The notes under the pieces: generated by a model | Database searches by the model: none | Seen by the model: the letters and a program-made list of their open reading frames with translations, nothing else | Told to the model about the DNA's origin: nothing | Part shown: piece after piece, positions 1-64,000 of the stretch | Position numbering within the stretch: position 1 is the first letter of the stretch | Layout: each line of letters opens with the position of its first letter | Origin: a virus | Virus record (IMG/VR): IMGVR_UViG_3300009103_000015 | Span: 1-64,000 of that record | Direction: 5' to 3' (one strand) | DNA length: 64,000 nt | Made by a program: the position numbers and the translations under genes

Positions 1-1143
1 GAATCATTAGCAAAAGAAGATATTCATTTTGGAATAAGCGATTACACTTCAGGTGGTAGTCCATCAGAACAACAAGATGCATTCAATAGTGCATTTGGTG
101 TAAGCACTCCAGAAGAAGAAGAACAGATAGAAGATTCCATTGATGATAAAATGAATCCAATCGAATCAGCATACTTTGATATTAAAAGTGAATATTGGGA
201 ATCGTTTATTGATGATCCAGTAAAGTTAGATGAATTTTTACAACGTGTTGAAAGTTTGAGAGCAGATGCAGAGCAAGCTGTCGCAACAATTCCAAGACGA
301 AGATCAGGTTTCTATACTCGCAGAAACTTTGACGAAGTGGAATGGCTTAACACTGTAATTAATGATATGCAAGGAATCATAAGACAAGCAGAACCAATGA
401 AGAATAACGGTTTATTTGAATCATTTCCAAGAGGTAATGTAGGCGAATCATTAGCAAGAGAAGATCAAATTCACACACAAGATGGTTGGTGGAGAAATGT
501 GCAAGATGTTGATTTTAACTTTGAATCATTACAGAAAGCAATAGCAGATATAGAATCTGCAATGAATGGTGCATCAACTTCAGAGATGATACAATTACAG
601 CAAGAATATGATTACTATAATGAACTTCTTGCAAAATTCACAGAAGATAAAAGTAATTTAGATAAATATGGTATTGTTAATCAAGACACACCAGAATATT
701 CAACTGCACCTTGGGGAATATACGAATCAAACGCAAAAGCAGTATGGAAATCTTATGAAATGGAAGATGAGTATGAAACTCAAATGCATGGACAAGGTTG
801 GAATACTGAAACAGATGAAGAAGAAGATGATCAATCTAAAGTATCACTGAACATAAATAGTGGAACTTTAACAGACAAACAAATAGAGACAGAAGAACAT
901 CATACTAAATCAGATAAAGATTCTACATCACCAGATGATGAAGGATTTTCAACTTCAAACATAGTATCAGGAAACTATGAAAAGGTAATTGGCTACAATC
1001 CTGATCCAAACCACAATCTAGGAGATCACAAATTGAAATCCAAGAAAGGAGAACGTCGTTCACAAGACAATCCAGCTAGCGAAACTCAAACATTTTATTC
1101 AAACATAATTGGTAAACTATCTGGCTTAGAAAGTGACGAATGA
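1..1143 (+). CDS. Acidic ES(K/L)AxE-motif protein 1, 5'-truncated (candidate internal head protein)
   Basis: Frame 1 is open from base 1 (ESLAKEDIHFG...) into the 151 ORF. D/E-rich; ESLAKE at 1, ESLARE at 445. Confidence 0.75.
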   Translation, partial: ESLAKEDIHFGISDYTSGGSPSEQQDAFNSAFGVSTPEEEEQIEDSIDDKMNPIESAYFDIKSEYWESFIDDPVKLDEFLQRVESLRADAEQAVATIPRRRSGFYTRRNFDEVEWLNTVINDMQGIIRQAEPMKNNGLFESFPRGNVGESLAREDQIHTQDGWWRNVQDVDFNFESLQKAIADIESAMNGASTSEMIQLQQEYDYYNELLAKFTEDKSNLDKYGIVNQDTPEYSTAPWGIYESNAKAVWKSYEMEDEYETQMHGQGWNTETDEEEDDQSKVSLNINSGTLTDKQIETEEHHTKSDKDSTSPDDEGFSTSNIVSGNYEKVIGYNPDPNHNLGDHKLKSKKGERRSQDNPASETQTFYSNIIGKLSGLESDE

Positions 1144-2720
1144 TGACCAGACAATGTCCAGAATGTTCAAGGGTTTTTGAAGACGAAGATACATTATTTG
1201 ACCACTTATTAGATACACATGGATATTCAATGGATCAAGCTGAAGATACTATTGATCTTTTGGATCTTTATGCCACACCTTCTGTAAATAAAGAATCAAA
1301 AGCAAAAGAAAGTATGGAAGATGAAGCTGGTCTTTGGTGGGATTCATTATCTATAAGCGATAGAGAAAATCTAATTGGTGGTGGTGCACAATCAGATTCT
1401 TGGCATTTAGATAAACATCTAAGTTGGAGTGAACTTCAAACAAGACCTAACTATGATCCAAGTCAACCTTTCTTTGATTCATCTACTACTGTTAATGATA
1501 TTCTCACAATCTATGTGTCAAGTTTCTATAAAGCACAAGGATTAGATGATGAACAATGGGATGAAACTGGTGGAGATTGGGATGGAAACATGAGACCAGA
1601 TTGGTCAGATACAGGTGGTCAATCAAATACTTGGTTTGGTTCAGTATTGAATCCTACATTAACTACAAGAAGTGGAAACATATTAAACTATGAATCAAAA
1701 GCAATAGAAGATGGATATTCAACAGCAAGAAGAATAATGAAACAACAAATTAGAGTTATGAGAGAAGACGGTGATACTGATGGTGCAGATGATCTTGAAT
1801 GGAAATTAGAAAATGGTTATTATGATGAATTTGGTGCAACTGGAACGCAGAATCCTGATCTTGCTGAATCCCATGCAATAGAAGTTTCATCAGAGGAAGA
1901 AGAAGTTGGTTCAGATCTATGGCAAGCTCTAGCAGAAGGAAATTTGTTAGGCGATTATGTTTTCGGTGGTATATTCAACTTTGAAATAACAATGCCTGAA
2001 TGGGCAACAGATCCACAGATAGATGTTGGTTCTATTGGTTGGTTTGAACTTTCAGATGCAGACAAACAAAATGTTGTTAATCATTTTGGTGGAGTAGATG
2101 GAATGAAAGAAAAACTATGTGATGAAGGTTGGAGTAGTTATTGTGAAGATGAAGATGGTTTTGAATCAAAAGCTAGAGAAGATAAATTAGACAAAGCACA
2201 ATTAGATATTGATGACGAAGAAGAATTTATGAATCAGGTAGATATAGCACAGAAATCAGATAATCAGAATCCATTGTTTGATATGGAAGCATTACAAAAG
2301 AAATATTCAATGTGTAATTCATGTATGGATAAAGCTTTCAAATCATTAACAAATGAATCACAAATGGCAGATGCAATGTATTCACAATGGCGTGGAACTG
2401 CAATAGGTGATGAAAGAAATTATGAGAATTGGGAAACTTTTGCATTAGCTAATGGTGTATCACAACAAGAAGCAATAGATACTTGGGAAAAATTGAATCC
2501 ATCATACGGATTTGAATCAAAAGCAATCGAAGAAATTGTTGATGATGATGGAATAAATGCAATTTGGAAATGTTCAATATGTGGAATATCTATAAGTATT
2601 CCTTCTGATTACATGGGAGATTCTGAAATACCAACACAACATCTAATGATTGATCATGGTATGACAAGAGATGAAGCTAATGATCTTGCAGAAAAAGAAA
2701 CAGATTATGGTGATTATTAA
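1140..2720 (+). CDS. Acidic modular protein 2 with N- and C-terminal C2H2-like fingers and five ESxAxE motifs
   Basis: CPEC..HLLDTH and CSIC..HLMIDH; ESKAKE, ESKAIE, ESHAIE, ESKARE, ESKAIE. Confidence 0.8.
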   Translation: MMTRQCPECSRVFEDEDTLFDHLLDTHGYSMDQAEDTIDLLDLYATPSVNKESKAKESMEDEAGLWWDSLSISDRENLIGGGAQSDSWHLDKHLSWSELQTRPNYDPSQPFFDSSTTVNDILTIYVSSFYKAQGLDDEQWDETGGDWDGNMRPDWSDTGGQSNTWFGSVLNPTLTTRSGNILNYESKAIEDGYSTARRIMKQQIRVMREDGDTDGADDLEWKLENGYYDEFGATGTQNPDLAESHAIEVSSEEEEVGSDLWQALAEGNLLGDYVFGGIFNFEITMPEWATDPQIDVGSIGWFELSDADKQNVVNHFGGVDGMKEKLCDEGWSSYCEDEDGFESKAREDKLDKAQLDIDDEEEFMNQVDIAQKSDNQNPLFDMEALQKKYSMCNSCMDKAFKSLTNESQMADAMYSQWRGTAIGDERNYENWETFALANGVSQQEAIDTWEKLNPSYGFESKAIEEIVDDDGINAIWKCSICGISISIPSDYMGDSEIPTQHLMIDHGMTRDEANDLAEKETDYGDY

Positions 2721-2722
2721 TC

Positions 2723-3955
2723 ATGGCAGATTTGAGAGACTTAGTTTATTCAGAATGGACTGATGGTTCACATTCAGCAAATCAAATGAATGAGATTGCA
2801 GATGTTTTGAATTTAGATTATGAAAATATGTCTATTGATGACTTAGATTATTTATTAGATGATGAATTAGAAGACATTAATCTTTTTACAGAAGATGAGG
2901 TAGAACAGATAGCACTTATACTCGGAGTGAAAGCAACAGAAGATTATGAAACTCCACAAGAATTAATAGTAGATGATGAAGAAGAAACAGGAATAATTGA
3001 TGCTGAAGATGTTGGTAGTGAAGATCCATTCAATGTCAAAGGTTTAACAGACAATCCATTATTTGATTATGAATCAAAATCAAAAGAAGTAAGAGATCCT
3101 CCACAACATTTACAAGATTTAATCCCAACGACAGGGACAGTTCAAGATTCTCATTTGAATCCAGAGTTAGAAAAATTAAGAATACTACTCAATCTTAATT
3201 ATGAAGTTAGTAATAATGGTGGAGATAATTGGCAATGGGGTGGTAATGATGAAGATCTAAATATAATCAATAATTTTGGTCTAAGTGCTGTTAGAGAATT
3301 ATACGAAACCCAAGTAGAGTTTGGAGAAACCGATGATGAAGAATTAGATGATTTAGTTAATGGAGAATTATTTGATAAAGCATTAGCAGAAGTTGAAGCT
3401 AAATTAGATGAACAGATTAGTTTAGCAGAACAAGAATATGAACAGAACAGACAGAAAGAACAGGTAGATGCTTTTGGTTTTTGGGGTAATGAATCTAAAG
3501 CAATAGAAGATTCAGCTTTGCCTGCTGGTTGGACACAAGATCAAGTTGATTTATTTTATGATGGTGGCGACATTGACGAAGAACCTAATGATGACGAAGC
3601 AGAACTCTATGATCTAATTAGAGATAGAGAAGATTCAAAAGAAACAGAACCTCTAACAATGCCAGTCGAAGAGATTCCAATAGAACCAATGTCTCCAGAA
3701 GAATTGAAAAAATACAAAGGCAAACTTGGTGGAGATGAATTAGGATATTCAGATGATATGAAAGATTATCAAGCAAAAAAAGAAGAAGAAGAAGATGAAG
3801 AAGAGGTAGAAGAAACAGGTGTTAGTTCTGATGAATACCCACAAGATAGAAAAGATAACACAGTAAACATTCCTTTTACAGAAGCACAGCTTTTGCAGAA
3901 AGGAAGTGAATCTTATAAAGTATTAGAAAATAATGCAAGCATAAGGTTTGAATAA
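2723..3955 (+). CDS. Acidic modular protein 3
   Basis: 410 aa, very D/E-rich; KATE, ESKSKE, ESKAIE, KGSE. Confidence 0.8.
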   Translation: MADLRDLVYSEWTDGSHSANQMNEIADVLNLDYENMSIDDLDYLLDDELEDINLFTEDEVEQIALILGVKATEDYETPQELIVDDEEETGIIDAEDVGSEDPFNVKGLTDNPLFDYESKSKEVRDPPQHLQDLIPTTGTVQDSHLNPELEKLRILLNLNYEVSNNGGDNWQWGGNDEDLNIINNFGLSAVRELYETQVEFGETDDEELDDLVNGELFDKALAEVEAKLDEQISLAEQEYEQNRQKEQVDAFGFWGNESKAIEDSALPAGWTQDQVDLFYDGGDIDEEPNDDEAELYDLIRDREDSKETEPLTMPVEEIPIEPMSPEELKKYKGKLGGDELGYSDDMKDYQAKKEEEEDEEEVEETGVSSDEYPQDRKDNTVNIPFTEAQLLQKGSESYKVLENNASIRFE

Positions 3956-3957
3956 AA

Positions 3958-5385
3958 TTGTTATCTGACGAATCAATAAATTATTGTCCAGAGTGTCAAA
4001 AATATTTTGATGACCCTGATGAATTAGAAGTTCATAAGAATGTAAAGCATGGTGGAAAACAGAATACTTTGTTTGAGCAATTAGTTCCACAATACTTAGA
4101 CCAACAGAATATTATGATTGAAGATCAAAGTTTTTCATTACCACCTCCTAGAAAACACGCAGATTATAATGAAGCAAAAGCAAATTGGGAAGGTATGTGG
4201 GAAGCTGAAAGAATTAAAGTTTTGAAAGATGCAATGTTAGATACAGAATACTGTGAATATTCTTTCTCTGAATTACCTGAAGATGTTCAGAATAAAATCT
4301 ATTTCACTTTACAGAAATATGCTACCACTAGAAACGCATCTGGTTTTGAAAATGAGCAGAATATAACAGATGATGGAGTAGATTCTACTTCTGTTGATGG
4401 TCAATTTGATGATCATGATTCTGTAAAAGATAACGAGTTTGATTTTGGTGTTCTACCTTTAGCAAGTATTGGATTAGATGTTGCAAAGAGTTTAGAACCA
4501 TCTATTAGACTTAAGGCAAAACAGTATCTGAAACAAGATGAAGCAATTCCATTAGATTGTCCACAATGTAAAAAATTCAGGGGAAGACCACATGAACTTT
4601 ACATTCATCTAAGAACTCAAGGATTTGATAATGAAAATGCAAAACGTATAACAGATAGACAAATTAGTGATTGGAAAAGAGAACAGATAGACAAGATACA
4701 GAAACAAAACTCTGCTGATCAGATTAAACAAAAGAAAGGACTTCTTTCTGGTTTATTTGAATCTAAATCAGATGAATACATAATGCAATGGAATGGATTA
4801 GAAGACTTAGCAAACAGTTTAACTTCTGAAATGTTAGATAATTTATCTTACAAAGAATTACAAAGTCTAATGATTCAGGTAGAAAGAAACATAGAATTGA
4901 TAAAAGATTCATTGAATGAACCAGAGCATTTAGGAATACAGAATGATAACAGTAAAGCAAGATTAATTCTATCACAACTTGAGTTAGGAGTTGCAGAAAT
5001 AGAAAGTAAATTCTTTGATGCTAAGAACAGAGAAGATAAGAGAGAATACTTTTCTCCATTAGAAGATTACATGAATAATCCACGTTATACTTTTGAATCC
5101 ATGTTAAAGTCAGAAATTCTAAGTCCTTATGAAATCAGTAATAGAAATGGAGAGGTTATTTCACAACACGTTGAGACTGAAGAAGAAGTTCAAGAAATAA
5201 TTAACAGATATCAATCAGAATATGTTGAGAAACACTATGGTAGTCAAGATGCGATTATAGTTAGAGATTCAATAGGAAATGATGTAAGTAGAATGTTTAA
5301 GAACGCAATTCAAGAATGGGAAACTACTTCCATAGAAAATATTGATAAGCAATTAGAATATACAGAAAGAGGGTTAGGAATTTGA
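3958..5385 (+). CDS. Acidic modular protein 4 with C2H2-like fingers
   Basis: CPECQKYF..HKNVKH, CPQC..HELYIH; ESKSDE; TTG start. Confidence 0.78.
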   Translation: MLSDESINYCPECQKYFDDPDELEVHKNVKHGGKQNTLFEQLVPQYLDQQNIMIEDQSFSLPPPRKHADYNEAKANWEGMWEAERIKVLKDAMLDTEYCEYSFSELPEDVQNKIYFTLQKYATTRNASGFENEQNITDDGVDSTSVDGQFDDHDSVKDNEFDFGVLPLASIGLDVAKSLEPSIRLKAKQYLKQDEAIPLDCPQCKKFRGRPHELYIHLRTQGFDNENAKRITDRQISDWKREQIDKIQKQNSADQIKQKKGLLSGLFESKSDEYIMQWNGLEDLANSLTSEMLDNLSYKELQSLMIQVERNIELIKDSLNEPEHLGIQNDNSKARLILSQLELGVAEIESKFFDAKNREDKREYFSPLEDYMNNPRYTFESMLKSEILSPYEISNRNGEVISQHVETEEEVQEIINRYQSEYVEKHYGSQDAIIVRDSIGNDVSRMFKNAIQEWETTSIENIDKQLEYTERGLGI

Positions 5386-7829
5386 AAATATCACAAGAAA
5401 AAATGAATGATAGGATAAACTCTTGGAATAGAATGGATTCCAATATAAGATCAGATACTCTAAGACAAGCTGGAGTTCCTGAAGACTTTATTGATCCAGT
5501 AAGAAGATTAGACTTTTGGGAGATAGAATCAAACTATCCAGAGATAGCAGAATGGCTAATAGAAACTCAAGGTTTGTTTAACGAATCTCCATTTGAAAGT
5601 AGTTTAGATGAATGGCAAAAGAAAACTCAAAACATTTCAATCAATGATCCAAATCAGTATTGGGATCTAACAGATATCATTGGAGAAAGAAAAGCAAGTG
5701 AATATCTCTTACCTGAAGCAATAGATGATGAAATAGATCATCATCCATCTGGTGTTGCATTTACTTGCAATCTATGTGGAGAAGATTTAGCTGACGATGA
5801 TAATGGAGATGGGGATATTAGACCTGAAGATAAAGATTCAATATTAGCTCATTTTCGTGACCAACATGGAATAACAGAATCAAAAGCAAGTGAAGATGAC
5901 AAATCAGATTGGGTATTGAATACAGGACTTCCTCATGTTAAGTATGATGCAGATAATCCTATTCCAGAAGATATGTTAGGACAGGCATTCAAACTTGCTA
6001 ATCAAACTGACAGAGAGGGTTTAGAATGTCCACGATGTCATGAAAAAACAATGTTCATGTTAATTCTACCAGAAATGTTATGTTCTAACTGTGGTCTAAG
6101 ATATTCTCTTGAATCTTTTGCAAAAGAAATACTAGGATTCGATGAATTACAAACTGAAGATTTAACTTATGAAGAAATTGTAGAATTAACAAAAGGAATA
6201 CCAATAGATGAGATACCTGAAAAGTTAAGACACGCTGGTATGAAATTACAATTTGATAAAGATTTCAAAGCAGGGGATAATCCTTACGTTGGAAATTGGG
6301 AAAACTTTTCAAAAGAACGTGAATTATATTTACCAGATCATTTTGATTTAGACGAACAGAGATTAGAAGATATTGATGATGGTTATGCAACAGCAGATCT
6401 AATTAAGTGTAATATTTGTGGAATGAAATTTGATTTGGAAGATTCTAATGGAGAAAGAGATGCAATACGTCATTTGAAAGATCATAATATTACAGAATCA
6501 GGTTTCAACTTTGAAGATATAGTAGAAGGTGAACCAATGAAAGAAACAGGTAAACTAAGAGAAAGATTTCCTAGAGGATTTGTAAACTTTAATAAAAAAA
6601 GAGAAGAAGAAATCCAACAAGAAATAAGAGATGCTGGTGGAATAGACGGTATCATTGCAAGATCTCAAGTAAAACCAATAGATTCCTATCAAGATTGGCT
6701 TAGAAAAAATGCAAAGAATAATTCATGGAATAAAATTGGAAGGGAAGGTTCATCACAAATAGACATACTATACGCAGAGAAAGAATCAATAGAGCAAGAA
6801 ATCAATCAATTAGAAAATGATTCAATTAGAATTGGATTGGTTGGAAGCGATCAAGAATTAATAGCAATAGATGATGAGATAATAAAAAAGCAACAAGAGT
6901 TAGAAAATATAGAAAAAGAAATAGATAATTTTGCAGGGGAGACTGATTGGAAACAATTCACTAAGGATTTTTTTTTACATCAAGAAGACGACATACATGA
7001 CTTATTAGAAAGACAGAGAAATAACGATAAGAATCTAAAGGACTACATTAGAAAAGAACAGGTTGAATCAACAGATAGTGAAGAAGAAAAGAAATTCCTA
7101 GATGATTATGGTAAGAATGTAAATTGGGATGAATCTAGTTTTTGGGATTTATTCAAAGACAACACAAAAGAAGTAGATCTATGGGATAATAATGATTACA
7201 ATAAATACAAACAAAAGTTTCTAAAGAAATATCCTAACTCAACAGAAGATGATTTTAAGAAACAAATACAGGGAAGTGATTACTATTCAAAAGAAGAATT
7301 GAATTGGTCAAGACAAAGACCATTGAATGATATTGAAAAAGAAATCTATCTGAAACGTGATGGAGATGATAGATATTTTTGGGAGAGAGATTTAGGAAGT
7401 TCAGATCCTTTCAATCCAAATAAGAAATCAGATGATGAATCAAAATCAAACGAAGGTTGGGAAGTTGAAGAAGAATTGTATCAACAATTATTAGATGGCG
7501 AAATTGGTTGGCATGAATTAACTCCTGAAATGAAAGCTGACATTAACAATTACATTGAAAAAAACAATCTAAGTGTAGAAACAAAATCAACCGAAGGTGG
7601 TTATGGAAGTGGAAAGAATAGACATGGATTCGGTCACAAGAAATGGATGAAAGATGCAGAGATTAATGATAGTATAATTAAATCAGAAGATATGAATAAA
7701 GATGCAATTCCATTAGAAGAATACACATATCATTCTAGAAAAGAAACTGATCATCACAAATCAAATCCAGAGATACGAAGGTTGAAAGATAGAATACGAA
7801 AGTTAGAACGCCAACTTGATGACGAATGA
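5382..7829 (+). CDS. Acidic modular protein 5 with Zn-finger modules and coiled coil
   Basis: CNLC..HFRDQH, CPRC..CSNC, CNIC..HLKDH; KASE, ESKASE, ESFAKE, ESKSNE, ETKSTE. Confidence 0.8.
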   Translation: MKISQEKMNDRINSWNRMDSNIRSDTLRQAGVPEDFIDPVRRLDFWEIESNYPEIAEWLIETQGLFNESPFESSLDEWQKKTQNISINDPNQYWDLTDIIGERKASEYLLPEAIDDEIDHHPSGVAFTCNLCGEDLADDDNGDGDIRPEDKDSILAHFRDQHGITESKASEDDKSDWVLNTGLPHVKYDADNPIPEDMLGQAFKLANQTDREGLECPRCHEKTMFMLILPEMLCSNCGLRYSLESFAKEILGFDELQTEDLTYEEIVELTKGIPIDEIPEKLRHAGMKLQFDKDFKAGDNPYVGNWENFSKERELYLPDHFDLDEQRLEDIDDGYATADLIKCNICGMKFDLEDSNGERDAIRHLKDHNITESGFNFEDIVEGEPMKETGKLRERFPRGFVNFNKKREEEIQQEIRDAGGIDGIIARSQVKPIDSYQDWLRKNAKNNSWNKIGREGSSQIDILYAEKESIEQEINQLENDSIRIGLVGSDQELIAIDDEIIKKQQELENIEKEIDNFAGETDWKQFTKDFFLHQEDDIHDLLERQRNNDKNLKDYIRKEQVESTDSEEEKKFLDDYGKNVNWDESSFWDLFKDNTKEVDLWDNNDYNKYKQKFLKKYPNSTEDDFKKQIQGSDYYSKEELNWSRQRPLNDIEKEIYLKRDGDDRYFWERDLGSSDPFNPNKKSDDESKSNEGWEVEEELYQQLLDGEIGWHELTPEMKADINNYIEKNNLSVETKSTEGGYGSGKNRHGFGHKKWMKDAEINDSIIKSEDMNKDAIPLEEYTYHSRKETDHHKSNPEIRRLKDRIRKLERQLDDE

Positions 7830-7862
7830 TATACTTTTAAAGTGTAATATAGAAGATTAGTT

Positions 7863-8078
7863 ATGCCAACAGATTCTGGAACTGGAACTCGTATTCTAGC
7901 ACAGTTAACAGGTGGAGATAAAACCGTTCAACAATTACTAGATAATATTACAGTTCCAAGTGGAAAGAAAACAAAAAGACATCAGTTGAAACATTGGTTA
8001 GAATATATGCTAACGAATGGAACAGTTAGTATGGCAAGTGGAACAAAATGGCATTCAGCTACATGGCATAAGGAATAG
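7863..8078 (+). CDS. Small winged-helix-like protein
   Basis: Pattern RILAQL-GGDKTVQQLLD...LEYMLTNGTV; own TATA-like box at ~7831. Confidence 0.5.
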   Translation: MPTDSGTGTRILAQLTGGDKTVQQLLDNITVPSGKKTKRHQLKHWLEYMLTNGTVSMASGTKWHSATWHKE

Positions 8079-8192
8079 AAATAGAATTGACACGTGGTAA
8101 AGTTTTAATTTGTTTAGAGTGTGGTGAATCTCCACGCCAGTGTGAATGTTTAACAACAAAACCTATATGGATCACATTGAAAGAAAAGATAG

Positions 8193-8630
8193 TTGCCAAA
8201 CAAAAACAAGATCAAAGGCACACGATTTGAATACGAATGGATGTATTACCTAATCTATCATCATTTTGATAATGTAAGATCATACGCAAGTAAAGGAGTT
8301 GCAGATGTTAGATCAGTTCCTCCAAGATGGGCTACAACAAAATTAGCATTGGCAAGTCAATGTAAGAATACAAAGAAAGGAGATTACATTGATCCAGCAG
8401 AACGTAGAAGATTGAAAGCATTTAATGAGAAATTTGCATACATAACAATAGAACCTTTCAAAGTAAATAGAACTTGTTTAGTGAAAATAGAACCTTGGTC
8501 ACTGAAAGGTAAACATCTACCACCTGATGAGTTTCTTAGAAAGTTCTATGGAATAAGTGCAGACAGTTGGTATGAATATAGAAGAAATTGGAAACGTGGA
8601 ATAAAACGACAACCGATATCAAAACGATAA
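8193..8630 (+). CDS. hjc: Archaeal-type Holliday junction resolvase (Hjc-like PD-(D/E)XK nuclease)
   Basis: KGTRFE, VRSYASKGVAD and SQCK match the Hjc motif order. Confidence 0.65.
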   Translation: MPNKNKIKGTRFEYEWMYYLIYHHFDNVRSYASKGVADVRSVPPRWATTKLALASQCKNTKKGDYIDPAERRRLKAFNEKFAYITIEPFKVNRTCLVKIEPWSLKGKHLPPDEFLRKFYGISADSWYEYRRNWKRGIKRQPISKR

Positions 8631-8670
8631 TCATCAATACATATTTTAGGTGTAAGACTGCGTTTAATGT

Positions 8671-9270
8671 ATGGTCAAAATACCAAAACCTGAAATGTTA
8701 GATCCAGAATCTCTTAAACCTTATGAACAGAATATCAAAGTTCATACTGAATCTCAAGTAGAAGGTATAATGAACAGCATGAAGAAATTTGGATTCTATG
8801 CTCCTATCGTAGTAGATGGAAAGAAGAATGTCATAATAGGACATGGAAGGTTAGAAGCTTCTAAGAGATTAGGTCTGAAAGAAGTTCCTGTTGTTAAACA
8901 GAAAAACATTTCAGAAGCAGATGCAAAGGCACTAAGAATTATTGATAATAGAATATCAGAAGTTGATTGGGATATTGATAACTTGAAATTAGAAATGGAT
9001 GATTTGAAAGAGTTTAACTTTGATGATTTCCATGTAGATTTAGAAGATCTATACACACCTAAATTACAAGACATTAACATTGACATAGATACTACTGACG
9101 AAAAGATGAAAGCATATCTTGAAGGTAGTGTTAAACAAATTACTTTGATATTCAGCAACGAAGAGTTTGAAAGAACAATATCACGAATGGAAAAGGCAGG
9201 TCAAGAATTAAAAGCTGAATCAAATACTGAAGTTCTGTTAAAACTACTAGATCATTACGAATCTCAATAG
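8671..9270 (+). CDS. ParB/Srx N-terminal domain protein
   Basis: LKPYEQN..H...SMKKFGF.APIVVD...IIGHGRLEA.K.LGLKEVPV...DNRISE. Confidence 0.85.
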   Translation: MVKIPKPEMLDPESLKPYEQNIKVHTESQVEGIMNSMKKFGFYAPIVVDGKKNVIIGHGRLEASKRLGLKEVPVVKQKNISEADAKALRIIDNRISEVDWDIDNLKLEMDDLKEFNFDDFHVDLEDLYTPKLQDINIDIDTTDEKMKAYLEGSVKQITLIFSNEEFERTISRMEKAGQELKAESNTEVLLKLLDHYESQ

Positions 9271-9303
9271 AATACTTAATAACATTATAAGACGATTAAA
9301 TTT

Positions 9304-10320
9304 ATGAAACTTAAAGAAATTCAACTGGAAAGAAATGAAATTACTAACTGGAAAGAATATGTAAAGCGACCAGCTAGAGATGATGACTATGAAACAATGT
9401 TAACAGAATCTTGCAAACTTATGGAAGGCGAAAAATTAATTGGTGTCTATATTGTATTACCTAAAACAAAAGAAACTGAATTATTGAGAGAAGTTGTGAG
9501 AAGAATAAATTATAATAGAAACAAAAGAACCTCTGGTTTGACTACAAATTCAAAGGTATTTGGATATCTTCCTAGAGAGATAATTAGAAAAGATTATTGT
9601 TCTTCTGCTGATTTAGCTACAACGAATGCAAAATATCATGCAGTTATTACACAGTTCGGAGAAACTCTAACTAAGAATTACAAAGAAAGTTGTCCAGAGA
9701 TGTTTGAATATCATAATGGAATAACAAAAGAAAAAATAAAAAAGGAATGGGTTATCAATAATACTCCATACACTTCAGGTATAATTAACAAAGATTCTCA
9801 ACTTAATTATCATTGGGATAGAGGAAACTACAAGAAAGTATTTTCAAACATGGTTGCTTTCAAAAACAAATGTGAAGGTGGACATTTAGCAATACCTGAA
9901 TACAATATTGGTTTAGAAATAGCAGATCTATCATTAACTTTCTTTGCTGGTCAAGAAGTTTTACATGGTGTCACTCCATTCAGAAATAATCAAGGTGGTT
10001 ATAGATACACTCTAGTTTATTACACAATGAATCAGATGTGGAAATGTGAAGATGTTTCAAAAGAAGTTGCTAGAATAAGAGAAAGAAAAACTCAACGTGA
10101 AAAGAACAGAGTGTTAAGATTACAGGGAAAGTTATCTGAAGAAGATGATCCAATAGGACAGCTTAGACAGAAAGTGAAAGATCCAAAACAATATATGAAT
10201 TATAATATATTTGCAGAATTAGGTATAGATAGAAAGTATCTAGGAGTTCCATTCACAAGGCTTCCAAAATACATACAAGAAAAATTAGTTCATTACAAAC
10301 AGAAGGAAAGAAAAGAATAA
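9304..10320 (+). CDS. TET/JBP-like 2-oxoglutarate/Fe(II) dioxygenase
   Basis: HxD (YHWDRGN), GG.L.IPEY, distal His (VLHGVTP) and 2OG-binding Arg (YRYTLVYY); adjacent to ParB as in viral TET/JBP loci. Confidence 0.8.
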   Translation: MKLKEIQLERNEITNWKEYVKRPARDDDYETMLTESCKLMEGEKLIGVYIVLPKTKETELLREVVRRINYNRNKRTSGLTTNSKVFGYLPREIIRKDYCSSADLATTNAKYHAVITQFGETLTKNYKESCPEMFEYHNGITKEKIKKEWVINNTPYTSGIINKDSQLNYHWDRGNYKKVFSNMVAFKNKCEGGHLAIPEYNIGLEIADLSLTFFAGQEVLHGVTPFRNNQGGYRYTLVYYTMNQMWKCEDVSKEVARIRERKTQREKNRVLRLQGKLSEEDDPIGQLRQKVKDPKQYMNYNIFAELGIDRKYLGVPFTRLPKYIQEKLVHYKQKERKE

Positions 10321-10460
10321 TGTTTACAGGTTTGGCAGACATTAATTCATTCTGGTCTATAATATCAATTTGTTTTTTCATTGGTGGTCTAACTATTGGT
10401 TGGGTTGCTAAAGATTGGAAGAAATCAGAAAAGCGTAGAGGTGATGGAAGATGGGATTAG
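10320..10460 (+). CDS. 46-aa single-TM membrane peptide (not in ORF track)
   Basis: MFTGLADINSFWSIISICFFIGGLTIGWVAKDWKK...; TAATG coupling to the upstream gene. Confidence 0.6.
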   Translation: MFTGLADINSFWSIISICFFIGGLTIGWVAKDWKKSEKRRGDGRWD

Positions 10461-10732
10461 GTAGAAAGTTCTTTTCAAATGTTTGGGGAAAACCTGAATG
10501 GAGTTTACCAACAGAAGATGAAGTCACTAAAAATATTATTAAACTTAGAAAGGATATAGAATCCATGCCCAACTCTCCTGAAAAAACAAAAGCAGTTTAC
10601 ACTTTAGCAAATCAAATGCAAATACTTAGATTAATTCTACATGAAAAGAAGAAGCAGAAATACAGACCTGATGCAAAAGGAAAATGGGTTTGGATAGATG
10701 AAGAAGAATATCAGGGAAGAAAATATGAGTGA
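10451..10732 (+). CDS. Hypothetical protein
   Basis: 93-aa ORF overlapping its neighbours. Confidence 0.6.
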   Translation: MGLGRKFFSNVWGKPEWSLPTEDEVTKNIIKLRKDIESMPNSPEKTKAVYTLANQMQILRLILHEKKKQKYRPDAKGKWVWIDEEEYQGRKYE

Positions 10733-10844
10733 CGTAGATGAATTTCATGAGAGGGCATGGGTTTGTAATCACCCAAACTTATTCTTCAAAGAGTTCAAAT
10801 TTTATTGCAGAGTTTGTGGAAAGGAAGTTCCGAATGGAAAATGA
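10725..10844 (+). CDS. 39-aa Zn-binding microprotein (not in ORF track)
   Basis: MSDVDEFHERAWVCNH...YCRVCGKEVPNGK. Confidence 0.55.
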   Translation: MSDVDEFHERAWVCNHPNLFFKEFKFYCRVCGKEVPNGK

Positions 10845-10935
10845 TGAAACAAAATACTGTATCGAGTGTGGACATTATTATAATGAAAATCATAACGGTG
10901 AAAGAATAATGTGCGAGTGTGAATGTCATGGTTGA
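10834..10935 (+). CDS. CxCxCH microprotein
   Basis: MENDETKYCIECGH...CECECHG; start re-assigned from 10738. Confidence 0.55.
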   Translation: MENDETKYCIECGHYYNENHNGERIMCECECHG

Positions 10936-11191
10936 AGCTCCAACGTGTGGAGTTTGCTTAGCAACAGCAGAAGGAGAACATCAATGGATTCCATCACATC
11001 TAAAGAATGATGATAGATTTACTTTTACCTGTAAATGTAAATGTCATAATGGTAAAGAAGAATTTCAAGAAGCACATAGAAGTAAAGCTTACAACATAAA
11101 ACATTGTATCTACTGTGGGAAGAAAGATTTTAAAGACTTTGATGAGGTATTAGATCATGTCAGAAGAGAATGTAAAAAAAGAAACGTGTGA
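10919..11191 (+). CDS. CxCxCH plus C2HC Zn-finger protein
   Basis: CGVC..H..CKCKCH and CIYC..HVRREC. Confidence 0.6.
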   Translation: MNVMVEAPTCGVCLATAEGEHQWIPSHLKNDDRFTFTCKCKCHNGKEEFQEAHRSKAYNIKHCIYCGKKDFKDFDEVLDHVRRECKKRNV

Positions 11192-11291
11192 GAGATGTGG
11201 TAATGAAATGGATAATCTAAGTGCCTGTCACTTGAGATGTTCAAACTGTGGTGTTGAATACGATTGTTCAGATAAGGGAACTACATGGTAA
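11157..11291 (+). CDS. 44-aa Nitrosopumilus-like CxxCG Zn-ribbon microprotein (not in ORF track)
   Basis: MSEENVKKETCERCGNEMDNLSACHLRCSNCGVEYDCSDKGTTW; recalled as resembling a thaumarchaeal small-protein family. Confidence 0.65.
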   Translation: MSEENVKKETCERCGNEMDNLSACHLRCSNCGVEYDCSDKGTTW

Positions 11292-11842
11292 AAATAATTG
11301 CTATCGGTGGAGTAGCTGGAACTGGAAAGACAAAGATAATTCAAGACTTTATCAAGAAATCAAAAGATTGGAAGGTATCAAAGCCTGAAAAGACATTGGA
11401 TTCTATTTACAGTGAAAAAATGAATTGTTTTGTTCTAGGAAAATATGATCCATTCTATGAAGGTGAAGGTTATGCACAGGGAACTGATAGATTAAGTATG
11501 TCAGTTCAACCACACGCTAAAAAATTCTTCAAGAATCTAAATTCAAACTGTATTTTTGAAGGAGATAGGTTATACAATCAAAAGATGTTAGAGTTTCTAC
11601 TAAATGAAACCAATCACGAATGTTTATTCCTAATTCTAGACTGTAAATCAGATATGCTAATTCAAAGATACAGAAAAAGAAATAGTGAACAGTCTGCTAA
11701 ATTCATTCAAGGTAGATTTACAAAGTATAACAACATAATACGCAACATGAAATCAAACATAACAATAGTAAAGAATGAAACAGAATCAGATTCCAAGAAG
11801 ATTTCTAAGATAATCAACAACTTTATATTGAATGTCAACTAA
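11285..11842 (+). CDS. P-loop nucleotide kinase of the viral DNA-hypermodification type (5-hmU DNA kinase-like)
   Basis: Walker A GGVAGTGKT; LGKY....GTDRLSMSVQP; IFEGDRL. Confidence 0.7.
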   Translation: MVKIIAIGGVAGTGKTKIIQDFIKKSKDWKVSKPEKTLDSIYSEKMNCFVLGKYDPFYEGEGYAQGTDRLSMSVQPHAKKFFKNLNSNCIFEGDRLYNQKMLEFLLNETNHECLFLILDCKSDMLIQRYRKRNSEQSAKFIQGRFTKYNNIIRNMKSNITIVKNETESDSKKISKIINNFILNVN

Positions 11843-11914
11843 TACAATGCATAGAGATCCCTCCGTCAATATACTCTCATTCCGAAAGTAATGGGCGAAC
11901 AAACCATTACCAAA

Positions 11915-12802
11915 TTATTCTAGATTAGAATTATATTTTTCCATTAAATGTTCAACAGAAGCATTAATTATTTCTTCTATTGAAACTTTGTTTGGCATTA
12001 AACCGTTTAGACCACCAAACCCATCTGTATTGTAAATCTGTCTTAACATTTCTCTATCTGCAATAGGTATATCATCGTAGATAACTGGAGCAAAAGGATT
12101 CATTATTGGAAACATCAAACTTGGTAAATCATTTCCAAACTCTTGATCTTCTATATAATGACCAACTCCTAATGCGTGAGCATATTCATGTCTAATTATT
12201 TTTTGAATTGCTTCAGTTGGCATTGGTTTTGCTGTAAGATCAATCTTGTATTCTTCTTTCTTTTCATCACTACATCCTATACAAAAAGTAAAGTTCTGAC
12301 CAATTTCTATACTATCTAGATAAACCATAATGAAAGCCCATTGATGTTTAGAATGAGAAAAGTCAATAGAAGTATAACCTAGTGCTTTTTGATTTGGAAT
12401 GTGTTGACCTGTATTCTCTTTTGCAAATTCTATGAAAATACTACATTCAGAAAAATCTAATACATTCTTATCAAAATGGTTTTCATAATAGACTAATTTC
12501 ATTGGAATATCCCAACCACCTTCTTTATAGAATCTAGTATCTTGAGAATAACTATCCATAGCATCACTCCATTCTTGAACTGTTAGAATAGTCATAGTTA
12601 AGATTCCATCATAGAATCTATCTTGAATTTCTGGAGCTGGTTCCATGATACAGGTCATAGGATTATCTTTATGATATATTCCAGAACCCATAGTTTCTAT
12701 GAAATCTGCGTGGGCTATACCTAATGGTAAAGTGGTCACAGTAGTAGATAGAATGAGTAGAGTAATCAAGAAAATAGAAAGAATCTTCATCATTATTATC
12801 AA
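11915..12802 (-). CDS. Secreted metzincin (matrixin/M10-like) metallopeptidase
   Basis: N-terminal signal peptide ending AHA; HEYAHALGVGH; Met-turn SLMFP; only convincing minus-strand gene. Confidence 0.8.
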   Translation of the reverse strand: MIIMMKILSIFLITLLILSTTVTTLPLGIAHADFIETMGSGIYHKDNPMTCIMEPAPEIQDRFYDGILTMTILTVQEWSDAMDSYSQDTRFYKEGGWDIPMKLVYYENHFDKNVLDFSECSIFIEFAKENTGQHIPNQKALGYTSIDFSHSKHQWAFIMVYLDSIEIGQNFTFCIGCSDEKKEEYKIDLTAKPMPTEAIQKIIRHEYAHALGVGHYIEDQEFGNDLPSLMFPIMNPFAPVIYDDIPIADREMLRQIYNTDGFGGLNGLMPNKVSIEEIINASVEHLMEKYNSNLE

Positions 12803-12865
12803 GGATTTCTAGTTTTTATGTATAAAATTCTAAAACATTATATTCAAATAACAATTATCACTAGT

Positions 12866-13040
12866 ATGGGATTAGGAAAAGCGTTGTTTACTGAAGTTTT
12901 GCAACAGTCTTGTCATTCAGATGGTTTTCTAGCCACTAATCCCAAACACAGTTCTGTGCTTGAACTTGTTTACTTGGAAGTTGGGCAGACTGCTTTCTGA
13001 GACACATCGCAGTTTGGGGAATGTTCAACTTCCATAGTTT
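12866..13040 (+). ncRNA. Candidate structured ncRNA (three consecutive hairpins)
   Basis: Stems 12867-12875/12936-12944, ~12944-12954/12962-12971, and 12975-12987/13022-13034 (two G-U pairs) with inner 12988-12993/13009-13014. Raised GC, TATA-like box at ~12834, T-rich 3' end. Confidence 0.6.
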
Positions 13041-13061
13041 TATTAATTCCAATGACCTAGA

Positions 13062-13367
13062 ATGAACGTGTCAAAAGAAGAAAAAAGCGTAGATGAATTG
13101 GAAGAAATATCAGAAGAGGATTTAGAATTAGATACAATTCTGAAATTATTTGATGAGAAGAGAACAACTAAAGTTTTCAATGCAATAGATTTAGCTTTGA
13201 ATGAAGTTGTGACAGAATTGAAACCAACTCCATACGAAGTAGAAGTTGCATTGAAATTAATAGATTTGAAACTAAAAGATTTAGAAACTCGTTCTGCAAT
13301 AGCTGGTATGCAAGAAACATACAAACCAGAAGATGTAAAAGAAGAACATGAAATGATGTATAAATGA
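13062..13367 (+). CDS. Hypothetical acidic protein
   Basis: 101-aa ORF in operon. Confidence 0.6.
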   Translation: MNVSKEEKSVDELEEISEEDLELDTILKLFDEKRTTKVFNAIDLALNEVVTELKPTPYEVEVALKLIDLKLKDLETRSAIAGMQETYKPEDVKEEHEMMYK

Positions 13368-13630
13368 CAAACACAGATAAGAAAAAAGATCACATCTTTG
13401 TTCCAAATCCAAATCCAGAATGGAATATTAAGATAGCCAATAAAGATGCTGTTGCAGAAAATTATGGAAGTAAGATAGGAAGGGAACAGTATGATGATGT
13501 AGAAACAGGTGCAGTTGAATGTATTCAGAAATCATGTAATAAATTTCCACAGACTGTTTGTCAAGAATGTTTTGAATATGTTTGTGAAGATCACCTTTAT
13601 AGGCATCCAAACTGTAATCAAGGTAAATGA
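13364..13630 (+). CDS. B-box/AN1-like Zn-finger protein
   Basis: CIQKSC....CQEC...VCEDH...H.NC. Confidence 0.55.
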   Translation: MTNTDKKKDHIFVPNPNPEWNIKIANKDAVAENYGSKIGREQYDDVETGAVECIQKSCNKFPQTVCQECFEYVCEDHLYRHPNCNQGK

Positions 13631-13690
13631 TAAGGAAGGAACTCTCTATGCAAAAAAAACTTAAAACGTTTTGTTGTTGGAGAGAATATT

Positions 13691-14011
13691 ATGCTTAGAG
13701 AAAAATGGGAATGGGACACAGTGTTAAGAAAGATGGTAAGAGTAATGGCTATTCAAAAAGAAGAAGATCCTATTACAATCTATGTTCTGATTGACGAAGA
13801 ACAAGAAGATAATACTTTAGATGGAGTAATAATAAATGAATTGAATGAAGAATTAATGAGTATGATAAATTATGAAGTTAAGTGCCCACAATGTAAAACA
13901 ATAACAAAAATAATTGGAGATGTAAAAGCAGAAAAGTGGAGTGAACCTTCATTCAGATGTCCTGATTGTCATATAGAAATACCATTATTAATTAGAAAGG
14001 GAGCTTTGTAA
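13691..14011 (+). CDS. Zn-ribbon protein
   Basis: CPQC...CPDC. Confidence 0.55.
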   Translation: MLREKWEWDTVLRKMVRVMAIQKEEDPITIYVLIDEEQEDNTLDGVIINELNEELMSMINYEVKCPQCKTITKIIGDVKAEKWSEPSFRCPDCHIEIPLLIRKGAL

Positions 14012-14012
14012 T

Positions 14013-14435
14013 ATGTTGCATCCTGAAAAGAAAGAAAAGAAAAAAGAAGTTGATGATAGAAGGGATATGGTAAATAAAATGTTGATAAAGGGAGCAACTC
14101 AATTAGAAATATCAAACCAACTAAAAATTTCCATTAGCACAGTTGAACGTGATGTTAAAGTAATAAAAGAAAATGCTAGTAAGTGGTTAGATGATTTAGC
14201 AAAGAAAGGTATTGTCCATGAATGGAAACAGGGATTAGAAAAGTTAAGAGAAACTGAAAGAAAACTAAATCAAATATTGCAAGAAAAGGAATTATCAAGA
14301 GATGATACACTTAGAATTTTAAAACAAAGAGATGAAAACATAGCATTACAAACTCAATTCTTAATGGATGGTCCAGCACTTCACGCCATAAAATCTCACA
14401 TGAATGATATAGGTGAAATTGATGACCACTTATAG
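14013..14435 (+). CDS. terS: Terminase small subunit (HTH)
   Basis: HTH ATQLEISNQLKISISTVERDV plus helical C-terminus; immediately upstream of TerL. Confidence 0.65.
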   Translation: MLHPEKKEKKKEVDDRRDMVNKMLIKGATQLEISNQLKISISTVERDVKVIKENASKWLDDLAKKGIVHEWKQGLEKLRETERKLNQILQEKELSRDDTLRILKQRDENIALQTQFLMDGPALHAIKSHMNDIGEIDDHL

Positions 14436-16206
14436 AAGTAAGATTCAAACCTTCGTTAAAACAAATACGAATTGGTTAGATGACGAAGAAGAACTTCCAG
14501 AATTACCAACTGATATTAAACAATGGATTAACGTAGCAAGACCTTTTGTTGAAGGTCAACAGATGAGAAGAAGTTTTCTAACGATTCCATTTTGGGAAGC
14601 AATCTATGAAGATAAGACACAAGACATAATGGTTGTCGCTGGAAGACAGGTTTACAAATCTACATTCGCAACAGATATTCTAGCAAATTATACTACCAGT
14701 AGAAACAATATTTCAGTTTGTTATGTAAGTTATGATGATGTTAACAGAAACGCTTTCAGTAATCAGAAATTAAGAGTTGGAACGTTTCTAACAAATCCTA
14801 TTCTACAAAGATTTCCACGTTCTGGAAAGAGTGCTGGAAACGTAGGAGAAGTTCCACTGAAAAATAATTCTACAATATATGTGACAACAGATCATTGGGG
14901 TTATAGACACGTAGAAGGAAAGTCACTTCAGGTTTGTATTCTAGACGAAGCACAATATCATGATATACAATTCTTACCTAAATTGCAAGAAGCTATGACT
15001 GCAACGAAAGGAAGATTATACATTCTAGGAATTGGTGGAGAAGCTGGTTCTCCATACGAAAGATTATGGAATGATACTGATCAAAGAGAATGGATTTACG
15101 AAGATGAGAATTGGAGAGATAAGTTGAAGTTTGATAAACATGGGTTAGTGATTGGAGATTATATGAAAGATATTTTGAAAGGTAAATGGAAATCAAATAA
15201 ACCTCACAATAAACTCTTTCATGGTTATCATATTCCACAATACATAGTTCCAACAATACCTTTGACAATAGATGATGCTGTTAAGAAATACAAACTACAT
15301 CCAAAGTTCTCGATAGAATGGAAGAAGAAACATAATCCAACTTCAATATTCAATTCTCATGTTCTTGGTGGATTCTTCCACGCTTTGAGAAGACCTGTCA
15401 CTAGGGAAATGGTAGAAGCTTGCATGGAATCTGATAAAGTATTGTTAACTCCAAGCCAGATAGCTCAAATCAAAGACAAACAACAAAACAAAGTTAAGAT
15501 TGCATTAGGAGTTGACTTTGGTAGCAGTCCTTCAAAAAGTGCAACAGTAATCTGTATTCTAATTCATTGGAGAGAAACTGATAGATATCAAATGGCATTT
15601 ATGGAAAAAAGACCAGCAGAAAATCAGATGGATCAAGCACAATACATAACAAAGTTGTTTGGTAAATGTAAATGTGATATAGGATTCGGAGACTTAGGAT
15701 ATGGAGCAATTCAAGTTAAAACAATTCAAGATGGTGGAGCAGATAGAACTTCTGGAGAAATATTTGAGGGAGTGACATCTCAAAGATTTGTAGGTTGTAG
15801 AACCGTTGGAGATGAAAGTAAACCTATGATGAGATATGATAAGAAAGTAGATGAACATGGAGAGGTCACAGGTATGATTAAACTAGACAAGACAACTATA
15901 ATCCAAGAGTTCATAGATTTGTTAGAAACTCAAGTTCCAGATAAGAAAGAACCTGAAAATGAAAAGCTAGCAAAAATGAAGTTAAGAATACCTAGTAAGA
16001 AGGATTGGGAAACAGATTGGTTGATTGATGAATTTTGTGAGATAACTCGTAGAGATCTAGATGAAATGGGAGATGTCGAGACAGGTGTTGATAAACGCAT
16101 GAAAGTCAGGAAACTCTTCAACCATCCTAGAGATTCTACAATGTCTGTGATTTATGCAATGAAAGCTCTAGAATTTACGAGTGAATGGCATTGGGTTTCA
16201 GCATAA
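14413..16206 (+). CDS. terL: Terminase large subunit
   Basis: Walker A AGRQVYKS, Walker B VCILDEAQ, RNase H-like ALGVDFG, GFGDLGYG, C-terminal HPRD. Confidence 0.85.
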   Translation: MKLMTTYRSKIQTFVKTNTNWLDDEEELPELPTDIKQWINVARPFVEGQQMRRSFLTIPFWEAIYEDKTQDIMVVAGRQVYKSTFATDILANYTTSRNNISVCYVSYDDVNRNAFSNQKLRVGTFLTNPILQRFPRSGKSAGNVGEVPLKNNSTIYVTTDHWGYRHVEGKSLQVCILDEAQYHDIQFLPKLQEAMTATKGRLYILGIGGEAGSPYERLWNDTDQREWIYEDENWRDKLKFDKHGLVIGDYMKDILKGKWKSNKPHNKLFHGYHIPQYIVPTIPLTIDDAVKKYKLHPKFSIEWKKKHNPTSIFNSHVLGGFFHALRRPVTREMVEACMESDKVLLTPSQIAQIKDKQQNKVKIALGVDFGSSPSKSATVICILIHWRETDRYQMAFMEKRPAENQMDQAQYITKLFGKCKCDIGFGDLGYGAIQVKTIQDGGADRTSGEIFEGVTSQRFVGCRTVGDESKPMMRYDKKVDEHGEVTGMIKLDKTTIIQEFIDLLETQVPDKKEPENEKLAKMKLRIPSKKDWETDWLIDEFCEITRRDLDEMGDVETGVDKRMKVRKLFNHPRDSTMSVIYAMKALEFTSEWHWVSA

Positions 16207-16232
16207 TAAACAATGGATATTTATTTATCAAC

Positions 16233-16246
16233 TTAATTAATTAATT
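16233..16246. promoter_or_regulatory. TTAATTAATTAATT element, copy 1
   Basis: Same 14-mer at 23011-23024 and 53747-53760; partial copy at 18261; all intergenic. Confidence 0.45.
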
Positions 16247-16522
16247 ATGGATGAAATCCTAGAAAATAAGATATGTCCTAGATGCAACAAGAATGAATTA
16301 GAAGAAGATGGCAGAAATGCTGTTTCTAGAAGAGATAACAAAACTCAAATTTGTTCGAGTTGTGGGGAACGAGAAGCTTTCTGTGATTATTTCAAATACA
16401 GTTCGCTTCCAATATCAGAAATAAATGTGGAAAGAAATTTCCATAAGAAAATAGAAAGACCATATTCTAAATATAGAAGCTGGCATAGAAAAATAGATGA
16501 GGGAAGACAATGTCAAGTGTGA
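16247..16522 (+). CDS. Zn-ribbon protein
   Basis: CPRC...NAVSRRDNKTQICSSCG. Confidence 0.6.
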   Translation: MDEILENKICPRCNKNELEEDGRNAVSRRDNKTQICSSCGEREAFCDYFKYSSLPISEINVERNFHKKIERPYSKYRSWHRKIDEGRQCQV

Positions 16523-16845
16523 CACTTCCTGAATACAAAGTCTATTCAGATAAAGGATATGGAGTGACAGAAGAAAGTATTCAATACTTAGAAACTCTGA
16601 AAGGGAAACTTGGTTCTATACGAAACATAAACATTGATCAGAACAGAGAAATGTCTATGGAAATTGTATGCGAAGGTGGATTAGTTCTTCTTTCAGGTTG
16701 CAACTGTGGTTATGGTGGAACTGGTCCACATGGTTCAATAAAAGTTCTAAAGATACTTGGTTTCAAAAACCCAAAAAGATACGAAGAACAAATCTTTGGA
16801 GAAGGGTGTGTAAGAATTGAAGTCAGAGAAAATGTCAGATACTAA
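16510..16845 (+). CDS. Hypothetical protein (GYGGTGPHG motif)
   Basis: 111-aa ORF with a conserved-looking Gly-rich loop. Confidence 0.55.
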   Translation: MSSVTLPEYKVYSDKGYGVTEESIQYLETLKGKLGSIRNINIDQNREMSMEIVCEGGLVLLSGCNCGYGGTGPHGSIKVLKILGFKNPKRYEEQIFGEGCVRIEVRENVRY

Positions 16846-17446
16846 CCCACTTCCAAAAGATTACGAAGTTCATGTGATTGGAACTCCTGAAGGAGCAGAT
16901 AAAGTAATTGCTCTAGATAAAGAAGGAAATCAACTCAATGATATTGAAGATGGAAGTGTAGAAGGTTTCTGTTTCATAAAAAAACTTAGAGATGAATCTC
17001 CAGAGTATGATAGAAAGTTATGGAATGAATTAATTCGTATTGGTAGAAGAATTGAACCAAGAATTGAAGGCGAAACTTTTGGTCAAAACAATCTAAGTAA
17101 ACCTTTCATCAATGCAATCATGGGAACTCTACAATATTATGGAGCATCTGAAAAACAATTAAACCAAACCTTTCAAGACTTAGCAATCGCAAGATATAGA
17201 ATATGGGATTGGCTTGGAATGTGTTATACTGGAGCTCTATGGGCTAAAGGTCAAACTTTCAAATGTATAGAGAACATGGTTAAGTTATACATCTGCCAAG
17301 AAAATGTTGGTGGTTTCTGCTGGTGGTTGAGAGGTCATGACTTAGACATTGAAGAACCTCACAGATGTGGAGATTGTATAAACCAATATAGAAATTGGAT
17401 GAAAGATGTCAAGACTAAAGGTTTAAACCCAAATGACTTTAACTAG
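16817..17446 (+). CDS. Hypothetical protein
   Basis: 209-aa ORF; probable start at the second Met (MSDTNP). Confidence 0.6.
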   Translation: MKSEKMSDTNPLPKDYEVHVIGTPEGADKVIALDKEGNQLNDIEDGSVEGFCFIKKLRDESPEYDRKLWNELIRIGRRIEPRIEGETFGQNNLSKPFINAIMGTLQYYGASEKQLNQTFQDLAIARYRIWDWLGMCYTGALWAKGQTFKCIENMVKLYICQENVGGFCWWLRGHDLDIEEPHRCGDCINQYRNWMKDVKTKGLNPNDFN

Positions 17447-17454
17447 ATATAGAA

Positions 17455-18042
17455 ATGGGAACTGATATTTACTTACATTGGGATAACCAATCCACAGACG
17501 AAGCAGATAAACAGATAACAGGTTTCAGTATCGGTCATGGAAATGTAGGTTATCTTCGTGCATCAATAGGAATGACACAAGAAAATCAATTTCTTAGAAT
17601 GATATTCCCTGAAATATATTGGAAGGGAGAGATATCTGAAGCTGATAAATGTGAATACTGTCAAGGTGATGGTTGGAATGAAACCAGAAAAGAAGAGTGT
17701 AGCGAATGTAAAGGAAGTGGTCAGAAAGATGGTGTATCAGGAATTAGATTTCAATTTAATTCTGCTTCTATGATGGCACTAGCAATATCATCTAGACTAT
17801 ATCTTGCACATGGAATAATGGGAAGTAAAATGCCTGAAGAAGATATTCCTAACAGTAAAATGTTAGAAGCTATACTACACGCAGTTGCAGGCAAAGATAC
17901 AAAAGTTGAAGTTGCTGACATGAATCAACCTGAAGATTTCTTTTCTAAGATAACTTGGTTGAAATCTGTAATAGATTTCTTCTATTTAGGATTGGAAAAA
18001 GAAGAACAAGGTTTGAATCCGAAGGTGTATATCTCATGGTAG
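17455..18042 (+). CDS. Hypothetical protein with DnaJ-type CxxCxGxG Zn-finger insert
   Basis: CEYCQGDG and CSECKGSG. Confidence 0.6.
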   Translation: MGTDIYLHWDNQSTDEADKQITGFSIGHGNVGYLRASIGMTQENQFLRMIFPEIYWKGEISEADKCEYCQGDGWNETRKEECSECKGSGQKDGVSGIRFQFNSASMMALAISSRLYLAHGIMGSKMPEEDIPNSKMLEAILHAVAGKDTKVEVADMNQPEDFFSKITWLKSVIDFFYLGLEKEEQGLNPKVYISW

Positions 18043-18167
18043 AACAAATACAAATACAACGTAAGAGTGGTGGTGGAAAAGATAGAACACTTTCCTACCT
18101 CTGCTTTCGTGGTGGTCACATAAAGTGTAAAGGAAGATCATGCACTTGTGATTGCCACACCCAATAA
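18036..18167 (+). CDS. CxCxCH microprotein
   Basis: MVEQIQ...CFRGGHIKCKGRSCTCDCHTQ; followed by a T-run. Confidence 0.55.
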   Translation: MVEQIQIQRKSGGGKDRTLSYLCFRGGHIKCKGRSCTCDCHTQ

Positions 18168-18186
18168 TTTTTTTTAGATAATTTCA

Positions 18187-18210
18187 CACGAATTGAAGAA
18201 CCAATTCGTG
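18187..18210. repeat. Perfect 9-bp inverted repeat
   Basis: cacgaattg-N6-caattcgtg, just after a T-run. Confidence 0.6.
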
Positions 18211-18310
18211 AACCAGAACCAAAGATCATCAATACATATCATTTTTCAAATTCGTGCCTATTAATTAATAAAGATATTTATAGAAAGAATACATAAATAG
18301 ATTGAAGGAA

Positions 18311-18439
18311 ATGTCCGACCAGATATTGACTACACATGAAGCAGAAGTGTGCGAAGTATGCCAAGATCATTGTGAAATGAGCTCGATGGGTCAACTTCTA
18401 ATCTGTAAAGAGTGTGGTTCTGTCAAAGATGCTGAATGA
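18311..18439 (+). CDS. 42-aa Zn-ribbon microprotein (not in ORF track)
   Basis: MSDQILTTHEAEVCEVC...ICKECGSVKDAE. Confidence 0.55.
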   Translation: MSDQILTTHEAEVCEVCQDHCEMSSMGQLLICKECGSVKDAE

Positions 18440-18613
18440 GATAATTCATTCTCAATACTAATATGACACAAAGTCGTATAGTATTCTAGTGGCAACCATA
18501 CTTAAATTTGAAGATAAGAAAGATTTTGTAGTCTATTTAGAATACATACTTAAATATGAAAACTTGGATTGATCACGAACATTATATAGAAGTAATTTAT
18601 TTAGAAATTAAGT

Positions 18614-19093
18614 ATGGCAAACGCCAAGACACGCAAACACAAAAGACAGAAGAATAAGCAAGACTATATTAGACAGTTTGATGATTTAGATTTAGAATTA
18701 ATCCACACTCTAATAAGATCCTATTCAAAAATACTCAAAATAAATAAACCTGTTTCCTTAGTAGATAAGGAACAAATGGCATCATTATTTTATTTTCACA
18801 TGAATAAAGTTGAAAGAGAAAAGAATGTTAAAGAATTAGACTATATTTTTGGTTCAACATATCCTGATGATAGAGTAGTTTATTTGAACCCAAGACTTTG
18901 TAAGAGAAATTATCAAAGTTTAGTTGATACATTAATACATGAATTATTACACATCAAATATCCTGAAAAAACTGAAGAACAGATACTTGAATTAGAAAGA
19001 CAGTATTCTGGAAGGTATGATTATAACATAAAGAATAATGAAATTTTAAAGAAAGAAGGCTTAACTCAAAACTGCAAGGTGATTAAATTTTGA
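18614..19093 (+). CDS. Zincin-like metallopeptidase (HExxH)
   Basis: DTLIHELLHIKYP, preceded by VYLNP. Confidence 0.65.
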   Translation: MANAKTRKHKRQKNKQDYIRQFDDLDLELIHTLIRSYSKILKINKPVSLVDKEQMASLFYFHMNKVEREKNVKELDYIFGSTYPDDRVVYLNPRLCKRNYQSLVDTLIHELLHIKYPEKTEEQILELERQYSGRYDYNIKNNEILKKEGLTQNCKVIKF

Positions 19094-19932
19094 AATCTGC
19101 TAAAGTAAAAAGAACAGTTTTCATAAACGATACTCACGTTGGAAGTAATGTAGGGTTAATGACAGATAGTGCAGAACATGAAGGTGGTAGAAGTGTTGGT
19201 ATGACATATCAACAAGGATTAATGTTAGATCATTGGAAAGAAGTAGCAAAGAAATGGAGAGATCCTGATTGTATAGTTTTGAATGGAGATTTGATTGATG
19301 GTCCAGCAAAAGCAGATAGAGGAAGTTCTGTATGGACAGTTGACATGGATAATCAAGCTCAAGAGTTCAAGAAACTTTTCAAGATGTGGGGAAAGCCTAA
19401 AAAAATCTATGCAGTAATTGGAACTCCATATCACGTAAACATTGATGCAATTAAAATTGAAGAACAAATAGCAAGGGATATTGGTGCTGAAAGAGAAAAC
19501 AGTAGATATGCAACTGAAGCTAAACTAATCAATCTTGCTCCTGATTCAACTTTCAAAACTGATAAAGAAAGAATAGTTCACGTAGCACATCACATGGGTT
19601 CAACTAAAGTTTGGATGTATCGTGGAACTGCTCCTAGTAGAGCAATGGCTATGATGATGTTAAACGAATCACATTTCCTAGAACGTTCAAGAAAGATATT
19701 CGGAATTATAAGAGCTCATGTTCATCATTATTGGCAAGAGAAATCTTCTAGTAGATTAATGCAAGTATTACCATGCTATCAATTACAAACGCCTTTCATG
19801 TATAAGATAATGCCTGAATCACCTCCTGATTTGGGAAGTGTTCAATTCAACTTTCATGAAGATGGAACTTGGGAAGATGAGTATGCTCCATTGAAAACTA
19901 AGATTACTAGAATGAAGGTGAACCAAGCTTGA
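19090..19932 (+). CDS. Calcineurin-like metallophosphoesterase
   Basis: DTHVG, NGDLIDG, GTPYH, AHH, RAHVH. Confidence 0.8.
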   Translation: MKSAKVKRTVFINDTHVGSNVGLMTDSAEHEGGRSVGMTYQQGLMLDHWKEVAKKWRDPDCIVLNGDLIDGPAKADRGSSVWTVDMDNQAQEFKKLFKMWGKPKKIYAVIGTPYHVNIDAIKIEEQIARDIGAERENSRYATEAKLINLAPDSTFKTDKERIVHVAHHMGSTKVWMYRGTAPSRAMAMMMLNESHFLERSRKIFGIIRAHVHHYWQEKSSSRLMQVLPCYQLQTPFMYKIMPESPPDLGSVQFNFHEDGTWEDEYAPLKTKITRMKVNQA

Positions 19933-20150
19933 ATACTGATGGACCTTCTTTCATTGATCCAGAAACAGGATTATTTGTTCTAACATTACCAGATTGGGAA
20001 GCTCTTGTCACTAAAGTTAGAGAATTAGAAATCAAAGTTCAGACTTTGGAGAAAGGAATTGGTTCCAAGTAGATGTATGTGTGAATGTGGTTGTATGTCT
20101 CCCTTAGAAGATTCAAATAAATTGTTATGTGAACATTGTAAAAAGAAGGA

Positions 20151-20372
20151 GTGTCCATTATGGGAATAGGAAGATGCAAAGGAATTTGTGATTCTCATAG
20201 AATACCAAAGACTAAGTATCATACTCATCATTATTGCAGATCATGTGAATGGTGGATTAAACAAGATGATTGTCATAGTTCAAGATGTCCTTGCTGTGGA
20301 AGTTTAGTTTCAACAAGACCAAGAAATTCAAAGGCAAAAGAAAAATACAGGATGTTAGAAATTGAAGGGTAA
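20151..20372 (+). CDS. Nitrosopumilus-like Cys-rich Zn-binding protein, copy A
   Basis: CKGIC...CRSC....CPCCG...TRPRNSK; paralog at 60256. Confidence 0.65.
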   Translation: MSIMGIGRCKGICDSHRIPKTKYHTHHYCRSCEWWIKQDDCHSSRCPCCGSLVSTRPRNSKAKEKYRMLEIEG

Positions 20373-20667
20373 AACAGAATACATTTCAGGAAAGGTTTTG
20401 ACATACGTTCCAAAGGAAGCTATAACAGCTCAATATACTGAAAATCAAATATTAGAAGCAATAGATTATTTTGAAAAGAAAGATATTCTACCACTTAGAC
20501 AAAATATACAGAAGAAAACAGGGTTTGGTAAATCATCTTGTAATGAACATCTAAGAAAATTATTAAAGTTAGATAAGATAACTGTCCAATATGCTAAAGT
20601 TCAACTAGAACATACAGTAGCAATAAGTGGAATATACCATTCAAAAGGTTTTAAACCAAAAAAATAA
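20362..20667 (+). CDS. Winged-helix DNA-binding protein
   Basis: IQKKTGFGKSSCNEHLRKLLKLDKI. Confidence 0.6.
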   Translation: MKGKTEYISGKVLTYVPKEAITAQYTENQILEAIDYFEKKDILPLRQNIQKKTGFGKSSCNEHLRKLLKLDKITVQYAKVQLEHTVAISGIYHSKGFKPKK

Positions 20668-20677
20668 TTCTAATATC

Positions 20678-20932
20678 ATGTGGAATAGATTCTGGTCATG
20701 GTATGATAAACATACAACAGAATCATTATTGATGACAGCAATAATTTTGTTTATGCAAATTCCTCACATGGTCTGGGCAGGAGATGCTATTTTACAGAGT
20801 GGAGTTGTATGGGGAGCAAATCCAATCTTAGATTTCTTTTTGTATGGAATTGATTTGGTTGAAATTATTCCAATGATAAATGTTGGAATGTTAATTTATA
20901 ACAAGTTGAGAAAGAATGGCAAAACTGTGTAA
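20678..20932 (+). CDS. Small two-TM membrane protein
   Basis: MWNRFW... with two hydrophobic segments; start re-assigned from 20627. Confidence 0.6.
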   Translation: MWNRFWSWYDKHTTESLLMTAIILFMQIPHMVWAGDAILQSGVVWGANPILDFFLYGIDLVEIIPMINVGMLIYNKLRKNGKTV

Positions 20933-21049
20933 GAAATGTAATGAGTGGAAACCATACTCGTATTATTTTGATGATAGATTTAGAATGTGTGTTGACTGCT
21001 ATGATTCATTGAAAATTATACTTAAATAAATTACTTCTAAGAACATATT

Positions 21050-21334
21050 ATGCTAGACTTCTTAACAGAGAACGTTTTAATAGTTCTAATAGGTTTGATA
21101 ATAACTGCTGGATTTACAGGAATTACAGGTTATTTCAAGAAAAGAACAAATTGTTTGCAGAAAGTAGCAGATGAAGTAGAAGACTTAAGAAAAAGAGCAT
21201 ATAGAATTGAAAAAGCTTTGGTTATTCTCACAAAAATGCAAGAAGATGTTATAGAAAAAACACACCCTGAATTGAAACCTGAATGGGAAGATATAGTAAA
21301 AGAATTATTAGATAAAGGAAATGGTCACAGATGA
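21050..21334 (+). CDS. Single-TM plus coiled-coil protein (holin-like)
   Basis: N-terminal TM VLIVLIGLIITAGFTGI followed by an amphipathic coil. Confidence 0.5.
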   Translation: MLDFLTENVLIVLIGLIITAGFTGITGYFKKRTNCLQKVADEVEDLRKRAYRIEKALVILTKMQEDVIEKTHPELKPEWEDIVKELLDKGNGHR

Positions 21335-21417
21335 GTAGAGGTTATTGTTGTTTTCAATGTGGTTGTTGCACAGATGAACCAGAAAAAACCTGTTCATGCA
21401 AGTGTCATGGTCATTGA
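21331..21417 (+). CDS. 28-aa metallothionein-like CxCxCH peptide (not in ORF track)
   Basis: MSRGYCCFQCGCCTDEPEKTCSCKCHGH; ATGA overlap with the upstream gene. Confidence 0.5.
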   Translation: MSRGYCCFQCGCCTDEPEKTCSCKCHGH

Positions 21418-21452
21418 AAACATAAATAGATGTATAATGGAGTAATTTTGAA

Positions 21453-21704
21453 ATGGATCCATTAATTATGGTAGCAGGAGCATCAGTAATTGGTGCTGGA
21501 CTGAATACATTGAGAGGATATTTGCACAGCAAAGAACCTTACAGTGCTAAGAAATTAGCTGGTTCTATAATCATTGCAACATTTGCTTCTTTGGCTTTAA
21601 GTCAAAGCATCATTGTTGACGGATTATCTGAATCAGGAATTATTCTTGTAGGTCTAGTCACAGGTTTTACTGCTGATTATGCTATAACTAAAGCAAAGAA
21701 ATAA
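21453..21704 (+). CDS. Three-TM holin-like protein
   Basis: 83 aa, three hydrophobic segments, basic C-terminus (KAKK), upstream of a peptidase. Confidence 0.55.
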   Translation: MDPLIMVAGASVIGAGLNTLRGYLHSKEPYSAKKLAGSIIIATFASLALSQSIIVDGLSESGIILVGLVTGFTADYAITKAKK

Positions 21705-21779
21705 TCGTAGTTTTCTCTGATTTTTTGAAATTCAGTTAGTGAAAACTATAATCTATATTTTTTTATACTCATCATTAAT

Positions 21780-22658
21780 TTGATATACATGGTAATTCTT
21801 TCAAAGAAAGATGGAATCACAGATATACCTTCTTGTGTTATAACAGATACCTATGCAAATGAAGGATTAGTTTACAATGAAGGAGTTCAATTTTCAACAG
21901 ACTTAGAAATAGATGAATGGAAACATAAATGGAATCCTGAAAAAAGAGAGGGAAAAGATTACGGATATGTCACATACAAATTATTGAAAGGTAGAGAATC
22001 AAAATCATTTCCAAATTCTAGTTTTGAGCATAAAGCATTAACCGTAGCATTGAGAACATGGGGATTGAGAACAAAGAATATTAGATTCAAAAGAATTTAC
22101 AATGAAAATGAAGTTGCAGATATTGAAGTAAAATTTGAAACTAGGGAAGAGAATGATTATTTCAGAGATAAACCAACTGTTCTAGCATACGCATATTTTC
22201 CTAATGGAAAAAAGATTGGTGGAGATATGGTATTCAATGATTCTATTTGGTGGTCAGAAGATGGAGAATCAGTAAATGCACATGAATTAGATCCTGATAA
22301 TTATCCAGCAGATACTAAAACCCAAATAAAGACATACAATCTAGTTCACGTAATGATACACGAAGCTGGTCACGCATTAGGCTTGAAACATCAAACCAAA
22401 TGTAAAGAATGTGTAATGTATCCTTATTATTCTGGAAAGGTTGTTCTTCATGATGATGGAGATAGAATGTTTAGAGTTCATGGTTCAGAATACCCATTGA
22501 CCAAAAAAGCCTACGATTATTATGTAAAGAATGGATATACTCCAGAACCAATAGAAATGCCACACGATGTTGATAGAATACAAAGTTTCTATGGAAAAAG
22601 AACCTTAAGTCAAAGAATTATTGATTATTTTAGACGTAGAAATGAAAGGAAGTATTAA
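21780..22658 (+). CDS. Matrixin-family (M10) zinc metallopeptidase, no signal peptide
   Basis: ADIEVKF, VLAYAYFP..IGGD, HEAGHALGLKH, Met-turn VMYPYY, DVDRIQSFYG. Confidence 0.9.
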   Translation: MIYMVILSKKDGITDIPSCVITDTYANEGLVYNEGVQFSTDLEIDEWKHKWNPEKREGKDYGYVTYKLLKGRESKSFPNSSFEHKALTVALRTWGLRTKNIRFKRIYNENEVADIEVKFETREENDYFRDKPTVLAYAYFPNGKKIGGDMVFNDSIWWSEDGESVNAHELDPDNYPADTKTQIKTYNLVHVMIHEAGHALGLKHQTKCKECVMYPYYSGKVVLHDDGDRMFRVHGSEYPLTKKAYDYYVKNGYTPEPIEMPHDVDRIQSFYGKRTLSQRIIDYFRRRNERKY

Positions 22659-22704
22659 TAGGAACAGAATAAACTAATTAACCAGACAATTCTTTAGAAG
22701 ATCA

Positions 22705-23010
22705 TTGCCAAATAGAAATAAGAAGACATTCGGAGAGCATAATGGTAAACATAAATACATCTCCAAGAATTACCAACGGAATTGGAATGTAAAAGATGAT
22801 TCTCTAGAAGTTAAAACTGATGTTGAAATTGAAACTGGAGAGAAGGTTGTAGTAGATACAGAAGTTAAAATAGAAAAGGCAGATTTACCAAAAGAAGTAA
22901 AGAAACAAAGAAGAAAGTTGATTAAGAAACATCATCCAGATAAGAATCCAGACGATCCATCTTCTGCTGAAAAATTAAAAAAAATATTAAAAGACTATGA
23001 CGGAAACTGA
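22705..23010 (+). CDS. Protein with C-terminal partial J-domain
   Basis: EVKKQRRKLIKKHHPDKNPDD...AEKLKKI. Confidence 0.65.
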   Translation: MPNRNKKTFGEHNGKHKYISKNYQRNWNVKDDSLEVKTDVEIETGEKVVVDTEVKIEKADLPKEVKKQRRKLIKKHHPDKNPDDPSSAEKLKKILKDYDGN

Positions 23011-23074
23011 TTAATTAATTAATTTTATTTATATAGAAAAATATACTTATTAAGACAATAATTGTAGAACTACT

Positions 23075-23383
23075 ATGCCAAGTCGAGGAAGATACTGGAA
23101 ACAAGGAGGACTAAAAGATAATGTAGTCACTTCAGCAGATATTAAAGATGCTTCAATCGTATCAGCAGACATCAAAATTTTTGTATCATCAGAACAAACT
23201 GGAAATGGTTCAGCACAAAACATTGCTCATGGATTAGGTTCAACTCCTACCAAAGTAATTGTTGCTTTGACTGAATTTGGTGGTTCAACAGCAGTAGATG
23301 TAGCAGAGGGAACTCATACATCAACTAATTGTGTTGTCACAGTTTCATCAGGTGTAAAATACAAAGTATGGGCACAGGTGTAA
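23075..23383 (+). CDS. Small virion/fibre-associated protein
   Basis: VTSADIKD repeats and a NIAHGLGSTP beta domain typical of fibre tips. Confidence 0.55.
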   Translation: MPSRGRYWKQGGLKDNVVTSADIKDASIVSADIKIFVSSEQTGNGSAQNIAHGLGSTPTKVIVALTEFGGSTAVDVAEGTHTSTNCVVTVSSGVKYKVWAQV

Positions 23384-23388
23384 GCGAT

Positions 23389-24165
23389 ATGAAAATCATT
23401 GACAACTTTGATTCAGTTGAAGAAAGAATTGAGAAATTCAATTCATGGAAAGATAGCTCTCCAAAATACCATTATGGTAAAAAGAAATTAAATCCAAACG
23501 ATAACATTGTTATTGCTAAAACAACACAACCAACAGCAGATAATGGATTTATGACCAAAGCAGGAGAAAACAAACCATACACACAATATATGTTAACACA
23601 CAATCTCGTCACATCAGATGGAGATATTTATTATGCTAAGAAAATTACTTTAAAGAAATCAGATGGAACTGCATACGGTGATACCGATTTTGCAACTGAC
23701 GGAATATTCTTCCATCACATCAGTGGAAGTGTAAGTTCATCAACAACTTATGGTGCAATGATATTGGGAAGTGCCAACGTCACAACACATCAATCAGATA
23801 CTTATGGAGTTTCAGGAAACTCTGGAACAACTTTCCAATCTGGAGCTTATGATGCTTCACATGGTTCAATTAATACAACTAAAGTCTTAACAGCAAACTA
23901 TCCTCGTCATAATGACGGAGATGGAGATAACTCTGGTGGTGCAAACGATCAGGTCACATGGGCTTATTCATGGACTACTGGCGACTTTGATACAACAGGT
24001 GCTACTGATTTGAACGGTGGTGTTATTGTTGACAGAGCAACCAACGCAACTCCAGCAAACTCTGCAAAACTGTTATGCCACTTTGAATTTTCAAGTGCCT
24101 TCGAGAAGACTGGAAACGATACTTTGAAAGTGTTCGTTAATCATACCTTCGAGGGTGGAGCATAA
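23389..24165 (+). CDS. Virion structural protein (fibre-attachment/collar-like)
   Basis: HNLVTSDG...FEKTGNDTLKVFVNHTF; Gly/Thr/Ser-rich; start re-assigned from 23329. Confidence 0.5.
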   Translation: MKIIDNFDSVEERIEKFNSWKDSSPKYHYGKKKLNPNDNIVIAKTTQPTADNGFMTKAGENKPYTQYMLTHNLVTSDGDIYYAKKITLKKSDGTAYGDTDFATDGIFFHHISGSVSSSTTYGAMILGSANVTTHQSDTYGVSGNSGTTFQSGAYDASHGSINTTKVLTANYPRHNDGDGDNSGGANDQVTWAYSWTTGDFDTTGATDLNGGVIVDRATNATPANSAKLLCHFEFSSAFEKTGNDTLKVFVNHTFEGGA

Positions 24166-24296
24166 TGAGATTCCACGAACTTAAAGAAGCTTATTTCAAT
24201 AAGAATCCTAATAAGAAATCTGATAAGAGAGAACCAGATTCTAAAGAACATATCGGAGAAAATATTAAAGTAGTTCTAAAGAGGAGTGATAACTAA
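24165..24296 (+). CDS. 43-aa hypothetical protein (not in ORF track)
   Basis: TAATG coupling at both ends. Confidence 0.55.
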   Translation: MRFHELKEAYFNKNPNKKSDKREPDSKEHIGENIKVVLKRSDN

Positions 24297-25147
24297 TGGC
24301 ACGAAAAGCTATCTATAAACACGCAACTCAAGTAGATGCAACTGCTTATCCTGATGATCCTTCAGCACCAATCGGAACAAACGAATGGAATGAAGATCCA
24401 GATAGTGCAGGAATGTTAGGTTTCACAGCACAAACCGTAGCATCAGCAACAAGTGTAGCAGTATCAAATTCAGTATTATCATTAACAGGTTCAACAGATG
24501 TAGCAACTTTCGCAACAGGTGACACAGCAGAGAATGATTTGCTTTGGGTCACAACAACTGGAACTGTCACATTAAAACATGGAACAGGAAATATTTATAC
24601 TAAATCAGGAGCAGATACAGATCTATCAACAACAGAACCATTAATCTTCATAAGAAAAGGTTCTAATTGGTATCAATATGGTGGAGCACCTTCTGCAAGT
24701 CCATCATTCACTGGAACAATAAGTGGAGCAAACATGACACTATCAGGAAATCTAATTGTAAATGGAGCAACATCAACTATCAATTCTACTACAATAACAG
24801 TAGATGATAAGAACATAGAATTAGCTTCAACTGCTAGTCCTTCAGATGCTTTGGCAGATGGTGGTGGAATAACAATCAAAGGAACAACAGATAAGACTAT
24901 CATATATACAAACGCAACAGGCGACTTTGATATTTCAGAGAATGTAGATATTGCAAGTGGTAAGAAATTTAAAATTAACGGAAATGACGTATTCAGTCCA
25001 ATAGACTTAGACAGAGTAGGTTCAGCACCAGCAGATCCTTCTGCAAACAAATGTCTTGTATATGTAAAATCATTAGATGCAAATAATGATGGAATATTTA
25101 TTAAGATCAAGAAAGCAGGTCAATATAACGAGGTTCAGGTGGCTTAA
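24296..25147 (+). CDS. Tail-fibre-like protein
   Basis: GNLIVNGATSTINSTTITVDDKNIEL...ADGGGITIKG resembles marine phage fibre segments. Confidence 0.65.
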   Translation: MARKAIYKHATQVDATAYPDDPSAPIGTNEWNEDPDSAGMLGFTAQTVASATSVAVSNSVLSLTGSTDVATFATGDTAENDLLWVTTTGTVTLKHGTGNIYTKSGADTDLSTTEPLIFIRKGSNWYQYGGAPSASPSFTGTISGANMTLSGNLIVNGATSTINSTTITVDDKNIELASTASPSDALADGGGITIKGTTDKTIIYTNATGDFDISENVDIASGKKFKINGNDVFSPIDLDRVGSAPADPSANKCLVYVKSLDANNDGIFIKIKKAGQYNEVQVA

Positions 25148-25149
25148 AC

Positions 25150-28125
25150 ATGGCAATTAAATATCTAGCAGGCAATAGAATAACAGGTTTATCAACAGAT
25201 ACAAAACCAACTAACGTTCCAACAGATTCAGAATTTACTGAAACAGATACTAAGAAACAATTTATCTGGAGTGGTTCAGCTTGGGTTGCTTCAGGAACAG
25301 GTGGAACAGTAGAAGGTTCAGAAATTACAGTAGCAACAATTCCATTAAACAGATTAGCAAACGGAACAGCAAACAAGACCATCGGTTATGATTCAAATGG
25401 AGCTATCGCAGAATTAGCTTCTAGTTCAGGTGTAGAAGCATCAAGTGCAGTAATGACTTATGATACAGTCGGTAAATATGGAACTTACAAACCAATCTTG
25501 GGAGCAAATACAGATTATAGAACAAGACATGGTAAAGCAACATACTGGTCTGACTTTTCAGATTCAACAATGACTTCTGGTTGGCAACATAATGGAGATG
25601 GTGCTTATGTATCAGGTGGAAAACTTCATGCACAAGCAGATGATTCAACATCAACTTATGATTTATACACATTATTAGGAGATGCAAAAGTAGATGTAAG
25701 AAATTGGTGTCTTAGATTTACATTCCAGCCAAAACTTTCATCAAGAACACAAGGTTATTGTGGATTTGGTTTATCATCAAAAGATAATTCAAAAGAATTA
25801 GATCAGTCACAAAACTGGGTAGGATTTATTTATCAAGCTGACACTGGTGCAGGTGGTTGGTCTTGGGGAAGTTGTTATGGTTCACAGAATCCAGTTTCAC
25901 ACGCAAGAGATGATAGTATGGGTGGTTCAATTAACTATTCACAAACAAATAATGCATGGGCACACAAAACAAGAGTTTACATTGAAATTATCAGAGAAGG
26001 AAACAGATTCATTTTCAGAAGATATTCAGATAATGACTTTAGAGAATGTGTAGATGAATATGAACAAAACTCCGATGCAAAGAACTATTTCACAGATCCA
26101 GATGAATCTGAAGATGGAAATGCAACAACTCAAAACGACCAAAGATTAAGATATTTGAAAGCATCAGGTCAAGGTGGAACAACATCAGGACAAGGAATGA
26201 TGGATGCAGTTATTGACTATGTTCAATTCTGGAATGGTTCATGTGGATTATCATCAGCACCTTATTACTTAACAAGAAGAGCATGGGAAAGAGATGTCAC
26301 TGGAACAAAACCAGCAGGTGAAAACATTGGTGGTAGAGAACATACTCATGGAACAATCTTTAGAAACTTCCCTGTCACAGGAACTGAAAACGTAGCTTCT
26401 GACCACAAATGTATTGGTAATGAAGCATCAACATATTGGGATGCAGTAGGAGTAAAGATAGATTCTCAAGAACATCCTATTGTAATCAATAGATGGAATG
26501 GAGAAAGAGATAATGAACAGGTTTGGGTTAGACATAATGGTTATCCACTTAGAAGTGTAAAATTCTGGTTATGGAAAGAAGGAAGTCCAACTGGAAGACT
26601 TAGATTAGTTGTCTATGGACAATCATCAAACTCACACTTTAGATGTCGTTCAAAGAACTGGATAGATGCATCAACATTATCATCAACAGCAGGTAAAGCA
26701 AATGCTACTGCATGTGAATTTTTCATTGACGGTTATTTACCAAGACATGACGACCACTTTGTTGTAGAATTGGAAGCACCAACTAAGACAGATGATGCAG
26801 ATGGTTATACTATTCCAGCACCACACTATCGTGGACAATCACACGCATCAACAGCTAGAGTTCATATCTGTTGTAGAAATGATGCTAACAATGATACAGA
26901 AGATAATTGGTCAGGACAATATATGAGATTAGGTTATTGTTATAATAGACAAAGCACTGGTTCTAGTGGAACAGGTGTTCCAAATATGTCAAGAACAGGA
27001 ACTACTAACACAAGCCACTATTGGTATGATGTTGGTGGAATTACAAGTGATGATTCTTGGACACCATACGTTGAATGGAAATGGGGAGCAGATGCTTACA
27101 TATCTCCACCAGAAGCAAACACACACATTGACTGTTTCGTAGGAGAAGATCAATGGAAGTATGAACAATATAATCAAGGTAGAAGTAATTATGATGATTG
27201 GCAAAGTGAATTATCAAGTAGTGACCCATTGACAATGTCATGGTCAACAACTCAACACAGTAATGGTTGGGAAACTGGAAACAGCACAAACCACGCATAT
27301 TTCTGGGATAACGATTCAGATTCATTGACATCAAACACAGAAACTTACAATTCTAGAAGAATGAACATGGAAAATATGGAATTTGACCAATATCGTGAAT
27401 GTGACTTTAGTAGTGCAAAACACAGAACTATCATCATGAGAGTTTATTACAGATATGGTTCAATTATGTTCTTTGGAAGAGGAAACAATTCTAACTCATG
27501 GGAACCAAATGATAAAGGTGAGAAAGAAGCATTAGGAACAGGTAATCCATACATCAGAGATAGATACAATGAATGGAAAGAACTATGTTATGATGAGAAC
27601 TATTATGGTTCATGGGATCACAGAGTAATTGTAATAAGTGGTTATTGGAGATACCTAAGAATGTATTTCCGTTCAAGATCAAACGACCAACAGATGAATA
27701 CACAATTCTACTGGTATGCAAACTATCCAAGAAAGATTGTATCACATATTGATATCACTCCATTAAAGAAAGACTATACACATAACGCATCATCAGCAAA
27801 TGCATCAACTGATATCATGACTGCAACACAGTTAGAGATACAGAAACAAGATATTGATGAAACAACTACTAACGAATATCCATTATACACAACTGTAAGA
27901 ACAATTAACGTATCAGCATTAACAGATGGACAATCTAACTATATCAGAGTTCCAGTAGCAGATACAACTTGTTATCGTATCAGAGTAAAAGATTCAGGAA
28001 ACAAAGTATTAGCATTATCACAAGTTAGGGTAAAGTATCATGACAGTAATGATATCTCATTCAATCATGGACATCAACCTATGACAGCAACAGATGCAAG
28101 TTTGCAGTTGTCTGGAGAAGCATAG
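25150..28125 (+). CDS. Putative receptor-binding/tail-fibre protein (991 aa)
   Basis: N-terminal GLSTDTKPT...ETDT...WSGSAW module; W/Y/G/N-rich beta domains. Confidence 0.6.
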   Translation: MAIKYLAGNRITGLSTDTKPTNVPTDSEFTETDTKKQFIWSGSAWVASGTGGTVEGSEITVATIPLNRLANGTANKTIGYDSNGAIAELASSSGVEASSAVMTYDTVGKYGTYKPILGANTDYRTRHGKATYWSDFSDSTMTSGWQHNGDGAYVSGGKLHAQADDSTSTYDLYTLLGDAKVDVRNWCLRFTFQPKLSSRTQGYCGFGLSSKDNSKELDQSQNWVGFIYQADTGAGGWSWGSCYGSQNPVSHARDDSMGGSINYSQTNNAWAHKTRVYIEIIREGNRFIFRRYSDNDFRECVDEYEQNSDAKNYFTDPDESEDGNATTQNDQRLRYLKASGQGGTTSGQGMMDAVIDYVQFWNGSCGLSSAPYYLTRRAWERDVTGTKPAGENIGGREHTHGTIFRNFPVTGTENVASDHKCIGNEASTYWDAVGVKIDSQEHPIVINRWNGERDNEQVWVRHNGYPLRSVKFWLWKEGSPTGRLRLVVYGQSSNSHFRCRSKNWIDASTLSSTAGKANATACEFFIDGYLPRHDDHFVVELEAPTKTDDADGYTIPAPHYRGQSHASTARVHICCRNDANNDTEDNWSGQYMRLGYCYNRQSTGSSGTGVPNMSRTGTTNTSHYWYDVGGITSDDSWTPYVEWKWGADAYISPPEANTHIDCFVGEDQWKYEQYNQGRSNYDDWQSELSSSDPLTMSWSTTQHSNGWETGNSTNHAYFWDNDSDSLTSNTETYNSRRMNMENMEFDQYRECDFSSAKHRTIIMRVYYRYGSIMFFGRGNNSNSWEPNDKGEKEALGTGNPYIRDRYNEWKELCYDENYYGSWDHRVIVISGYWRYLRMYFRSRSNDQQMNTQFYWYANYPRKIVSHIDITPLKKDYTHNASSANASTDIMTATQLEIQKQDIDETTTNEYPLYTTVRTINVSALTDGQSNYIRVPVADTTCYRIRVKDSGNKVLALSQVRVKYHDSNDISFNHGHQPMTATDASLQLSGEA

Positions 28126-28148
28126 ATAGTTTTTATGGGTAGTCCTCA

Positions 28149-31100
28149 TTGGCTATCCTCAAGGTATTCCAGAATAGTATATTTGATTCTGACTTATTTC
28201 AAGCTCAAACAATAGGTAAGACATTCCAATCTAACATATTTGATAGTGATATCTTTCAACAAATACCTACCTTAACAAGTATAGATAATGTATTTCAAAC
28301 TGATATCTTTCAGAAAGTTTATGGTGGAAAATTATTATTCCAAAAACAATATACAATATCAACGAGTTCTGAAATAGCTAAAGTATTTCAATCTAGTATA
28401 TTTGATTCTGATTTATTCCAAACAACTTCATTCACTCCAACGATATATCCTAAGAAAGTATTCCAGAATAACATATTCCAGAATGTATTATTCCAAACAA
28501 AACAATTAGCTAATGCTGGAAAGTATATCTTCCAAAGTGGATTATTCCAAGCAGATGTATTTGATGTTCCAAACCTTATCAAGATTTCAATAAGTGAAAT
28601 GATGAGTATCATTGAAGTTCAACCTGAAAAGGTCATGGGATTTGTAAACACATTCAATGATTCTGCAATAGAAATTCTAATGACTATATACAAAGTCATG
28701 GGTAAAACCAAGACTGCTGGTCTTGATGCTGTATCAACTACTGAACTTCAATATCATACAAGAGCTCGGAAGAATCACATCCAAGAAGTTTTAGATTTAT
28801 CAGAGTTTATTAGTTTTAGTAAGAAGACAGATAATACAAGTGTAGAAAAGGTATTTCAGTCTAACATATTTCAATCATCAGTATTCCAAAAGAAGTATAA
28901 GAGAATTAGAGAATCAGCAGATAAAGTATTCAGTTCAATATATCAAAGTGATGTATTCCAAACATTAGGTTTCAAGTTATTAGATATTCCAAATGTATTC
29001 ACATCAATATTTCAGAAAGATATATTCCAAGTTGCTCACACAGTATCAAACCCAGCACCATTCCAAACAAACATCTTCCAATCTAACATATTCCATATCA
29101 CAGTAAAGATAAAACACGCAATCAATGAGAGTGTTGCAATTTCTGAATCAGTTTCATTCGCTAAAGGTAAACCACAAACAATTTCAGATAATGTAGGAAT
29201 TAGTGAACAGAATAATTATATTGAAAACGCATTAGGACAGGCAAAGTCTGAAACAAGAAATGAATCACTATCAATCACTGAATCAATTTCATTCGTAAAG
29301 AAGAAAGTAAAAACAGTTAGTGAAGATGTTTCAGTAGTAGAAGTATTAGATGCAGAAGCAAAGAGAGATCCAAATGTAGTTGCTAAATTATTCCAAACCA
29401 ATATCTTTGATCAGGACATATTTCAAAAGAGATTCCTACTCAAACGACTACAAATATCCAAAGTATTTCAGCTTAACATATTTGATACTGATATTTTCCA
29501 ACAGGTTTTCAATCCTGATGTTATCACTAAGATATTCCAGACAAATGTATTCTCAACTAAATTATTCCAGCAAGAAACAAAGCATAGTGCATTAGGAATT
29601 ATTCAATCAATATTCCAAGTAGGACTATTCCAATCTGATACTTTCCAAACTATTGTTCCAATTCCAAAGATACCAGCACTTGATAGTGTAGGTATAACTG
29701 AAACAATTTCTACAAGAAGAATAAGAAAGAATCCAAAGAGTGTTTCAGAAAACATTTCAATCTCTGAAGGTTTGGTTAGCAGAAAGGGAGATGTTAAAAC
29801 AATCTCTGAATCTATTGGAGTATCAGATTCATTATCATCACAATCAGGTTTCGTTAGAACCACAACAGAAAATGTTTCTATTTCAGAATCAATATCATTC
29901 AAGAAACATAAACAAATTGATGAAACAATTAATGTTTCTGAATCTGTAATAAGACCAAGAGGAATAGTTAGAACAATTTCTGATGGATTAGGTATCACTG
30001 AATCAATAGTAAGACCAAGACCAATAACTAGAATAATTAATGAAACAATATCAATCACTGAATCATTAGTTAAACCTTGGTTCAAGAGAATAGATGAAGC
30101 AGTTGGAATTACTGAATCTGTTCAAAGAGTGAGAAAATTAATCAGGACTTTCAACGAGAATATTTCAATCACAGAAACAGGTAAACCTGAATTTTATAGA
30201 TTATCAGAAAAATTCTTTGAGAAAGTTTTCCAAACAAACGTATTCCAACAAGATGTATTCCAAAAGAAGTATGATGCTAATGCAATTAAGAAAGCAATAT
30301 TCCAATCATTCTTCCAAAGTGATATATTCCAACAGGCATATCAACCATTAGCAAGAACAAAGAAAACAGTATTCCAAACTGACATATTCGATTCTAAATT
30401 ATTCCAATTTGAGTATAATGTTGAAAAACCACTTGCAAGATTATTCCAAAGAAGTGTATTCCAAAATAATATATTCCAAGCAAGAAAATTATTCAAACCA
30501 TCTACAAGTGTTAAGAAATTATTCCAAACGAATGTATTCCAAACAGATTATAGAAAGAGAGTATTCCAACAGGCATTTGATACTGCTGTAATTAAGATTA
30601 GAAACGTATTCAGTGGAATATATCAATACCCATTATTCCAAGCACCTGAACCAATAAGAAAACCAATAGAAGAGATAGAAGGAATATCAGAATCATTAGT
30701 TGTAATTGGTGGAAAACCACAGAGTATTCCTGAAACAATTAATGTTGTTGAATCAACTTCAAGGTCCAGAACATTAGTTAGAAGTATTTCAGATTCAGTT
30801 GGAGTATCAGATACAATTCCATATTACAAACAAAGAACATGGAAGATTCCTCAATCAGATACCATTGGTGTCACAGAAGAAATTACTACAAAGAAAAGAC
30901 AGGTCACATACTTTGTCAATAAAATATTCCAAACTGATATCTTCGACCAAGACATATTCCAAAAGAAATGGGATCAACATAAACTCATTACAAAAGTGTT
31001 CCAATCTAATATCTTTGATACTGACATATTCAGTCAAGGTTTCAATAAGTTCATCATTCCATCTATATTCCAAACGAATGTATTTGGTGGAAAGTTCTGG

Positions 31101-34100
31101 CAGAAACAATATGATACTAGAAAACTTGGTAAGTATATCTTCACAACAGTATTCCAAAGTGATGTATTCCAAGCACCATTCAAGAAAAAGAAATCAGTTG
31201 TTGATACAATAGGAATATCTGAATCATCTTCAAAGGTTAAAGGATTTGTTAAGAAGGTAGATGAATCTCTAGGAATTACAGAAACATTATCTAAGATTGT
31301 TAGAAAGACAATTACTAAATCAATATCAGAAACAGTTGGAATATCTGAAATAAAGAAGTTCGCTAAATCATTACAGGTCACAGTCACAGAGAATGTAGAA
31401 ATCATAGATCTAACCAGAAAGAAACTAGAGAGAGTAATCTTTACAATTCCACGTATCTTCCAAACGAATATTTTCGATCAAGATGTATTCCAAAAACTTT
31501 GGGATCCAACTGCTACTGCAATATCTAAAATATTCCAAAGTAATGTATTTGATACAGATGTTTTCCAACAAGCATTTAGCACTAACATTAAACCAAAGAT
31601 ATTCGACCAAGATATATTCCAAGTCAATGTATTCCAAACTAAATCACATGACATACTAAAGAAATCTAAATCAATATTCACAGGTGGAATATTCCAAGTT
31701 AATGTATTCCAAACTCCACAGAAACTAACAAAATCCGTATATGATAATGTAGGAATTGTAGAATCTGCAATAAAGAAAGTCATTCCACAAATTAGTAAAT
31801 CTATTTCAGAATCAGTAGGAGTTGTAGAATCATCATCTAAATCAGTAGGAAAGACAAAGACAGTTCCATTAGATAATGTAGGAATTACAGAAACAACAGG
31901 TTATGCAAAACTCTTAAAGAAATCTATATCGGACAGCGTATCAATATTAGATCTAACAAGAAAGAAATTAGAACAGGTCATATTCACTATTCCAAGAATA
32001 TTCCAAACCAATATATTCCAACAACCTACAAGCAGTTATCCAAAATACATATTCCAAAAGTTGTGGGATCCATCATCTACATCTATTGCTAAAGTATTTC
32101 AATCAGATGTATTCGATAACGATCTATTCCAACAGGCAAGTGACACGAATATCAAACCTAAAGTGTTCACAAGTATATTCCAGCACAACATATTCCAAAC
32201 CAAACAACAAGATTTGGCAAAGAAATCAAAGGTTGTATTCCAAGTTAAAGTATTCCACAGTAATGTATTCCAAAGTGCAATACAGGTTAAGAAAACAATC
32301 TATGATACTATTGGAGTTGTTGAATCAACAGTAAGAAAGATAATTCCACAGATAAGTAAATCGATATCAGAGAATCTTGGAATCGTTGAAAGTATCAGTA
32401 AGAGTATTGGTAAGACAAAGACCGTTCCAACTGATAGTGTAGGAATTACTGAATCAACTGGATTCGCTAAACTATTGAAGAAATCTGTAAGTGATACAGT
32501 TGGAATTATTGATCTAACTAGATACAACAAAGAACAAACAATATTCACAATTCCGAGAGTGTTCCAAACTAACATATTTGATAATGACGTGTTCCAACAA
32601 CTATGGGATCCATCAAGCACTTCGATTAGTAAAGTATTCCAGTCTAACATATTTGATACCGACGTATTCCAGCAAGGATTCTTCACTAATATCAAGTCAA
32701 AGGTATTCCAAAACATATTCCAACACAATGTCTTCCAAACAAAGATATTTGATATTAAGAAGAAAGCAACAAAGATATTCCAAGTCAAAGTATTCGACTT
32801 CAAAGTATTCCAATCTCCAATCGGAATATTCAAGGCAATATACGATACAGTTAATGTCGCAGAATCTACTGTTAAGAAGATTATTCCTCAAATCAGTAAA
32901 TCAATTAATGAGAATGTAGGAATATCTGAATCAGAGAATAAATCAATAGGAATTACTAAGACTGCTCCAACTGATTCTGTATCAATATCTGAAACAACAC
33001 AGTTTGCTAAGAAATTAACAAAGACTATTACTGAATCTGCAATCACAATCTATGATTTCACAAAACATTTCAAGAAACAAACCATCTTCACGATACCAAA
33101 GGTTTTCCAATCAAATGTATTCGATACAGACGTATTCCAAACTCTATACAATCCACTTGCAACTGCATTTAGTAAAGTATTCCAATCCAATGTGTTTGAC
33201 CAAGATGTATTCCAGAAGGCATACGATAGTGTCATAAGACCAGCAGTATTCACTTCGGTATTCCAGTCTAAAGTATTCCAGAAGGCAGTTGATACGAGAA
33301 AGATTAGAACAAAACCATTCCAGTATAAAGTATTCCAATACAATGTATTCCAAGCACCTCAACTACTCAAGGAATCAATCTATGAAACTGTTAATGTTAA
33401 CGAATCAATCGCAACAAGAAAAGAGAATGTAGTAAGAGCTCAAAAGACAGATACAGTTGGAATAACAGAATCCGTCAGCACAGTAAAAGGAATTGCAAAA
33501 GATACAACAGAAAGTGTTGGAATAGTTGAAACTGTTTACAAATCAATCGGTGTAGTAAAATCTGTCACTGAACCTGTAAGTGTTGTAGAAGTCTTAACCA
33601 AATTCGATTGGAGAAAGATTACATTTATCTATAAAGTGTTCCAAGACTTCTTCCAAGAAAATGTATTCCAACAACAGTATAACATATTCCCATTCAGTGG
33701 AAGAAGAACTGCAAAGATAAAGAAACTATTCCAATCCAACGTCTTTGACAATGATGTATTCCAATCTAAAGTATTCGATCTAGATATAATTCCAAGAGTA
33801 TTCAATCAATGGGTATTCCAACAACCTAGTGATGAATATCCATATCCTGTATTCCAGAGATTATACAAACTATCAGAACATGAGGAAACAAGGACAAAGA
33901 TATTCCAACAGAACATATTCCAGTCCAATCTATTCTCTGTAAGACTACCATTACACATAGAGTATAAACAAGAATATGGAACTGATCCACCAATCGCAAT
34001 CAATGAATCTATAAGTATTGTTCTCGGTAAGAACCAAAGAATCAATGAGAATATTGGAATCAGTGAATCAATATCATTCAATACTGCACAGAACCAAACC

Positions 34101-37100
34101 ATATCTGAATCAGTTGGTATTACAGAAAACTTCAGTAGATCTAGAAGTCTTGTAAGAATATTCACAGAAGAATTACCAATCTTAATGTTCAGAGATGGTT
34201 GGCTAACTCCAAGAAACCTAGTAAGAACGATAGATGAAACTGTTGGAATCACAGAAACAAAGACCTTCCTACAAGGAATGATTAAGACTATTTCAGAATC
34301 CGTATCGGTAGATGAATTTAGACAGAGATTAAGAAAGCCAATAGTTAGATCAATAGCTGAAGCAATTAGTATCGCTGAAAGTGTTGTAAGAGTTAGACCT
34401 GTAATACGTTCAATCTTTGAAGATGTATTCATAGATGGATTCTCATACGAGGGAATTGGAAAGGCAGTTAGAGATAGAACAAGAATCGTAAGTGAAACTG
34501 TTTCAGTAGATGAGTTTAGACAAAGACTTAGAAAGTTATTGGTTAGAACTGTATCTGATAATGTATCTATTGCAGATGTTCCAAACAAGGCAAGAGGTAT
34601 AGCAAGAACCCTATCTGATTCATTAGGAATAACAGATCTATCTGTAAGAACAAGAAACAGAATAAAATCTATTTCAGATTCAGTTTCAATTACAGAATCA
34701 ATCGTAAGAGTATTCACACTTGCTAGAAGTATCAATGAAACTGTTAACGTGGAAATGTTCAGAGATAGAGCTAGAGTAATTGCTAGATCAATTTCAGAAT
34801 CTATTGGAATTATAGAATCAACTGTTTATGCTAGAATACTTAACAGAATTTTATCTGAATCTGTATCTGTTGAAGAAGCATTATCCAAAGCAAGAACATT
34901 ATCAAGAATCATATCTGATAGTGTAGGATTAACAGAACTACCAAAGACAGCTAGAACAATTTCAAGAGCAGTAGCAGATTCAATAGGATTAACAGAATCA
35001 ATATCTAAGGCAAGAACTCTAGCAAGATCAATATCTGATTCAGTAGATATTTCAGAATTTAGAGGAAAGGCAAGAGATCTCATAAGAGTATTCGTAAACG
35101 AAACAGTTGGAATTGTAGAATCAACATCTAGAGTAAGATCACTAGCAAGAAGTGTAGTAGAAAACATTGGAATAACAGATGTCATTTCAAAGGCAAGAAC
35201 ATTAGTTAGATCTGTATCTGATTCTATTGGAATAACTGAATCATTAGTTAAAGCAAGATCTATCGCAAGAGGTATTGTAGAATCTACTGGAATTGTAGAA
35301 TCCATTGGTAGAGCAAGAGGTGTAGCTAGAACAATAACTGATTCATTAGAAATGTATGAGTTTGGTTGGTTAGGATTAAGATTACCATTAAGAGTATTAG
35401 GAAGATCTAGAATTGTTAACGAATCATTAGCAATATCTGAATCTCCAACATCTGTAAGAGGTAGATTAAAGAGAATAGCAGAAAGCATTGGAATCACAGA
35501 AGCCAAATCAAAGGCATTAGGTTTCGTAAGAACATTAACAGAATCTGCAATTTCAATAACTGAAACTTTGAATAGAGTTAGAGCAGTATCTAGACCAATT
35601 TCAGAATCAGTAGGAATTACAGATGCTAGAGATATACAAAGAGCATTATCTAGAATACTTTCAGAGAATGTTGCTGTATCAGAATCATTAGTTAAAGTAA
35701 GAACAATGATAAGAGTTCTATCTGAATCTGTTGCTATATCTGAAGTTCCAACGAAGGTCAGAATAATACTTAGAATGATATCTGAATCCATTGGAATAAC
35801 TGAAACAATATCTAGAGCAAGAGGACTTTACAAGATAATTAACGAATCTGTTGGAATCACTATGTTTAGAAATAGTGGTAGATTAATCGCTAGAATTATT
35901 TCAGATTCAATAGGAATTACTGAAGCAAAGAACATATTTAGAAATAGATTCAGAGCAATACAAGAATCAGTATCATTAACTGAAGCAATCGTAAGAATAA
36001 GAAGCCTAAGTAGAATAATCTCTGATAATGTAGCAGTCGCAGAAGTTTCAGAGAAGATTAGAATAATACTTAGATCTATTTCTGAATCAATCTCAATAGC
36101 AGAAACAGTAGCAAGATCTAGAACCTTATCTAGAATGTTATCAGAAAGTGTTTCAGTCACACAGTTTAGAAATAGTGCTAGAATAATTGCTAGAGTAATA
36201 ACAGAATCAATTTCAATATCTGAAACAGCAATAAGAGTTAGAGGAATTGCTAGAATATTACAAGAATCTGTTGGCTTAGTAGAATCAATAGATATTCAGA
36301 GAGCATTATCAAGAATAAGAGCAGAAACTATTGCTATCACAGAATCAACTTCTAAGTTTAGACTTAGATTACGATCTATTGTTGAATCAGTAGGTATAAC
36401 CGAAGTTCCAGTTAGAGTTAGAGGATTATCTAGAATCATATCTGAATCTGTCGGAATTACAATGTTCAGAAACTCTGCAAGATTAATTGCTAGAATAATA
36501 TCTGAATCAATTTCAGTAGCAGAATCTATCACAACATTAAGAGGAAGATTAAGAGCAATAATAGAATCCATTGGAATTACAGATGTTCCAACTAGAGCAA
36601 AGACTATCGCTAGAATAATACTAGAAACTGTTGCAGTAGAAGACTTTAGAGGTAGAGCTAGAGAATTAATCAGGGTTATTGTCAACGAATCAGTTGCTAT
36701 CACAGAAGCAATACACAAACAATTCTTCATCGCAAGAGCTATTTCAGAAGGAATTGCAATAGCAGAATCTATTGTTAGATCTAGAGGACTATCTAGAATT
36801 ATATCTGAATCAACTTCAATATCTGAATCATTAGTAAGACTAAGAACATTATCTAGAGCAATAGCTGAAGTTGTTAACACAACAGAATTTAGAGGTAGAG
36901 CAAGAGAACTATTAGCAAGAGTAATTTCTGAATCAATAGCAATTACAGAATCATCAATCAAAGTAAGAGGTAGATTGAAACGTATTGCAGAATCAGTAGC
37001 AATAACTCCTGAAACAACTTCTAGAGCAATAGGATTTGTAAGAACTGTTCCATTAGATGTAATAGGAATAACTGAATCATTCAGTAAGGTTAGAGGAAGA

Positions 37101-38129
37101 ATACACGCAGTATCTGAATCTGTTTCAATCACTCAATTCCAAGAAAGATTAAGAAAGATACTAGCAAGAATCATAACAGAATCAATCTCTATATCTGAAG
37201 TAGAACAACGTGTAAGAAATATCAGTAGAATTGATACTGCTTCAATCTCAATCTCTGAAACCAATGAGAGATTAAGAAAAGTATTAGCTAGAATCATAAC
37301 TGAAACTATTGGTATCACAGAAACATTAGATAGACTTTCAAACAAACGTAGAGTTGTATCTGAATCAATTTGGGTTTATGAGTTTAGAGGAAGAGCAAGA
37401 GAGTTAATCAGAGCAATAATAAATGAAACACTATCCATATCTGATTCTGCAATTAATGTAAGAGGTAGAATAAAATCAATAGCAGATACTGTCACAATAA
37501 CAGAACTGATTTCCAAATCAATCATTCTGATAAAGATGATTTCGGATTCAGTAGGAATAACAGAATCTACAAACATAAGAAAATTGATTTCTGTAAAGAT
37601 TGCAGAAGTAGTTTCAATCACAGAATCAGTGATACGAATAAGACCTGTAATAAGAGTAATCACAGAATCAATAGGAATCACAGAATCAGTATTATCATTC
37701 CTCATTCGTGATATAATCAAAGTCATATCAGAATCAGTTTCAATCGCAGAAGAATCTGTTGTTTCAAGATGGATTGGATTAGTATCTACAATATCTAGAG
37801 TTAGATTAGAAAGTGTAAGCATAAGCAGAATATTAACCGAGAAAGATTCAGTATCAAGAATAGTAAGAATCACAGAAGTTGTATCAAAGATATTCACAAT
37901 CGCAGAATTAGAAACAATATCAAGAATAATAACCTCAAAACTATTCACTTCCAGAATAGTAAGTGTGAAAGAGTTCAAATCTTACAGAAGAATATTTGAG
38001 TTCTTATCTAGAATATACTCACAGAAAGAAACATCTTCAGAAATAAAATCTAGTGAAATACAAGAATCAGTCGTGAGAAATGTTAAAAGTGCTGTATCTA
38101 GAATAAGAAATATCTTTAAATTTGAATAG
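28149..38129 (+). CDS. Giant 3326-aa repeat protein (FQ pentad blocks plus ~20-aa ISESIGITE repeats), putative virion fibre
   Basis: Uninterrupted 9.98-kb ORF with a TTG start, two interleaved repeat types, within the structural gene block. Confidence 0.75.
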   Translation: MAILKVFQNSIFDSDLFQAQTIGKTFQSNIFDSDIFQQIPTLTSIDNVFQTDIFQKVYGGKLLFQKQYTISTSSEIAKVFQSSIFDSDLFQTTSFTPTIYPKKVFQNNIFQNVLFQTKQLANAGKYIFQSGLFQADVFDVPNLIKISISEMMSIIEVQPEKVMGFVNTFNDSAIEILMTIYKVMGKTKTAGLDAVSTTELQYHTRARKNHIQEVLDLSEFISFSKKTDNTSVEKVFQSNIFQSSVFQKKYKRIRESADKVFSSIYQSDVFQTLGFKLLDIPNVFTSIFQKDIFQVAHTVSNPAPFQTNIFQSNIFHITVKIKHAINESVAISESVSFAKGKPQTISDNVGISEQNNYIENALGQAKSETRNESLSITESISFVKKKVKTVSEDVSVVEVLDAEAKRDPNVVAKLFQTNIFDQDIFQKRFLLKRLQISKVFQLNIFDTDIFQQVFNPDVITKIFQTNVFSTKLFQQETKHSALGIIQSIFQVGLFQSDTFQTIVPIPKIPALDSVGITETISTRRIRKNPKSVSENISISEGLVSRKGDVKTISESIGVSDSLSSQSGFVRTTTENVSISESISFKKHKQIDETINVSESVIRPRGIVRTISDGLGITESIVRPRPITRIINETISITESLVKPWFKRIDEAVGITESVQRVRKLIRTFNENISITETGKPEFYRLSEKFFEKVFQTNVFQQDVFQKKYDANAIKKAIFQSFFQSDIFQQAYQPLARTKKTVFQTDIFDSKLFQFEYNVEKPLARLFQRSVFQNNIFQARKLFKPSTSVKKLFQTNVFQTDYRKRVFQQAFDTAVIKIRNVFSGIYQYPLFQAPEPIRKPIEEIEGISESLVVIGGKPQSIPETINVVESTSRSRTLVRSISDSVGVSDTIPYYKQRTWKIPQSDTIGVTEEITTKKRQVTYFVNKIFQTDIFDQDIFQKKWDQHKLITKVFQSNIFDTDIFSQGFNKFIIPSIFQTNVFGGKFWQKQYDTRKLGKYIFTTVFQSDVFQAPFKKKKSVVDTIGISESSSKVKGFVKKVDESLGITETLSKIVRKTITKSISETVGISEIKKFAKSLQVTVTENVEIIDLTRKKLERVIFTIPRIFQTNIFDQDVFQKLWDPTATAISKIFQSNVFDTDVFQQAFSTNIKPKIFDQDIFQVNVFQTKSHDILKKSKSIFTGGIFQVNVFQTPQKLTKSVYDNVGIVESAIKKVIPQISKSISESVGVVESSSKSVGKTKTVPLDNVGITETTGYAKLLKKSISDSVSILDLTRKKLEQVIFTIPRIFQTNIFQQPTSSYPKYIFQKLWDPSSTSIAKVFQSDVFDNDLFQQASDTNIKPKVFTSIFQHNIFQTKQQDLAKKSKVVFQVKVFHSNVFQSAIQVKKTIYDTIGVVESTVRKIIPQISKSISENLGIVESISKSIGKTKTVPTDSVGITESTGFAKLLKKSVSDTVGIIDLTRYNKEQTIFTIPRVFQTNIFDNDVFQQLWDPSSTSISKVFQSNIFDTDVFQQGFFTNIKSKVFQNIFQHNVFQTKIFDIKKKATKIFQVKVFDFKVFQSPIGIFKAIYDTVNVAESTVKKIIPQISKSINENVGISESENKSIGITKTAPTDSVSISETTQFAKKLTKTITESAITIYDFTKHFKKQTIFTIPKVFQSNVFDTDVFQTLYNPLATAFSKVFQSNVFDQDVFQKAYDSVIRPAVFTSVFQSKVFQKAVDTRKIRTKPFQYKVFQYNVFQAPQLLKESIYETVNVNESIATRKENVVRAQKTDTVGITESVSTVKGIAKDTTESVGIVETVYKSIGVVKSVTEPVSVVEVLTKFDWRKITFIYKVFQDFFQENVFQQQYNIFPFSGRRTAKIKKLFQSNVFDNDVFQSKVFDLDIIPRVFNQWVFQQPSDEYPYPVFQRLYKLSEHEETRTKIFQQNIFQSNLFSVRLPLHIEYKQEYGTDPPIAINESISIVLGKNQRINENIGISESISFNTAQNQTISESVGITENFSRSRSLVRIFTEELPILMFRDGWLTPRNLVRTIDETVGITETKTFLQGMIKTISESVSVDEFRQRLRKPIVRSIAEAISIAESVVRVRPVIRSIFEDVFIDGFSYEGIGKAVRDRTRIVSETVSVDEFRQRLRKLLVRTVSDNVSIADVPNKARGIARTLSDSLGITDLSVRTRNRIKSISDSVSITESIVRVFTLARSINETVNVEMFRDRARVIARSISESIGIIESTVYARILNRILSESVSVEEALSKARTLSRIISDSVGLTELPKTARTISRAVADSIGLTESISKARTLARSISDSVDISEFRGKARDLIRVFVNETVGIVESTSRVRSLARSVVENIGITDVISKARTLVRSVSDSIGITESLVKARSIARGIVESTGIVESIGRARGVARTITDSLEMYEFGWLGLRLPLRVLGRSRIVNESLAISESPTSVRGRLKRIAESIGITEAKSKALGFVRTLTESAISITETLNRVRAVSRPISESVGITDARDIQRALSRILSENVAVSESLVKVRTMIRVLSESVAISEVPTKVRIILRMISESIGITETISRARGLYKIINESVGITMFRNSGRLIARIISDSIGITEAKNIFRNRFRAIQESVSLTEAIVRIRSLSRIISDNVAVAEVSEKIRIILRSISESISIAETVARSRTLSRMLSESVSVTQFRNSARIIARVITESISISETAIRVRGIARILQESVGLVESIDIQRALSRIRAETIAITESTSKFRLRLRSIVESVGITEVPVRVRGLSRIISESVGITMFRNSARLIARIISESISVAESITTLRGRLRAIIESIGITDVPTRAKTIARIILETVAVEDFRGRARELIRVIVNESVAITEAIHKQFFIARAISEGIAIAESIVRSRGLSRIISESTSISESLVRLRTLSRAIAEVVNTTEFRGRARELLARVISESIAITESSIKVRGRLKRIAESVAITPETTSRAIGFVRTVPLDVIGITESFSKVRGRIHAVSESVSITQFQERLRKILARIITESISISEVEQRVRNISRIDTASISISETNERLRKVLARIITETIGITETLDRLSNKRRVVSESIWVYEFRGRARELIRAIINETLSISDSAINVRGRIKSIADTVTITELISKSIILIKMISDSVGITESTNIRKLISVKIAEVVSITESVIRIRPVIRVITESIGITESVLSFLIRDIIKVISESVSIAEESVVSRWIGLVSTISRVRLESVSISRILTEKDSVSRIVRITEVVSKIFTIAELETISRIITSKLFTSRIVSVKEFKSYRRIFEFLSRIYSQKETSSEIKSSEIQESVVRNVKSAVSRIRNIFKFE
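31407..33600 (+). repeat. Four tandem ~545-560-nt super-repeats inside the giant gene
   Basis: Units begin D(L/F)T..K..Q.IFTIP(R/K).FQ at ~31407, ~31950, ~32511, ~33054. Confidence 0.75.
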
Positions 38130-38144
38130 ATTAATGAATAGAGT

Positions 38145-38495
38145 ATGGCAACTTATGAAGATGCAGTTATCAGAATCGGAAATAAAGGAACTGTAATAGA
38201 TGTGAAAATGTATTCAGTATCTGCCGATGGAAATACTCAAACTGCATTAGATCTATCTGCTGGAAATTCATATCAGATTGAGTTCAAAAGAAAAGATTCT
38301 ACAACTCAAGTTGTCACAGCAACCGTAAAGAATGGAAGTGGAACAGATGGTATTCTCACATATACTGACACAGGTGGAGCTGTCTTTGCTCACACTAGTG
38401 CAAAAAGAGGTAGATGGGAAGTAAGAGGAATCATTAATTATGCTTCAGGCAACGTTTTTAAAGGAAGCTGGGAAGGTTTTACTGTTGGCGAATAG
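38145..38495 (+). CDS. BppU-N-like Ig-fold virion protein
   Basis: GTVIDV...ALDLS...IEFKRKD...DGILTYT...GRWEV. Confidence 0.5.
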   Translation: MATYEDAVIRIGNKGTVIDVKMYSVSADGNTQTALDLSAGNSYQIEFKRKDSTTQVVTATVKNGSGTDGILTYTDTGGAVFAHTSAKRGRWEVRGIINYASGNVFKGSWEGFTVGE

Positions 38496-39165
38496 AGAAC
38501 CAGATGTTGAAATTCGAGGTGGTAAAGTTGTTAAAAGAAAATATGAATCAAAAGAAGATTTTGATAATAGAGATAATGAAGAAAAAGTTGTAAGTGGAAT
38601 TAATCCAAAATATATTCAAGGTAATAGAAAATACAGTCAAGAAGAACAAACAAAGAAAGCTTTAGCTGACTTGAAATCAATAGGAACTGAAAGAATAAAA
38701 AAAATTACCTGTATGTGTTGTGAGAAAACATTTGGAGATCATTCTCATAAAGACTTGTTAAGATGTGTTCAATTATTACAAAATACTAATTGTGCATGGG
38801 GTTATGAATTAGCTGAATACAAAGCAATAGAAAAAATGCAAATAGAAGAACTAAGATCAAAACAAACTTCTGAAATGCAAGAAGATAAAGGAGATATGGA
38901 AAATCCTGAATGGAAAGATGTAGATATGTCACAGGAAGGAGAGAAAGAAATGCTTGATAAAATAAAAGGGGATATGGATTCTCATGAATCAAATATAGAG
39001 AAAATTGACATGGATGAATTAGATGAGAAAGGTTCAACAATGTTTGAAACTAAAGATGAAGATGGAAATAATGTAGTAGTAGAAGCTATCGATCCAGAAT
39101 CAGATTTAGGTAAGAAAATACTTAAAGAAGAGAGAGAGAAGAAGAAACATGGCAAATCTAACTGA
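38485..39165 (+). CDS. Hypothetical protein with CxxC-H-C Zn site
   Basis: CMCCEKTFGDH...LLRC; probable TTG start at 38485. Confidence 0.55.
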   Translation: MANREPDVEIRGGKVVKRKYESKEDFDNRDNEEKVVSGINPKYIQGNRKYSQEEQTKKALADLKSIGTERIKKITCMCCEKTFGDHSHKDLLRCVQLLQNTNCAWGYELAEYKAIEKMQIEELRSKQTSEMQEDKGDMENPEWKDVDMSQEGEKEMLDKIKGDMDSHESNIEKIDMDELDEKGSTMFETKDEDGNNVVVEAIDPESDLGKKILKEEREKKKHGKSN

Positions 39166-39259
39166 AACAGCAGGTGGTAAGTGTGATAGATGTAATCATC
39201 ATCAGAAGTATCATAAGACACAACAATGTTCATTCGAGAACTGTTCTTGTGGCAAATAA
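39149..39259 (+). CDS. 36-aa Cys/His microprotein (not in ORF track)
   Basis: MANLTETAGGKCDRCNHHQKYHKTQQCSFENCSCGK. Confidence 0.5.
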   Translation: MANLTETAGGKCDRCNHHQKYHKTQQCSFENCSCGK

Positions 39260-39300
39260 AAGATTTTTAAGACATGATTAATCACTAATTTTGTGAGATT

Positions 39301-41337
39301 ATGGGTATTGTAAAAGCATTTGAAACTGCATTTCAAACTTTCAATAATTATCTAAGTAATATTACAAGAAAGAGAAACGCATCAATAGTCGGTCCGTCAA
39401 AACAGATTACAGGTGAATATCCACAGGTAGATTTTTCAAAGTTATATGATTATTATCATCATTGGGATCAGGTCAAAAAAGCAATAGATACAATGCATCA
39501 GAAATTTATGGGTGCTGGAATTAGAATTGAAATTGATGATGATTATTTACAAGAGTTTGTAGAGAAATGGATGGAAGTAGTAAACTTCCAAAAGAAGATG
39601 TCAGATTTCTTCTTGAATGTTATCGTCACAGGTAATGGAGTTCTAGAATTACAATACACAGATGAAAACAAACTTGGAAATATTGAAGTTATTCCAATGC
39701 AAACTATATGGAGAGTTTTCAGAGATGAATTTGGAAATGAAATCAAAATCGTTCAGAATATAGACGGTGTTTTCAAAGAATTAGATCCAGCAAACTATCT
39801 TCATTGGACAATCAATAATCCAGATAGACAGGCATTTGGAAAATCAGAATTTTTCACATTGGCAAGTCCAAGAACTGTTTCTGCAAAATTAGATCCAATC
39901 ACTGGAGAAGCAGTAAATGATGAACGTTCACTAATGGCTTTGTTAGATGCTCAAGCAGAACTTCAAAACGCAGAAGTTGAAATTAAAAAGTTAATGGCAA
40001 AACCTAGAATATTTGCTTCATTCCCAGCAATGCCACAAGATCAATTAAACAAATTACAAAAAGAATTACAAGATCCAAATACATCACAAACCATTTGGGC
40101 ATTTGATAGAGAAGCAAAAATGGTAGAAGCAAACGTATCTCCACAAGGAAAGTATAATGATTATGCACAGAACGTAGATGATCATATTGATATTGGAACT
40201 GGATTTGCTAGTAAAGTAATTAGAAGTCCACAGGGATTCAGTTATTCTTCAAGTCAAACTCCATTCGATGTCATGGATCAAAGAATGAATGATATGCAAT
40301 CTGATGCTAGAGAAATGATTCGTGATGATATACTAAGACCATTATTCAACTCTTGGGGATTCGAGGACTTTGATGATTATGATATTACAATTTCATTCAT
40401 GCCAAGTGTAAGAAGACTTGCTATGGAAGATATTAGAAATTTACCTTTAGATGCTGTATCTCCAGAAGAGAAAAGAGAACTTCTAAAGAACTTACATATT
40501 CCACTTAATGATGATTTGTGGGAAGAGTTTAATGCTAAGCAACAAGCAACAGGTTCGTTGACAGGCATTCAAGATTCAGGTCAAGGACAAGGACAGAAAG
40601 TTCCATTGACAAGTCCAAAGTCTGCAATATCTCCTATCGCTGGAAACCCAAGAACTCAAAGTGATGGTTCAACTAACTTAGATAAACCAGAACAAGCAGA
40701 TGCTCCAACTCCAAGTAGAACTGATGATAGACCTGTTCCAACAATCAAAAAGAAAACAGAATCATTTGATAATCATATACTAAGTAATCCAAAAGAATTT
40801 GAAGCTTATATTAAGAAAACAATCAGTGAGAGTATTAAGAAATCTATGGAAGATATTTCAACTCCTAGAAATAATTCATCTTGGAGAGGAGATGAAAAAC
40901 CAAAACCAGATCAGGAGAAAAAGAAATATGAATTGAGTCCTAAGATAAACACTAGTGATCTATATGTTTCAGGTGGTCTTAATGATGAAGATGGAAAACC
41001 ATCATTAACAGATCCTACAATAGAACAACATCTAAAAGATCAGTTAGGAAAACCAGATTCAATAATTCCAAAAGAAGAGAAAGAGAAGAAGGGTATAGAT
41101 GGAAAAACAATAGCATACAGAGGTAAGAACGCACCAAATCCAAACGACAATTATGACATAACTGGTCCTATTGATCCAAAGAGAGAAAAGACTGCTCCAG
41201 CTAATCCAGTTGGACAAGTTCCACAGAGTATGATAAAGAGAATTGAGAAAGAAATCCTAGACGGTGATCCAGAAAAGATTGACAAGTTGAGATCTCTATT
41301 GGAGACCGATGTTGGAGAAGAAGAAGAAAGAAGATAA
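39301..41337 (+). CDS. Portal protein with long disordered C-terminal extension
   Basis: VKKAID, IVTGNGVLE, YLHW....AFGKS, upstream of the capsid gene; ~270-aa P/K/D/E-rich tail. Confidence 0.8.
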   Translation: MGIVKAFETAFQTFNNYLSNITRKRNASIVGPSKQITGEYPQVDFSKLYDYYHHWDQVKKAIDTMHQKFMGAGIRIEIDDDYLQEFVEKWMEVVNFQKKMSDFFLNVIVTGNGVLELQYTDENKLGNIEVIPMQTIWRVFRDEFGNEIKIVQNIDGVFKELDPANYLHWTINNPDRQAFGKSEFFTLASPRTVSAKLDPITGEAVNDERSLMALLDAQAELQNAEVEIKKLMAKPRIFASFPAMPQDQLNKLQKELQDPNTSQTIWAFDREAKMVEANVSPQGKYNDYAQNVDDHIDIGTGFASKVIRSPQGFSYSSSQTPFDVMDQRMNDMQSDAREMIRDDILRPLFNSWGFEDFDDYDITISFMPSVRRLAMEDIRNLPLDAVSPEEKRELLKNLHIPLNDDLWEEFNAKQQATGSLTGIQDSGQGQGQKVPLTSPKSAISPIAGNPRTQSDGSTNLDKPEQADAPTPSRTDDRPVPTIKKKTESFDNHILSNPKEFEAYIKKTISESIKKSMEDISTPRNNSSWRGDEKPKPDQEKKKYELSPKINTSDLYVSGGLNDEDGKPSLTDPTIEQHLKDQLGKPDSIIPKEEKEKKGIDGKTIAYRGKNAPNPNDNYDITGPIDPKREKTAPANPVGQVPQSMIKRIEKEILDGDPEKIDKLRSLLETDVGEEEERR

Positions 41338-41545
41338 ATGGTGGAAAAGACCTCCTAGAAGTTCTAGAATCTGCTTAAGATGTGAGCATAAATACTCATC
41401 ACATATTGATGTTAGATGTTTGAAAATCGTAAGTAGAAAGCCTAGAGTTGAATGTGAATGTAGAGGTTTTATTGCTAATGAATACGAATTAGAATTAGCG
41501 AACAAGAGAGAAAAAAATGCTTTAAAAGGAGAAATCAATAAATAA
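41309..41545 (+). CDS. Small Cys/His Zn-binding protein
   Basis: CLRCEH...H...C....CEC. Confidence 0.5.
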   Translation: MLEKKKKEDKWWKRPPRSSRICLRCEHKYSSHIDVRCLKIVSRKPRVECECRGFIANEYELELANKREKNALKGEINK

Positions 41546-41553
41546 TCATAGTC

Positions 41554-44304
41554 ATGACTTTGAAAAAACGTGTCACAGAATACTTTGATGATGAAGACCT
41601 GAAAAGTATTAACTCTAAAGAAGTGAATCCAGATGAGAAAGAATGTGAGAGTTGTGGTTTCAAAACAGCAGATAATGAAGAATTTGAAGACCATTTACAA
41701 TCTCATAAGGATATTTCAGATGAGTTTTGGAATAACAATTATAATAATTTTGTAAATTATCAACTAGCAAATCTTAAGAAGAAAACAGGAACTGAAAGTG
41801 TTGATCTTCTCATGGGAAAGATTTCAGCACAAGAAGGTAAGAAAATCAAAGGAACTCTAGCTTATGCTGGTGTTTCATTAAACAACAGATTATATCTTCC
41901 AGAACAATTAGCAAAAGGCGATGGTCAAACATTACCACTTATAGTAAATCATGCTTCAACTTCAGGTGCTGAAGGAGAACTTCATAGACTTCCAGATACA
42001 TTTAGAGAAGGATTAGTAAATGGAAAAGAAATGAAAGTAGGAACTGTTAAACTTAATTGGGATCCAGAAGCATTAACATTGTATTATTCAGGAGAAGTAG
42101 ATGATGAGTTTTTCCAAAAAGAAATTGGAGAAGCTGATATGGCAGTATCTCTAGGAATGTATTATGATGCAAACTCGCCTCAAGTTTGTGATAAAGAATG
42201 TTATACAGTCATAAAAGGTGGAGAATTTTCTGAAGTTTCATTGGTCTATCATGCAGGTTTTCCAATAGCAACTATTGAAGCAAATGAAGCTGTTCTAAGA
42301 AAGAAAGGTATGGAAGCATTAAAGTTTTCAAGAACTGAAGATCCATTACCTTGTTCAAAGAAATCTGAAGAAGCACTCGGTCCTCACAGTCCAGAATATG
42401 ATCAGGTCATCAATGATCCTAATGAAAATCCAACAACTTCAGGTAGAGGAGTAGGAAATATTCAACCTGAAACTAGAGTAGCTCAAAGAAGAATGGATGA
42501 AAATGAAATTGGAGTCACATCATCTAATGATTTGGAAAAATCAAAAGAAGAAGTTTCTGGTCCACCAACTTCTACAACACCAACAGTTATTCGTGAAAAA
42601 AATACATATAAAGAGAGTTTAAATAGTAAGAACAAGATTATGTCTGACGAAATTGACAAAAACGAAATATCAGCCGAACCAAAAGCTGAAAACACAGAAA
42701 CCGAAGAAGAAGAAATAAAATCTAAAGATGCAGAATCACAAGCATCTGGAACTTTTTCTGATGGTGGCGGTGCTCAATGCGAAGACCAAGGTAAAATTTG
42801 GGATGCAGAGACCGAGAAATGTGTTGATGTAAACGGTTCAGTTCAAAAGGAAGTCCCTTCTGGCGTTAAGACTAACGTTTCAGATGGTGGCAAGTCAGGA
42901 GAAAACAGAAGAGTTAGACCAACATCTTATCGTAGAAGTTCTGTTCCAAACGCAGATATTGCTTCAGAAAAACGAAGAGTAAAAGAATATTACAAGAAAT
43001 TGGATAGACTTGAAGCTCTACGTGGTATGAAAGTATCAGAAGCAAGAATCAAAGCAAAAGAACAATACTTGAAAGAAAAACGATTAGATAGTTTAATTCG
43101 TGGTGCTAAAGAAAGTGCAAGACCAAAAGCTATTGTAAGTCGCAAGACAGCAAAAGCTGGTGAAGCATTTGGCAAAGTAAAAGCTGACGAGAAAGAAGTC
43201 ACTGGTCCAGCAAGATGGTATCAAGCCATCAAGAACGAAGAGAACGTTCCAAATTCATTTATCTGGCACGTTAACAAACAAGGAATCTTCGAGAACAGTG
43301 ATCAACGTTTCATCAAATCTTACGATGCTAACGAAAACACCCAATATGCTCCTTTGACATCAGACCAAAAGAAAGCTTCCGAAGCAGTGACTGGTCCAGC
43401 AGGTAATGATTTCATGAGAATCATGTCCGAGCAGGTTCTAGTATTGCCAAACGGAAAAGTAGTCACACCAATTCGTCAATTCTGTGAAACCAAAGTGTTG
43501 CCAACAGGCACAAAAGAAGCATTCTTCTATGACTTTGGTGCAGTAGGATTCAGCGACATCACTGAAGATGGTTCAACAGTTGTTGGAGAATCTGCAGTTG
43601 TTGTTAGATCTGCTGGTGGTCCAGCAGGTGCTAGAGGAACAAAACTCATTCTAGGTTATACTCAAATTGAGGAAAGCCCAATCGATTTGATTGCAAGTGC
43701 AAACAGATCATTCGCATTAGAATCAGTAAACGATGAATCAAAAGAAGTTGTAAACGTATCATACAACACAGATTCAGGTTCCGCAGGCGATGCTACAAAC
43801 AGAAAAGCAGTTGGTGGTGGTTCAAAAGCAAACAGATGGGTATCTCACAGTGGTTCACAAATCACAGCAGATGCATCTGGTCTTGGAAACTTAACTTTCG
43901 CTGGATTAGTTTCAGCAAAAGGAGTTATCGAAGATGAAGGTCTTGATCCTAGCAACTTAGTCACATACACAACAGGAAAAGCAATTCGTGATCTTGTATT
44001 TGATCCAGATCTCGATAGTTTCATATCCTTTAGTCGTCCAGCAATCATTACAGAAGCAACTGTCGAAAGAATCGCAGGAACTAATGTAGTAAGATCTTCT
44101 GCTTTAGCAAGTGGATCACAATCTGGATCTAGCAGATCCGTAATGTTTGTTCCAAACATTGCATTCGGCTTGATTTCAGGAAGAGATCTAACTATGGAAG
44201 CACAAAGAAGAAATGAGCTCCAATCAATTTTCTTGACTGGAACACAGAGGATTGCAGGATTCACAAAGAACGTGGAAGCAACCTGTCGTATATCTCACTT
44301 ATAG
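41554..44304 (+). CDS. Fused C2H2 finger - prohead protease - scaffold - HK97-fold major capsid protein
   Basis: CESC..HLQSH; protease-like motifs GVSLNNRLY, LIVNH, VSLG, FSEVSLV; charged linker; C-terminal ~306 aa with ERIAGTNVV and LISGRDLTMEAQR...TQRIAG. Confidence 0.8.
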   Translation: MTLKKRVTEYFDDEDLKSINSKEVNPDEKECESCGFKTADNEEFEDHLQSHKDISDEFWNNNYNNFVNYQLANLKKKTGTESVDLLMGKISAQEGKKIKGTLAYAGVSLNNRLYLPEQLAKGDGQTLPLIVNHASTSGAEGELHRLPDTFREGLVNGKEMKVGTVKLNWDPEALTLYYSGEVDDEFFQKEIGEADMAVSLGMYYDANSPQVCDKECYTVIKGGEFSEVSLVYHAGFPIATIEANEAVLRKKGMEALKFSRTEDPLPCSKKSEEALGPHSPEYDQVINDPNENPTTSGRGVGNIQPETRVAQRRMDENEIGVTSSNDLEKSKEEVSGPPTSTTPTVIREKNTYKESLNSKNKIMSDEIDKNEISAEPKAENTETEEEEIKSKDAESQASGTFSDGGGAQCEDQGKIWDAETEKCVDVNGSVQKEVPSGVKTNVSDGGKSGENRRVRPTSYRRSSVPNADIASEKRRVKEYYKKLDRLEALRGMKVSEARIKAKEQYLKEKRLDSLIRGAKESARPKAIVSRKTAKAGEAFGKVKADEKEVTGPARWYQAIKNEENVPNSFIWHVNKQGIFENSDQRFIKSYDANENTQYAPLTSDQKKASEAVTGPAGNDFMRIMSEQVLVLPNGKVVTPIRQFCETKVLPTGTKEAFFYDFGAVGFSDITEDGSTVVGESAVVVRSAGGPAGARGTKLILGYTQIEESPIDLIASANRSFALESVNDESKEVVNVSYNTDSGSAGDATNRKAVGGGSKANRWVSHSGSQITADASGLGNLTFAGLVSAKGVIEDEGLDPSNLVTYTTGKAIRDLVFDPDLDSFISFSRPAIITEATVERIAGTNVVRSSALASGSQSGSSRSVMFVPNIAFGLISGRDLTMEAQRRNELQSIFLTGTQRIAGFTKNVEATCRISHL

Positions 44305-44316
44305 GCTTAGAAAACT

Positions 44317-44345
44317 CATGGATAAAACCATGTTTCCCTTTTTTT
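44317..44345 (+). terminator. Short hairpin plus T-run after the capsid gene
   Basis: catgg-ataaaa-ccatg followed by tttcccttttttt. Confidence 0.5.
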
Positions 44346-44378
44346 ATATTTTTAAACAAGCAAGAGTGATAGTATAAT

Positions 44379-45023
44379 ATGTCACACTATGCAAGTTTAT
44401 CAATGGTAAAAGAAAAACTTAGAATACCAGCTTCTGATTCTTCAATAGATGATGAACTTAATATTTACATAGATGAAGTAGATGCTTACATAGATCGTAT
44501 ATTATTAGAAAGATTCGGAAAAACAGATGAATATGGTTATTCTATATCACTTCCATTAACTAGTTCAACAAGACCAGCTTTAACTTTTAGTTTGAAAGTG
44601 GTAGCATCAGATCTTGTAGAAGGTAAATTCAGATTGAAAACAACAGAAGAAAACGCATTATGGATGGAAGCAAATCAACAACTAGAGAAATATATCTTAG
44701 AAACTTTTGGATGGAATGAAGGTCATGGATTTAGAAGAGATCCAACAATTACAATAAGTCCTACGAATGGTAGTGCTGGTTCTACAATAACTATGACTGG
44801 AAAAGACTTCAAACCAAGAGGTGAAATATCAATTAAAATTGTAGATAAGAATGGAAATGGAGTAGCACAAACAACATCTCCAGCAGTAGTTCTAACAGAT
44901 GATAATGGAGATTTTAGTGGTGTCACATTTGCAACTGCCACAACAGATGCAGTTGGTTCTTATGAGATAGTAGCACATGATAAAGTTAATCATGTCATAA
45001 GAAATTTTACGGTGACTTCATAA
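44379..45023 (+). CDS. Head-tail adaptor with C-terminal Ig-like domain
   Basis: YASLSMVKEKL...D.EL..YI..V.AYID (adaptor-like) plus PTITISPTNG.AG.TITMTG.DF. Confidence 0.7.
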   Translation: MSHYASLSMVKEKLRIPASDSSIDDELNIYIDEVDAYIDRILLERFGKTDEYGYSISLPLTSSTRPALTFSLKVVASDLVEGKFRLKTTEENALWMEANQQLEKYILETFGWNEGHGFRRDPTITISPTNGSAGSTITMTGKDFKPRGEISIKIVDKNGNGVAQTTSPAVVLTDDNGDFSGVTFATATTDAVGSYEIVAHDKVNHVIRNFTVTS

Positions 45024-45241
45024 TGAATAAGTTTTGGATAGTTCCAGCAATTATCATAGTTGGTTTAATTTCATTTGTTTTTGTTTCAGATTATACTCCT
45101 AACATGAATAATTCTTTTGAATCTACATTAGGAAATCAACCTATTAGTGAATCAGAATATCCTAGTTGGGTAGATGAAGGATGCCACCCAGCAATATCTA
45201 TCAACGGAACATTCTATCAGGTGTGTAATCATGGCAAGTAA
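45023..45241 (+). CDS. Small membrane-anchored protein
   Basis: N-terminal TM; C-terminal Cys pair. Confidence 0.5.
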   Translation: MNKFWIVPAIIIVGLISFVFVSDYTPNMNNSFESTLGNQPISESEYPSWVDEGCHPAISINGTFYQVCNHGK

Positions 45242-45995
45242 AACTGCGAGTGATATTAAGACAACCTTAGAATCACAAACATACCCATATCCATTAAGAA
45301 TCTATACAACTAGACAAAAATTTCCAATCTATCCATACGTTGAAATCATAAAAGAACCACAAGGTTCAGATGAAAGTATAACTGATATAACAAAAAATGA
45401 TGGATTTAAAATAACACTTTTCGTTAGATACATAAGAGATTTTGATACAGAAGAAGCAAATCAAACTACAATAGAAAACACAATACTTTCAGCTTTAGAA
45501 GGACAAGATTTCGGAACTGCAAAACTGTATTCAGAAACAAAAACATGGTCAAGACAACCAATGCAAAAACCATTCGGAAGTCAATCTGTAATAACAATTA
45601 GAATTGTAGATAGAGCATCAAAATCTGGAAGTGGTGTTTTAGGTTCTGAAATGACTATGATGATAGGTAGAGGTTCAACCAATACTGTAATCACTTTACT
45701 TTCTATCAAAGAAGATATTGGTCCACAGATTGCATCGCATTATGATGATGAAAGAAAAAGATATCCTGACCCTGATAATTTCAATGAAGGAACATTTACT
45801 ATGGAATATGAAAATACAAGTTCATTAGAAACTGAAATAGATGGATATAGAGATTCAGGAAATAGTATTGCTTGTAGATTTGTAAAAAAGAATGTAAATA
45901 AAGACTTCAATGCTGTATTTGGAGCAACATCTAGAACAGGTCAATATGATAAAGTGGAACGTGCTGTGACTACGATATACCTTGTTCCTTCATAA
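45231..45995 (+). CDS. Tail completion/terminator-like protein, possibly fused to a tube-like domain
   Basis: Position; YPYVEI N-domain; C-domain GTFTMEY...FNAVF...G.YDKV...TTIYL; start re-assigned from 45174. Confidence 0.45.
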   Translation: MASKTASDIKTTLESQTYPYPLRIYTTRQKFPIYPYVEIIKEPQGSDESITDITKNDGFKITLFVRYIRDFDTEEANQTTIENTILSALEGQDFGTAKLYSETKTWSRQPMQKPFGSQSVITIRIVDRASKSGSGVLGSEMTMMIGRGSTNTVITLLSIKEDIGPQIASHYDDERKRYPDPDNFNEGTFTMEYENTSSLETEIDGYRDSGNSIACRFVKKNVNKDFNAVFGATSRTGQYDKVERAVTTIYLVPS

Positions 45996-46033
45996 AAATA
46001 TATTTTTAAAGCAAGAACAATGATTACTAGTGT

Positions 46034-46585
46034 ATGACTGATTATAATTGGAATAGTCCATCGCTAAGAACTAGAAAGTATAAAGGATATATTCAATTTT
46101 CAAATCCAGAAACACCAGCAGATTTCTATCGTTTGAAAGAAAGACAGTCATTAAACATAACATTCACATTTAATCTAACATCACATTATGATGATGCAGG
46201 TCTAAAATTTATGGATCCAAATGGTCATAACCATACATTTTCAACAACAATAAAACTAACATCAGATATGATAGATGATGCTTCAAGCGATTGGGATTCA
46301 TCTGCTACCAGTCCTAAAACAGCAGAAGGAACTTCATTATCATATTGGATTGAAAGATTACAAAGATATGAACCTGTTCTAATGACATTCGTGACAACAT
46401 CAGAAGCTTTGATTGGTCCTAACCACTCAACCATTGGTGGAGATAATGAATCTGAAAAAATGATTAAGATTAAATTCAAAGGTCAACCATCAGGTTTCAC
46501 TATTGATATGGGAACAGATGCAACTCAAAGTGTTCAGATTCAAGGAACTATCACAGACATAGTTCATATAAAACGAACTGCTTAG
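46034..46585 (+). CDS. Putative tail tube-like protein
   Basis: Beta-rich; FKGQPSGFTID....VQIQGTI; position in tail module. Confidence 0.4.
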   Translation: MTDYNWNSPSLRTRKYKGYIQFSNPETPADFYRLKERQSLNITFTFNLTSHYDDAGLKFMDPNGHNHTFSTTIKLTSDMIDDASSDWDSSATSPKTAEGTSLSYWIERLQRYEPVLMTFVTTSEALIGPNHSTIGGDNESEKMIKIKFKGQPSGFTIDMGTDATQSVQIQGTITDIVHIKRTA

Positions 46586-46595
46586 GAGATTAATT

Positions 46596-46781
46596 TTGTC
46601 GCAAGATGTATCTCTCAACGAGATTGATTATGGTAATATCATAAGATGGTTTGAATTAGCATTTGCAAAAACCAACAAACAAAGTGCTTCTGATAGAAAT
46701 ACATTTACTAAGTTGAGTGCTATGGCTTTAGGTTTTGCAGATGAAAAGATGAGAGATAAAACTGATGGAGATGAAATTTAA
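46596..46781 (+). CDS. Hypothetical protein
   Basis: 61 aa, coupled to the next gene. Confidence 0.5.
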   Translation: MSQDVSLNEIDYGNIIRWFELAFAKTNKQSASDRNTFTKLSAMALGFADEKMRDKTDGDEI

Positions 46782-47431
46782 TGGCAAACATAATGGGACA
46801 GACTTTAGATGCTACTGTTGATGATATAGAAGAGATGTTAGATTTTTTAGAAACAAGAGAAGTAGCAGTTGAGAAATTTGGTTTTGAATGGGAAGATTTT
46901 ATTCACAAGAAAACAACTGAAATAATCAATGAAGAAATAGTAGAAACAATAAAATGGAAAATGAAAATGTGGAAATACTCTCCAAAGATAATAGAAGCAA
47001 CATATTTAGATAAAGTAATTGTTAGAGGTAGAGGAGTTTCAGCTTACATAAAATCAGATTATATTTCAAAATCAGGTTTTCCAGTATCGGTTGCTAGAGA
47101 ATACGGAACAAAGAAACATTGGATTGAACCAAAAAGCACAGGTCAAACTTTCAAAATGGTTTGGAATACAAGCACTAAAGCTGGTTCTCCTTTAGCGAAA
47201 GCAAGAAGACATGGATATACATCATCTGCAAAAATGGTAAGAATACCACAACCAAAACCTGTATCATTACATTGGAAGAAGGGTGGAAAGAGTTTCTTTT
47301 CAAAAGGTCATTATGTATCTGGTATTAGAGCATTAAAATTAATCAATGGAACAATAAAAGAAAAAAGAAGAATAGTCAAAGAAAGACTAAAAGCTGAAAC
47401 TAAGGCGTGGATAGATGATCTTCTATCCTAA
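46781..47431 (+). CDS. HK97 gp10-like neck/tail protein
   Basis: EYGTKKHWIEPK...LHW...FFSKGHYVSG. Confidence 0.55.
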   Translation: MANIMGQTLDATVDDIEEMLDFLETREVAVEKFGFEWEDFIHKKTTEIINEEIVETIKWKMKMWKYSPKIIEATYLDKVIVRGRGVSAYIKSDYISKSGFPVSVAREYGTKKHWIEPKSTGQTFKMVWNTSTKAGSPLAKARRHGYTSSAKMVRIPQPKPVSLHWKKGGKSFFSKGHYVSGIRALKLINGTIKEKRRIVKERLKAETKAWIDDLLS

Positions 47432-47464
47432 AAGATTTTTAACAATGGTATGGTGTAAATAAAC

Positions 47465-48313
47465 ATGGCTGATGATGATATTATAGAAGAGGAAATCAAT
47501 CTAGATAATGTAGTAAATGAAAGAACCTACAAGAAAGCTATGGATGTAATTCATGGTGTCAAAAAAGAAACCAAAGCATTAAAGAAAGCAACTAAGGAAT
47601 TAAAAGAAGTCACGAAATCACAAAATCTAACTGGAAGTGGAAGTATGGATTTTGGTGCTTTTGGAGATCCAGATCAAGCAACATTACCAAAAGGAAAAAC
47701 AGAACAACCAATAGGTTTAGCTGAAGGATTAACAGGTGGTGGAGCTCGTGATATTTCTAGAGGAAACAAATGGAAACAAATGGTAGAAGATATAGAAAGA
47801 TTGAAAGCTGAAAGAGAATTAGCTGAACAAGAAAGACAAGCAAATACTTACAGATCAATAGAAAATCAAACAGAAAATGAATTACAAGGTATGCAATTAA
47901 GATCAATACAAGCTCAAATGGCAGGCATTAGAGCTCAAGCTCAAGCTGGATTGGGTATGGCAGGGAAAGGACTTGGAATAATAAAGAATCCATTAGGTTC
48001 AATGCAAAATATGTTAATGGGTGTAGCTGGAAAATTCTTTCCTGTAATGATGGCAATAACAGTAGCAACAACAGTATATAGTATGGTTGTCGCACAATTT
48101 GGTGATGGTGGATTATTTGATGTTAGAAAATTAGTGACAGATCAGGTGAAAGAATATTTTGATTTAGAGTTCGTTAACCAAGTTAATAGAGGAGAAGTTT
48201 TCTTTGGATTTGGTGCAGAAGCAGTCTCACAAGGAATTGGAACTAGTGGTAGCAATACGAGAGATAAGAGTTATGCTCATCTCACAGATAGACCACAGTT
48301 TCAGGGATTATAA
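47465..48313 (+). CDS. Short tape-measure-like protein
   Basis: Coiled coil plus Ala/Gly/Met-rich hydrophobic segment, upstream of Dit/hub-like genes. Confidence 0.5.
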   Translation: MADDDIIEEEINLDNVVNERTYKKAMDVIHGVKKETKALKKATKELKEVTKSQNLTGSGSMDFGAFGDPDQATLPKGKTEQPIGLAEGLTGGGARDISRGNKWKQMVEDIERLKAERELAEQERQANTYRSIENQTENELQGMQLRSIQAQMAGIRAQAQAGLGMAGKGLGIIKNPLGSMQNMLMGVAGKFFPVMMAITVATTVYSMVVAQFGDGGLFDVRKLVTDQVKEYFDLEFVNQVNRGEVFFGFGAEAVSQGIGTSGSNTRDKSYAHLTDRPQFQGL

Positions 48314-48315
48314 TC

Positions 48316-48864
48316 ATGGCAAACGCAGTTTTATTTTGGAGAAGCGATAGCACTTTGACAACAAGTGTTGCTAGTCTAATATCAGCAGATTCTTCAAAAA
48401 GCATAGCTAATCAACAATGTTTAGAATATGATGCTCCAGATAATATATTGGAAGCAGTTCAAGAAACTTATGGAAATAGAATTAATGAACAGGTTTCAGT
48501 AAATTCAGAAGGTAATAGACAGATATTCATTCGTGATGATGGACTTGCAACAAGATCAATAACAATACAGGGAATAATAAGAAAAGAATCAACAGATATT
48601 ACAAAGTTAAAACATTTCAGAATATTACAACAGACTACAACAAACTTAGTTCATGGTAGATTTGGAATTAGAATAGGAAATGCAACTCATTATCAAATAG
48701 ATCCAAGAAAAGATAATTACGATGGTTCAGGTGCTATTGGTAGAGGACTTATGATTAAAGACATGACAATAGGATATTCAGGTCAAGAGAAAACAAGATA
48801 CGCTTTTAGAATAACTCTTGCTTTTGGTGGAAGACACATAGCAGATGAATCAGGTAATATCTAA
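48316..48864 (+). CDS. Distal tail (Dit)-like protein
   Basis: G...RSITIQG...YAFRITL; position after TMP-like gene. Confidence 0.45.
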   Translation: MANAVLFWRSDSTLTTSVASLISADSSKSIANQQCLEYDAPDNILEAVQETYGNRINEQVSVNSEGNRQIFIRDDGLATRSITIQGIIRKESTDITKLKHFRILQQTTTNLVHGRFGIRIGNATHYQIDPRKDNYDGSGAIGRGLMIKDMTIGYSGQEKTRYAFRITLAFGGRHIADESGNI

Positions 48865-51773
48865 TGGCTAGAGATAACTATACAAAAGTTGTAAAACTGA
48901 TTAACAAGTATTCAGGTAATCCAATAACTGGTCCTTCAATCGGTGCTGTTTCAAATGGAGATTTGACAAATTGGTTAATCTCAATGGAGTTAGTAAACTC
49001 TAGTGTTGATAGAACTGATACTTGCACGTTAACACTTAGAACAGATCCACAAGGAACTTTTATCAGAAATGGTCCAATTCTAATTGATGAACTTGCAAAA
49101 TACAAATATCTAATTCAAGCACAGATAAGTCAAGGTTCAAAAGATGGAAAGTTATTTCGTTTTGAAATAAGTGATGCGACATTAAGAGAAGATCAAGCAA
49201 ATGGAGAGGTTTTAGTCATAACAGGTCGTGGTTTAGAATACATCTTCAAAGAAACTTTAGATTCAGAACAATTATTTTTCAAAACTCCAAAACAAGCATT
49301 CATACAAAGAATAAGAAATTACATGGACACTCCTAGTTTTGGAAGTGTAGAGGGTGTTAATCAAACAATAACTGCCACATATACAGATTCTAATATTGAT
49401 CTTCCAGATCAACATGACATAAAACAAGGTTGGGTTTCAAGCAGTCCTAGAACCGTCATGGATCAAATGAATAAGATAATCAAAACATTATCAGAAGCTG
49501 GTGTTTCTGGTGGTGTTATGACTGATTATTTTTGGGACACGAATCCAAATTCAACTTGGGCTAACACTTTTGATATATTTGCAAAAAAATATGGACATCA
49601 TAATTCAGCAGATGGTCTTGTCACAATATCTCCAATAGATATTGGTGGTGGAGAACAGAAAGATAAAGTTTGGAGAACTGATAATCAGAGATTCAAGAAT
49701 CTTGTTATAGTAAAAGGAGCAAGAGGTCAGGGAACATTACCAATGAATCATTGTAGATTTAGAAGTGAATTTGAACACGCAAGAAGAAGACCTGATTGGG
49801 TTCAATCAGGAACTTATACAGCAAACGAAAGTTATGTTAAATTTGAAGTAAGTGGTCAAGATAAATTTTACAAGTGTATTCAATCTAGTAGTGCATCAAA
49901 TCCTAAACAACCAAATCTATTCAGTAGTTATTGGCAAGAAGATGTGACTACAACTGCTGATGATTTGAACCCTTGGTTGAAGGATAGAAAAGATCAGATT
50001 AGAAGTCTAGCAAATCCAAGTCCTGATAAATCATTGTTTGAAAGTTCAAGTGGAGCAGGTGATGGTTATGTTGGTTTTGCTCCAGATTGGAATATAGTAA
50101 GAGGAAATTATGATAGAAACTTTAACAATGAATTTCAACACTTGAGTATAAAGTGGGTGACAAGAATTTCAAACACTCCTCCAACTGGAAAAGAATTGTT
50201 TCATGGTCAAAGAATTTTAGTTGGAACATCTCCTTCAGGAGATTTTTCAGGAAATGCAAACAAGATTGCACAGTATGATAGATATCCAGATCCAAATGCA
50301 CTTACAGTTGGATTAACAGGTCAAGGAACTCCTGTTTGGAGATTCAGTAATGCTCCACAGAATAATGATGTAGTTGTAAATCTTGATACAGGAGAACTTC
50401 TAAAATGGAATACAGCAAACAGTAATTGGGGAACTGGTTCAAACACTTCTACTGCAAGAAATGTTAACACAGACTTAGCAAATAAAAAAGCATTCAGTAT
50501 TCAAGATCATGGAACATCAGGTTATGGTAGTGCAGATGGAACTGCTCCATTACATTTAGTAAAAGATATTCAAACAGTTGAAGGAGCAACAAAGGGAGTT
50601 AATAGTGCATCACAATGGACTTTTGATTGGAGAATATTAAATGGTAGAGGTGAAAACAAAAACAGTAGAGGAGCATGGTGGTATATGATGTTTCCATATC
50701 CAAGAGTTGCAGATTCTAGTGCAACAAATTCAGATGTGGGAAGTGTTTATGGTGGAACTAATGTAGTAAAGAGTTGGTTGAATAGAAATAATTTAGATTA
50801 TAATTCTAAGGGACAGAAAGGTTGGAATCATGGAACAGATAGTGAAGATCTAGGAGTTATAACAGGTGTTAGTTTCAAAATAAAATTAGAAGTATTGTAT
50901 GATAAACTACAAAATGGAACTCTTTCATTAACTCCTAGTGGATTTCATAATACAAAACATACAATTTGGTTTATGGATATGTTTGATAGAATAATGTTTG
51001 CAAAATTTGAATTACGAAGAAATGGTGGTTGGCAATTTGTTAGAATACCATTAGGTCAAGGAATGAAAAGACACTTCAACAGATTAGATGAGCAATCTTT
51101 ATTCATGGGATATGATTTGGTTGGAGATGATTGGTATCTTCCAGAAAGAGAATATACTGGAATTGCTTTTGATTGGAGATTCATAAAAGCTGTTGGAATA
51201 CAATGGGATCATTCTTATGCTAAATCAGAATTTGGTCAATACACAGGTTGGCAATTAGCATTAGCAAAAGATGCAATGACTTCTGGAACTGGAGCAACAA
51301 CATCTTGGTGGCTAAGACCATTTCTTGGAATTGTAGGAACTGCTGTCACAGTTGCACAAACACAAGATGAATCACTTTATGATATTGACAAAGTTAGATA
51401 CACAATAGATGAGTTCAAGTTTGAAAAAGATTTGTATGTTTCATCATTAGAAGGAACAACTCCAGAATCAGGAGCAAGAACGTCAGCAGTAGAAGAATCA
51501 GCTCAAGCATACGATTATCTTACTGCAAAAAGAATAGCTCAAGGAAGAAGAGAGAGATTGAAATTCTTTCCACAAGATTATACTGTCACCTGTTTTGGAG
51601 ATGTAAGAGTTAGAGTTGGAGATAAAGTTAGAATAAAGGGAACAAAAGTTCCATCAACAACAACAGATGGTGGTGTTCCATATTTTGATATTGGTGTTCA
51701 AGAAGTAAAACATATTTTAGATGCAAACTCTTACAGAATGGTTATAACTGGAACAAGGAAATTCGTGATCTAA
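48864..51773 (+). CDS. Baseplate hub/tail-tip protein with inserted domains
   Basis: DTCTLTL, ITGRG, FKNLVIVKG, GDVRVRVGDKVRI...VQEVKH. Confidence 0.7.
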   Translation: MARDNYTKVVKLINKYSGNPITGPSIGAVSNGDLTNWLISMELVNSSVDRTDTCTLTLRTDPQGTFIRNGPILIDELAKYKYLIQAQISQGSKDGKLFRFEISDATLREDQANGEVLVITGRGLEYIFKETLDSEQLFFKTPKQAFIQRIRNYMDTPSFGSVEGVNQTITATYTDSNIDLPDQHDIKQGWVSSSPRTVMDQMNKIIKTLSEAGVSGGVMTDYFWDTNPNSTWANTFDIFAKKYGHHNSADGLVTISPIDIGGGEQKDKVWRTDNQRFKNLVIVKGARGQGTLPMNHCRFRSEFEHARRRPDWVQSGTYTANESYVKFEVSGQDKFYKCIQSSSASNPKQPNLFSSYWQEDVTTTADDLNPWLKDRKDQIRSLANPSPDKSLFESSSGAGDGYVGFAPDWNIVRGNYDRNFNNEFQHLSIKWVTRISNTPPTGKELFHGQRILVGTSPSGDFSGNANKIAQYDRYPDPNALTVGLTGQGTPVWRFSNAPQNNDVVVNLDTGELLKWNTANSNWGTGSNTSTARNVNTDLANKKAFSIQDHGTSGYGSADGTAPLHLVKDIQTVEGATKGVNSASQWTFDWRILNGRGENKNSRGAWWYMMFPYPRVADSSATNSDVGSVYGGTNVVKSWLNRNNLDYNSKGQKGWNHGTDSEDLGVITGVSFKIKLEVLYDKLQNGTLSLTPSGFHNTKHTIWFMDMFDRIMFAKFELRRNGGWQFVRIPLGQGMKRHFNRLDEQSLFMGYDLVGDDWYLPEREYTGIAFDWRFIKAVGIQWDHSYAKSEFGQYTGWQLALAKDAMTSGTGATTSWWLRPFLGIVGTAVTVAQTQDESLYDIDKVRYTIDEFKFEKDLYVSSLEGTTPESGARTSAVEESAQAYDYLTAKRIAQGRRERLKFFPQDYTVTCFGDVRVRVGDKVRIKGTKVPSTTTDGGVPYFDIGVQEVKHILDANSYRMVITGTRKFVI

Positions 51774-53315
51774 ATGGCATGGGATGAAATTGGTGAAAAC
51801 ATATACGATAAGATTTACAATCTTGAAAAACAGGTTGAGAATCTAAAAGAAGAACAATACACAACTTTCTATAATTCAGTAGAAGGTATAGGAGTTGATA
51901 GTTCTGCAACAGATAGTGGTGATGCTGGTGTTGGATTTGCAAATACATTGACAGGTGCAGTATCATTAACTAGAGAAGTTCAAGTAAGATCAAATAATGA
52001 AACCTTTAATGGTAGCACTATATATGATTCAATATTTGCTTTCAATCCATACATAATTGTAAAAGCAAAAGGAGATGAATCTACATCTAACATAATTGAA
52101 ATTAAATGGATTAGACAAGCACAACATGATGGTCAAATCTTAATTTTAGAACCATTCTACAAAGCTGGTGGAGATTCAAATACAACATCATATACTTTAA
52201 GATTGAAAACTGCTGGAAACATAAACATATCATCAGATACAGATGTTGCAAAAGATGAGAAAATATTTCTTCAATGGTCAGAAAACTATCCTATTGCAAA
52301 TTCTAGTTCAGGTTCATGGACAGTAATTTCTCAAACTTCAGGTTCTAGTGGTGGTGGAAGTGGAATGCAAAATCCAGCAACAGCACAGTTAGACATGGCT
52401 GATAAATCCATTAAAGGTGCATGGGATTCACAATCAAGCACAGTTGGAATTGAATCTCATTTAGATATGAATACATACAATATCAAAGATGTAGATCAAC
52501 TTTTGTTTGCAACATCAGCTAGTTCAAGCGATGTATTACCTAACAGTTCGTATGGTATTGAAGCTGATGGTGGAACTTCTCCAACAGGAATAAGATATAA
52601 TGTTCCATCAAGTAAATCACATAAATTTTATGTTAATGGTTCTTTGAAAGCAACTATTGATTCTAATGGTATAACTGCTGATTCTTTAGGTAGTAGTCCA
52701 AGTTCATCAAAATATCTTAGAGGAGATATGACATGGCAAACAATTAGTAGTGGTGGTTCTGATAACTTAGGAAATCATACTGCTACACAAACTTTGGATA
52801 TGGGTGGATATTATATTTCAAATGCTGGTCAAATAGAATTTGGAACAAGCTCAACTCAAGGTGGAGAAATTTCTAATTCAAGTTCTGGTTTAATTTATGA
52901 TACACATTCTTCTAGTGATGAACATTATTTCCAAACAAACGGAACAACAAGAATGACAGTTGAAACAGATTATATTAGAATGTATGAACCAATCAGTTTT
53001 CAATATGGTGGAACACAAATTGCATATACAAATACAGATTCAGGTGGTTTAGATTTCAAGATTACTTCAACTAGTGATACATTTGATTATAAAATTGGAT
53101 CATCAGGTGGTATGACATTATATAATGATGGAACAAGATTTAGAATAGAAGATGACAGAATTAAAATTTACAAGGTAATAGACATAAGAAATGGAACATA
53201 CACTTCACCAAGTTCATATATCAGTTCTAATTATTGGCAAGGAATGTTATATCCTACTGGTTGGGTTAAAATTATGGTTGATGGTGGTTCATACAAATTC
53301 CCTGTATGGTCATAG
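51774..53315 (+). CDS. Tail fibre/spike protein
   Basis: S/G-rich; DNLGNHTATQTLDM and YLRGDMTW fibre motifs; C-terminal GWVKIMVDG.SYKFP. Confidence 0.7.
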   Translation: MAWDEIGENIYDKIYNLEKQVENLKEEQYTTFYNSVEGIGVDSSATDSGDAGVGFANTLTGAVSLTREVQVRSNNETFNGSTIYDSIFAFNPYIIVKAKGDESTSNIIEIKWIRQAQHDGQILILEPFYKAGGDSNTTSYTLRLKTAGNINISSDTDVAKDEKIFLQWSENYPIANSSSGSWTVISQTSGSSGGGSGMQNPATAQLDMADKSIKGAWDSQSSTVGIESHLDMNTYNIKDVDQLLFATSASSSDVLPNSSYGIEADGGTSPTGIRYNVPSSKSHKFYVNGSLKATIDSNGITADSLGSSPSSSKYLRGDMTWQTISSGGSDNLGNHTATQTLDMGGYYISNAGQIEFGTSSTQGGEISNSSSGLIYDTHSSSDEHYFQTNGTTRMTVETDYIRMYEPISFQYGGTQIAYTNTDSGGLDFKITSTSDTFDYKIGSSGGMTLYNDGTRFRIEDDRIKIYKVIDIRNGTYTSPSSYISSNYWQGMLYPTGWVKIMVDGGSYKFPVWS

Positions 53316-53345
53316 GTTTATTAGAAAGATGTGATGTTGTTAGAT

Positions 53346-53477
53346 ATGTCTGAAGAAGTAAATGATCCAGCTCCACAAAACCCAAATTTTCCTAGAGATG
53401 ATGTAGTTGAAGATGAAGAACCAGAAGATGACGAATATGTAGAAATAGAAGAACCTGTTAAAACAGATGAAACATAA
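53346..53477 (+). CDS. 43-aa acidic microprotein (not in ORF track)
   Basis: MSEEVNDPAPQNPNFP...; TATA-like box ~30 nt upstream. Confidence 0.45.
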   Translation: MSEEVNDPAPQNPNFPRDDVVEDEEPEDDEYVEIEEPVKTDET

Positions 53478-53520
53478 TAATATCAGGAAAGTATAATAGG
53501 AAAAACATACTAAGTGAAAT

Positions 53521-53730
53521 ATGTCAGCAGAACAACAAAATCAGGGAACTAATGTTAACACCATTTTGAAAGATATTGCATATTTACGACAAAAAGCAGA
53601 TCAATTAGAATTGAATCTTGTCGAGTTATTGGTAAAAGAGAATCAAATGATACAACAACAACACCAGATGGCTATGATAAAACTACAAGAAATAGAAAAG
53701 AAACAAGAAAAATCAAGCAGAAAACAATAA
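53521..53730 (+). CDS. Small coiled-coil protein (possible fibre chaperone)
   Basis: Heptad Q/L/E pattern. Confidence 0.5.
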   Translation: MSAEQQNQGTNVNTILKDIAYLRQKADQLELNLVELLVKENQMIQQQHQMAMIKLQEIEKKQEKSSRKQ

Positions 53731-53772
53731 CAACGCTATACGTTTATTAATTAATTAATTCATTAATAGTTA

Positions 53773-53946
53773 ATGTCTCAACCAGTGTTAATAGGTGATT
53801 CCTATCACAGAGTTCTGAAGATGATGGCAAGTATGCCGAATGAAGAAAGAACAATGGGTGGGATCATTGAAGATCAACTCAAGCAACTTGGATTTTTCAA
53901 GAAAAAGTTGAATGAAGTTGAGAAACAAATGAGGAAAAAGAAATGA
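53773..53946 (+). CDS. Ribbon-helix-helix-like regulator (not in ORF track)
   Basis: MSQPVLIGDSYHRVLKMMAS...RTMGGIIEDQL; ATGA overlap with the next gene. Confidence 0.55.
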   Translation: MSQPVLIGDSYHRVLKMMASMPNEERTMGGIIEDQLKQLGFFKKKLNEVEKQMRKKK

Positions 53947-54344
53947 GTGAAACAGAAAAAAACTACGATCCAGCAAAAAAAGCTAAGTTTTCTGAATTGA
54001 AGACGGAATGGGCAAAACTAAAGAAAGAAAGTAGTGCTAGTGATTCTGAACGTGCAACAGCAAAACAAAGAATCAATGCAATACAAAGGGAACTTGATTT
54101 AGAAGTCACCGATTTCAATGCTCCAAAGAAAACGAATAATGCTTCAAATTCATCAGGATCTCCACAGAGATCTAACGAAGCAAGATTCACAGAAGTAAAA
54201 GCTTTCCATGATACAGCAGGGAAATTAGCCAATGATATATTGGATAGTTTCTATGCAAACAATGGATTGACACCTGAACCAAAAGAAAGACTAATCGCTT
54301 GGGAAGGACTTTTGAAAAGCTTTGCAATCGTGTGGAGTAGATGA
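53943..54344 (+). CDS. Hypothetical protein upstream of radA
   Basis: 133 aa, two helical domains joined by an S/N linker. Confidence 0.6.
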   Translation: MSETEKNYDPAKKAKFSELKTEWAKLKKESSASDSERATAKQRINAIQRELDLEVTDFNAPKKTNNASNSSGSPQRSNEARFTEVKAFHDTAGKLANDILDSFYANNGLTPEPKERLIAWEGLLKSFAIVWSR

Positions 54345-54381
54345 ACCACACTATCCTTCCCTTTTTTATGGAGATGTTAAA

Positions 54382-55674
54382 ATGGTAAAAGAAACAAAAA
54401 AGAAAGAAACAAAAAAGAAAGCAACGGTTAAATCAAAGAAAGAAGATAAAGAACCAATGACGGAAAATACAGAAGTAGAAACAACTGAAACCGAACTCAC
54501 TGAAACTGAAGTAGAATCAGAAGATGAGGTTAAGAAAAAACTACTTAGAGAAATGCTGACAACGAAAGAAACAAAAGATCCTGAAGAAGTTGACGAAATT
54601 AAAAAACAGGAACTTGAAATCGAAGAATTTGACATAGCAAAACTAGATGGAGTTGGAACTGTTCGTAAGAATAGATTGAACGAAGCTGGTATTCATACTG
54701 CTATGGATATTGTCACTGCTGGTCCAATGCCTTTGGCAGAACTAACTGGAATGGAAGTTGCTATGACAGAAAAGATGGTTAGAAAAGCAAGAGAATTTTT
54801 AGAAGCGAGTGGTGCTATTAGAAATTCATTCATGAAGGCAAGTGAACTCAAAGAATACAGAGACACAAAAATAAATTCTAAAAGATTGAAAACAGGTTCA
54901 TCAGCACTTGACAATTTGTTAGGTGGTGGAATAGAACCACAAGCTGTCACAGAGTTCTATGGAGTTTATGGTTGTGGAAAAACACAGATTTGTCATAGTC
55001 TTGCTGTAAGATGTCAATTACCTGAAGATCAAGGTGGTTTGAATGGAGAAGTTGTATGGATAGATACAGAAAACACGTTTAGACCAGAACGTATCGCAGA
55101 CATTGTTTGTGAGAACGAATTGATACCTATCAAAAAACGCAAGAAAGGTGAAAAAGCTATTCCAGAAAATCAAATGGATTTAGTAAAGTTTTTGGACAGA
55201 ATAACTGTCGCAAGAGCTTCTAGTGCATCTCATCAGGAATTAGTTTTAGAACAGATGGCACAACAACTCAAACTGGAATCTGAAGATAAGAAAGATGGAG
55301 ATCCAAGAATTGTTCTTGTGATTGTTGATTCATTAACAACTCACTTTAGATCAGAATATCTAGGTCGTGGACAACTTGCTCCAAGACAAGCAGAGTTAGG
55401 AAAGTTTCTACATAAAGTATCACGAATAGCAGAAGTGTATAACATTGCTGTTGTTGTGACAAATCAAGTATTATCTAATCCAGATCCCTTTGGAAATCCA
55501 ATTCGACCTGTCGGTGGAAACATCGTAGCTCATACTTCAACGTATAGAATTTGGTTAAGAAAAGGAACTAAAGGTAAAAGAGTAGCAAAGATGGATGATA
55601 GTCCAATGCACGCCCAAAACGAAGCAGTCTTTGAATCAGATGTTCGTGGAGTTGTGGATTCAGATGGAACTTGA
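54382..55674 (+). CDS. radA: Archaeal RadA recombinase
   Basis: HhH LDGVG; LDNLLGGGIE; Walker A GVYGCGKTQ; IDTENTFRPERI; IVDSLTTHFRSEY.GRG.L..RQ; VTNQV; GGNIVAH; start re-assigned from 54322. Confidence 0.95.
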   Translation: MVKETKKKETKKKATVKSKKEDKEPMTENTEVETTETELTETEVESEDEVKKKLLREMLTTKETKDPEEVDEIKKQELEIEEFDIAKLDGVGTVRKNRLNEAGIHTAMDIVTAGPMPLAELTGMEVAMTEKMVRKAREFLEASGAIRNSFMKASELKEYRDTKINSKRLKTGSSALDNLLGGGIEPQAVTEFYGVYGCGKTQICHSLAVRCQLPEDQGGLNGEVVWIDTENTFRPERIADIVCENELIPIKKRKKGEKAIPENQMDLVKFLDRITVARASSASHQELVLEQMAQQLKLESEDKKDGDPRIVLVIVDSLTTHFRSEYLGRGQLAPRQAELGKFLHKVSRIAEVYNIAVVVTNQVLSNPDPFGNPIRPVGGNIVAHTSTYRIWLRKGTKGKRVAKMDDSPMHAQNEAVFESDVRGVVDSDGT

Positions 55675-55880
55675 TATTCCTTTCCTTTTTTCTAATGGAG
55701 TAATGAAATGGTAGAAACAAATTGCAAAATATGTGAAAGAGAAATTTCAAAACATGATCCTTTAGCTTTGAGAGTTTGTTTATTGAAAGCTATAAGGGAA
55801 ATTGAAAGATTACAGTTATCTCGTAAGAAGGTTAGAAAACCAACGAATAACAAAAAACAATAGGAGGTGAAACAAAAAAA

Positions 55881-56585
55881 ATGAGAGTGAAAAACATAGC
55901 ACTGTTAAGTATGGTTGCATTGTTAAGTGCAATCACATTGACGGTCACAGCAAACGCAGAGCAGTATGAAATTACTGGAAGTGATATGCCTTTGATGTTA
56001 GAAGTAAAACAATCTGACAAACTACATTTCACAGGTGATCCATCAGGTGTAAAAGGCTTTGAAGCAATAGATAGAAATCATCATTGGTTTAATTGTCAAT
56101 CTGGTTGGGGTGCAGATGAATACGCAGTTTGTGTAATTGACTTTAGTGATTTCGATCTAGGATATCACGAATGGGTTGATAGAACAACAAAGATCACAGG
56201 TAAATTCTATGTGATGGAAGGTGAAACAGCAGAAGTAAAATCTAACACTTCACATCAAGAAGTATCAGCACAAGCAAAGAACTTCAAAACACAGATAGAA
56301 GCAAAAATCAGTGAGAGGATTACTCCCTTAGAAAAAGAAATTGCTGAATTGAAATTACATTTAGCAAATTCTAATGAGAGAGAAATACTTTATCAGAATC
56401 AAATTTCTACACTGAAATCGGAGTTAACAACTGCTAACAATATTGCAGAGGAAAACATAGGTAAGATAGAGGAATTGAATACTGCAAACGCAACAATAGA
56501 ACAATACAAGAAAGATGCTGAAAACTGGAAAGCTGTTGCATTAGAACAGTTGAAAGTTATGGCAGAGATTCTAGGATTGTTCTAA
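55881..56585 (+). CDS. Secreted protein: beta domain plus coiled coil
   Basis: Signal peptide ending ANA; C-terminal heptads; GGAGGTGA SD-like sequence upstream. Confidence 0.65.
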   Translation: MRVKNIALLSMVALLSAITLTVTANAEQYEITGSDMPLMLEVKQSDKLHFTGDPSGVKGFEAIDRNHHWFNCQSGWGADEYAVCVIDFSDFDLGYHEWVDRTTKITGKFYVMEGETAEVKSNTSHQEVSAQAKNFKTQIEAKISERITPLEKEIAELKLHLANSNEREILYQNQISTLKSELTTANNIAEENIGKIEELNTANATIEQYKKDAENWKAVALEQLKVMAEILGLF

Positions 56586-56732
56586 TCCCTCTTTCTTTTT
56601 TTTATGAAATGTCTGAAAAACAAAAATGCCCTCATTGTGCGTATGAACTTCTTGGAGAACAAAAATTGTTTTCAACTTGCCCTTATTGTATGAATCCAAT
56701 CAGATTAACAGATTATGACAAAGAGGTAAATA

Positions 56733-57158
56733 ATGATAATGAAAAATAAAACTATGGACAACGAGATTGTTATAGAGAAGGGAATGAGAGTAGAACTTCC
56801 ACCACAATTCGTAAAGTTCTGGAATCTAAAAGAAGGAGATAACGTAATTGTTTACAAAGGAAAAGAAACAGTTATGCTACTTCCACCTATCAAAACAAAT
56901 AGGAAAAGACAGAAAAGAGGAAACGTTTCATTACAAGAACAACTTCTTGCAATGATAAACAATGCTGACAAACCAATAGAAATGGAACAGCTAATGATTC
57001 CAGATAGAGCAAGATCTACAATTCGTGGAAGACTTTCTGAACTTCACAAACAAGGTAAAGTAATCAAGACGTTCAATAAAAGAACTGGATTAATTTACTA
57101 CAAAAAAGTTGAGGAAAAAAACTGGAACGAACCTATGGGAGTGAAAGTAAGTGAGTGA
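56733..57158 (+). CDS. AbrB/MazE-like plus winged-helix regulator
   Basis: RVELPPQFVKFWNLKEGDNV; RSTIRGRLSELHKQGKV. Confidence 0.65.
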   Translation: MIMKNKTMDNEIVIEKGMRVELPPQFVKFWNLKEGDNVIVYKGKETVMLLPPIKTNRKRQKRGNVSLQEQLLAMINNADKPIEMEQLMIPDRARSTIRGRLSELHKQGKVIKTFNKRTGLIYYKKVEEKNWNEPMGVKVSE

Positions 57159-58128
57159 TTCCTCAACTCTCGATTCTTTTTTTACAGAAGAAGAACAGAA
57201 AGAACAAAAGAAACAAGAGAAATTAAAAAGTATTGAAAAACAAATAGATTATCATAAGTCATTAGAAGAAGTATCTGATGTTCTCGATAATGATAAAAAT
57301 CCTCATTCTAAAATTATAGAAGAAAGAAAAGAAGCCTTTAAGGAATTAAAGAAAACAGATGAACAGAAAAAACTACCTGAAGAAAGATTGCATTATGATG
57401 AAGATACTAAAGAATGGAAAGAGATTATTCCAGTAGAAGAACAACCTAGTGAAACCAATCTCTTTGTAAATAATAATGGAACTCATATAGCAAAACAAGA
57501 ACTATTGAATTTGAAATGGGGATCAACTCATGTCTATAAAGTTGGAAGTAATTATTATGGATGGGGAGATATGATTCATAATGATGAAGATAACATAAAA
57601 CATAATCTAATTAGAATGAGAGAACTTGCAATTAAGAATAAATTTAGTGGATTATACAAAGCATACGATTCAGATATGGGAGAACATGAACCAACAATAT
57701 CAAATGATCTTAAAAAATTATTGAATGATCCACTTAGACAATTCAAAAATAAAGAAGATAAAAGATTGTTTTCAATAATATTAGAAGCAAACAAAGTGTA
57801 TGAAGAACAGGTTTATCAGATATTTGAAGATCATGTAGAATTATGTGATGAGAATATATTACAAAGTATAGAAAAATGTGAAGAATCTTTTCCAAAAGAT
57901 GATGATCAAGAAGATGAAAAACTATACGAAGATCAAGGTTGTGTAGTAATTGAAAGAGAAGAAGGTGAAAGAGTGACAGATTCAACTTCAGTAGATGAAA
58001 ACGGAAATGAGAGTAAAGTAGTAGAAGTAGATGTTGTAGATTACAAAGATGGTAAATTATTAGATAGAGTTATCGCTAAAAAACAACCAAAGATTCAAGA
58101 CTTCGATGCAGATTACTTTAATGAATGA
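57151..58128 (+). CDS. Hypothetical acidic protein
   Basis: 325-aa ORF. Confidence 0.65.
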   Translation: MSDSSTLDSFFTEEEQKEQKKQEKLKSIEKQIDYHKSLEEVSDVLDNDKNPHSKIIEERKEAFKELKKTDEQKKLPEERLHYDEDTKEWKEIIPVEEQPSETNLFVNNNGTHIAKQELLNLKWGSTHVYKVGSNYYGWGDMIHNDEDNIKHNLIRMRELAIKNKFSGLYKAYDSDMGEHEPTISNDLKKLLNDPLRQFKNKEDKRLFSIILEANKVYEEQVYQIFEDHVELCDENILQSIEKCEESFPKDDDQEDEKLYEDQGCVVIEREEGERVTDSTSVDENGNESKVVEVDVVDYKDGKLLDRVIAKKQPKIQDFDADYFNE

Positions 58129-58544
58129 TGGCAGGGAAGAAATCTTGGATGCACAGAAATTGTGATGCTAATCAATTTAGACCTGAACAATATTATTGCT
58201 ACAAATTACTGTTTGAACTAATGCCACCTAATTTTGAAATAACAATGGAATATCCAGTAAAAGATCTGAAAGATGTAGATGGAATACTTAGTAAAAATGC
58301 TCTATTAGATATCGCTGTAATTTCTAAAGAACATAAAGTTGCATTTCGTCTTAATGGAGAAGTTCATGAAAAGAAAAGACAGGCAATAAAAGATCAAGAT
58401 CAAAGAATAATCTTGGAAGGTAATGGTTGGAAAGTTTATGATTTGAATAAATATGATATTCCTGAATTGTGGGATAGGAAAGCATATACTAAAGAACAGG
58501 CAAAAGATGCTCTATTAAGAGAGATAAGAAATGCCAAAGTGTAA
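58125..58544 (+). CDS. Vsr/DUF559-like endonuclease
   Basis: EYPV...LDIAV....VAFRLNGEVH......D......LEGNGWKV. Confidence 0.7.
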   Translation: MMAGKKSWMHRNCDANQFRPEQYYCYKLLFELMPPNFEITMEYPVKDLKDVDGILSKNALLDIAVISKEHKVAFRLNGEVHEKKRQAIKDQDQRIILEGNGWKVYDLNKYDIPELWDRKAYTKEQAKDALLREIRNAKV

Positions 58545-58902
58545 AAAATGTGAAGATGGTAGAGATTACAAATGGGACACAGTCTATGGAGAATCAACAG
58601 GCAAATGGAGATTGTGGGATTCTGATAGAGAATTACCACATAAATGTTCAGGTAAGAAAAAACCCAAGTTTAAGATTAAAACTGAAACATTATGGAAGAA
58701 AGACTGGAAGCCTGAAATGGATTTACCTTCTGTGAGACTTTGTGGAATCTGTAATGATGGAACAAAATGTATCGTTAATGAAGATTGTGAGAGTTGTAAG
58801 CCAAGAAAACTATCATGCAAAGAATGGTGTCCTGTATGCAAGAAACATCCAAACATTATTCTCGTCACTTCTGATGAAAATTCTCGTCTAAAAAATGATT
58901 GA
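58531..58902 (+). CDS. Cys-rich Zn-binding protein
   Basis: CKKC...PHKC, CGIC, CESC, CPVC. Confidence 0.6.
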   Translation: MPKCKKCEDGRDYKWDTVYGESTGKWRLWDSDRELPHKCSGKKKPKFKIKTETLWKKDWKPEMDLPSVRLCGICNDGTKCIVNEDCESCKPRKLSCKEWCPVCKKHPNIILVTSDENSRLKND

Positions 58903-59062
58903 TTTTTTCTTGATTTTTTACTCATGAGATTCTTTACTTTATTTATTTTTAGACTGGTAATAAAAAAAATTTTTAAAATAAAATTATTATTATACAAAGG
59001 TTAAGATGCTACGAAGGTAATTTTAATAACTTGGTTAAAGTAAAAAGTAAAAAGTAAAAAAA

Positions 59063-59317
59063 ATGGTTGGCAGACGTAATGAAATCAGAATGATGCAAAG
59101 AATGATAAATCTCATAAAAGAGAAGAAGGTCATACATAATTATGATTTAAGAGAAAAGTTGAATATCTCAAAAAGTCAATATAATTCAATAAAGCCTGAC
59201 TTAGAACATCAATTCGATTGGCAGGTGAAGTATGATAAACAATCTAAATGCTGGAGATATGTTGGTGTTGAATCAACTTCAGAGATAGAGGAGAAGAAAA
59301 AAGGAAATGCATTGTAA
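59063..59317 (+). CDS. Winged-helix protein
   Basis: DLREKLNISKSQYNSIK...VKYD....WRY. Confidence 0.55.
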   Translation: MVGRRNEIRMMQRMINLIKEKKVIHNYDLREKLNISKSQYNSIKPDLEHQFDWQVKYDKQSKCWRYVGVESTSEIEEKKKGNAL

Positions 59318-59498
59318 GTATAAAGGGTGTAAGATAACTACAAGAAATGGTCATCGACATATTAATTGGGAGAAGTGGCAGTTGTGTAAAGAACACGCAT
59401 GGAAATTACACAAGAAAGAATTACCTAAGACATTCATTTCAGGAAGACTTGCAGAACCTAAAAAAATGCAATTCAAAAAGAAGGAGAATAAGAAATGA
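59307..59498 (+). CDS. Small Zn-binding protein
   Basis: CKYKGC...LCKEH. Confidence 0.5.
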   Translation: MHCKYKGCKITTRNGHRHINWEKWQLCKEHAWKLHKKELPKTFISGRLAEPKKMQFKKKENKK

Positions 59499-59641
59499 CA
59501 TATTGTTCAAATGTGGAACATTATATGTGTCCTGATTGTTTTTGTGTTTATACAAAAAAAGAACTTAGTATTGAAGAATTAGATCACTTACCTGATTTCA
59601 AATGTTGTTGTAAATGCCATGATGGAGATAATGAAGAATGA
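59495..59641 (+). CDS. CxCxCH microprotein (not in ORF track)
   Basis: MTYCSNVEHYMCPDCFC...CCCKCHDG; ATGA overlaps at both ends. Confidence 0.55.
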   Translation: MTYCSNVEHYMCPDCFCVYTKKELSIEELDHLPDFKCCCKCHDGDNEE

Positions 59642-60171
59642 TTACTACTGAAGATATTCAACACGTTATAATAACTAAAGAGATGTTAGATTATGCTAAA
59701 AGTTTAGAGAGAGCAATGCAAATGAACAGAACAAAAGCTTCAGAAGTTGACACTCTCACAGGTTTAATGGGAGAACTAGTATTTGCTGAATATTGGTATG
59801 GAAACTTTAAGATGGGAAATACGCATGATAACTTAGTAGATAATTTTGGTCAACCAGACTTTGAAGGAAGGTTTGAAGTAAAAGCATCTTGCTTTCCATT
59901 TAGTATGAAACTTAATTTACTCATTAGAGAAGATTATGCAAAGAAAAGAACTCCACCTTTCTATATTCAGATTCTATTTGATACAGACAAAAAGGAAATA
60001 ACAACAGATACATCTGCTTTAATCGTGGGCTACAAAGATGGGGAATTAGCACATAAAGGAGAACTAAAAGAGATGAGAGGTGTAGAAGGTTTCAAATGCT
60101 ATCATACAGAGTTTTCAGATCTAGATCCAATAGAGGATTTAGCATGGGTTTTGAAAGGAGGTAATGAATAA
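59638..60171 (+). CDS. PD-(D/E)XK nuclease-like protein
   Basis: GLMGELVF...PDF...FEVKAS. Confidence 0.6.
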   Translation: MITTEDIQHVIITKEMLDYAKSLERAMQMNRTKASEVDTLTGLMGELVFAEYWYGNFKMGNTHDNLVDNFGQPDFEGRFEVKASCFPFSMKLNLLIREDYAKKRTPPFYIQILFDTDKKEITTDTSALIVGYKDGELAHKGELKEMRGVEGFKCYHTEFSDLDPIEDLAWVLKGGNE

Positions 60172-60255
60172 TGGGTCAATGTCAATGTGGTCAATATGTC
60201 ATGTATTCAAAGATGTGTAGAAGATGTTATAAAAAACAAAGAAAGGAGAAAGATA

Positions 60256-60468
60256 ATGCCTTGCAAAAGTAAATGTGATAAGTGGAAAGCAAAAAAACCA
60301 CTTCCACCTTTGACAAGATATTCTGAAGGTCAAAAATATTGTAATACCTGTATGATATTTATTATGTGGAATGGATTATACTGTCCATGTTGTAATTACA
60401 GACTTAGAGAAAGTCCAAGAAATAGTAAAGTGAAAAGAGCACATAAGGAGTTAATGAATAATGTCTAG
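60256..60468 (+). CDS. Nitrosopumilus-like Cys-rich Zn-binding protein, copy B
   Basis: CKSKC...RY..GQKYCNTC.IFI.WNGLYCPCCNYRLR..PRN; start re-assigned from 60187. Confidence 0.7.
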   Translation: MPCKSKCDKWKAKKPLPPLTRYSEGQKYCNTCMIFIMWNGLYCPCCNYRLRESPRNSKVKRAHKELMNNV

Positions 60469-60724
60469 GCAATTAAGATTGTTTGATGAAGATCATCAAG
60501 ATCAGGTAGATGTTGTAAAGAGTATGTGGGATAACAAATATCCATGTCCATGTTGTGATGTAGGAAAATTACATTTCAGTAAGACTGGACCACAGATAGA
60601 CAATGATAAAGATTCATTCTTCTATGGTCAACTAGTTGTTAGATTATTCATAAGTTGTGAGAACTGCCATACGAGTTTTATAAGACATTATAGTAAAGGA
60701 GAGTATGATGGAAAGTTCGATTGA
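60461..60724 (+). CDS. Zn-ribbon protein
   Basis: CPCC...CENC. Confidence 0.55.
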   Translation: MSRQLRLFDEDHQDQVDVVKSMWDNKYPCPCCDVGKLHFSKTGPQIDNDKDSFFYGQLVVRLFISCENCHTSFIRHYSKGEYDGKFD

Positions 60725-60899
60725 TAGACCAGATTGGAAAAAAGAATGCTGTGGTGTAAAGTGGAATCTTAATCATGTCATAAGATGTCTTCATTGTGGC
60801 AACACTTTGAGAGAACAAAGAAAGTTTCCAAAAAAGGTTGTTAATAAAGATCTCGAAGATACTAAAGATACTGTAAATACTAAAGGCACAATAGAATGA
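60705..60899 (+). CDS. Small Zn-binding protein
   Basis: CCG...CLHCG. Confidence 0.5.
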   Translation: MMESSIDRPDWKKECCGVKWNLNHVIRCLHCGNTLREQRKFPKKVVNKDLEDTKDTVNTKGTIE

Positions 60900-61138
60900 G
60901 CTGGTTTCCTAGCGATTGGATAGCCAAAGAGAATCTCAAAAAACAGAAGAAAGAAGCAAAGCCTAAGAAAGCAAATTTTGAAGTTAAGCATAGAACCTCT
61001 ACTGAACTAAATAGCGATAAGATGAGATGGAAATACCATTGTCCAAATTTATGTCAGCAGAAACCTAATGGATCAAAAGGCAAAAAAACTTTTGATGGAA
61101 AAATTTGTAAAGCTTGCAAATATGAAAAAAAGTCCTAA
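60896..61138 (+). CDS. Small basic Zn-binding protein
   Basis: CPNLC...CKAC. Confidence 0.5.
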   Translation: MSWFPSDWIAKENLKKQKKEAKPKKANFEVKHRTSTELNSDKMRWKYHCPNLCQQKPNGSKGKKTFDGKICKACKYEKKS

Positions 61139-61139
61139 G

Positions 61140-61315
61140 TTTTATTTACTTAATTTTTACCATTTTTTCTTAAGTAATAGTTTGACAATTTAGGAATTTA
61201 TTAATTTACTAATTACTTAATTTATTACTTAAGAAATTAAGTATTACTTAATCGGTTGAATTTACGGAGGGATTTACGGAGTGGTCTTATATCTTACGAC
61301 CACGTAGTAGTTTTT
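61140..61315. promoter_or_regulatory. AT-rich iterated control region (origin or early promoter candidate)
   Basis: TTACTTAA x4 plus inverted copies; tandem ATTTACGGAG x2; GTGGTC/GACCAC flanking a TATA-like box. Confidence 0.5.
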
Positions 61316-61909
61316 ATGGCTAAGAAAATTACCATCCAGAATGCTTCCACGAAAACTTCAAGAAAACACGCCAAGAAAAGTGTTTTCGGTGGGAGAACAA
61401 TCGGTGATATTCTACTAGAAGCACAGCACAAAAAATCTAATGTCGTTGTCGCTTTTGATAAGCCAACTGAAAGTATCTCTGATACTCAAAGTTGTAATGT
61501 CAAACTCGTAGTAGAAAATAAATCATCTTCCAAAGTATTTTTTGAAAAGGCACAACAAGAAAAGCAGAAAGAAAAACTTAGACAAAAAGAATTGACTAAG
61601 TTTGCTAACGAACTGAAAAGAAAATCAATTCAGTTCCAAGCAATGAAAAGAAAACTTGCTAAGAAGAAATCACAAGAAGCAAGAAAACTTTTACAAGAAA
61701 CTTGTGAGAACGAAGCACGAAACCTAACCGTTCTATTTATTGCAACAAAGAACGTCGTATCAAGTGTTTCAAAAGTTGACAATCCATTTGATGTTGTTCA
61801 ACTAAGTGAAGTCGATGGTTTGATAGAAAACCAAAAAGAAAAGAAAGACGTTAAGAAAGTAGATAACTGTTTTACAGAAGTTGAACTTCTTAACGCTGGA
61901 GTTATCTAA
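61316..61909 (+). CDS. Lys-rich basic coiled-coil protein
   Basis: Start re-assigned to MAKKITIQ, ~25 nt after the TATA-like box. Confidence 0.6.
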   Translation: MAKKITIQNASTKTSRKHAKKSVFGGRTIGDILLEAQHKKSNVVVAFDKPTESISDTQSCNVKLVVENKSSSKVFFEKAQQEKQKEKLRQKELTKFANELKRKSIQFQAMKRKLAKKKSQEARKLLQETCENEARNLTVLFIATKNVVSSVSKVDNPFDVVQLSEVDGLIENQKEKKDVKKVDNCFTEVELLNAGVI

Positions 61910-62647
61910 ATGTCAGCTTCAGTTGTTTGTAATATGTGCAACAAGAAAACTAGTTGCAGAAATTACATGGAGATGGCAGTCCTTTGTGAGAAATGTATTA
62001 AGACAATCGAAAAGAGGGCTTCCAATAAAACAGCAAAAGAAAACTTAGAGAAGTCAAAGAAACTTTCTAAGTCAAATAAATCTTCTGAAAGAAAAGAAGG
62101 TAAGAAGTTGAAACAGAAAACTGAAAGAAAGGTAAAGAAAGAAGTCGCAAGAACTTCTAAGAAGTTATCAGATAAAGCACACAGCACAATATATGTTGTT
62201 GGAACTAAGGCTTCAGTAAATAAGAAAACAGATCGTGGTCTTAAAAGAAGCACTAGAGTTGCTGACAGAGTTAATGGTGTTAGCAAAAAGATAACAAGAG
62301 TTCAAGAAAGAATAGAGAAAGCAAAACTTCGTATCAAAGCCTACGAAGAAAAGATTGCTAAACTACAACAGAAGGGTCAGGCTTATTCAGATAAGTTGAA
62401 TAACTCTGGTAAGACACCTATCGTTATCGCTGGTCTAAATATGCGAAACATAGAAAAACTTTCTAAACAGAAAGTCACTCACTTCGGAGTTGATGGTGAT
62501 GGAACTCAATTAGTCAAAGTAGATGGAAAATGGTATCAATCAACTTTAACTAATGTTGGAGAAACCATGAAACTATTAGAACGAGGTGGAAAGATAACTG
62601 AAAAGAAAGCAAGACGATCTAACTTGAGAAAGATCGTAGAGGAATAA
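61910..62647 (+). CDS. Very basic protein with N-terminal CxxC-CxxC
   Basis: CNMC...CEKC; K/R-rich coil. Confidence 0.65.
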   Translation: MSASVVCNMCNKKTSCRNYMEMAVLCEKCIKTIEKRASNKTAKENLEKSKKLSKSNKSSERKEGKKLKQKTERKVKKEVARTSKKLSDKAHSTIYVVGTKASVNKKTDRGLKRSTRVADRVNGVSKKITRVQERIEKAKLRIKAYEEKIAKLQQKGQAYSDKLNNSGKTPIVIAGLNMRNIEKLSKQKVTHFGVDGDGTQLVKVDGKWYQSTLTNVGETMKLLERGGKITEKKARRSNLRKIVEE

Positions 62648-62659
62648 ACAATTAGAAAT

Positions 62660-63967
62660 ATGAAAGCAAAAACAAAAACAAAACAATCCACTCAATCAGG
62701 TGGAAGTAGTGGAGAAGTAATGCCTGAAAAGAAAGTGACAATAGTAAAAGAAGCCGAAAATAAAAAAGAAGTGATGGGCGATTATTTGAAAACCATCGCT
62801 GATACTATCTTCGGTGGTAAAGAACTTGATGGAAATGTAAAACGTTCTTGTCAAGCAATTTACCAACAAGAGTTGAAGAACGGTAGAAGAAAGAATCCTG
62901 TCGTTAGTAAAGATGGAAAGATATTAGATCCTTCCAAATTCAAAAGACTAGTGACACGATATACTAAGTTATTGAATACTGTTGACAAGACAGATCACCC
63001 AGCAGAAGTTTCAGTAGGTTCTTCTAATGGAAGTTCTTCTAATGGAAGTTTAATGTCAGTTCAAGTTCCAGTTGATCATACTAAGTATATTGAATTAAAC
63101 ATTCCACACTACGTTGAAGTTCATAGTGAGTTTAAAGTATTTGATGCTCACATGAAAAGTGGTATTCCACTTTTAATTCAAGGACCGAAAGGTATTGGTA
63201 AGACACTTGGCTTAGCAAAATACGCTGAAAAGAAAAGATGTCCTATCATAGAATATGATTGCTCTGAAGGAACTAAGAAGTATGATCTTCAAGGAACTAA
63301 GACTGGAGTTGCTGGTGGAGTGACTCCATTCGAGTTAGGATTCATTCCAAGAATCATAGAATGTGCTAATCAATTTGGTATGGCTATTCTTGTTCTCGAA
63401 GAACTTAACGCATTAACTCCAGCGATGCAAAAACTTCTAAACCCATTACTCGATTGGAGAAAAGGAATGTATATTCCAGAGATTGGAAAACGTTTCAAAC
63501 TTAATGATGGAGTTAAACTTGGTATATTTGCAACAACCAATCCAGCATCTTATCAGGCTTCCAATGATCTTAACGAAGATCTTCAATCAAGATTCAGTAT
63601 TTGGAAATGGAATTATCCTAACGTAAGACAAGAAAGAAAAGCAATTCAATGGCGTGGAGTTGATACTAGTATTCAGAAAGGTATCATGCTACTTGCAAAG
63701 AACACCAGAGACTTCGTAGAACAACAGAAGTTATCATACGCATTATCAACTAGAGATATTCAGAAGTTCATTGATGCCTATGTTTCTTACGAAGAAGATT
63801 CCGTAGAAATACTTAGGTTATGTTTAGACATGAATGTTATTTCCTTCTACGACGAAGTCGGTGAGATATCAACAGTGAAAAGTAGAATTGAATCTGCATT
63901 TGGTTCTAACATCTTTACTGCTAAAGGCGACGAAGCATTGGAAAATGCTTCAGATGAGGAATTATAG
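62660..63967 (+). CDS. MoxR/CbbQ/CobS-like AAA+ ATPase
   Basis: Walker A GPKGIGKT, Walker B ILVLEELN, IFATTNP, LNEDLQSRF, LSTRDI. Confidence 0.85.
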   Translation: MKAKTKTKQSTQSGGSSGEVMPEKKVTIVKEAENKKEVMGDYLKTIADTIFGGKELDGNVKRSCQAIYQQELKNGRRKNPVVSKDGKILDPSKFKRLVTRYTKLLNTVDKTDHPAEVSVGSSNGSSSNGSLMSVQVPVDHTKYIELNIPHYVEVHSEFKVFDAHMKSGIPLLIQGPKGIGKTLGLAKYAEKKRCPIIEYDCSEGTKKYDLQGTKTGVAGGVTPFELGFIPRIIECANQFGMAILVLEELNALTPAMQKLLNPLLDWRKGMYIPEIGKRFKLNDGVKLGIFATTNPASYQASNDLNEDLQSRFSIWKWNYPNVRQERKAIQWRGVDTSIQKGIMLLAKNTRDFVEQQKLSYALSTRDIQKFIDAYVSYEEDSVEILRLCLDMNVISFYDEVGEISTVKSRIESAFGSNIFTAKGDEALENASDEEL

Positions 63968-64000
63968 AAATGTCATACTTCACTGATTCAAACAACAACT

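Follow-up and report, generated by a model that had tools for sequence, protein, structure and literature searches.

Five acidic modular proteins of a probably archaeal tailed virus as candidate cargo polyproteins of a capsid-fused prohead protease

The window analysed here is a stretch of 64,000 nucleotides, positions 1 to 64,000 of IMG/VR record IMGVR_UViG_3300009103_000015. Because the contig is a whole genome of 77.8 kb with a 119-bp terminal repeat, the ORF that meets base 1 of the window is not cut there; its gene crosses the repeat. It is the first of five ORFs, here called polyproteins 1 to 5 (Table 1), whose acidic products (D+E content 19–29%) take up about one tenth of the 78-kb viral genome. 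Neither Pfam nor PHROGs yielded a function for any of them, and a Pfam search of 15 polyproteins returned only zinc fingers of the C2H2 and DnaJ types. The head genes are arranged in the order portal, then capsid precursor. No tRNA genes were found in the genome. The host of this tailed virus is probably a marine ammonia-oxidising archaeon. A scan of prokaryote genomes gave two matches, each in a MAG: one archaeal and unclassified, the other from Flavobacteriaceae and probably a binning error; they do not settle the host. For this virus group, neither an isolate nor a virion proteome was found.

Table 1. Coordinates of the polyprotein genes, the head genes and their candidate cleavage sites (arrow, predicted scissile bond).
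Feature	Position in window	Strand	Description
Polyprotein 1	1–1143 (3′ part)	+	575 aa in total; gene starts at genome position 77173, outside the window
Linkers of polyprotein 1	1–18; 445–462	+	ESLAKE; ESLARE
Polyprotein 2	1140–2720	+	526 aa; six modules; N-terminal C2H2 finger
Linkers of polyprotein 2	starts 1293, 1692, 1866, 2163, 2514	+	18 nt each
Module family F0	1881–2180	+	~99 aa; flanked by ESHAIE and ESKARE
Polyprotein 3	2723–3955	+	410 aa; linkers at 3071, 3491
Polyprotein 4	3958–5385	+	475 aa; N-terminal C2H2 finger (Pfam zf-C2H2, E 4.8e-6); linker at 4759
Polyprotein 5	5382–7829	+	815 aa; linkers at 5877, 6111, 7437, 7578; two internal C2H2-like fingers
Viral M10 metalloprotease (matrixin)	21780–22658		Pfam E 1.8e-23
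Portal protein	39301–41337	+	Weak SPP1/Mu portal profile matches; KSME in C-terminal part, residues 514–517
Capsid precursor	41554–44304	+	916 aa: C2H2 finger, protease, linker, scaffold-like segment, major capsid protein
Candidate site TGTE↓S, aa 78–81	41785–41796	+	Before protease domain; KK-x-[GAS]-x-E in 20/22 homologues
Prohead protease domain, aa 78–260	41785–42333	+	T4 gp21/assemblin-like model; H133, S199, H233 invariant
Candidate site KGME↓A, aa 251–254	42304–42315	+	C-terminal end of protease domain
Candidate sites KAGE↓A (aa 534–537), KADE↓K (aa 543–546)	43153–43191	+	Scaffold-like segment
Candidate maturation site KASE↓AVTG, aa 607–610	43372–43383	+	K-x-x-[AG]-x-E↓[AT] in 21/22 homologues
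Capsid protein predicted after KASE cut	43384–44301	+	306 aa

The five acidic ORFs at 1–7829 contain 14 copies of E-[ST]-[KLHF]-[AS]-x-E, hereafter the linker (residues P6 to P1), all in the ORF frame. A sequence-only reading of this DNA had counted at least 14, and every one of those start coordinates was verified. When each protein was shuffled 5000 times, the five ORFs gave a mean of 0.09 linkers and a maximum of 2, and ESK[AS]xE by itself is present in nine copies versus 0.02 expected. The remaining 17,615 residues of the window hold no linker (0.32 expected), so the enrichment anticipated by that reading is borne out against both the shuffle and the rest of the window. Relatives in viral contigs were recovered only by an alignment-based scan; scans of viral contigs with polyprotein 2 alone or with the capsid precursor alone returned nothing. 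In each of four related viral contigs, whose capsid protein is 53–54% identical to that of this virus, the DNA pattern of the linker has six matches, all on the gene strand and within one 4.5-kb cluster of three acidic ORFs, compared with 0–1 matches for a reversed-pattern control.

In all, 101 linkers are distributed across 28 related polyproteins, in which 22 module families recur in varying order. Modules have a median length of ~84 aa, and many are zinc fingers. Consistent with the earlier proposal that the motif separates unrelated modules, the module families are mutually unrelated and polyprotein homologues have single modules only in common; homology among repeat domains was rejected on this ground. 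Two weak phmmer matches, P0145 and P0148, are unrelated repetitive proteins. Internal homology breakpoints fall within 8 aa of a linker in 54% of cases, versus 14% under random placement, and F0, the most widely shuffled cassette, occurs in 10 distinct neighbour contexts, in line with the expectation that modules swap at the motif among related viruses. In P0129, one of the metagenomic polyproteins P0122–P0142 and a twin of polyprotein 3, the second linker is the exact point at which the 58-aa module known from polyprotein 2 has been inserted. Modules nonetheless retain 50–90% identity across quite different contexts. Judged from these alignments, the linker is the protein-level joint between unrelated modules, and its 18 nucleotides are also the joint for cassette exchange, both from gene to gene and from virus to virus.

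Scans with the F0 module gave no match among viral contigs and three metagenome contigs of 1.2–1.5 kb. Its predicted model has a helical core at pLDDT 80–90 and places both flanking linkers wholly or largely in stretches below 50, suggesting that the linkers beside this module are accessible; a Foldseek search with the module returned no fold match. None of the modules contains an effector or enzymatic domain recognisable by Pfam or PHROGs or, for F0, by Foldseek.

We measured position-wise linker conservation in alignments of 25–75% identity. Identity reached 88% at P6, 83% at P5, 91% at P3 and 91% at P1, compared with 33% at P2 and a background of 57%. All 57 sites in 18 proteins have Glu at P1 and one of Ala, Ser and Thr at P3, and P4 alternates among Lys, Tyr, Leu, His and Phe. 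At the same time, the linker DNA is more uniform than the peptide requires, with GAA at 78 of 78 linker Glu codons and TCN at 27 of 27 P5 Ser codons, which leaves room for a role at the nucleic-acid level. Together with the clustering of homology breakpoints, this codon uniformity would suit a flexible joint that is never cut, serving as a binding peptide or mainly as a DNA recombination joint (GAA TCA AAA GCA NNN GAA). However, the wobble positions of the linker Ser and Ala vary like the rest of the genome, and the combination of fixed P3 and P1, free P2 and switching P4 argues for recognition of a peptide rather than of a DNA site, so that an uncut joint seems quite unlikely to us. The two roles of the linker, in peptide recognition and as a DNA joint, are able to coexist. 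By inspection, the linker lacks the signatures of 2A-like ribosomal skipping and of intein-type self-cleavage, and both were rejected. A small residue at P3, a free P2 and Glu at P1 match the A-x-E or S/A/G-x-E rule determined for the prohead proteases of giant phages (PMC10052503), as the sequence-only reading had suggested.

A protease of this type is predicted within the capsid precursor. In its AF2 model (pLDDT 84), the domain has the fold of T4 gp21 and the assemblins. The top Foldseek matches were herpesvirus proteases and T4 gp21 at probability 0.92–0.99; with VIA-align, the best PDB match was T4 gp21 (5jbl; Z 9.0, 118 residues aligned, rmsd 3.1), and herpesvirus assemblins gave Z 6–7.7. 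The three invariant residues keep the order His...Ser...His in 23 sequences. No Pfam (S77, S78, U35) or PHROG family matched the 916-aa precursor at E ≤ 0.01 and searching PDB sequences with the profile of the precursor gave nothing meaningful; the protease is therefore placed by its fold only, outside any named family. Homologues of the precursor number 303; the sole named relative is Nvie-Pro1, at 34% identity. In relatives, the protease and the scaffold-capsid part are encoded by adjacent separate ORFs.

The precursor itself is punctuated by [GAS]-x-E sites, which set apart its finger, protease, linker, scaffold and capsid protein. Five such sites lie at domain boundaries, three of them kept in 20–21 of 22 homologues and two in part. 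At the KGME position, [GAS]-x-E↓[AS] is found in 11 of the 22 closer homologues with a protease domain, the others ending differently; A544 and E546 of the scaffold-like segment hardly vary, and most homologues have K-x-S-A-x-E there. Overall, K[ASG]xE occurs nine times in the precursor versus 1.7 expected, a count reached in none of 5000 shuffles. All eight copies claimed beforehand (KGME, KSEE, KSKE, KSGE, KAKE, KAGE, KADE and KASE) are indeed present, with KGGE in addition, and the KSME claimed for the portal was also located. The proposed KKASE↓AVTG site is among the conserved boundary sites, and 306 residues remain after it, in agreement with the predicted capsid protein of ~306 aa.

The claim that the polyproteins and the capsid precursor carry the same motif stood in part. 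The K-A-x-E core is common to both, whereas the rest differs: E-S at P6–P5 is polyprotein-specific and missing at the sites of the capsid precursor, which means that the full linker cannot be read simply as a repeat of the capsid site. A P6–P1 matrix trained on the polyprotein sites did not single out the capsid sites; in favour of a common cutting rule, K-A-x-E of the capsid precursor supplies 4 of the top 15 non-polyprotein matches from 4.2% of the residues. Outside the polyproteins and the precursor, K[ASG]xE is just slightly over expectation, and K-A-x-E also turns up a few times in proteins, RadA among them, that probably do not belong to the head. The missing E-S, the distance of ~35 kb between the polyprotein genes and the head genes, and the matrixin gene in this genome would all fit linkers that are cut by the M10 metalloprotease or a host enzyme, or that act in the cytoplasm, in polyproteins that are never packaged. 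Matrixins, however, select mainly a hydrophobic P1′, and the residue after the linker is mostly Asp, Gly, Ser or Glu. Moreover, relatives carry modules from this pool as fusions with the protease ORF itself, and the conserved positions, Glu at P1 and a small residue at P3, place recognition on the non-prime side, as documented for prohead proteases of the T4 fold (PMC10052503). We thus regard cleavage by another protease, or action without packaging, as highly improbable.

Two further features link the polyproteins to the prohead. A peptide of 26–28 aa is common to several polyproteins and to the N-terminal extension of a relative's protease ORF, and an N-terminal C2H2 finger, carried by 9 of the 28 polyproteins, recurs in just one of this genome's 96 other ORFs, the capsid precursor. 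A place in the prohead would also accord with polyproteins that are an expendable procapsid core or scaffold, cut at the linkers into acidic fragments that leave the capsid and have no role in the host. The acidic composition, the many cut sites per chain and the lack of a recognisable enzymatic domain in any module are consistent with this; T4 gp22 behaves in this way, as do the long propeptides found in giant phages. There is precedent in phage SPN3US, whose gp245 cleaves after A-X-E and whose propeptides are cut several times, for fragments of multiply cut propeptides leaving the head (PMC10052503). On the other hand, the capsid precursor already has its own scaffold-like segment, many modules are discrete zinc-finger folds, and filler has no need of conserved, exchangeable cassettes. 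The polyprotein genes are under purifying selection yet evolve faster than the head genes (dN/dS 0.22–0.50 versus 0.09–0.14), and this constraint, with the module identity retained across differing contexts, makes an expendable core unlikely in our view.

Taken together, the linker pattern, the protease model and the analogy with known prohead proteases lead us to favour, with some reservation, the reading that the five ORFs encode cargo polyproteins cut at their linkers by the virus's own capsid-fused prohead protease. Each polyprotein would be a string of independent small modules joined by E-S-[K/Y]-[A/S/T]-x-E. The chains would be incorporated into the procapsid, where the capsid precursor's fused serine protease, of T4 gp21 fold, would cleave after the last linker Glu, following the same small-x-Glu rule by which it is predicted to free itself, the scaffold and the capsid protein. 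Within the capsid the chains would thus probably yield numerous small proteins, ~19 separate acidic products in this virus. These may remain in the head, perhaps entering the host with the DNA, or may exit like scaffold fragments. Only tentatively do we go further and picture a cassette system in a lineage of marine archaeal tailed viruses, in which the linker is both capsid-protease site and recombination joint and ~20 changeable small proteins enter the host with the DNA.

To our knowledge, nothing is known of the capsid contents of tailed viruses of ammonia-oxidising archaea or of how these viruses take over their hosts. If the cargo reading is true, the linker offers a simple sequence rule for finding capsid cargo directly in metagenomes and predicts precisely where ~19 mature peptides per virus begin and end, and a block of anonymous genes becomes testable by metaproteomics and one in-vitro protease assay. 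It would also mean that archaeal viruses process internal proteins by Glu-specific prohead proteolysis, as so far known for T4-like and giant bacteriophages, and that polyprotein strategies extend beyond RNA viruses and large eukaryotic DNA viruses.

Our search of the literature found no published description of such cargo polyproteins, and several known systems invite comparison. In T4, the acidic core proteins gp22, gp67 and gp68 and the cargo proteins IPI–III and Alt enter the prohead, where gp21 cleaves them after Glu. The T4 substrates come from separate small genes, have a short N-terminal targeting sequence and are cut at L/I-x-E. The polyproteins resemble the T4 internal and core proteins in their acidic composition and in the fold of the protease, of which 5jbl is the best structural match. 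They differ in that P3 is Ala or Ser here and Leu or Ile in T4; no T4-like targeting sequence was identified here. The phiKZ-like giant phages (phiKZ gp175, SPN3US gp245) likewise have a T4 gp21-fold protease with a small-x-Glu motif and many head-protein substrates (PMC10052503). There, each substrate is a single protein preceded by its N-terminal propeptide, whereas a chain here strings together as many as six or more exchangeable modules that are unrelated to one another and each end in an extended six-residue linker, in a small (78 kb), probably archaeal virus for which we infer cleavage. Nvie-Pro1 and NCAV2-Pro1, proviruses of thaumarchaea, resemble this virus in the fusion of a protease with the major capsid protein, and no polyproteins or cleavage motifs are described for them (PMC6563490); the Nvie-Pro1 protease has been termed chymotrypsin-like, in contrast to the T4 gp21/assemblin-like model of the domain here. 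Polyvalent proteins of phages and conjugative elements, described for bacterial elements, are mosaic and fast-evolving, and have been proposed to be packaged, processed by peptidases, among which assemblin-like ones are named, and delivered with DNA (Iyer et al. 2017; PMC5512222). The polyproteins share their mosaic, rapidly reshuffled architecture. Polyvalent proteins are, however, defined by known enzymatic and anti-defence domains and frequently include a peptidase in their own chain; no such domain was found here, where the modules are small and anonymous and the same linker is repeated at every joint. We read the system as a new form of protease-processed internal head proteins, or of polyvalent proteins, in an archaeal virus.

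The sequence-only reading had described five consecutive acidic ORFs punctuated by a six-residue linker, E-[ST]-[KLHF]-[AS]-x-E (P6 to P1, with cleavage proposed after the P1 Glu), and this motif observation is confirmed. At all 14 positions the linker is in frame, as compared with a mean of 0.09 and a maximum of 2 copies when each protein was shuffled over 5000 trials, and elsewhere in the window (17,615 residues) no copy occurs. The shorter K-[ASG]-x-E core was likewise found to be enriched in the capsid precursor (window 41554-44304, 916 aa; 9 versus 1.7 expected). When restricted to K-A-x-E, the counts were 9 versus 0.9 expected in the polyproteins, 4 versus 0.6 in the capsid precursor and 9 versus 6.4 in the other 20,763 residues.

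The window covers the first 64 kb of a single 77,876-bp contig. Because the ends of this contig carry a direct repeat of 119 bp (window 1-119 = genome 77758-77876), the viral genome is complete at about 77.76 kb and circular or circularly permuted. The large genes are all on the + strand. The five polyprotein ORFs are closely spaced and acidic (Asp+Glu 19-29%); with 2801 residues in total they take up roughly one tenth of the genome. The first of them is not cut short at the window's first base, its real start lying before the terminal repeat. Further along, window 8671-10320 encodes a ParB N-terminal domain protein and then a TET/JBP dioxygenase (Pfam E 9e-11), and an M10 matrixin is encoded at window 21780-22658 (E 1.8e-23), upstream of the structural genes.

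Polyprotein ORFs (window nucleotides) and candidate protease sites in the capsid precursor (residues; the slash marks the predicted cut)
Feature	Position	Strand	Remark
ORF1	1-1143	+	575 aa; starts at genome position 77173, through terminal repeat
ORF2	1140-2720	+	
ORF3	2723-3955	+	
ORF4	3958-5385	+	
ORF5	5382-7829	+	
Site KK-x-[GAS]-x-E	aa 79-81		before protease domain
Site [GAS]-x-E/[AS]	aa 252-254		after C-terminal helix of protease domain
Site	aa 535-537		scaffold-like segment
Site K-x-S-A-x-E	aa 544-546		scaffold-like segment
Site K-x-x-[AG]-x-E/[AT]	aa 608-610		preceding capsid protein

Module swapping at the motif, which had been suggested as a check, was indeed seen in related sequences. 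In a search of 5.8 billion proteins, homologues of ORF2 matched it over no more than 9-32% of its length, with identities of 39-94%; among 1.84 billion cluster representatives 17 proteins matched, most via a single module. These homologues are themselves rich in the linker (ESKA[TSN]E, ESYAKE and similar), with about 14 copies in one 1259-aa protein. The metagenomic polyprotein P0129 corresponds to ORF3 plus a 58-aa module of ORF2, placed exactly between two linkers. Across 28 polyproteins (20,371 aa) we counted 101 linkers, with a median internal module of 84 aa and 22 of 70 module families recurring. The family F0, at window 1881-2180, occurs with 10 different sets of neighbours and often keeps its exact length. 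Where alignments reached 45% identity or more, 54% of the internal ends of homology fell within 8 residues of a linker, versus 14% under random placement (maximum 22%, 2000 trials). Taken together, these patterns indicate that the linker separates exchangeable cassettes.

Conservation shows that the linker is constrained as a peptide. Between sequences aligned at 25-75% identity, per-position identity was 88% at P6, 83% at P5, 60% at P4, 91% at P3, 33% at P2 and 91% at P1, versus 57% in background columns. Upstream of F0 the linker is variable (ESHAIE, ESKANE, SEKASE, EQRANE, KRKAKE), with P3 Ala and P1 Glu constant. When F0 was modelled together with its flanking sequence, the core was helical (pLDDT 80-90) and both linkers fell entirely or mostly in regions under pLDDT 50, as would be expected for an exposed joint. 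Purifying selection acts on the polyprotein genes (dN/dS 0.22-0.50), which in one genome pair evolve faster than the portal, the capsid and a neighbouring structural gene (0.09-0.14).

The linker DNA is nevertheless more uniform than the peptide requires. Among all linker copies in window 1293-7595 together with L017, L018 and L024-L026, the Glu codons were GAA in 78/78 cases (89-90% expected) and the P5 Ser codons TCN in 27/27 (58-72% expected), in both cases more than the codon bias of these ORFs would give; at the wobble positions, Ser and Ala followed genome usage. This excess over the peptide's need could also speak for a separate role of the linker at the DNA or RNA level. Gene conversion and cassette exchange via the 18-nt joint offer the simplest account.

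The capsid precursor may supply the protease. Its residues 78-260 (window 41785-42333; model pLDDT 84) gave herpesvirus proteases and T4 gp21 as best Foldseek matches, and VIA-align ranked T4 gp21 first (5jbl; Z 9.0, rmsd 3.1 over 118 aligned residues) and assemblins next (Z 6-7.7). H133, S199 and H233 are invariant. Since no curated sequence family matched this domain, it is placed at fold level only. Among 22 homologues of 47-90% identity, three of the [GAS]-x-E sites at domain boundaries are kept in 20-21 and two in part. A predicted cut at the last of them would leave 306 residues, in line with the capsid protein of about 306 aa proposed earlier. The SPN3US protease gp245 cuts after A-X-E, removing propeptides from nine head proteins, long ones several times (PMC10052503); the candidate sites here fit this rule, which was measured on proteases of giant phages that share the fold.

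Only one relative of the capsid precursor has a name: the 'protease/major capsid protein' encoded by the Nitrososphaera provirus Nvie-Pro1 (34% identity). Protease-capsid fusions have been described in thaumarchaeal proviruses (PMC6563490). The precursor aligns to the Nvie-Pro1 gene (FR725450.1) from residue 91, and the domain here models as T4 gp21/assemblin-like; the chymotrypsin-like assignment of the Nvie-Pro1 protease (PMC6563490) may deserve a second look. The genome also carries a Rad51/RadA-type recombinase gene (Pfam E 1e-72), and a scan of prokaryote genomes had two matches, one in an unclassified archaeal MAG and the other probably a binning error. The host is likely archaeal, and probably an ammonia oxidiser.

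The capsid protein of this virus has counterparts of 53-54% identity in four IMG/VR contigs of 71-98 kb. Each contig carries three acidic ORFs (541-1444 aa) that lie some 30 kb downstream from its capsid gene, and the linker DNA pattern matched 6 times per contig, on the gene strand only (reversed control, 0-1). In these relatives the protease gene is preceded by an ORF of about 1400 aa, double the length of the window's portal (678 aa), as at 3924-8123 in L001 (IMGVR_UViG_3300025167_000008) and 3963-8150 in L002; this ORF begins FRRKA[GS]E/AVP, another candidate protease site. L001 has an additional 290-aa ORF between the protease and scaffold-capsid ORFs (10975-11847), absent in the other three, which may be a mobile insertion.

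Several features connect polyproteins with prohead proteins. A peptide of 26-28 aa, YEVDVDE[YL]IKTGxP...LPKDKRxY, is common to the N-terminal extension of the L001 protease ORF (8573-10771) and five polyproteins (P0125, P0136, P0138, P0141 and P0142; 66-81% identity), often at the very C-terminus; it is absent from the genome studied here and may be a binding or targeting tag. The same extension contains KKKASE and then a DnaJ-type zinc finger, a module type also found in polyproteins. An N-terminal C2H2 finger occurs in 9 of 28 polyproteins and, among the 96 other ORFs of the genome, in the capsid precursor only, where a conserved KK-x-G-x-E site follows it, so that it looks like a cargo module joined to the protease. 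Of the homologues, only the closest three (74-100% identity) have this finger (window 41644-41706). These similarities hint that the module pool of the polyproteins is also attached to a protein certain to reside in the procapsid.

The proposed match between polyprotein and capsid motifs held in part. With a P6-P1 matrix trained on polyprotein sites in other genomes, capsid-precursor sites made up 1 of the top 15; E-S at P6-P5 is therefore a feature of the polyproteins alone. The P4-P1 core is shared, with 4 of the top 15 versus about 0.6 expected for a protein holding 4.2% of residues. The second-best match to the linker matrix outside the polyproteins, EYKAIE, lies in an acidic protein of 241 aa encoded immediately upstream of the portal (window 38440-39165), which may be a further substrate.

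The sequence-only reading took the polyproteins as head cargo cut by the viral prohead protease. The distance of about 35 kb between polyprotein and head genes counts against this, and no known function was recognised for any polyprotein module. Cargo polyproteins cut by the protease are still the best-supported explanation, and we consider it somewhat favoured. In full-text literature searches, no account of such polyproteins in tailed viruses of archaea or bacteria came up. The proposed system would work in the way in which T4 and phiKZ-like phages process their internal head and ejection proteins. It is also akin in spirit to the polyvalent proteins of Iyer et al., for which packaging, processing and injection have been proposed (PMC5512222). 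Unlike either, it has many small anonymous modules, a chain that lacks any peptidase or known effector domain, a mid-sized and probably archaeal virus as its carrier, and one extended linker at every joint.

Follow-up and report, generated by a model that had tools for sequence, protein, structure and literature searches.

Near-complete loss of about sixteen palindromic word families, and absence of three dipeptides, in a probable head-tail virus of Nitrosopumilaceae

The avoidance of short palindromes in non-temperate dsDNA phages and archaeal viruses was surveyed by Rusinov et al. 2018 (PMC6286503), who did not treat codons and amino acids, and restriction-site avoidance is the subject of Sharp 1986 and Rocha 2001, as cited in a 2021 review (PMC8410138) for which a nonsynonymous contribution merely 'cannot be excluded'. 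Haloarchaeal tailed viruses have been reported either to methylate themselves or to be free of the motif; where the Dam methyltransferase is missing, its motif is missing too (Liu et al. 2021, PMC8651126). The description of marthavirus-like viruses of Nitrosopumilaceae (PMC7678222) holds, in its excerpted text, nothing on restriction words.

The window analyzed here, a stretch of 64,000 nt, makes up most of a viral genome that is complete at 77,876 bp with a 119-bp terminal repeat, is AT-rich (33% GC) and carries CpG at 0.36 of expectation. Relatives were sought with one gene of the window as the query:

14413..16206, + strand: large terminase (TerL) gene

TerL relatives at 39-56% identity were found almost exclusively in Nitrosopumilaceae genomes, and none of the GenBank phages proved closely related (highest TerL identity, 22%). 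Domain searches of the virus proteins revealed a Rad51/RadA domain (E 1e-72) and an AAA_5 ATPase, and the three further families searched in the complete genome, encompassing C5 methyltransferases (PF00145), N6/N4 methyltransferases (PF01555) and integrases (PF00589), gave no match. Judged jointly with the explanation developed below, this is probably a non-integrating head-tail virus of the Nitrosopumilaceae, which are ammonia-oxidizing archaea.

A sequence-only reading of the window had proposed that the virus avoids GCNGC and CCNGG to the point of lacking Ala-Ala and Pro-Gly in its proteins. Both words are absent from the window and from the whole genome, where about 35 and 46 copies are expected, respectively; for the window, first- and second-order Markov models expect 30-35 copies of GCNGC and 38-43 of CCNGG, and the Poisson probability of zero copies is <1e-13 for each. 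The proposed purge is thus confirmed at both sites, but it extends well beyond them, to about 16 palindromic word families in the window and the whole genome. In a whole-genome scan of 4,048 motifs for observed versus expected counts, about 870 sites were expected over 15 non-redundant palindromic families and 7 were found. Individual whole-genome counts (observed/expected) are as follows:

GGCC: 0/34
GTAC: 0/135
GTWAC: 0/92
CTSAG: 1/135
GASTC: 3/114
RCATGY: 1/65
CTRYAG: 1/46
GTMKAC: 0/34
GAATTC: 0/40
CAATTG: 0/41
CATATG: 1/27
CCGG: 0/17
GCGC: 0/13

CGCG is likewise purged, as is the palindrome TTCGAA, which together with GAGSC and CCCAGA makes up the only strongly depleted words beyond the 15 families. 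The purge is specific to certain palindromes and leaves others untouched: GATC (264/346), CTAG (212/187) and AGCT (160/201) occur at an ordinary level, as do TGCA, TTAA and AATT. Two features bear on where the few surviving copies lie:

12997..13001: sole CTSAG copy of the genome (CTGAG), where a small ORF ends within intergenic-like sequence
41554..44304, + strand: 916-aa capsid-region gene

The capsid-region gene carries three of the survivors (GCCTC at 42177, GAGTC at 42512 and CTGCAG at 43592), as well as 5 of the 20 GGWCC sites of the genome. These GGWCC sites account for every GGNCC in the genome, and Gly-Pro, which the sequence-only reading had taken together with GGNCC as an internal control, is itself depleted (18 versus 45 expected), so that this control is not clean. 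Its second control, GANTC, is plentiful as claimed (395), but only as GAWTC.

The comparison with relatives shows that the avoided word set is lineage-specific and changes among them. A locus from another sample, L001 (about 85% nucleotide identity), shares the purge of the window except for GTAC, which it carries at 11/38, and its alignable GTAC sites correspond to varied point differences in the window (GTAT, CTAC, AAAC, ATAC and GTTC). AGCT is purged in L002 and in L016/19/20/32, L007 purges GCNGC, GCGC, CGCG and GTAC, and different word sets are purged in L001, L002, L003-5, L007, L009-12, L016-20, L017 and L026/27. On the TerL tree, the minimum number of state changes ranges from 1 to 6 per word (4 for GCNGC, 6 for GGCC and 2 for CCNGG). 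Word counts are near expected both in integrated TerL-bearing elements of Nitrosopumilaceae and in host chromosomal DNA of this family. It is extremely unlikely that the missing words simply follow from base composition, CpG depletion or general palindrome avoidance, or reflect an artefact of sequencing or assembly at modified motifs. The low GC and CpG content would by itself make CCGG, GCGC and CGCG rare; however, Markov and codon-aware null models still expect tens to hundreds of copies, CpG does not occur in GTAC, GTWAC, GAATTC or CAATTG, numerous further palindromes persist at ordinary levels, and relatives of equal composition carry the words. An artefact is further contradicted by the purge shared with L001, obtained from a different sample, and by the variety of the changes at its GTAC sites, which do not amount to one systematic miscall.

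The absence of dipeptides claimed from the translations was borne out by counts over a proteome of 98 ORFs, called greedily and totaling 23,794 aa, in which Ala-Ala and Pro-Gly occur 0 times each, versus 53 and 45 expected from composition. Shuffling codon order within genes (200 shuffles) gave 59.9 Ala-Ala (minimum 42) and 45.3 Pro-Gly (minimum 27). Relatives with the sites at ordinary density show observed/expected ratios of 1.20 for Ala-Ala and 0.94 for Pro-Gly, indicating that the composition-based expectation suits this kind of proteome. Since GCN-GCN always holds GCNGC, the loss of Ala-Ala is forced and synonymous codons offer no way out; likewise, CCN-GGN always holds CCNGG, so that Pro-Gly cannot be encoded without the site. 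The same logic extends to Trp-Pro (0 versus 10.7-11.4 expected), which is absent because GGCC is totally lost and TGG-CCN always holds GGCC. Two genes illustrate the pattern:

28149..38129, + strand: 3326-aa repeat protein, with an Ala-rich C-terminal half and yet zero Ala-Ala
54322..55674, + strand: RadA/Rad51 recombinase gene, without Ala-Ala, Pro-Gly or Trp-Pro

The converse reading, in which Ala-Ala and Pro-Gly are selected against in proteins, for instance because they form protease sites, and the DNA words are lost secondarily, has nothing specific in its favor and retains next to no probability. GCNGC, CCNGG and GGCC are missing from every frame, from either strand and from non-coding sequence; if the protein sequences are kept constant, 5, 12 and 12 out-of-frame copies are expected, respectively (about 29 in total), and 0 are observed. 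The loss of Trp-Pro is explained by GGCC, and a protein-level account has no explanation for the dozen further Type II-like palindromes removed wholly via context-dependent synonymous codon choice. A synonymous-codon shuffle that preserves the proteins expects 155 copies of GTAC, 100 of GTWAC, 74 of CTRYAG, 66 of CTSAG, 59 of GASTC, 39 of CAATTG and 37 of GAATTC, compared to 0-3 observed for each. At the level of individual codons, Tyr following a G-ending codon is encoded by TAC 0 times and by TAT 88 times (229 and 460 elsewhere), and Val preceding Thr is encoded by GTC 43 times, GTG 20 times, and GTA and GTT 0 times each, even though GTA and GTT make up 82% of all Val codons. GTA precedes a C-starting codon in 0/530 cases, and the codon pairs GAA-TTC and CAA-TTG do not occur. 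Codon choice hence depends on the neighboring codon, indicating that selection acts on DNA and not on proteins. Every test that was run fits the proposal that Ala-Ala and Pro-Gly were lost because GCNGC and CCNGG are selected against as words of the DNA, in the manner of restriction avoidance, and the proposal is thereby supported.

Orthologous positions show the replacements expected under this proposal in L001/L002, TerL and matrixin. An EAAK in L002 corresponds to EASK in L001, and TerL residues 98-99 (nt 14704-14709) are Asn-Asn in the window, a position at which 53/120 homologues have Pro-Gly. The AYFPNG of the matrixin, which the sequence-only reading had singled out as a motif lacking its usual Pro-Gly, lies in the following gene:

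21780-22658, + strand: matrixin gene, with Pro-Asn-Gly at 22200..22208

Its 'YFPNGKKIGGD' aligns with 'FPPGPNYGGD' of MMP-13, and the Pro-Asn-Gly sits at the Pro-Gly(-Pro) of solved MMP structures, as anticipated. Scanning of RadA homologues for conserved Ala-Ala or Pro-Gly returned one weak column only, residue 227, which is Leu-Ala in the window and Ala-Ala in 32/114 distant homologues; this comparison says little on dipeptide replacement. Across the 94 related loci compared, few proteins besides TerL are shared, and a large substitution table could not be assembled.

To relate the purged words to host defenses, we surveyed restriction-modification (R-M) genes in 201 genomes of the Nitrosopumilaceae family, taken as species representatives rather than as the virus's own host. 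C5 methyltransferases (PF00145) are present in 51/201 and N6/N4 methyltransferases (PF01555) in 190/201, with 1-14 matches each. The closest solved relatives of the C5 enzymes are M.HhaI and the 3lx6/3me5 methyltransferase, a likeness that does not suffice for assigning specificities. The only system type identified in the family is of the CCNGG/CCWGG type (2-3/201): RE_LlaMI, of the CCNGG type, adjoins a C5 methyltransferase in 2/201 genomes, and an EcoRII-C nuclease lies beside a C5 methyltransferase in one. For CCNGG, the family has a system that may match the R-M repertoire predicted for the host. For GCNGC, no RE_Bsp6I homologue was found in any of the 201 genomes by a search that was equally blank in 14 control genomes and is therefore uninformative. 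The sampled genomes do not avoid the words purged in the virus. Two methyltransferase-rich genomes (G041 and G045) have 60% GC and are unlikely hosts.

That methyltransferases are far commoner in the family than identifiable restriction nucleases lends some weight to a different account, according to which the words are avoided to escape methylation by methyltransferases of the host or of neighboring strains, because methyl-directed (Type IV-like) nucleases of other strains would destroy the marked DNA. Also in its favor, the virus encodes a Tet_JBP enzyme, acting on modified or modifiable bases, within the following gene set identified by domain matches:

8671-9270, upstream of the Tet_JBP gene: ParB_N gene
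9304..10320, + strand: Tet_JBP dioxygenase gene
11285-11842, downstream of the Tet_JBP gene: P-loop kinase gene

These three genes could constitute a candidate DNA-modification module; comparison of the P-loop kinase, examined for the GVAGTGKT motif cited in the sequence-only reading, with solved structures gave no useful match. We nevertheless consider this account unlikely, as classical restriction covers the same data and some C5 methyltransferases of the family adjoin ordinary Type II nucleases. It is very unlikely that the sites are missing because they would be cut by sequence-specific nucleases which the virus, or an element infecting alongside it, produces to degrade host DNA: scans of virus proteins and of the complete genome detected no restriction nuclease or methyltransferase family, such nucleases would have to cover about sixteen specificities, and close relatives differ by single words.

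Taken together, these data make it very probable that selection has stripped this lineage, one word at a time, of the Type II sites of its host population, with replacement of three dipeptides. Restriction enzymes as the selective agent, and which enzymes these are, we infer from the observed pattern. With no PF00145 or PF01555 methyltransferase of its own, the virus would meet many Type II (perhaps Type IIS) enzymes in the host population; most sites would have been removed via synonymous codons chosen according to the neighboring codon, and where synonymous change is impossible, as in GCNGC, CCNGG and GGCC, the amino-acid pairs themselves would have been replaced. Several considerations count against reading the purge as restriction escape: the host family yielded only the CCNGG/CCWGG-type system, and in few genomes; the sampled host genomes do not avoid the purged words; sixteen specificities are many for a single host population; and DNA modification involving Tet_JBP may be expected to make the loss of sites less necessary.

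We tentatively propose, with somewhat less than even confidence, that the R-M diversity of Nitrosopumilaceae, amounting to ten or more specificities per virus lineage, is the main force shaping their viruses. It would then remove dipeptides repeatedly and independently: Ala-Ala on no fewer than 4 occasions in the TerL tree, and each of Pro-Gly, Gly-Pro and Trp-Pro in several of the lineages. If this were true, the missing viral dipeptides would be a record of the restriction specificities of the host population and a measurable protein-evolution cost of escaping defense. The purged words provide a list of predicted restriction specificities that can be checked against methylomes, in a group of globally important archaea whose defense systems and viruses have barely been studied experimentally, and missing Ala-Ala, Pro-Gly, Gly-Pro and Trp-Pro offer a cheap, protein-only flag for heavily restricted viruses. 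Restriction escape, on this evidence, can exceed synonymous change and forbid amino-acid pairs proteome-wide, which goes beyond the contribution conceded by the 2021 review (PMC8410138).

With respect to described systems, the virus may be akin, by description and not by sequence, to the marthavirus-like Nitrosopumilaceae viruses of marine and freshwater origin, head-tail viruses with radA, ATPase and CobS genes (PMC7678222); it has Rad51/RadA and AAA_5 ATPase domains, and the location of its TerL relatives in Nitrosopumilaceae genomes adds to this likeness. Like the haloarchaeal tailed viruses (PMC8651126), it is an archaeal head-tail virus with motif purging, but these differ in host phylum and in the single motif affected per virus, with no amino-acid effect reported. 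As in known restriction-site avoidance (PMC6286503), Type II words are scarce, the effect is lineage-dependent, strongest in non-integrating viruses and absent from integrated relatives. In contrast to that precedent, a single genome has lost all or nearly all copies of about 16 word families, and the purge extends to the proteins, from which three dipeptides are missing. The virus is thus an extreme case of a known restriction-escape strategy and not a new mechanism.

GCNGC and CCNGG, the motifs that the sequence-only reading had named as avoided, are absent from both the window and the whole genome, against Markov expectations in the window of 30-35 and 38-43, respectively. The dipeptides that force them are missing as well: Ala-Ala occurs 0 times against 53 expected from composition and 59.9 with codon order shuffled within genes (minimum 42 in 200 shuffles), and Pro-Gly 0 times against 45 (minimum 27 in shuffles). 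These expectations are fair for such proteomes, because relatives with ordinary site density show observed/expected ratios of 1.20 for Ala-Ala and 0.94 for Pro-Gly. The same reading had overlooked GGCC, which is also absent, making the codon pair TGG-CCN impossible; Trp-Pro is found 0 times against about 11 expected. Its two proposed internal controls proved only partly suitable. GGNCC is not a clean one, with Gly-Pro at 18 against 45 expected, every GGNCC site being GGWCC and the Gly codon before Pro always GGT or GGA; GANTC is indeed frequent, but only as GAWTC. The absence of these sites and dipeptides is genuine, at high statistical significance.

When 4,048 motifs (palindromic, degenerate or gapped) were scanned without bias, the purge proved far broader, comprising the following non-redundant families at or below 5% of expectation.

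Purged motif families (observed; expected)
CTSAG: 1; 135
GTAC: 0; 135
GASTC: 3; 114
GTWAC: 0; 92
RCATGY: 1; 65
CTRYAG: 1; 46
CCNGG: 0; 46
CAATTG: 0; 41
GAATTC: 0; 40
GCNGC: 0; 35
GGCC: 0; 34
GTMKAC: 0; 34
CATATG: 1; 27
CCGG: 0; 17
GCGC: 0; 13

CGCG and TTCGAA are likewise purged. Summed over the purged families, 7 sites are present against ~870 expected. Under the synonymous-codon null, strong depletion outside the set is confined to GAGSC/GSCTC, CCCAGA/TCTGGG and the palindrome TTCGAA, and GATC, CTAG, AGCT, CATG, TGCA, TTAA and AATT occur at ordinary levels. We take the purged words to match the REBASE prototypes RsaI, HaeIII, Fnu4HI/Bsp6I, ScrFI/LlaMI, HpaII, HhaI, NspI, SfeI, AccI, EcoRI, MfeI, NdeI and BstBI, and presumably the Type IIS sites of BspCNI (CTCAG) and PleI/MlyI (GAGTC). 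Four of the ten surviving purged words lie within 40935-43618 (GAGTC at 40935 and 42512, GCCTC at 42177, CTGCAG at 43592), as do 6 of 20 GGWCC sites; this stretch spans the portal end and the 916-aa capsid-region gene, and the cluster could reflect stronger protein constraint or recent import.

When synonymous codons were shuffled with every protein fixed, the expected counts were 155 for GTAC, 100 for GTWAC, 74 for CTRYAG, 66 for CTSAG, 59 for GASTC, 39 for CAATTG and 37 for GAATTC, with 0-3 of each observed. Codon pairs reflect this loss: after a codon ending in G, Tyr is written TAT in 88 cases and TAC in none, although TAC makes up one third of Tyr codons elsewhere; Val before Thr is GTC or GTG in 63 of 63 cases, although GTA and GTT account for 82% of Val codons; GTA precedes a C-starting codon in 0 of 530 cases; Cys before Thr is TGC without exception; and the pairs GAA-TTC and CAA-TTG are never used. 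For GCNGC, CCNGG and GGCC the fixed-protein shuffle predicts just 5, 12 and 12 copies, none of them in frame, and the codon-order shuffle 66, 57 and 25; these three sites were therefore lost mainly through changed amino-acid neighbours. A purely protein-level cause of the Ala-Ala, Pro-Gly and Trp-Pro losses is ruled out because the out-of-frame copies are gone as well.

The window covers positions 1-64,000 of a record that is 77,876 bp long and carries a direct terminal repeat of 119 bp; the record is classed in IMG/VR under direct terminal repeats, with 100% completeness (CheckV) and 33% GC. The plus strand carries 91 of 98 greedily called ORFs and is strongly skewed (25,352 A against 17,443 T in positions 1-64000). 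Pfam matches include a Rad51/RadA recombinase (E 1e-72), an AAA_5 ATPase and a matrixin, with only weak SPP1/Mu matches for the portal, besides a ParB_N protein and a Tet_JBP dioxygenase.

Genes discussed in the text (window positions)
8671-9270: ParB_N protein
9304-10320: Tet_JBP dioxygenase (E 9e-11)
11285-11842: P-loop kinase-like protein
14413-16206: large terminase (TerL), with hundreds of homologues at 50-58% identity

The nearest GenBank phage terminase shares merely 22% identity. One TerL homologue lies within the Nitrosopumilus koreensis AR1 genome. A scan in which each prokaryote species was represented by a single genome yielded 24 TerL loci, some of them on contigs 130-450 kb long, and nearly all belonged to Nitrosopumilaceae (Nitrosopumilus, Nitrosarchaeum, Nitrosotenuis and Nitrosopelagicus). 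This distribution gives good support to Nitrosopumilaceae as the host, predicted at the family level only. Searches of the virus genome found neither a methyltransferase of PF00145 or PF01555 nor a tyrosine integrase; this accords with the rule of site purging by viruses that are neither protected nor temperate (PMC6286503; PMC8410138). The genes at 8671-11842, in a genome where no C5 methyltransferase was found, possibly constitute a DNA-modification module, present alongside site loss. Tet_JBP homologues occur in six related loci (L001, L002, L016, L019, L020 and L031), and those with word counts, all but L031, are site-purging lineages.

Word counts from up to 22 kb around TerL homologues (70 loci from IMG/VR and 24 from genomes) form a mosaic. 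The closest relative, L001 (IMG/VR 3300032006_000102; another sample; ~85% nucleotide identity), has every purge except GTAC, with 11 sites against 38 expected and none in the window. A systematic base-calling artefact behind the purge is argued against by the alignable L001 GTAC sites, at which the window differs by varied single changes; the GTAC purge seems more recent than the rest, or else L001 is losing it. Elsewhere, L002 purges AGCT, GGCC and CCNGG; L003-L005 and L045 purge GGCC, GCNGC, CCNGG, GGNCC and CAATTG; L007 purges GTAC, GCNGC, GCGC and CGCG, yet GGCC and CCGG are plentiful; L016, L019, L020 and L032 purge AGCT and GGCC; L017 purges CCNGG and CCGG; and L026 and L027 purge GCNGC. 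AGCT, ordinary in the window, stands at 0-1 against 24-59 expected in L002, L016, L019, L020 and L032.

The proteomes mirror these word counts: Ala-Ala is zero in L001, L003-L005, L045, L007, L009, L049, L026 and L027, and Pro-Gly in L001, L002, L009-L012, L024, L049 and L017. The effect on amino acids shows at one orthologous spot, where L002 has GAA-GCA-GCA-AAA (EAAK) and L001 has GAA-GCT-TCA-AAG (EASK). Furthermore, Gly-Pro is zero (against 5-9 expected each) in L003-L005, L009-L012, L017, L024 and L049, accompanying GGNCC purging; this is a fourth forced dipeptide loss, in relatives and not in the window. A quick FastTree phylogeny of TerL (63 rows, several long branches) places the window in a 13-row purging clade, which groups with clades of Nitrosopumilaceae-genome elements having ordinary counts, and requires at minimum 6 state changes each for GGCC and CCGG, 5 for CAATTG, 4 each for GCNGC and GCGC, 3 for GGNCC and 2 each for CCNGG and GTAC. 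A related 10-kb contig in a 'Flavobacteriaceae' MAG (L072, CAZQBE010000063.1; TerL 53%, portal 50%) is likely to be an archaeal virus contig placed in the wrong bin, with its own purge of GGCC, GCGC, CGCG, CTSAG, RCATGY and GTMKAC.

On the host side, purged words are near expected counts in a chromosomal sample from five Nitrosopumilaceae genomes (four sampled at 80 kb each, one at 15 kb) and in integrated elements, at least one of which is a cryptic element, not a provirus (Krupovic et al., PMC6563490). Among 201 species representatives of the host GTDB family, including the unpublished genomes G081, G096 and G097, 51 carry C5 methyltransferases (at most 8 matches per genome) and 190 carry N6/N4 methyltransferases (1-14 per genome). 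Most of the 201 share a ~260-aa PF01555 methyltransferase, with near-equal scores (E about 1e-40 to 1e-44), which suggests a conserved, possibly orphan, N6/N4 enzyme. The best-scoring C5 methyltransferases adjoin RE_LlaMI nucleases (E 1e-55 to 1e-60), which we take to be a CCNGG-cutting family, in genomes G170 and G118, EcoRII-C in G043 and HNH in G024. A CCNGG/CCWGG-type system is present in the host family, because the RE_LlaMI and EcoRII-C nucleases adjoin C5 methyltransferases; RE_LlaMI is found in 2 of 201 genomes, and RE_Bsp6I in 0 of 201 in a search without positive control.

Taken together, the shuffles, codon pairs and relatives uphold restriction avoidance, proposed from the sequence, as the best explanation of the Ala-Ala and Pro-Gly loss; very probably this is an extreme form of classical restriction-site avoidance that made the loss of three dipeptides unavoidable. 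In gene content (radA and ATPases), the virus resembles what a Lake Baikal study describes as characteristic of marthaviruses (PMC7678222). Our literature search, of incomplete coverage, found no paper on dipeptide loss, nor any on restriction avoidance in thaumarchaeal viruses. Site avoidance has long been known, with a large survey by Rusinov et al. that did not treat codons or amino acids (PMC6286503) and motif purging in haloarchaeal tailed viruses (Liu et al., PMC8651126); a 2021 review stated merely that a nonsynonymous contribution 'cannot be excluded' (PMC8410138). An extreme case of a mechanism already known, it is of value as clean proof of a nonsynonymous cost and for its list of predicted host specificities.

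What the first reader, a model, noticed from the sequence alone, without database searches (positions are those of the whole stretch)
1..64000. GTWAC and GTAC appear absent, visible as context-dependent codon choice
Seen: Val is normally GTA/GTT, but every Val-Thr I checked uses GTC or GTG (e.g. caggtcacagtcacagag ~31373, gtgaca 14881, gtcaca ~23668). Gly-Thr is typically GGA-ACN, Trp-Tyr is TGG-TAT, Gly-Tyr is GGT-TAT or GGA-TAY, and Gly-Asn is GGT-AAT or GGA-AAC. I saw no GTAC, GTAAC or GTTAC, while GTSAC, GTTAAC and GTTTAC occur. Inference: two more host restriction or methylation targets, escaped here synonymously. GTWAC, as opposed to GTNAC, is an unusual specificity.
Basis: seen in the sequence. 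Interest (0 to 1): 0.7.

Follow-up and report, generated by a model that had tools for sequence, protein, structure and literature searches.

The report
Archaeal virus purged of GTAC, GTWAC
A complete 78-kb virus of marine ammonia-oxidising archaea has removed every GTAC and every GTAAC/GTTAC from its DNA by silent codon changes, the classic mark of escape from DNA-cutting (restriction) enzymes, and the second word points to a cutting specificity for which no enzyme has been described.

Summary
GTAC occurs 0 times and GTWAC 0 times in the window and in the whole 77,757-bp circular genome. Synonymous-codon shuffles expect 142 and 93. GTSAC is doubled (80 against 40), and all 61 Val-Thr pairs use GTC or GTG (Fisher P about 1e-49). 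Every one-letter neighbour of either word is at normal frequency.

The two words are separate targets. The closest relative (L076, TerL 93% identical) has no GTWAC but 11 GTAC. The next relatives (TerL 82%) have normal counts of both. Other relatives lack GTAC only, or lack GTSAC only.

About 75 sampled genomes of the cellular order Nitrososphaerales keep both words, so this is not lineage composition. The virus has no detectable DNA methyltransferase and no recognisable restriction-modification gene.

GTAC and GTWAC belong to a set of more than 20 purged words. The best reading is site elimination under host type II restriction enzymes. GTWAC cannot be told apart from an asymmetric GTAAC site. 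It is known only as an unassigned methylated motif in marine metagenomes. No host enzyme was identified.

The phenomenon is classical, and this scan has seen it before in giant viruses. The new elements are the archaeal virus group, the extent of purging and the inferred specificity.

The parts
1..64000 (.). Whole window (and the remaining 13.8 kb of the genome): no GTAC and no GTAAC/GTTAC on either strand, in coding or non-coding DNA.
31374..31391 (+).
14881..14886 (+).
15397..15401 (+). GTCAC at a conserved Pro-Val-Thr-Arg. Relative L245 has GTTAC at the homologous place. Similar switches occur at 9970, 15865 and 21969 (GTW-AC in L245, GTC-AC here) and at 15772 (GTA-AC in L245, GTG-AC here).
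14413..16206 (+). Large terminase gene. It was used to find relatives and to link the virus to Nitrosopumilaceae.
54322..55674 (+). Archaeal RadA/Rad51 recombinase gene (Pfam Rad51, E 1e-72). Supports an archaeal host.
58125..58544 (+). 139-aa protein that resembles DUF559/Vsr-like and PvuRts1I-N nuclease clusters. Together with a Cas4-like nuclease outside the window, it is the only nuclease-like candidate for the rival 'virus-encoded cutter' reading.
   Evidence: no PADLOC or PDB match.

Best explanation
The virus is a complete, probably lytic, head-tailed virus of marine ammonia-oxidising archaea (Nitrosopumilaceae). It carries no detectable DNA methyltransferase of its own. Its host population most likely carries at least two separate restriction enzymes, one cutting unmethylated GTAC and one cutting GTWAC (or the asymmetric word GTAAC).

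A virus that moves between host strains with different enzyme sets arrives unprotected, so each site is a liability. Point substitutions that remove a site are therefore favoured until none is left. The genetic code allows every GTAC and GTWAC to be removed silently. The observed switches are GTA/GTT to GTC/GTG before Thr, GGT to GGA before Thr, TAC to TAT, and AAC to AAT. This is why GTSAC has doubled.

Shown: the total absence, the codon-context rules, the sharp five-letter specificity, the independence of the two words, the recent origin of GTWAC loss in one small clade, the normal counts in cellular relatives, and the lack of detectable viral methyltransferases.

Inferred: that restriction enzymes are the agent, that they are host-encoded, that they are of the orthodox type II kind, and that the host is a Nitrosopumilaceae archaeon.
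For: - Depletion is total against 142 and 93 expected under protein-preserving shuffles, with P about 1e-49 for the Val-Thr codon switch.
- Only the exact words are missing. All one-letter neighbours are at 0.82-1.40 of expectation and GTSAC is at 2.0.
- The profile is a lineage-specific mosaic on the TerL tree. GTWAC is lost only in G000 and L076. GTAC is lost (0-1 sites) in G000, L244, L082 and L117, and L111 is scored at or below 0.1 of expectation on the tree. GTSAC is lost in L118, L244, L142, L129 and L120. AGCT is lost in L077 and in L090, L092, L093 and L106.
- Homologous Val-Thr sites switch from GTW to GTS.
- GTAC and GTWAC belong to a set of more than 20 purged words, most of which are recognition sites of known type II enzymes: GGCC, CCGG, GCGC, CGCG, CCWGG, GCWGC, CTCAG, GAGTC, CTRYAG, CAATTG, GAATTC, GTMKAC, CATATG, TTCGAA, ACATGT, CAGCTG.
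- About 75 Nitrososphaerales cell genomes sampled at up to 20 kb each keep both words.
- One genome, G051, shows partial depletion of exactly GTAC (0.29) and GTWAC (0.57) but not GTSAC (0.92). The depletion varies among the four species of its genus.
- No methyltransferase of PF01555, PF00145, PF02086 or PF02384 is present in a genome rated 100% complete, and the 10 ORFs scanned gave no PADLOC hit.
- Host link: TerL homologues at about 51-52% identity are recorded from Ca. Nitrosopumilus koreensis AR1 and Nitrosarchaeum MAGs and occur in 13 of 401 Nitrososphaerales genomes.
- Literature: predicted MTases for GCWGC, GGCC, CCWGG and GTAC exist in ammonia oxidisers, while AGCT and GATC methylation is common in the ammonia-oxidiser genomes examined so far (PMC11033074; PMC8919816). 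The virus purges the first four and tolerates the last two.
- Complete elimination is typical of orthodox type II sites in non-temperate dsDNA viruses (PMC6286503).
Against: - No enzyme that cuts GTWAC is known, and none was found here.
- The host species is not identified.
- The one cellular genome with a matching partial signature (G051) has 43% G+C against the virus's 33%. It is probably not the host, and its depletion is modest.
- About half of the viral ORFs have no family match, so a virus-encoded nuclease cannot be excluded.
- The virus carries a TET/JBP dioxygenase and P-loop kinases, which could mean modified DNA. That does not sit easily with such heavy reliance on site loss.
Confidence: 0.8

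Rival explanations
1. The GTWAC signal comes from an enzyme that reads the asymmetric word GTAAC (type IIS, IIG or III), not a W-centred quasi-palindrome. This is a variant of the best explanation, not an alternative to restriction.
For: GTAAC and GTTAC are reverse complements, so counts cannot separate the two readings. The virus also purges clearly asymmetric words: CTCAG 0 of 66, GAGTC 3 of 53, GACGC 0.
Against: Several purged five-letter words here are W-centred sites of classical homodimeric enzymes (CCWGG, GCWGC). Relatives purge the S-centred complement GTSAC. Elimination was not seen for type IIG sites and only rarely for type III sites in a survey of phages (PMC6286503). Both orientations are absent, unlike the one-orientation escape from type III enzymes.
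Confidence: 0.25
2. The virus encodes its own solitary nuclease(s) that cut GTAC and/or GTWAC, for example to degrade host DNA. It protects itself by having no sites, as reported for some giant viruses in this scan.
For: A 139-aa ORF (58125-58544) resembles DUF559/Vsr-like and PvuRts1I-N nuclease clusters (atlas score 0.96; weak Pfam PF18741 hit at E 0.009). A Cas4-like PD-(D/E)XK nuclease lies at genome 74453-75223. Many ORFs have no family match.
Against: More than 20 words are purged, far more than a 78-kb genome could plausibly cover with its own cutters. The 10 ORFs scanned gave no PADLOC match and the 2 queried gave no PDB sequence match. Small DUF559 and Cas4-like nucleases are usually repair or recombination enzymes (general knowledge). 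L076 keeps 11 GTAC sites. No relative carrying the 139-aa gene could be fetched to test co-occurrence.
Confidence: 0.07
3. The words are avoided for a reason unrelated to cutting: a regulatory signal, a mutational bias, or a side effect of DNA base modification.
For: The genome does show partial, signal-like depletion of other words: TATA 0.58, TTTAAA 15 of 53, A5/T5 0.46, GGAGG 9 of 65. A TET/JBP dioxygenase is present.
Against: The depletion is absolute, strand-symmetric and present in coding and non-coding DNA. One-letter neighbours are normal. Sister viruses at 82% TerL identity and cellular genomes have normal counts. Regulatory avoidance here is only partial, about two- to four-fold.
Confidence: 0.04
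4. One enzyme with a flexible spacer reads both GTAC and GTWAC.
For: The words share the half-sites GT and AC. GTMKAC is also absent (0 of about 27).
Against: L076 has 0 GTWAC but 11 GTAC. L082, L117 and L244 have 0-1 GTAC and normal GTWAC.
Confidence: 0.03

Closest known systems
Restriction-site avoidance in bacteriophages and archaeal viruses (survey: Rusinov et al. 2018, PMC6286503)
   Same: Complete elimination of short type II recognition words from a dsDNA virus genome. The virus has no detectable methyltransferase. The profile differs between related viruses.
   Different: The host group is ammonia-oxidising archaea; the papers searched and read here did not report avoidance for their viruses. 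The breadth is unusual: more than 20 words, with Ala-Ala and Pro-Gly missing from the proteome. One purged word has no known enzyme.
Tsp45I (GTSAC) and MaeIII (GTNAC) restriction specificities (recalled from REBASE, not checked here)
   Same: Same outer letters GT..AC and a five-letter quasi-palindrome. Other viruses of the same group purge GTSAC (L118 0 of 15, L142 1 of 13, L244 0 of 7).
   Different: Here the centre must be A or T. GTSAC is tolerated and doubled, so the agent is neither of these specificities.
GTAC systems: RsaI, Csp6I and CviQI (from memory); archaeal MjaV, MhuII and PabI; predicted GTAC MTases of Nitrososphaera viennensis (PMC11033074)
   Same: GTAC is a common archaeal R-M target, and the review lists a predicted GTAC MTase in Nitrososphaera viennensis, in the same phylum as the likely host.
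   Different: No such gene was tied to the host of this virus.
Methylated GTWAC motif in marine metaepigenomes (Hiraoka et al. 2022, PMC8919816)
   Same: The same five-letter word, from marine microbial communities, reported as matching no known MTase motif in REBASE.
   Different: That is a methylation signal in an unnamed MAG. The lineage is not given in the text held, and no supplement is held. Here the signal is avoidance in a virus, and a link between the two is not shown.

Membership tests
Restriction-site avoidance by a prokaryotic virus | The word is far below expectation (ratio under 0.1) under models that keep composition and coding. | tested here: met
   0 of 142 (GTAC) and 0 of 93 (GTWAC) under synonymous shuffles. 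0 of 110 and 0 of 76 under dinucleotide shuffles.
Restriction-site avoidance by a prokaryotic virus | Only the exact word is depleted, not its near neighbours. | tested here: met
   All one-substitution neighbours lie at 0.82-1.40 of expectation; GTSAC is at 2.0.
Restriction-site avoidance by a prokaryotic virus | The profile differs between related viruses and is absent from the cellular lineage. | tested here: met
   TerL tree and counts. About 75 Nitrososphaerales genomes sampled.
Restriction-site avoidance by a prokaryotic virus | The host encodes an enzyme that cuts the word. | not testable with these tools
   The host species is unknown and the specificity of R-M genes cannot be read from sequence. 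Leads only: a predicted GTAC MTase in Nitrososphaera, partial GTAC and GTWAC depletion in G051, and an MTase next to an unannotated 319-aa ORF in G051.
Restriction-site avoidance by a prokaryotic virus | The virus lacks a protecting methyltransferase for the word. | tested here: met
   No match to PF01555, PF00145, PF02086 or PF02384 in six frames of the complete genome. Divergent MTases cannot be excluded.
MaeIII-type (GTNAC) or Tsp45I-type (GTSAC) target | GTSAC should be depleted. | tested here: not met
   GTSAC is 80 observed against 40 expected in coding DNA, and 92 in the genome.
Type III restriction escape | Sites survive but in one orientation only. | tested here: not met
   GTAAC and GTTAC are both 0 on the + strand.
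Virus-encoded solitary restriction enzyme with self-avoidance | A sequence-specific nuclease gene is present in the virus and its presence tracks the missing word among relatives. | tested here: inconclusive
   Only a DUF559-like 139-aa ORF and a Cas4-like nuclease were found. No PADLOC match. Relatives carrying the gene could not be fetched.

The most novel reading that the evidence does not exclude
A restriction enzyme specific for GTWAC (or GTAAC) circulates in marine ammonia-oxidising archaea. No enzyme with this specificity has been characterised; it would be the A/T-centred complement of Tsp45I. The list of more than 20 words purged from this virus would then be a readable catalogue of the restriction repertoire of an uncultured host population. 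The repertoire would turn over fast enough that viruses with 82% identical terminases carry different lists.
Probability: 0.7. Interest if true: 0.5.

Novelty: new member of a known kind. Interest (0 to 1): 0.45.

Why it matters
Ammonia-oxidising archaea are among the most abundant cells in the ocean, yet they are hard to culture and mostly lack CRISPR (general knowledge). Little is known about how they resist viruses. This virus group records the restriction pressure it has met as missing words in its DNA.

Reading those lists across relatives gives a culture-free view of which enzymes circulate and how fast they turn over. It also predicts a new specificity (GTWAC) that can be looked for in methylomes and, if found, used as a reagent.

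The phenomenon itself is textbook biology for bacteriophages, so the value is in the host group, the extent of purging and the predicted enzyme. It is not a new principle.

Tried and rejected
- Composition or lineage bias: rejected. Sister viruses and about 75 cellular genomes of the order have normal counts.
- A single enzyme for GTAC and GTWAC: rejected by their independent distribution among relatives.
- The conserved minus-strand ORF at 11915-12802 (91% aa identity to L076, 92% nt) as a clade-specific nuclease: rejected. It has an N-terminal hydrophobic segment and an HExxHxxGxxH metalloprotease motif.
- Megablast of 12 kb against GenBank phages: no match. A protein search there found only distant Bacillus-phage terminases at about 22% identity.
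I replaced it with 20-kb samples.
- The order of G002 turned out to be the wrong one: 36 genomes, no TerL.
- Scans of viral contigs with the portal, RadA, CobS-like and DUF559-like proteins found no further close relatives.
- One notes look-up failed.
- No supplement is held for PMC8919816, so the lineage with methylated GTWAC is unknown.
- Locus L221 (G294, unpublished) was fetched but left out of all counts.
Full report
**What the sequence is.** The window is the first 64 kb of a 77,876-base record with a 119-base terminal overlap, which gives a 77,757-bp circular assembly. The record is listed as a virus with direct terminal repeats and 100% completeness. It has 33% G+C, and 89 of 93 ORFs lie on one strand.

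It encodes the following:
- a large terminase;
- an archaeal RadA/Rad51 recombinase (Pfam E 1e-72);
- a ParB-N domain protein, a TET/JBP dioxygenase and P-loop kinases;
- a matrixin-like protease;
- an AAA_5 plus VWA pair;
- a 3326-aa ORF.

**Host link.** The terminase has 478 homologues at E <= 1e-10, and the 120 best listed are 49-100% identical. They include proteins recorded from Ca. Nitrosopumilus koreensis AR1 (51%) and from Nitrosarchaeum MAGs (51-52%). The terminase profile hits 13 of 401 genomes of one cellular order. One of these (G429) has a contig of 1,639,964 bases, the same length as the longest contig recorded for the N. koreensis AR1 protein cluster. The N. koreensis element has been described as a terminase-bearing integrated element (PMC6563490). 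The virus is therefore a head-tailed virus of ammonia-oxidising archaea, most likely marine Nitrosopumilaceae. The host species is not known.

**The observation.** GTAC, GTAAC and GTTAC each occur 0 times in the window and in the whole genome.

| Model | GTAC expected | GTWAC expected |
|---|---|---|
| Dinucleotide-preserving shuffles (window) | 109.5 +/- 10 | 75.6 +/- 8.8 |
| Synonymous shuffles keeping proteins and codon usage (genome, 300 runs) | 141.7 +/- 9.7 | 93.1 +/- 6.9 |

GTSAC is observed 80 times against 39.9 expected (z = +7.8).

- All 61 Val-Thr pairs use GTC or GTG, although these make up only 18% of Val codons (Fisher P about 1e-49).
- GTA is never followed by a C-initial codon (0 of 529).
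- NGT codons are never followed by Thr (0 of 1363).
- TAC never follows a codon ending in G.
- TAC and AAC never follow a codon ending in GT.

All single-substitution neighbours of GTAAC and GTAC are at 0.82-1.40 of expectation. The missing words are therefore exactly GTAC and GT[A/T]AC. Longer GT..AC words show mixed results. GTTAAC (15 of 13.5) and GTAAAC/GTTTAC (31 of 27) are normal. GTATAC, GTAGAC/GTCTAC and GTCGAC are absent, which fits GTMKAC as a separate target.

The third (~23668) is off by about 60 bases.

**Context in the same genome.** GTAC and GTWAC are two of many purged words. Counts below are observed against expected under synonymous shuffles.

| Word | Observed | Expected |
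|---|---|---|
| CTCAG/CTGAG | 0 | 66 |
| GAGTC/GACTC | 3 | 53 |
| GGCC | 0 | 9.8 |
| CCGG | 0 | 12.4 |
| GCGC | 0 | 8.8 |
| CGCG | 0 | 3.9 |
| CCWGG | 0 | 11 |
| GCWGC | 0 | 3.9 |
| CTACAG/CTGTAG | 0 | 37 |
| CTATAG | 0 | 25 |
| CAATTG | 0 | 36 |
| GAATTC | 0 | 34 |
| CATATG | 1 | 20 |
| TTCGAA | 1 | 20 |
| ACATGT | 0 | 13 |
| CAGCTG | 0 | 9.7 |
| GTATCC/GGATAC | 2 | 23 |
| GAGGC/GCCTC | 1 | 22 |
| GAGCC/GGCTC | 0 | 16 |

GACGC and GCGTC are also 0, against 10.7 and 2.6 expected. For the G+C-only words the synonymous-shuffle expectations are small because the codon usage itself has been shaped. Base composition alone expects 46 of each.

Tolerated words include CATG (197 of 196), CTAG (201 of 204), TGCA, ACGT, GGWCC and GTTAAC. 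GATC (245 of 292) and AGCT (146 of 216) are only mildly reduced.

**Are the two words one target or two?** The closest relative is L076 (IMGVR_UViG_3300032006_000102, the same sequence as metagenome scaffold Ga0310344_10000978). Its terminase is 92.6% identical and its DNA about 85% identical over 16 kb. It has GTWAC 0 of 26 expected but GTAC 11 of 38.

On a terminase tree, the sister pair L243/L245 (80-82% identical) has normal counts of both words: L245 has GTAC 32 of 33 and GTWAC 30 of 23. The next branch, L244 (77%), has GTAC 0 of 10 and GTSAC 0 of 7 but GTWAC 6 of 7.

Among some 50 further relatives of 9 kb or more:
- none is depleted in GTWAC;
- GTAC is gone in L082 (0 of 36) and L117 (1 of 20), and is at or below 0.1 of expectation in L111 on the tree;
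- GTAC is two- to four-fold low in the L090-L095/L104-L106 clade;
- GTSAC is gone or nearly gone in L118 (0 of 15, with GTWAC raised to 37 of 16), L142, L129 and L120;
- AGCT is gone in L077 and in L090, L092, L093 and L106.

The two words thus behave as independent characters, and GTWAC loss arose on the short branch leading to G000 and L076.

Three GTAC sites of L076 can be aligned with both G000 and L245. At all three, neither of the others has GTAC. This hints that L076 is regaining sites rather than retaining old ones, but three sites are too few to be sure.

**How the sites were removed.** Where L245 has GTWAC or GTAC in alignable coding sequence, the homologous G000 sequence differs mostly by silent changes. 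Four conserved Val-Thr pairs read GTT/GTA-AC in L245 and GTC-AC in G000 (positions 9970, 15397, 15865, 21969), and a fifth (15772) reads GTA-AC in L245 and GTG-AC in G000. Gly-Gly-Tyr changes from GGT-TAC to GGT-TAT, and Ser-Thr from AGT-AC to TCT-AC.

There is a small cost at the protein level. Cys-Thr dipeptides are 3 against 18 expected and Val-Thr is at 0.71.

**Is it composition?** I sampled up to 20 kb from about 75 genomes of the cellular order that carries the terminase homologues. None lacks either word. A+T-rich members, including the genome matching N. koreensis AR1 (120 kb sampled), have GTAC and GTWAC at or above expectation.

One genome, G051 (43% G+C), is depleted over 220 kb in GTAC (0.27-0.29) and GTWAC (0.54-0.57) but not in GTSAC (0.92 by maximal-order Markov). 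Among the four species of its genus, GTWAC ranges from 0.57 to 0.93 and GTAC from 0.29 to 0.56.

This is the kind of partial, species-specific under-representation that carriers of type II systems show. It is a lead that GTWAC-specific pressure exists in cells of this order, not proof. G051 has three beta-class N4/N6 methyltransferases. One of them sits next to an unannotated 319-aa ORF.

**Does the virus protect or cut by itself?** Six-frame searches of the whole genome with the four main DNA methyltransferase families found nothing, while the controls responded. PADLOC found nothing in ten unannotated ORFs.

Two nuclease-like genes were found. One is a Cas4-like PD-(D/E)XK protein at genome 74453-75223. 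The other is a 139-aa ORF at 58125-58544. It has a weak Pfam hit to an REase-like domain (E 0.009, below threshold). In the protein atlas it resembles viral DUF559/Vsr-like and PvuRts1I-N clusters (score 0.96). It has only seven homologues in 5.8 billion proteins and none in the loci held, so co-occurrence with the missing words could not be tested.

A conserved minus-strand ORF shared with L076 is a metzincin-like protease, not a nuclease.

**Literature.**
- A survey of prokaryotic viruses found that complete elimination is mainly a feature of orthodox type II sites in non-temperate dsDNA phages. It was not seen for type I and IIG sites and was rare for type III (PMC6286503).
- A review table of archaeal systems lists methyltransferases for AGCT and GATC in ammonia oxidisers, and predicted ones for GCWGC, GGCC, CCWGG and GGWCC. 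For GTAC it lists predicted ones in Nitrososphaera viennensis (PMC11033074).
- AGCT was methylated in both marine thaumarchaeal MAGs, and GATC in nearly all archaeal MAGs, of a metaepigenome study (PMC8919816).

The virus purges GCWGC, GGCC, CCWGG and GTAC and tolerates AGCT and GATC. This fits the idea that only enzymes present in some host strains select for site loss. Where a methyltransferase is present in every host, progeny DNA always leaves the cell already methylated. This last step is my inference.

[quoted passage not shown] The lineage is not given in the text held. Searches for GTAAC or GTTAC together with REBASE found nothing relevant. A 2025 survey of ammonia-oxidiser viruses does not mention restriction.

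**Conclusion.** GTAC and GTWAC are two independent targets that have been removed almost entirely by synonymous substitution. The most likely cause is restriction enzymes of the host population.

GTWAC cannot be distinguished from the asymmetric word GTAAC. Several lines make a W-centred orthodox type II enzyme the more likely form:
- W-centred words (CCWGG, GCWGC) are purged in the same genome.
- Relatives purge the complementary word GTSAC.
- Complete elimination is typical of orthodox type II sites.

The principle is well known, and this scan has reported the same kind of purging in giant viruses. What is new here is the virus group, the number of purged words and the inferred specificity.

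Noticed in passing
window 1-64000 and the rest of the genome: More than 20 further words are absent or nearly absent: GGCC, CCGG, GCGC, CGCG, CCNGG, GCNGC, CTCAG, GAGTC, GACGC, GAGGC, GAGCC, CTRYAG, CAATTG, GAATTC, GTMKAC, CATATG, TTCGAA, ACATGT, CAGCTG, GTATCC, TACGTA. Three of the purged sets share GT..AC half-sites with spacers of 0, 1 (W) and 2 (MK) letters.
   Followed up: partly
all ORFs of the genome: The dipeptides Ala-Ala (0 against 53 expected) and Pro-Gly (0 against 44) are missing from the whole proteome. This is as expected if GCNGC and CCNGG cannot be tolerated. Cys-Thr is 3 against 18. It confirms two other notes on this genome.
   Followed up: partly
coding regions, genome-wide: Partial, not total, depletion of TATA (0.58), TTTAAA (15 of 53), TATATA (7 of 39), A5/T5 (0.46), A6/T6 (0.37) and GGAGG/CCTCC (9 of 65). 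This may be avoidance of spurious archaeal promoters, oligo-T terminators and Shine-Dalgarno-like words.
   Followed up: no
window 8671-11842: A ParB-N domain protein, a TET/JBP dioxygenase (Pfam E 9e-11) and a P-loop kinase lie close together, with a second AAA_33 kinase at genome 72446-73021. This is a possible DNA base-modification module in a genome that nevertheless relies heavily on site loss.
   Followed up: partly
window 11915-12802 (- strand): One of only four minus-strand ORFs. It is 91% identical in protein (92% in DNA) to its L076 counterpart, above the local average of about 85%. It has an N-terminal hydrophobic segment and an HEYAHALGVGH metzincin motif, with no Pfam or PADLOC hit. 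It is a second metalloprotease besides the matrixin at 21780-22658.
   Followed up: partly
window 58125-58544: A 139-aa DUF559/Vsr-like or PvuRts1I-N-like nuclease candidate with only seven homologues in the large protein database.
   Followed up: partly
window 62660-63967 and genome 63970-65946: An AAA_5 ATPase followed by a VWA-domain protein with a weak CobT_C hit. This is a CobS/CobT-like pair of the kind I recall being reported for marine thaumarchaeal 'marthaviruses' (from memory, not checked).
   Followed up: no
L118 (IMGVR_UViG_3300032524_000327): The mirror image of this genome: GTSAC 0 of 15, with GTWAC raised to 37 of 16 and CCWGG and CTRYAG also raised.
   Followed up: no
L001 (CAZQBE010000041.1, labelled Flavobacteriaceae MAG): It carries the closest RadA (48% identity), has 33% G+C and has no GGCC, CCGG, GCGC, CGCG or CCWGG in 3.2 kb. 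It is probably a related archaeal virus contig binned into a bacterial MAG.
   Followed up: no
G051 and its genus (L180, L248-L257, L279-L298): The cellular genomes of this genus are two- to three-fold low in many four-letter palindromes (GTAC, GGCC, CATG, CTAG). G051 and G076 are also low in GTWAC. Several A+T-rich genomes of the order are low in GTSAC by the dinucleotide model.
   Followed up: partly

Follow-up and report, generated by a model that had tools for sequence, protein, structure and literature searches.

What becomes of thymine in the DNA of a virus that carries genes for a ParB-like protein, a TET/JBP dioxygenase and a P-loop kinase in one locus, when no enzyme known to finish such a modification is recognised anywhere in its genome? 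The window analysed here, a stretch of 64,000 nucleotides, covers the opening 64 kb of a 77,876-bp (77.9-kb) virus genome that is complete, bears terminal repeats and has a G+C content of 33%; about half of its ORFs have no family match. All genes given by coordinates below lie on the plus strand. The ParB-like gene (8671-9270), the TET/JBP gene (9304-10320) and the kinase gene (11285-11842) were all found where a sequence-only reading of this DNA had placed them, with the terminase genes downstream: an HTH protein at 14013-14435 that is probably the small terminase, TerS (HTH matches to Trp_repressor and Sigma70), and the large terminase, TerL, at 14413-16206 (phrog_675, 8.7e-28). That reading had put the kinase about 1 kb past the dioxygenase and the terminase about 2 kb further on, and the measured distances are 965 nt from the TET stop to the kinase start and 2.6 kb from the kinase to the start of TerL.

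The RadA and TET proteins have their named relatives in Nitrosopumilaceae, which makes an archaeal host probable. This supports the earlier suggestion of an archaeal virus, and we describe the genome as that of a tailed virus whose hosts are probably Nitrosopumilaceae, i.e., ammonia-oxidising archaea. As to the chemistry, our answer, held with slightly more confidence than doubt, is that the locus would carry out a ParB-assisted, two-enzyme, post-replicative modification of thymine, with 5-phosphomethyl-uracil (5-PmdU) as the mature mark and with the kinase in a swappable slot. A stronger version is more tentative, and we lean against it as it stands: that 5-PmdU is the finished base of this lineage, that viruses of ammonia-oxidising archaea make it with a minimal set of ParB, TET and kinase, and that it is one of several interchangeable decorations supplied from the slot.

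The ParB-like protein and the dioxygenase

The ParB-like protein is 199 aa long and matches Pfam ParB_N above the cut-off (3e-7, residues 20-93), phrog_620 (3.6e-39) and 7bnk, the N-terminal CTP-binding domain of Myxococcus xanthus ParB; no HTH domain was detected across the 199 aa. Its gene stops 33 nt ahead of the TET start, and its protein cluster is paired with the TET clade in 76 of 80 viral loci. The protein is probably an activator of the adjoining dioxygenase. One feature counts against our preferred explanation: the GERRxRA box (CTP-box) is GHGRLEA here, where the clade consensus is GGNMRLxA, and is degenerate.

The dioxygenase (338 aa) is a TET/JBP (5mYOX) Fe(II)/2OG enzyme by its match to Pfam Tet_JBP, PF12851 (9e-11), which scores 41.7 bits (cut-off 34.9) for the protein and 42.8 bits in a six-frame search of the genome. 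The profile check that had been proposed for it thus came out above the cut-off. The HxD...H...R motif, described earlier as intact and directly behind the ParB gene, is both, with H170, D172, H221 and R234 invariant in a 30-sequence alignment. Beyond the conserved WKCE cysteine, C248, which would correspond to C280 of 5mYOX176, there follow about 90 mostly helical residues. The sequence-only reading had named clustering with AlkB or prolyl hydroxylases as the outcome that would speak against it. In the AF2 model (pLDDT 89.9), the best Foldseek matches are CcTet, NgTET1, CMD1 and TET2 (E about 1e-12 to 1e-8), with AlkB/ALKBH3, ABH2 and FTO ranking lower (E about 1e-7 to 2e-7), so that the predicted fold is nearer to the TET enzymes. 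Thymine is the probable substrate of the enzyme. Of 80 loci of the TET clade, 46 have a terminase behind the ParB-TET pair.

The kinase and the slot that it occupies

The kinase (185 aa) matches phrog_800 over its full length (5.7e-16). The GTDRLSMSVQP and FEGDRL motifs noted earlier were confirmed and are, together with the Walker A sequence GxxGTGKT, invariant across 32 homologues. The 5-hmdU DNA kinase gp54 of phage M6, which makes 5-PmdU in vitro (PMC8989533), falls in the same PHROG 800 (2e-39), and hhalign of the kinase family profile gave 92.9% probability (E 3.7e-7) against M6 gp54 and 98.6% (E 1e-15) against Tonitrus gp7, a member of Ploopntkinase3. As to the proposed check against P-loop kinase profiles, the full-length PHROG match and the alignment to gp54 stand, but a search of the kinase protein with PF18751 gave nothing up to E 10; homologues at 40-54% identity do match PF18751 (1e-6 to 3e-10). 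Among 80 loci of the kinase family, 53 also encode a TET enzyme.

Between TET and the kinase lie several small ORFs, which we compared with those of a close sibling virus (L085) that is 87-96% identical. A 46-aa ORF with one hydrophobic stretch (10320-10460) overlaps the TET stop codon and is 100% identical at the amino acid level in the sibling, whereas TET is only 87% identical. It is followed by a 93-aa ORF (10451-10732), without a match in Pfam and PHROG searches, which is 84% identical in the sibling and is the last gene common to both viruses before the variable slot. Two Cys/His-rich ORFs with CxCxCH motifs come next in the ORF list (10738-10935, 65 aa, and 10919-11191, 90 aa); neither has a family match in Pfam or PHROG, and most of this stretch (10827-11174) has no counterpart in the sibling, where blastn leaves a homology gap. 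A 44-aa zinc-ribbon ORF (11157-11291, a stop-to-stop ORF with its ATG at 11157) then ends in an overlap of its stop with the kinase start (ATGGTAA), and from this arrangement the kinase start appears to be translationally coupled to the upstream ORF. The segment 11175-11293 is 84% identical to the sibling, in which the same overlap is formed with the start of a sugar dehydrogenase gene.

The body of the variable cassette spans 11294-11809, as defined by the blastn borders and by alignments of both borders. In the same slot the sibling has 2.45 kb comprising a UDP-sugar dehydrogenase-like (UGDH-like) gene and two TAGT glycosyltransferases (by Pfam); the borders of the swap are exact, the start codon is common to both cassettes, and of the kinase gene the sibling retains a relic, its last ~8 codons. 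Because a dehydrogenase and two TAGTs stand exactly at the position of the kinase, the slot behind ParB-TET reads, on these alignments, as a swappable cassette for a "second step". In a second swap pair (L091/L104), glycosyl genes are exchanged for AADT and a kinase. Since such siblings hold either glycosylation or AADT and kinase cassettes in the slot, related viruses would decorate the same 5hmU primer differently. Behind the slot, where the kinase gene and a metalloprotease gene converge, lies a strongly conserved intergenic element (11843-11914, no strand assigned) of which ~57 nt are identical in the sibling and whose GGGCGAACAAACCA core is kept in a further relative (L166) as well; its predicted fold was no better than that of shuffled sequence (z = -0.9 and -0.8).

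The proposed pathway and its rivals

In the first proposed step, the TET/JBP enzyme, aided by ParB on double-stranded DNA, would hydroxylate thymines of already replicated viral DNA, limited by sequence to a subset of them, to give 5-hydroxymethyl-uracil, as family membership and published biochemistry suggest. The P-loop kinase would then move one phosphate of ATP to the 5hmU hydroxyl to give 5-PmdU, a step to which the gene context points, as does the homology of the kinase with 5-hmdU DNA kinases of proven activity. A third step is apparently missing: no AADT, glycosyltransferase or known tailoring enzyme was recognised in the complete genome. Both the substrate (T or 5mC) and the product are ones that we infer from sequence, and the most likely route is T to 5hmU to 5-phosphomethyl-U, as a final product or as an intermediate for another enzyme. 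Post-replicative modification of thymine by ParB, TET/JBP and a hypermodification-type kinase, as proposed earlier, gained support from every test run. The claim that restriction sites are purged likewise held: GTAC occurs 0 times where 159 are expected, and GAATTC 0 times where 40 are expected. Because such T-containing sites are fully purged (as with GTAC), the mark would not be a general shield for them. The earlier suggestion of a local mark that serves packaging is conjectural.

The absence of a C5-methyltransferase, a glycosyltransferase and an aGPT-Pplase, noted earlier for the window, is true of it and extends to all 77,876 bp. For AADT, Pfam PF18724 had no match in the complete genome, an HMM built from related loci found none in the six-frame translation (--max; best E 0.58), and hhalign found none among all ORFs of at least 100 aa (top probability 1%). 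TAGT PF20691 had no match in the complete genome, and hhalign of TAGT and c15 glycosyltransferase-like profiles against ORFs of at least 100 aa reached at most 9%. GATase and GNAT were sought with HMMs in the six-frame translation and with hhalign in ORFs of at least 100 aa, and neither was found; nor was a dUMP hydroxymethylase or another known tailoring enzyme recognised in the complete genome. PF00145 (C5-methyltransferase), PF01555 and PF00303 had no match genome-wide, and therefore the genome appears to hold no source of 5mC and no pre-replicative source of 5hmU. The sequence-only reading had left 5-phosphomethyl-U either final or completed by a gene outside the window; the rest of the genome has no recognisable finishing enzyme, which narrows the second option. 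Because no finishing enzyme is recognised in the complete genome, we prefer 5-PmdU, a negatively charged base, as the mature mark.

The most serious rival, which we consider possible but on balance unlikely, is that 5-PmdU is a mere intermediate and that the phosphate is then displaced, with a bulkier thymine derivative as the outcome, by an as yet unrecognised protein of the virus, an enzyme of the host or an abundant nucleophile in the cell. AADT, which displaces the phosphate, stands beside the kinase family in 138 of 160 related loci (72/80 viral, 66/80 metagenome), and nearly all exceptions are contig-edge cases: all 8 viral and 11 of the 14 metagenome loci without AADT have less than 600 nt upstream of the kinase, which leaves three metagenome loci, namely L237 (963 nt upstream), L243 (where the cluster leaves the contig edge) and L166, in which the kinase adjoins a UGDH-like gene. 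Since the kinase family is elsewhere coupled to AADT wherever the flanking sequence is long enough, a pathway ending at 5-PmdU would be without precedent, and 5-PmdU figures in the known pathways as a common intermediate rather than a product (PMC8989533). An unrecognised transferase could lie among the many ORFs without a family match, and the virus-specific insert by the kinase, with its two Cys/His-rich ORFs, offers candidate displacers in the Cys-rich small proteins. Nevertheless, no ORF of at least 100 aa resembles AADT, TAGT or c15 (top hhalign 9%), the small ORFs (44-93 aa) are below the size of any known transferase fold, and no candidate is conserved with the kinase both here and in L166.

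With 5-PmdU still preferred as the end product, it may be asked whether the kinase acts on DNA at all. It could be a nucleotide-salvage (d)NMP kinase of the ordinary kind, near ParB-TET by chance, which would leave 5hmU as the mark; this we regard as improbable. The AF2 model (pLDDT 93.3) has an NMP-kinase fold, a fold search with it retrieved only generic adenylate, guanylate and UMP-CMP kinases (E about 1e-4), weak HMM matches were to guanylate kinase, dTMP kinase and dNK, and the genome has no AADT. Against these stand the full-length match to the PHROG that holds the DNA-base kinase gp54, the family-specific G(T/L)DR and FEG motifs common to both proteins, the position of the gene in place of the sibling's glycosyltransferases at an identical start codon, and a phylogeny that places the kinase clade inside the AADT-linked kinases.

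We give still less credence to a TET-like route in which the dioxygenase oxidises 5-methylcytosine made by a host methyltransferase and 5hmC is then the substrate of the kinase. There are 5mC dioxygenases among the phage 5mYOX enzymes (PMC13229309), and characterised T-dioxygenases reportedly oxidise 5mC in vitro as well, but the published members of the ParB-linked clade are thymine dioxygenases (PMC13229309), the proven kinases of the family act on 5hmU (PMC8989533), and the genome has no C5-methyltransferase of its own. Moreover, CCGG, GGCC, GCGC, CGCG, GCNGC and CCNGG are wholly absent from this 33% G+C genome (GCNGC and CCNGG at 0 observed versus 55 expected each), so the typical targets of a host C5-methylase are missing.

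Finally, the kinase is hardly likely to be a decaying remnant of an AADT and kinase cassette that contributes nothing and leaves 5hmU alone as the mark, for although its clade descends from AADT-linked kinases and the relic of ~8 codons in the sibling shows that the gene can be lost, the ORF is intact, keeps 27 of 27 family-invariant residues, has a start that appears coupled to the upstream ORF and, at a dN/dS of about 0.11 (dS about 1.5) against the L166 copy, is under purifying selection even without AADT.

Significance and comparison with known systems

To our knowledge, ParB-dependent, TET/JBP-initiated thymine hypermodification has been demonstrated in bacteriophages only, studies of DNA hypermodification in archaeal viruses are very few, and a phosphorylated nucleobase has to date been seen only as a biosynthetic intermediate. 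The present locus puts the ParB-TET thymine machinery in a tailed-virus lineage with Nitrosopumilaceae cellular gene relatives, and would provide a natural "minimal" pathway, i.e., a complete genome with a selected base kinase and without the usual partner transferase. If 5-PmdU is mature, it would be a new natural, negatively charged DNA modification; the alternative is that a class of enzyme not yet known displaces the phosphate. The exact cassette swap with the sibling, for its part, points to viral diversification of DNA chemistry on a fixed 5hmU primer.

The gene set is less novel than had been implied, the association of ParB, TET and kinase having already been published (PMC13229309, PMC8989533). 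The ParB-dependent phage thymine dioxygenases are those of 5mYOX clade C1, e.g., 5mYOX176/ParB176 (O'Toole et al., PNAS 2026, PMC13229309), a subclass for which links with P-loop kinases and AADTs are described in that paper. The present set matches that class in its described features: the pair has a short ParB-like protein directly upstream of TET/JBP, no adjoining C5-methyltransferase, helical sequence past what would be the last conserved core cysteine, a place beside terminase genes and a link to a P-loop kinase. It differs in its probably archaeal host, where the published set is from bacteriophages and less than 1% of the superfamily is archaeal (PMC13229309), in its degenerate CTP-box, and in the absence of AADT, GATase and glycosyltransferase beside the pair.

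The 5-hmdU DNA kinases of cultured phages (2018 and 2021; PMC5889632, PMC8989533) share with the present kinase PHROG 800, a length of ~185 aa, the P-loop with the G(T/L)DR and FEG motifs, and a place beside the enzyme that supplies 5hmU in DNA (here, as predicted, TET). In those phages, however, a dUMP hydroxymethylase gives 5hmU before replication, whereas here TET would do so afterwards, and the kinase there is always paired with the AADT that this genome lacks. The metavirome cassettes of TET_JBP, 5-HMUDK and AADT (aGPT-Pplase2), which also carry GATase and GNAT (Lee et al. 2021, Fig. 2, sequences 22-25, PMC8989533), likewise place the kinase after TET, and the present kinase is phylogenetically nested among theirs; Rhodococcus phage Tonitrus gp1-gp7 has its ParB, TET, AADT, Ploopntkinase3 and terminase genes in a matching order. 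None of AADT, GATase and GNAT was found here. Base J-type pathways (TET/JBP with TAGT PF20691) differ in that the present genome has no TAGT or other glycosyltransferase and a kinase fills the slot. They are nevertheless alike in that the TET and ParB clade is usually flanked by TAGT (before or after the pair in 62 of 80 loci of the TET clade), and the closest sibling of this virus holds its two TAGTs in the very slot that the kinase occupies here.

Gene content and host

The record of the focal virus is 77,876 bp long with 119-bp direct terminal repeats and is rated 100% complete in IMG/VR; the window is its first 64 kb. The ParB, TET/JBP dioxygenase, and kinase genes that the sequence-only reading had placed at 8671-11842 were all located there, i.e., a ParB-like protein at 8671-9270 (Pfam ParB_N, 3e-7; phrog_620, 3.6e-39), a TET/JBP dioxygenase at 9304-10320 (PF12851, 41.7 bits against a cut-off of 34.9), and a P-loop kinase at 11285-11842 (phrog_800, 5.7e-16, full length), with an HTH protein and then TerL downstream of the kinase (14013-16206). 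Other annotated genes of this virus include RadA, a MoxR-type AAA ATPase with its VWA partner, a Cas4-like nuclease, and a polynucleotide-kinase-like protein. Two metzincin-like proteases are encoded in the window, at 11915-12802 (minus strand) and 21780-22658.

All named cellular proteins related to the viral RadA (45-51% identity) belong to Nitrosopumilaceae, Cenarchaeum, or Nitrososphaerales, and one relative of the TET gene is held by a Nitrosopumilus MAG. The genome has a G+C content of 33%, and no tRNA genes were found in the window. This evidence supports an archaeal, ammonia-oxidising host, short of proof.

The TET residues H170, D172, H221, and R234 are invariant in an alignment of 30 sequences of TET relatives. 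The AlphaFold model of the protein (pLDDT 89.9) has CcTet, NgTET1, CMD1, and TET2 as its nearest folds, whereas AlkB-type folds score 4-5 orders of magnitude weaker, and therefore the dioxygenase does not group with AlkB or prolyl hydroxylases, the outcome that the sequence-only reading had named as speaking against it. Direct sequence matches of the focal TET and kinase to solved structures yielded nothing useful. A C-terminal module (…F.ELGI….G.PFT.LP…QKKL..YK; TET residues ~295-338) is common to the closest sub-clade (324-342 aa) and missing from the ~280-aa clade members; it may contact ParB or DNA. Overlapping the TET stop codon is an ORF (10320-10460) for a 46-aa product with a single hydrophobic segment, whose copy in the sibling virus L085 is 100% identical, compared with 87% for TET.

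The kinase family and its usual partners

Profile searches bore out the reading of a hypermodification-type P-loop kinase: phrog_800 is matched over its full length, whereas PF18751 is carried by homologues at 40-54% identity and not by the focal protein, which falls below that model and matches only generic P-loop families in Pfam. Phrog_800 also scores 2e-39 with gp54 of Pseudomonas phage M6, 1.7e-23 with gp7 of Rhodococcus phage Tonitrus, and 4.7e-24 with gp114 of Caulobacter phage Cr30, and Tonitrus gp7 is itself a strong match to Pfam Ploopntkinase3 (3.6e-50). A family profile built from 32 homologues has invariant GxxGTGKT, GTDRLSM.VQP, and FEGDR motifs and a basic lid. This profile matches Tonitrus gp7 over the full length at 98.6% probability and M6 gp54 over 124 columns at 92.9% probability, with the G.DR and FEG motifs included. 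Structure prediction gives an ordinary NMP-kinase fold; to our knowledge, there is no solved structure of a 5-hmdU DNA kinase for comparison. M6 gp54 acts as a 5-hmdU DNA kinase in vitro, yielding 5-phosphomethyl-dU (5-PmdU) (Lee et al., PMC8989533).

We would like to note that phrog_800 is labelled "terminase small subunit", the same wrong label that RefSeq gives to M6 gp54, and that the TET/JBP family phrog_6059 and many mycobacteriophage TET genes are labelled "queuine tRNA-ribosyltransferase". The two PHROG labels are annotation errors carried through public resources, and these names were excluded as evidence. Cr30 gp114 is a member of the kinase family (36% identity), and a TET/JBP domain lies ~7 kb from it, at the start of an SNF2-annotated protein with a JBP2-like architecture; an inositol-1-phosphate synthase is encoded between the two.

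The genomic context of the kinase was surveyed in 80 IMG/VR loci and 80 metagenome loci, the latter obtained with a kinase alignment as query; a metagenome scan with a single kinase sequence returned no match. Among the IMG/VR loci, an amino acid:DNA transferase (AADT, PF18724) is present in 72, TET/JBP in 53, a glutamine amidotransferase in 43, and a GNAT acetyltransferase in 39, and in all eight loci lacking AADT the kinase sits at a contig edge. AADT is found in 66/80 metagenome loci; 11 of the remaining 14 have less than 600 nt upstream of the kinase, and the other three are L237 (963 nt upstream), L243 (whose cluster leaves the contig edge), and L166. On the strength of these associations, the protein is the base kinase in TET-primed cassettes for thymine hypermodification, a type that Iyer et al. 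predicted and Lee et al. 2021 described (PMC8989533).

Cassette exchange and the search for a further enzyme

The virus L085 (IMGVR_UViG_3300032006_000102) is a syntenic sibling, with amino acid identities of 90% for ParB, 87% for TET, 92% for TerL, and 91% for the minus-strand metalloprotease. DNA homology between the two genomes covers 7873-10826 and 11175-11293 of the window and resumes at 11810. Between these last borders, the focal virus has the body of the kinase gene (516 nt), and L085 has 2.45 kb encoding a UDP-glucose-dehydrogenase-like protein and two TET-associated glycosyltransferases (TAGT, PF20691). The two cassettes have an identical start, ATGGTA, and in each it overlaps the stop codon of a conserved 44-aa zinc-ribbon ORF. 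Because the last ~8 kinase codons (…IINNFILN) are left in L085 as a non-coding relic (5616-5650), the alignment suggests that a kinase occupied this slot before the glycosyltransferases did. On the other side, the kinase and metalloprotease genes converge on an intergenic element (11843-11914) in which ~57 nt are identical in L085, against 84-92% in flanking coding DNA, and whose GGGCGAACAAACCA core is retained in L166. Its predicted fold is no better than that of shuffled sequence, and it may serve as a shared terminator or mark a border at which the cassette recombines. In the focal genome and L085, translation of the first cassette gene is coupled to that of the zinc-ribbon ORF, and small Cys/His-rich ORFs with a CxCxCH motif (CECECH, CKCKCH) lie just 5' of the first cassette gene at 10738-11291 of the window and at 174-453 of L166.

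Other relatives fill the slot differently: L086 with an FkbM methyltransferase, a dehydrogenase, and a GT1-like protein; L088 with TAGTs, a radical SAM/SPASM enzyme, and a PIG-L deacetylase; and L098 and L104 with AADT and kinase. A second syntenic pair, L091 and L104, shows a swap of a GT-like protein and PIG-L deacetylase against AADT and kinase. The 2.9-kb metagenome contig L166 carries a TET 3' end, a dehydrogenase (59% identical to that of L085), a kinase 74-77% identical to the focal one, and the metalloprotease, with no AADT in the slot; a further kinase (P0002, 74% identical to focal) lies on a 9.6-kb contig. In the kinase tree, the focal and L166 copies group together in a clade (SH-aLRT 100) that has AADT-linked kinases as its sister group (95). 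Judging from this tree, the AADT-less state is derived, because that clade is nested among AADT-linked kinases. A dN/dS of ~0.11 between the focal and L166 kinases, at dS ~1.5, shows that the kinase has been kept under selection without an adjacent AADT.

Beyond the observed gene content, family memberships, associations, and cassette swap, the published biochemistry of relatives suggests a route in which a ParB-assisted TET would oxidise some thymines of finished DNA to 5hmU, which the kinase would then phosphorylate to 5-PmdU. The sequence-only reading had recognised no C5-methyltransferase, glycosyltransferase, or aGPT-PPlase in the window, and our searches for AADT, TAGT, and C5-methyltransferase extend this absence to the whole genome. 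With Pfam models on a six-frame translation of the complete focal genome, we detected no AADT, TAGT, GATase, or GNAT, no C5- or N6/N4-methyltransferase, and no thymidylate-synthase-family hydroxymethylase. HMMs from related loci run unfiltered on the complete genome recovered no missing enzyme, and profiles compared by hhalign with every focal ORF of at least 100 aa reached a top probability of 9%. That the pathway stops at 5-PmdU in the focal virus is our tentative reading; the main alternative, about as likely, is that the phosphate is displaced by an unrecognised enzyme or nucleophile.

Three candidates for a hidden partner were rejected. The 965-nt gap between TET and kinase is close in length to an AADT gene, but a six-frame HMM search for a degraded AADT was empty there and the gap is occupied by small Cys-rich ORFs, partly kept in L085. 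The minus-strand ORF at 11915-12802 (295 aa), considered as a transferase, has a metzincin signature, HExxHxxGxxH, as well as a hydrophobic segment at its N-terminus, and is kept in siblings regardless of cassette (L085, 91%; L166, 25%). A second kinase outside the window (genome positions 72446-73021), considered as a ViI-like paralogous base kinase, is polynucleotide-kinase-like (AAA_33, 7e-12; phrog_505, 9e-14), gives no hit to the HMM of the base kinase, and is unrelated to it.

Palindrome avoidance and comparison with known systems

Site counts over the whole focal genome reveal extreme avoidance of short palindromes, T-containing sites included: GTAC (159 expected), GAATTC (40), CAATTG (30), GCNGC (55), and CCNGG (55) are all absent, as are ACATGT, CCATGG, CTATAG, GTATAC, CAGCTG, CCGG, GGCC, GCGC, and CGCG. 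Since T-containing palindromes are purged, the mark is not a blanket anti-restriction shield, in keeping with the sequence-only reading. When L085, L086, L088, L090, L091, L104, and L166 were compared, loss of GAATTC, CAATTG, and GGCC was common to the relatives, but GTAC avoidance differed by cassette: GTAC is also absent from the kinase-bearing L166 (9 expected), whereas L086, with its methyltransferase, dehydrogenase, and glycosyltransferase, has 34 (29 expected). CCGG is abundant in L088 and L090. From this small sample there is a hint that which sites are protected depends on the mark.

In 80 IMG/VR loci with the closest TETs (41-87% identity), a ParB of the focal protein's cluster is present in 76, TAGT in 62, the large terminase in 46, and the kinase in three. 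This context agrees with the ParB-dependent subclass of phage thymine dioxygenases, which require ParB for activity on dsDNA (O'Toole et al., PNAS 2026, PMC13229309). Such enzymes oxidise just a fraction of thymines, in sequence context, and a mark that is not a shield fits this partial, context-limited oxidation (PMC13229309). Their clusters have been linked to kinases, AADTs, GATases, and glycosyltransferases (PMC13229309), and the combination of ParB, TET, and kinase is of a kind already published; what the focal virus adds to it is a probable archaeal-virus setting, a transferase-less kinase in a complete genome, and a cassette swap resolved to the base-pair level.
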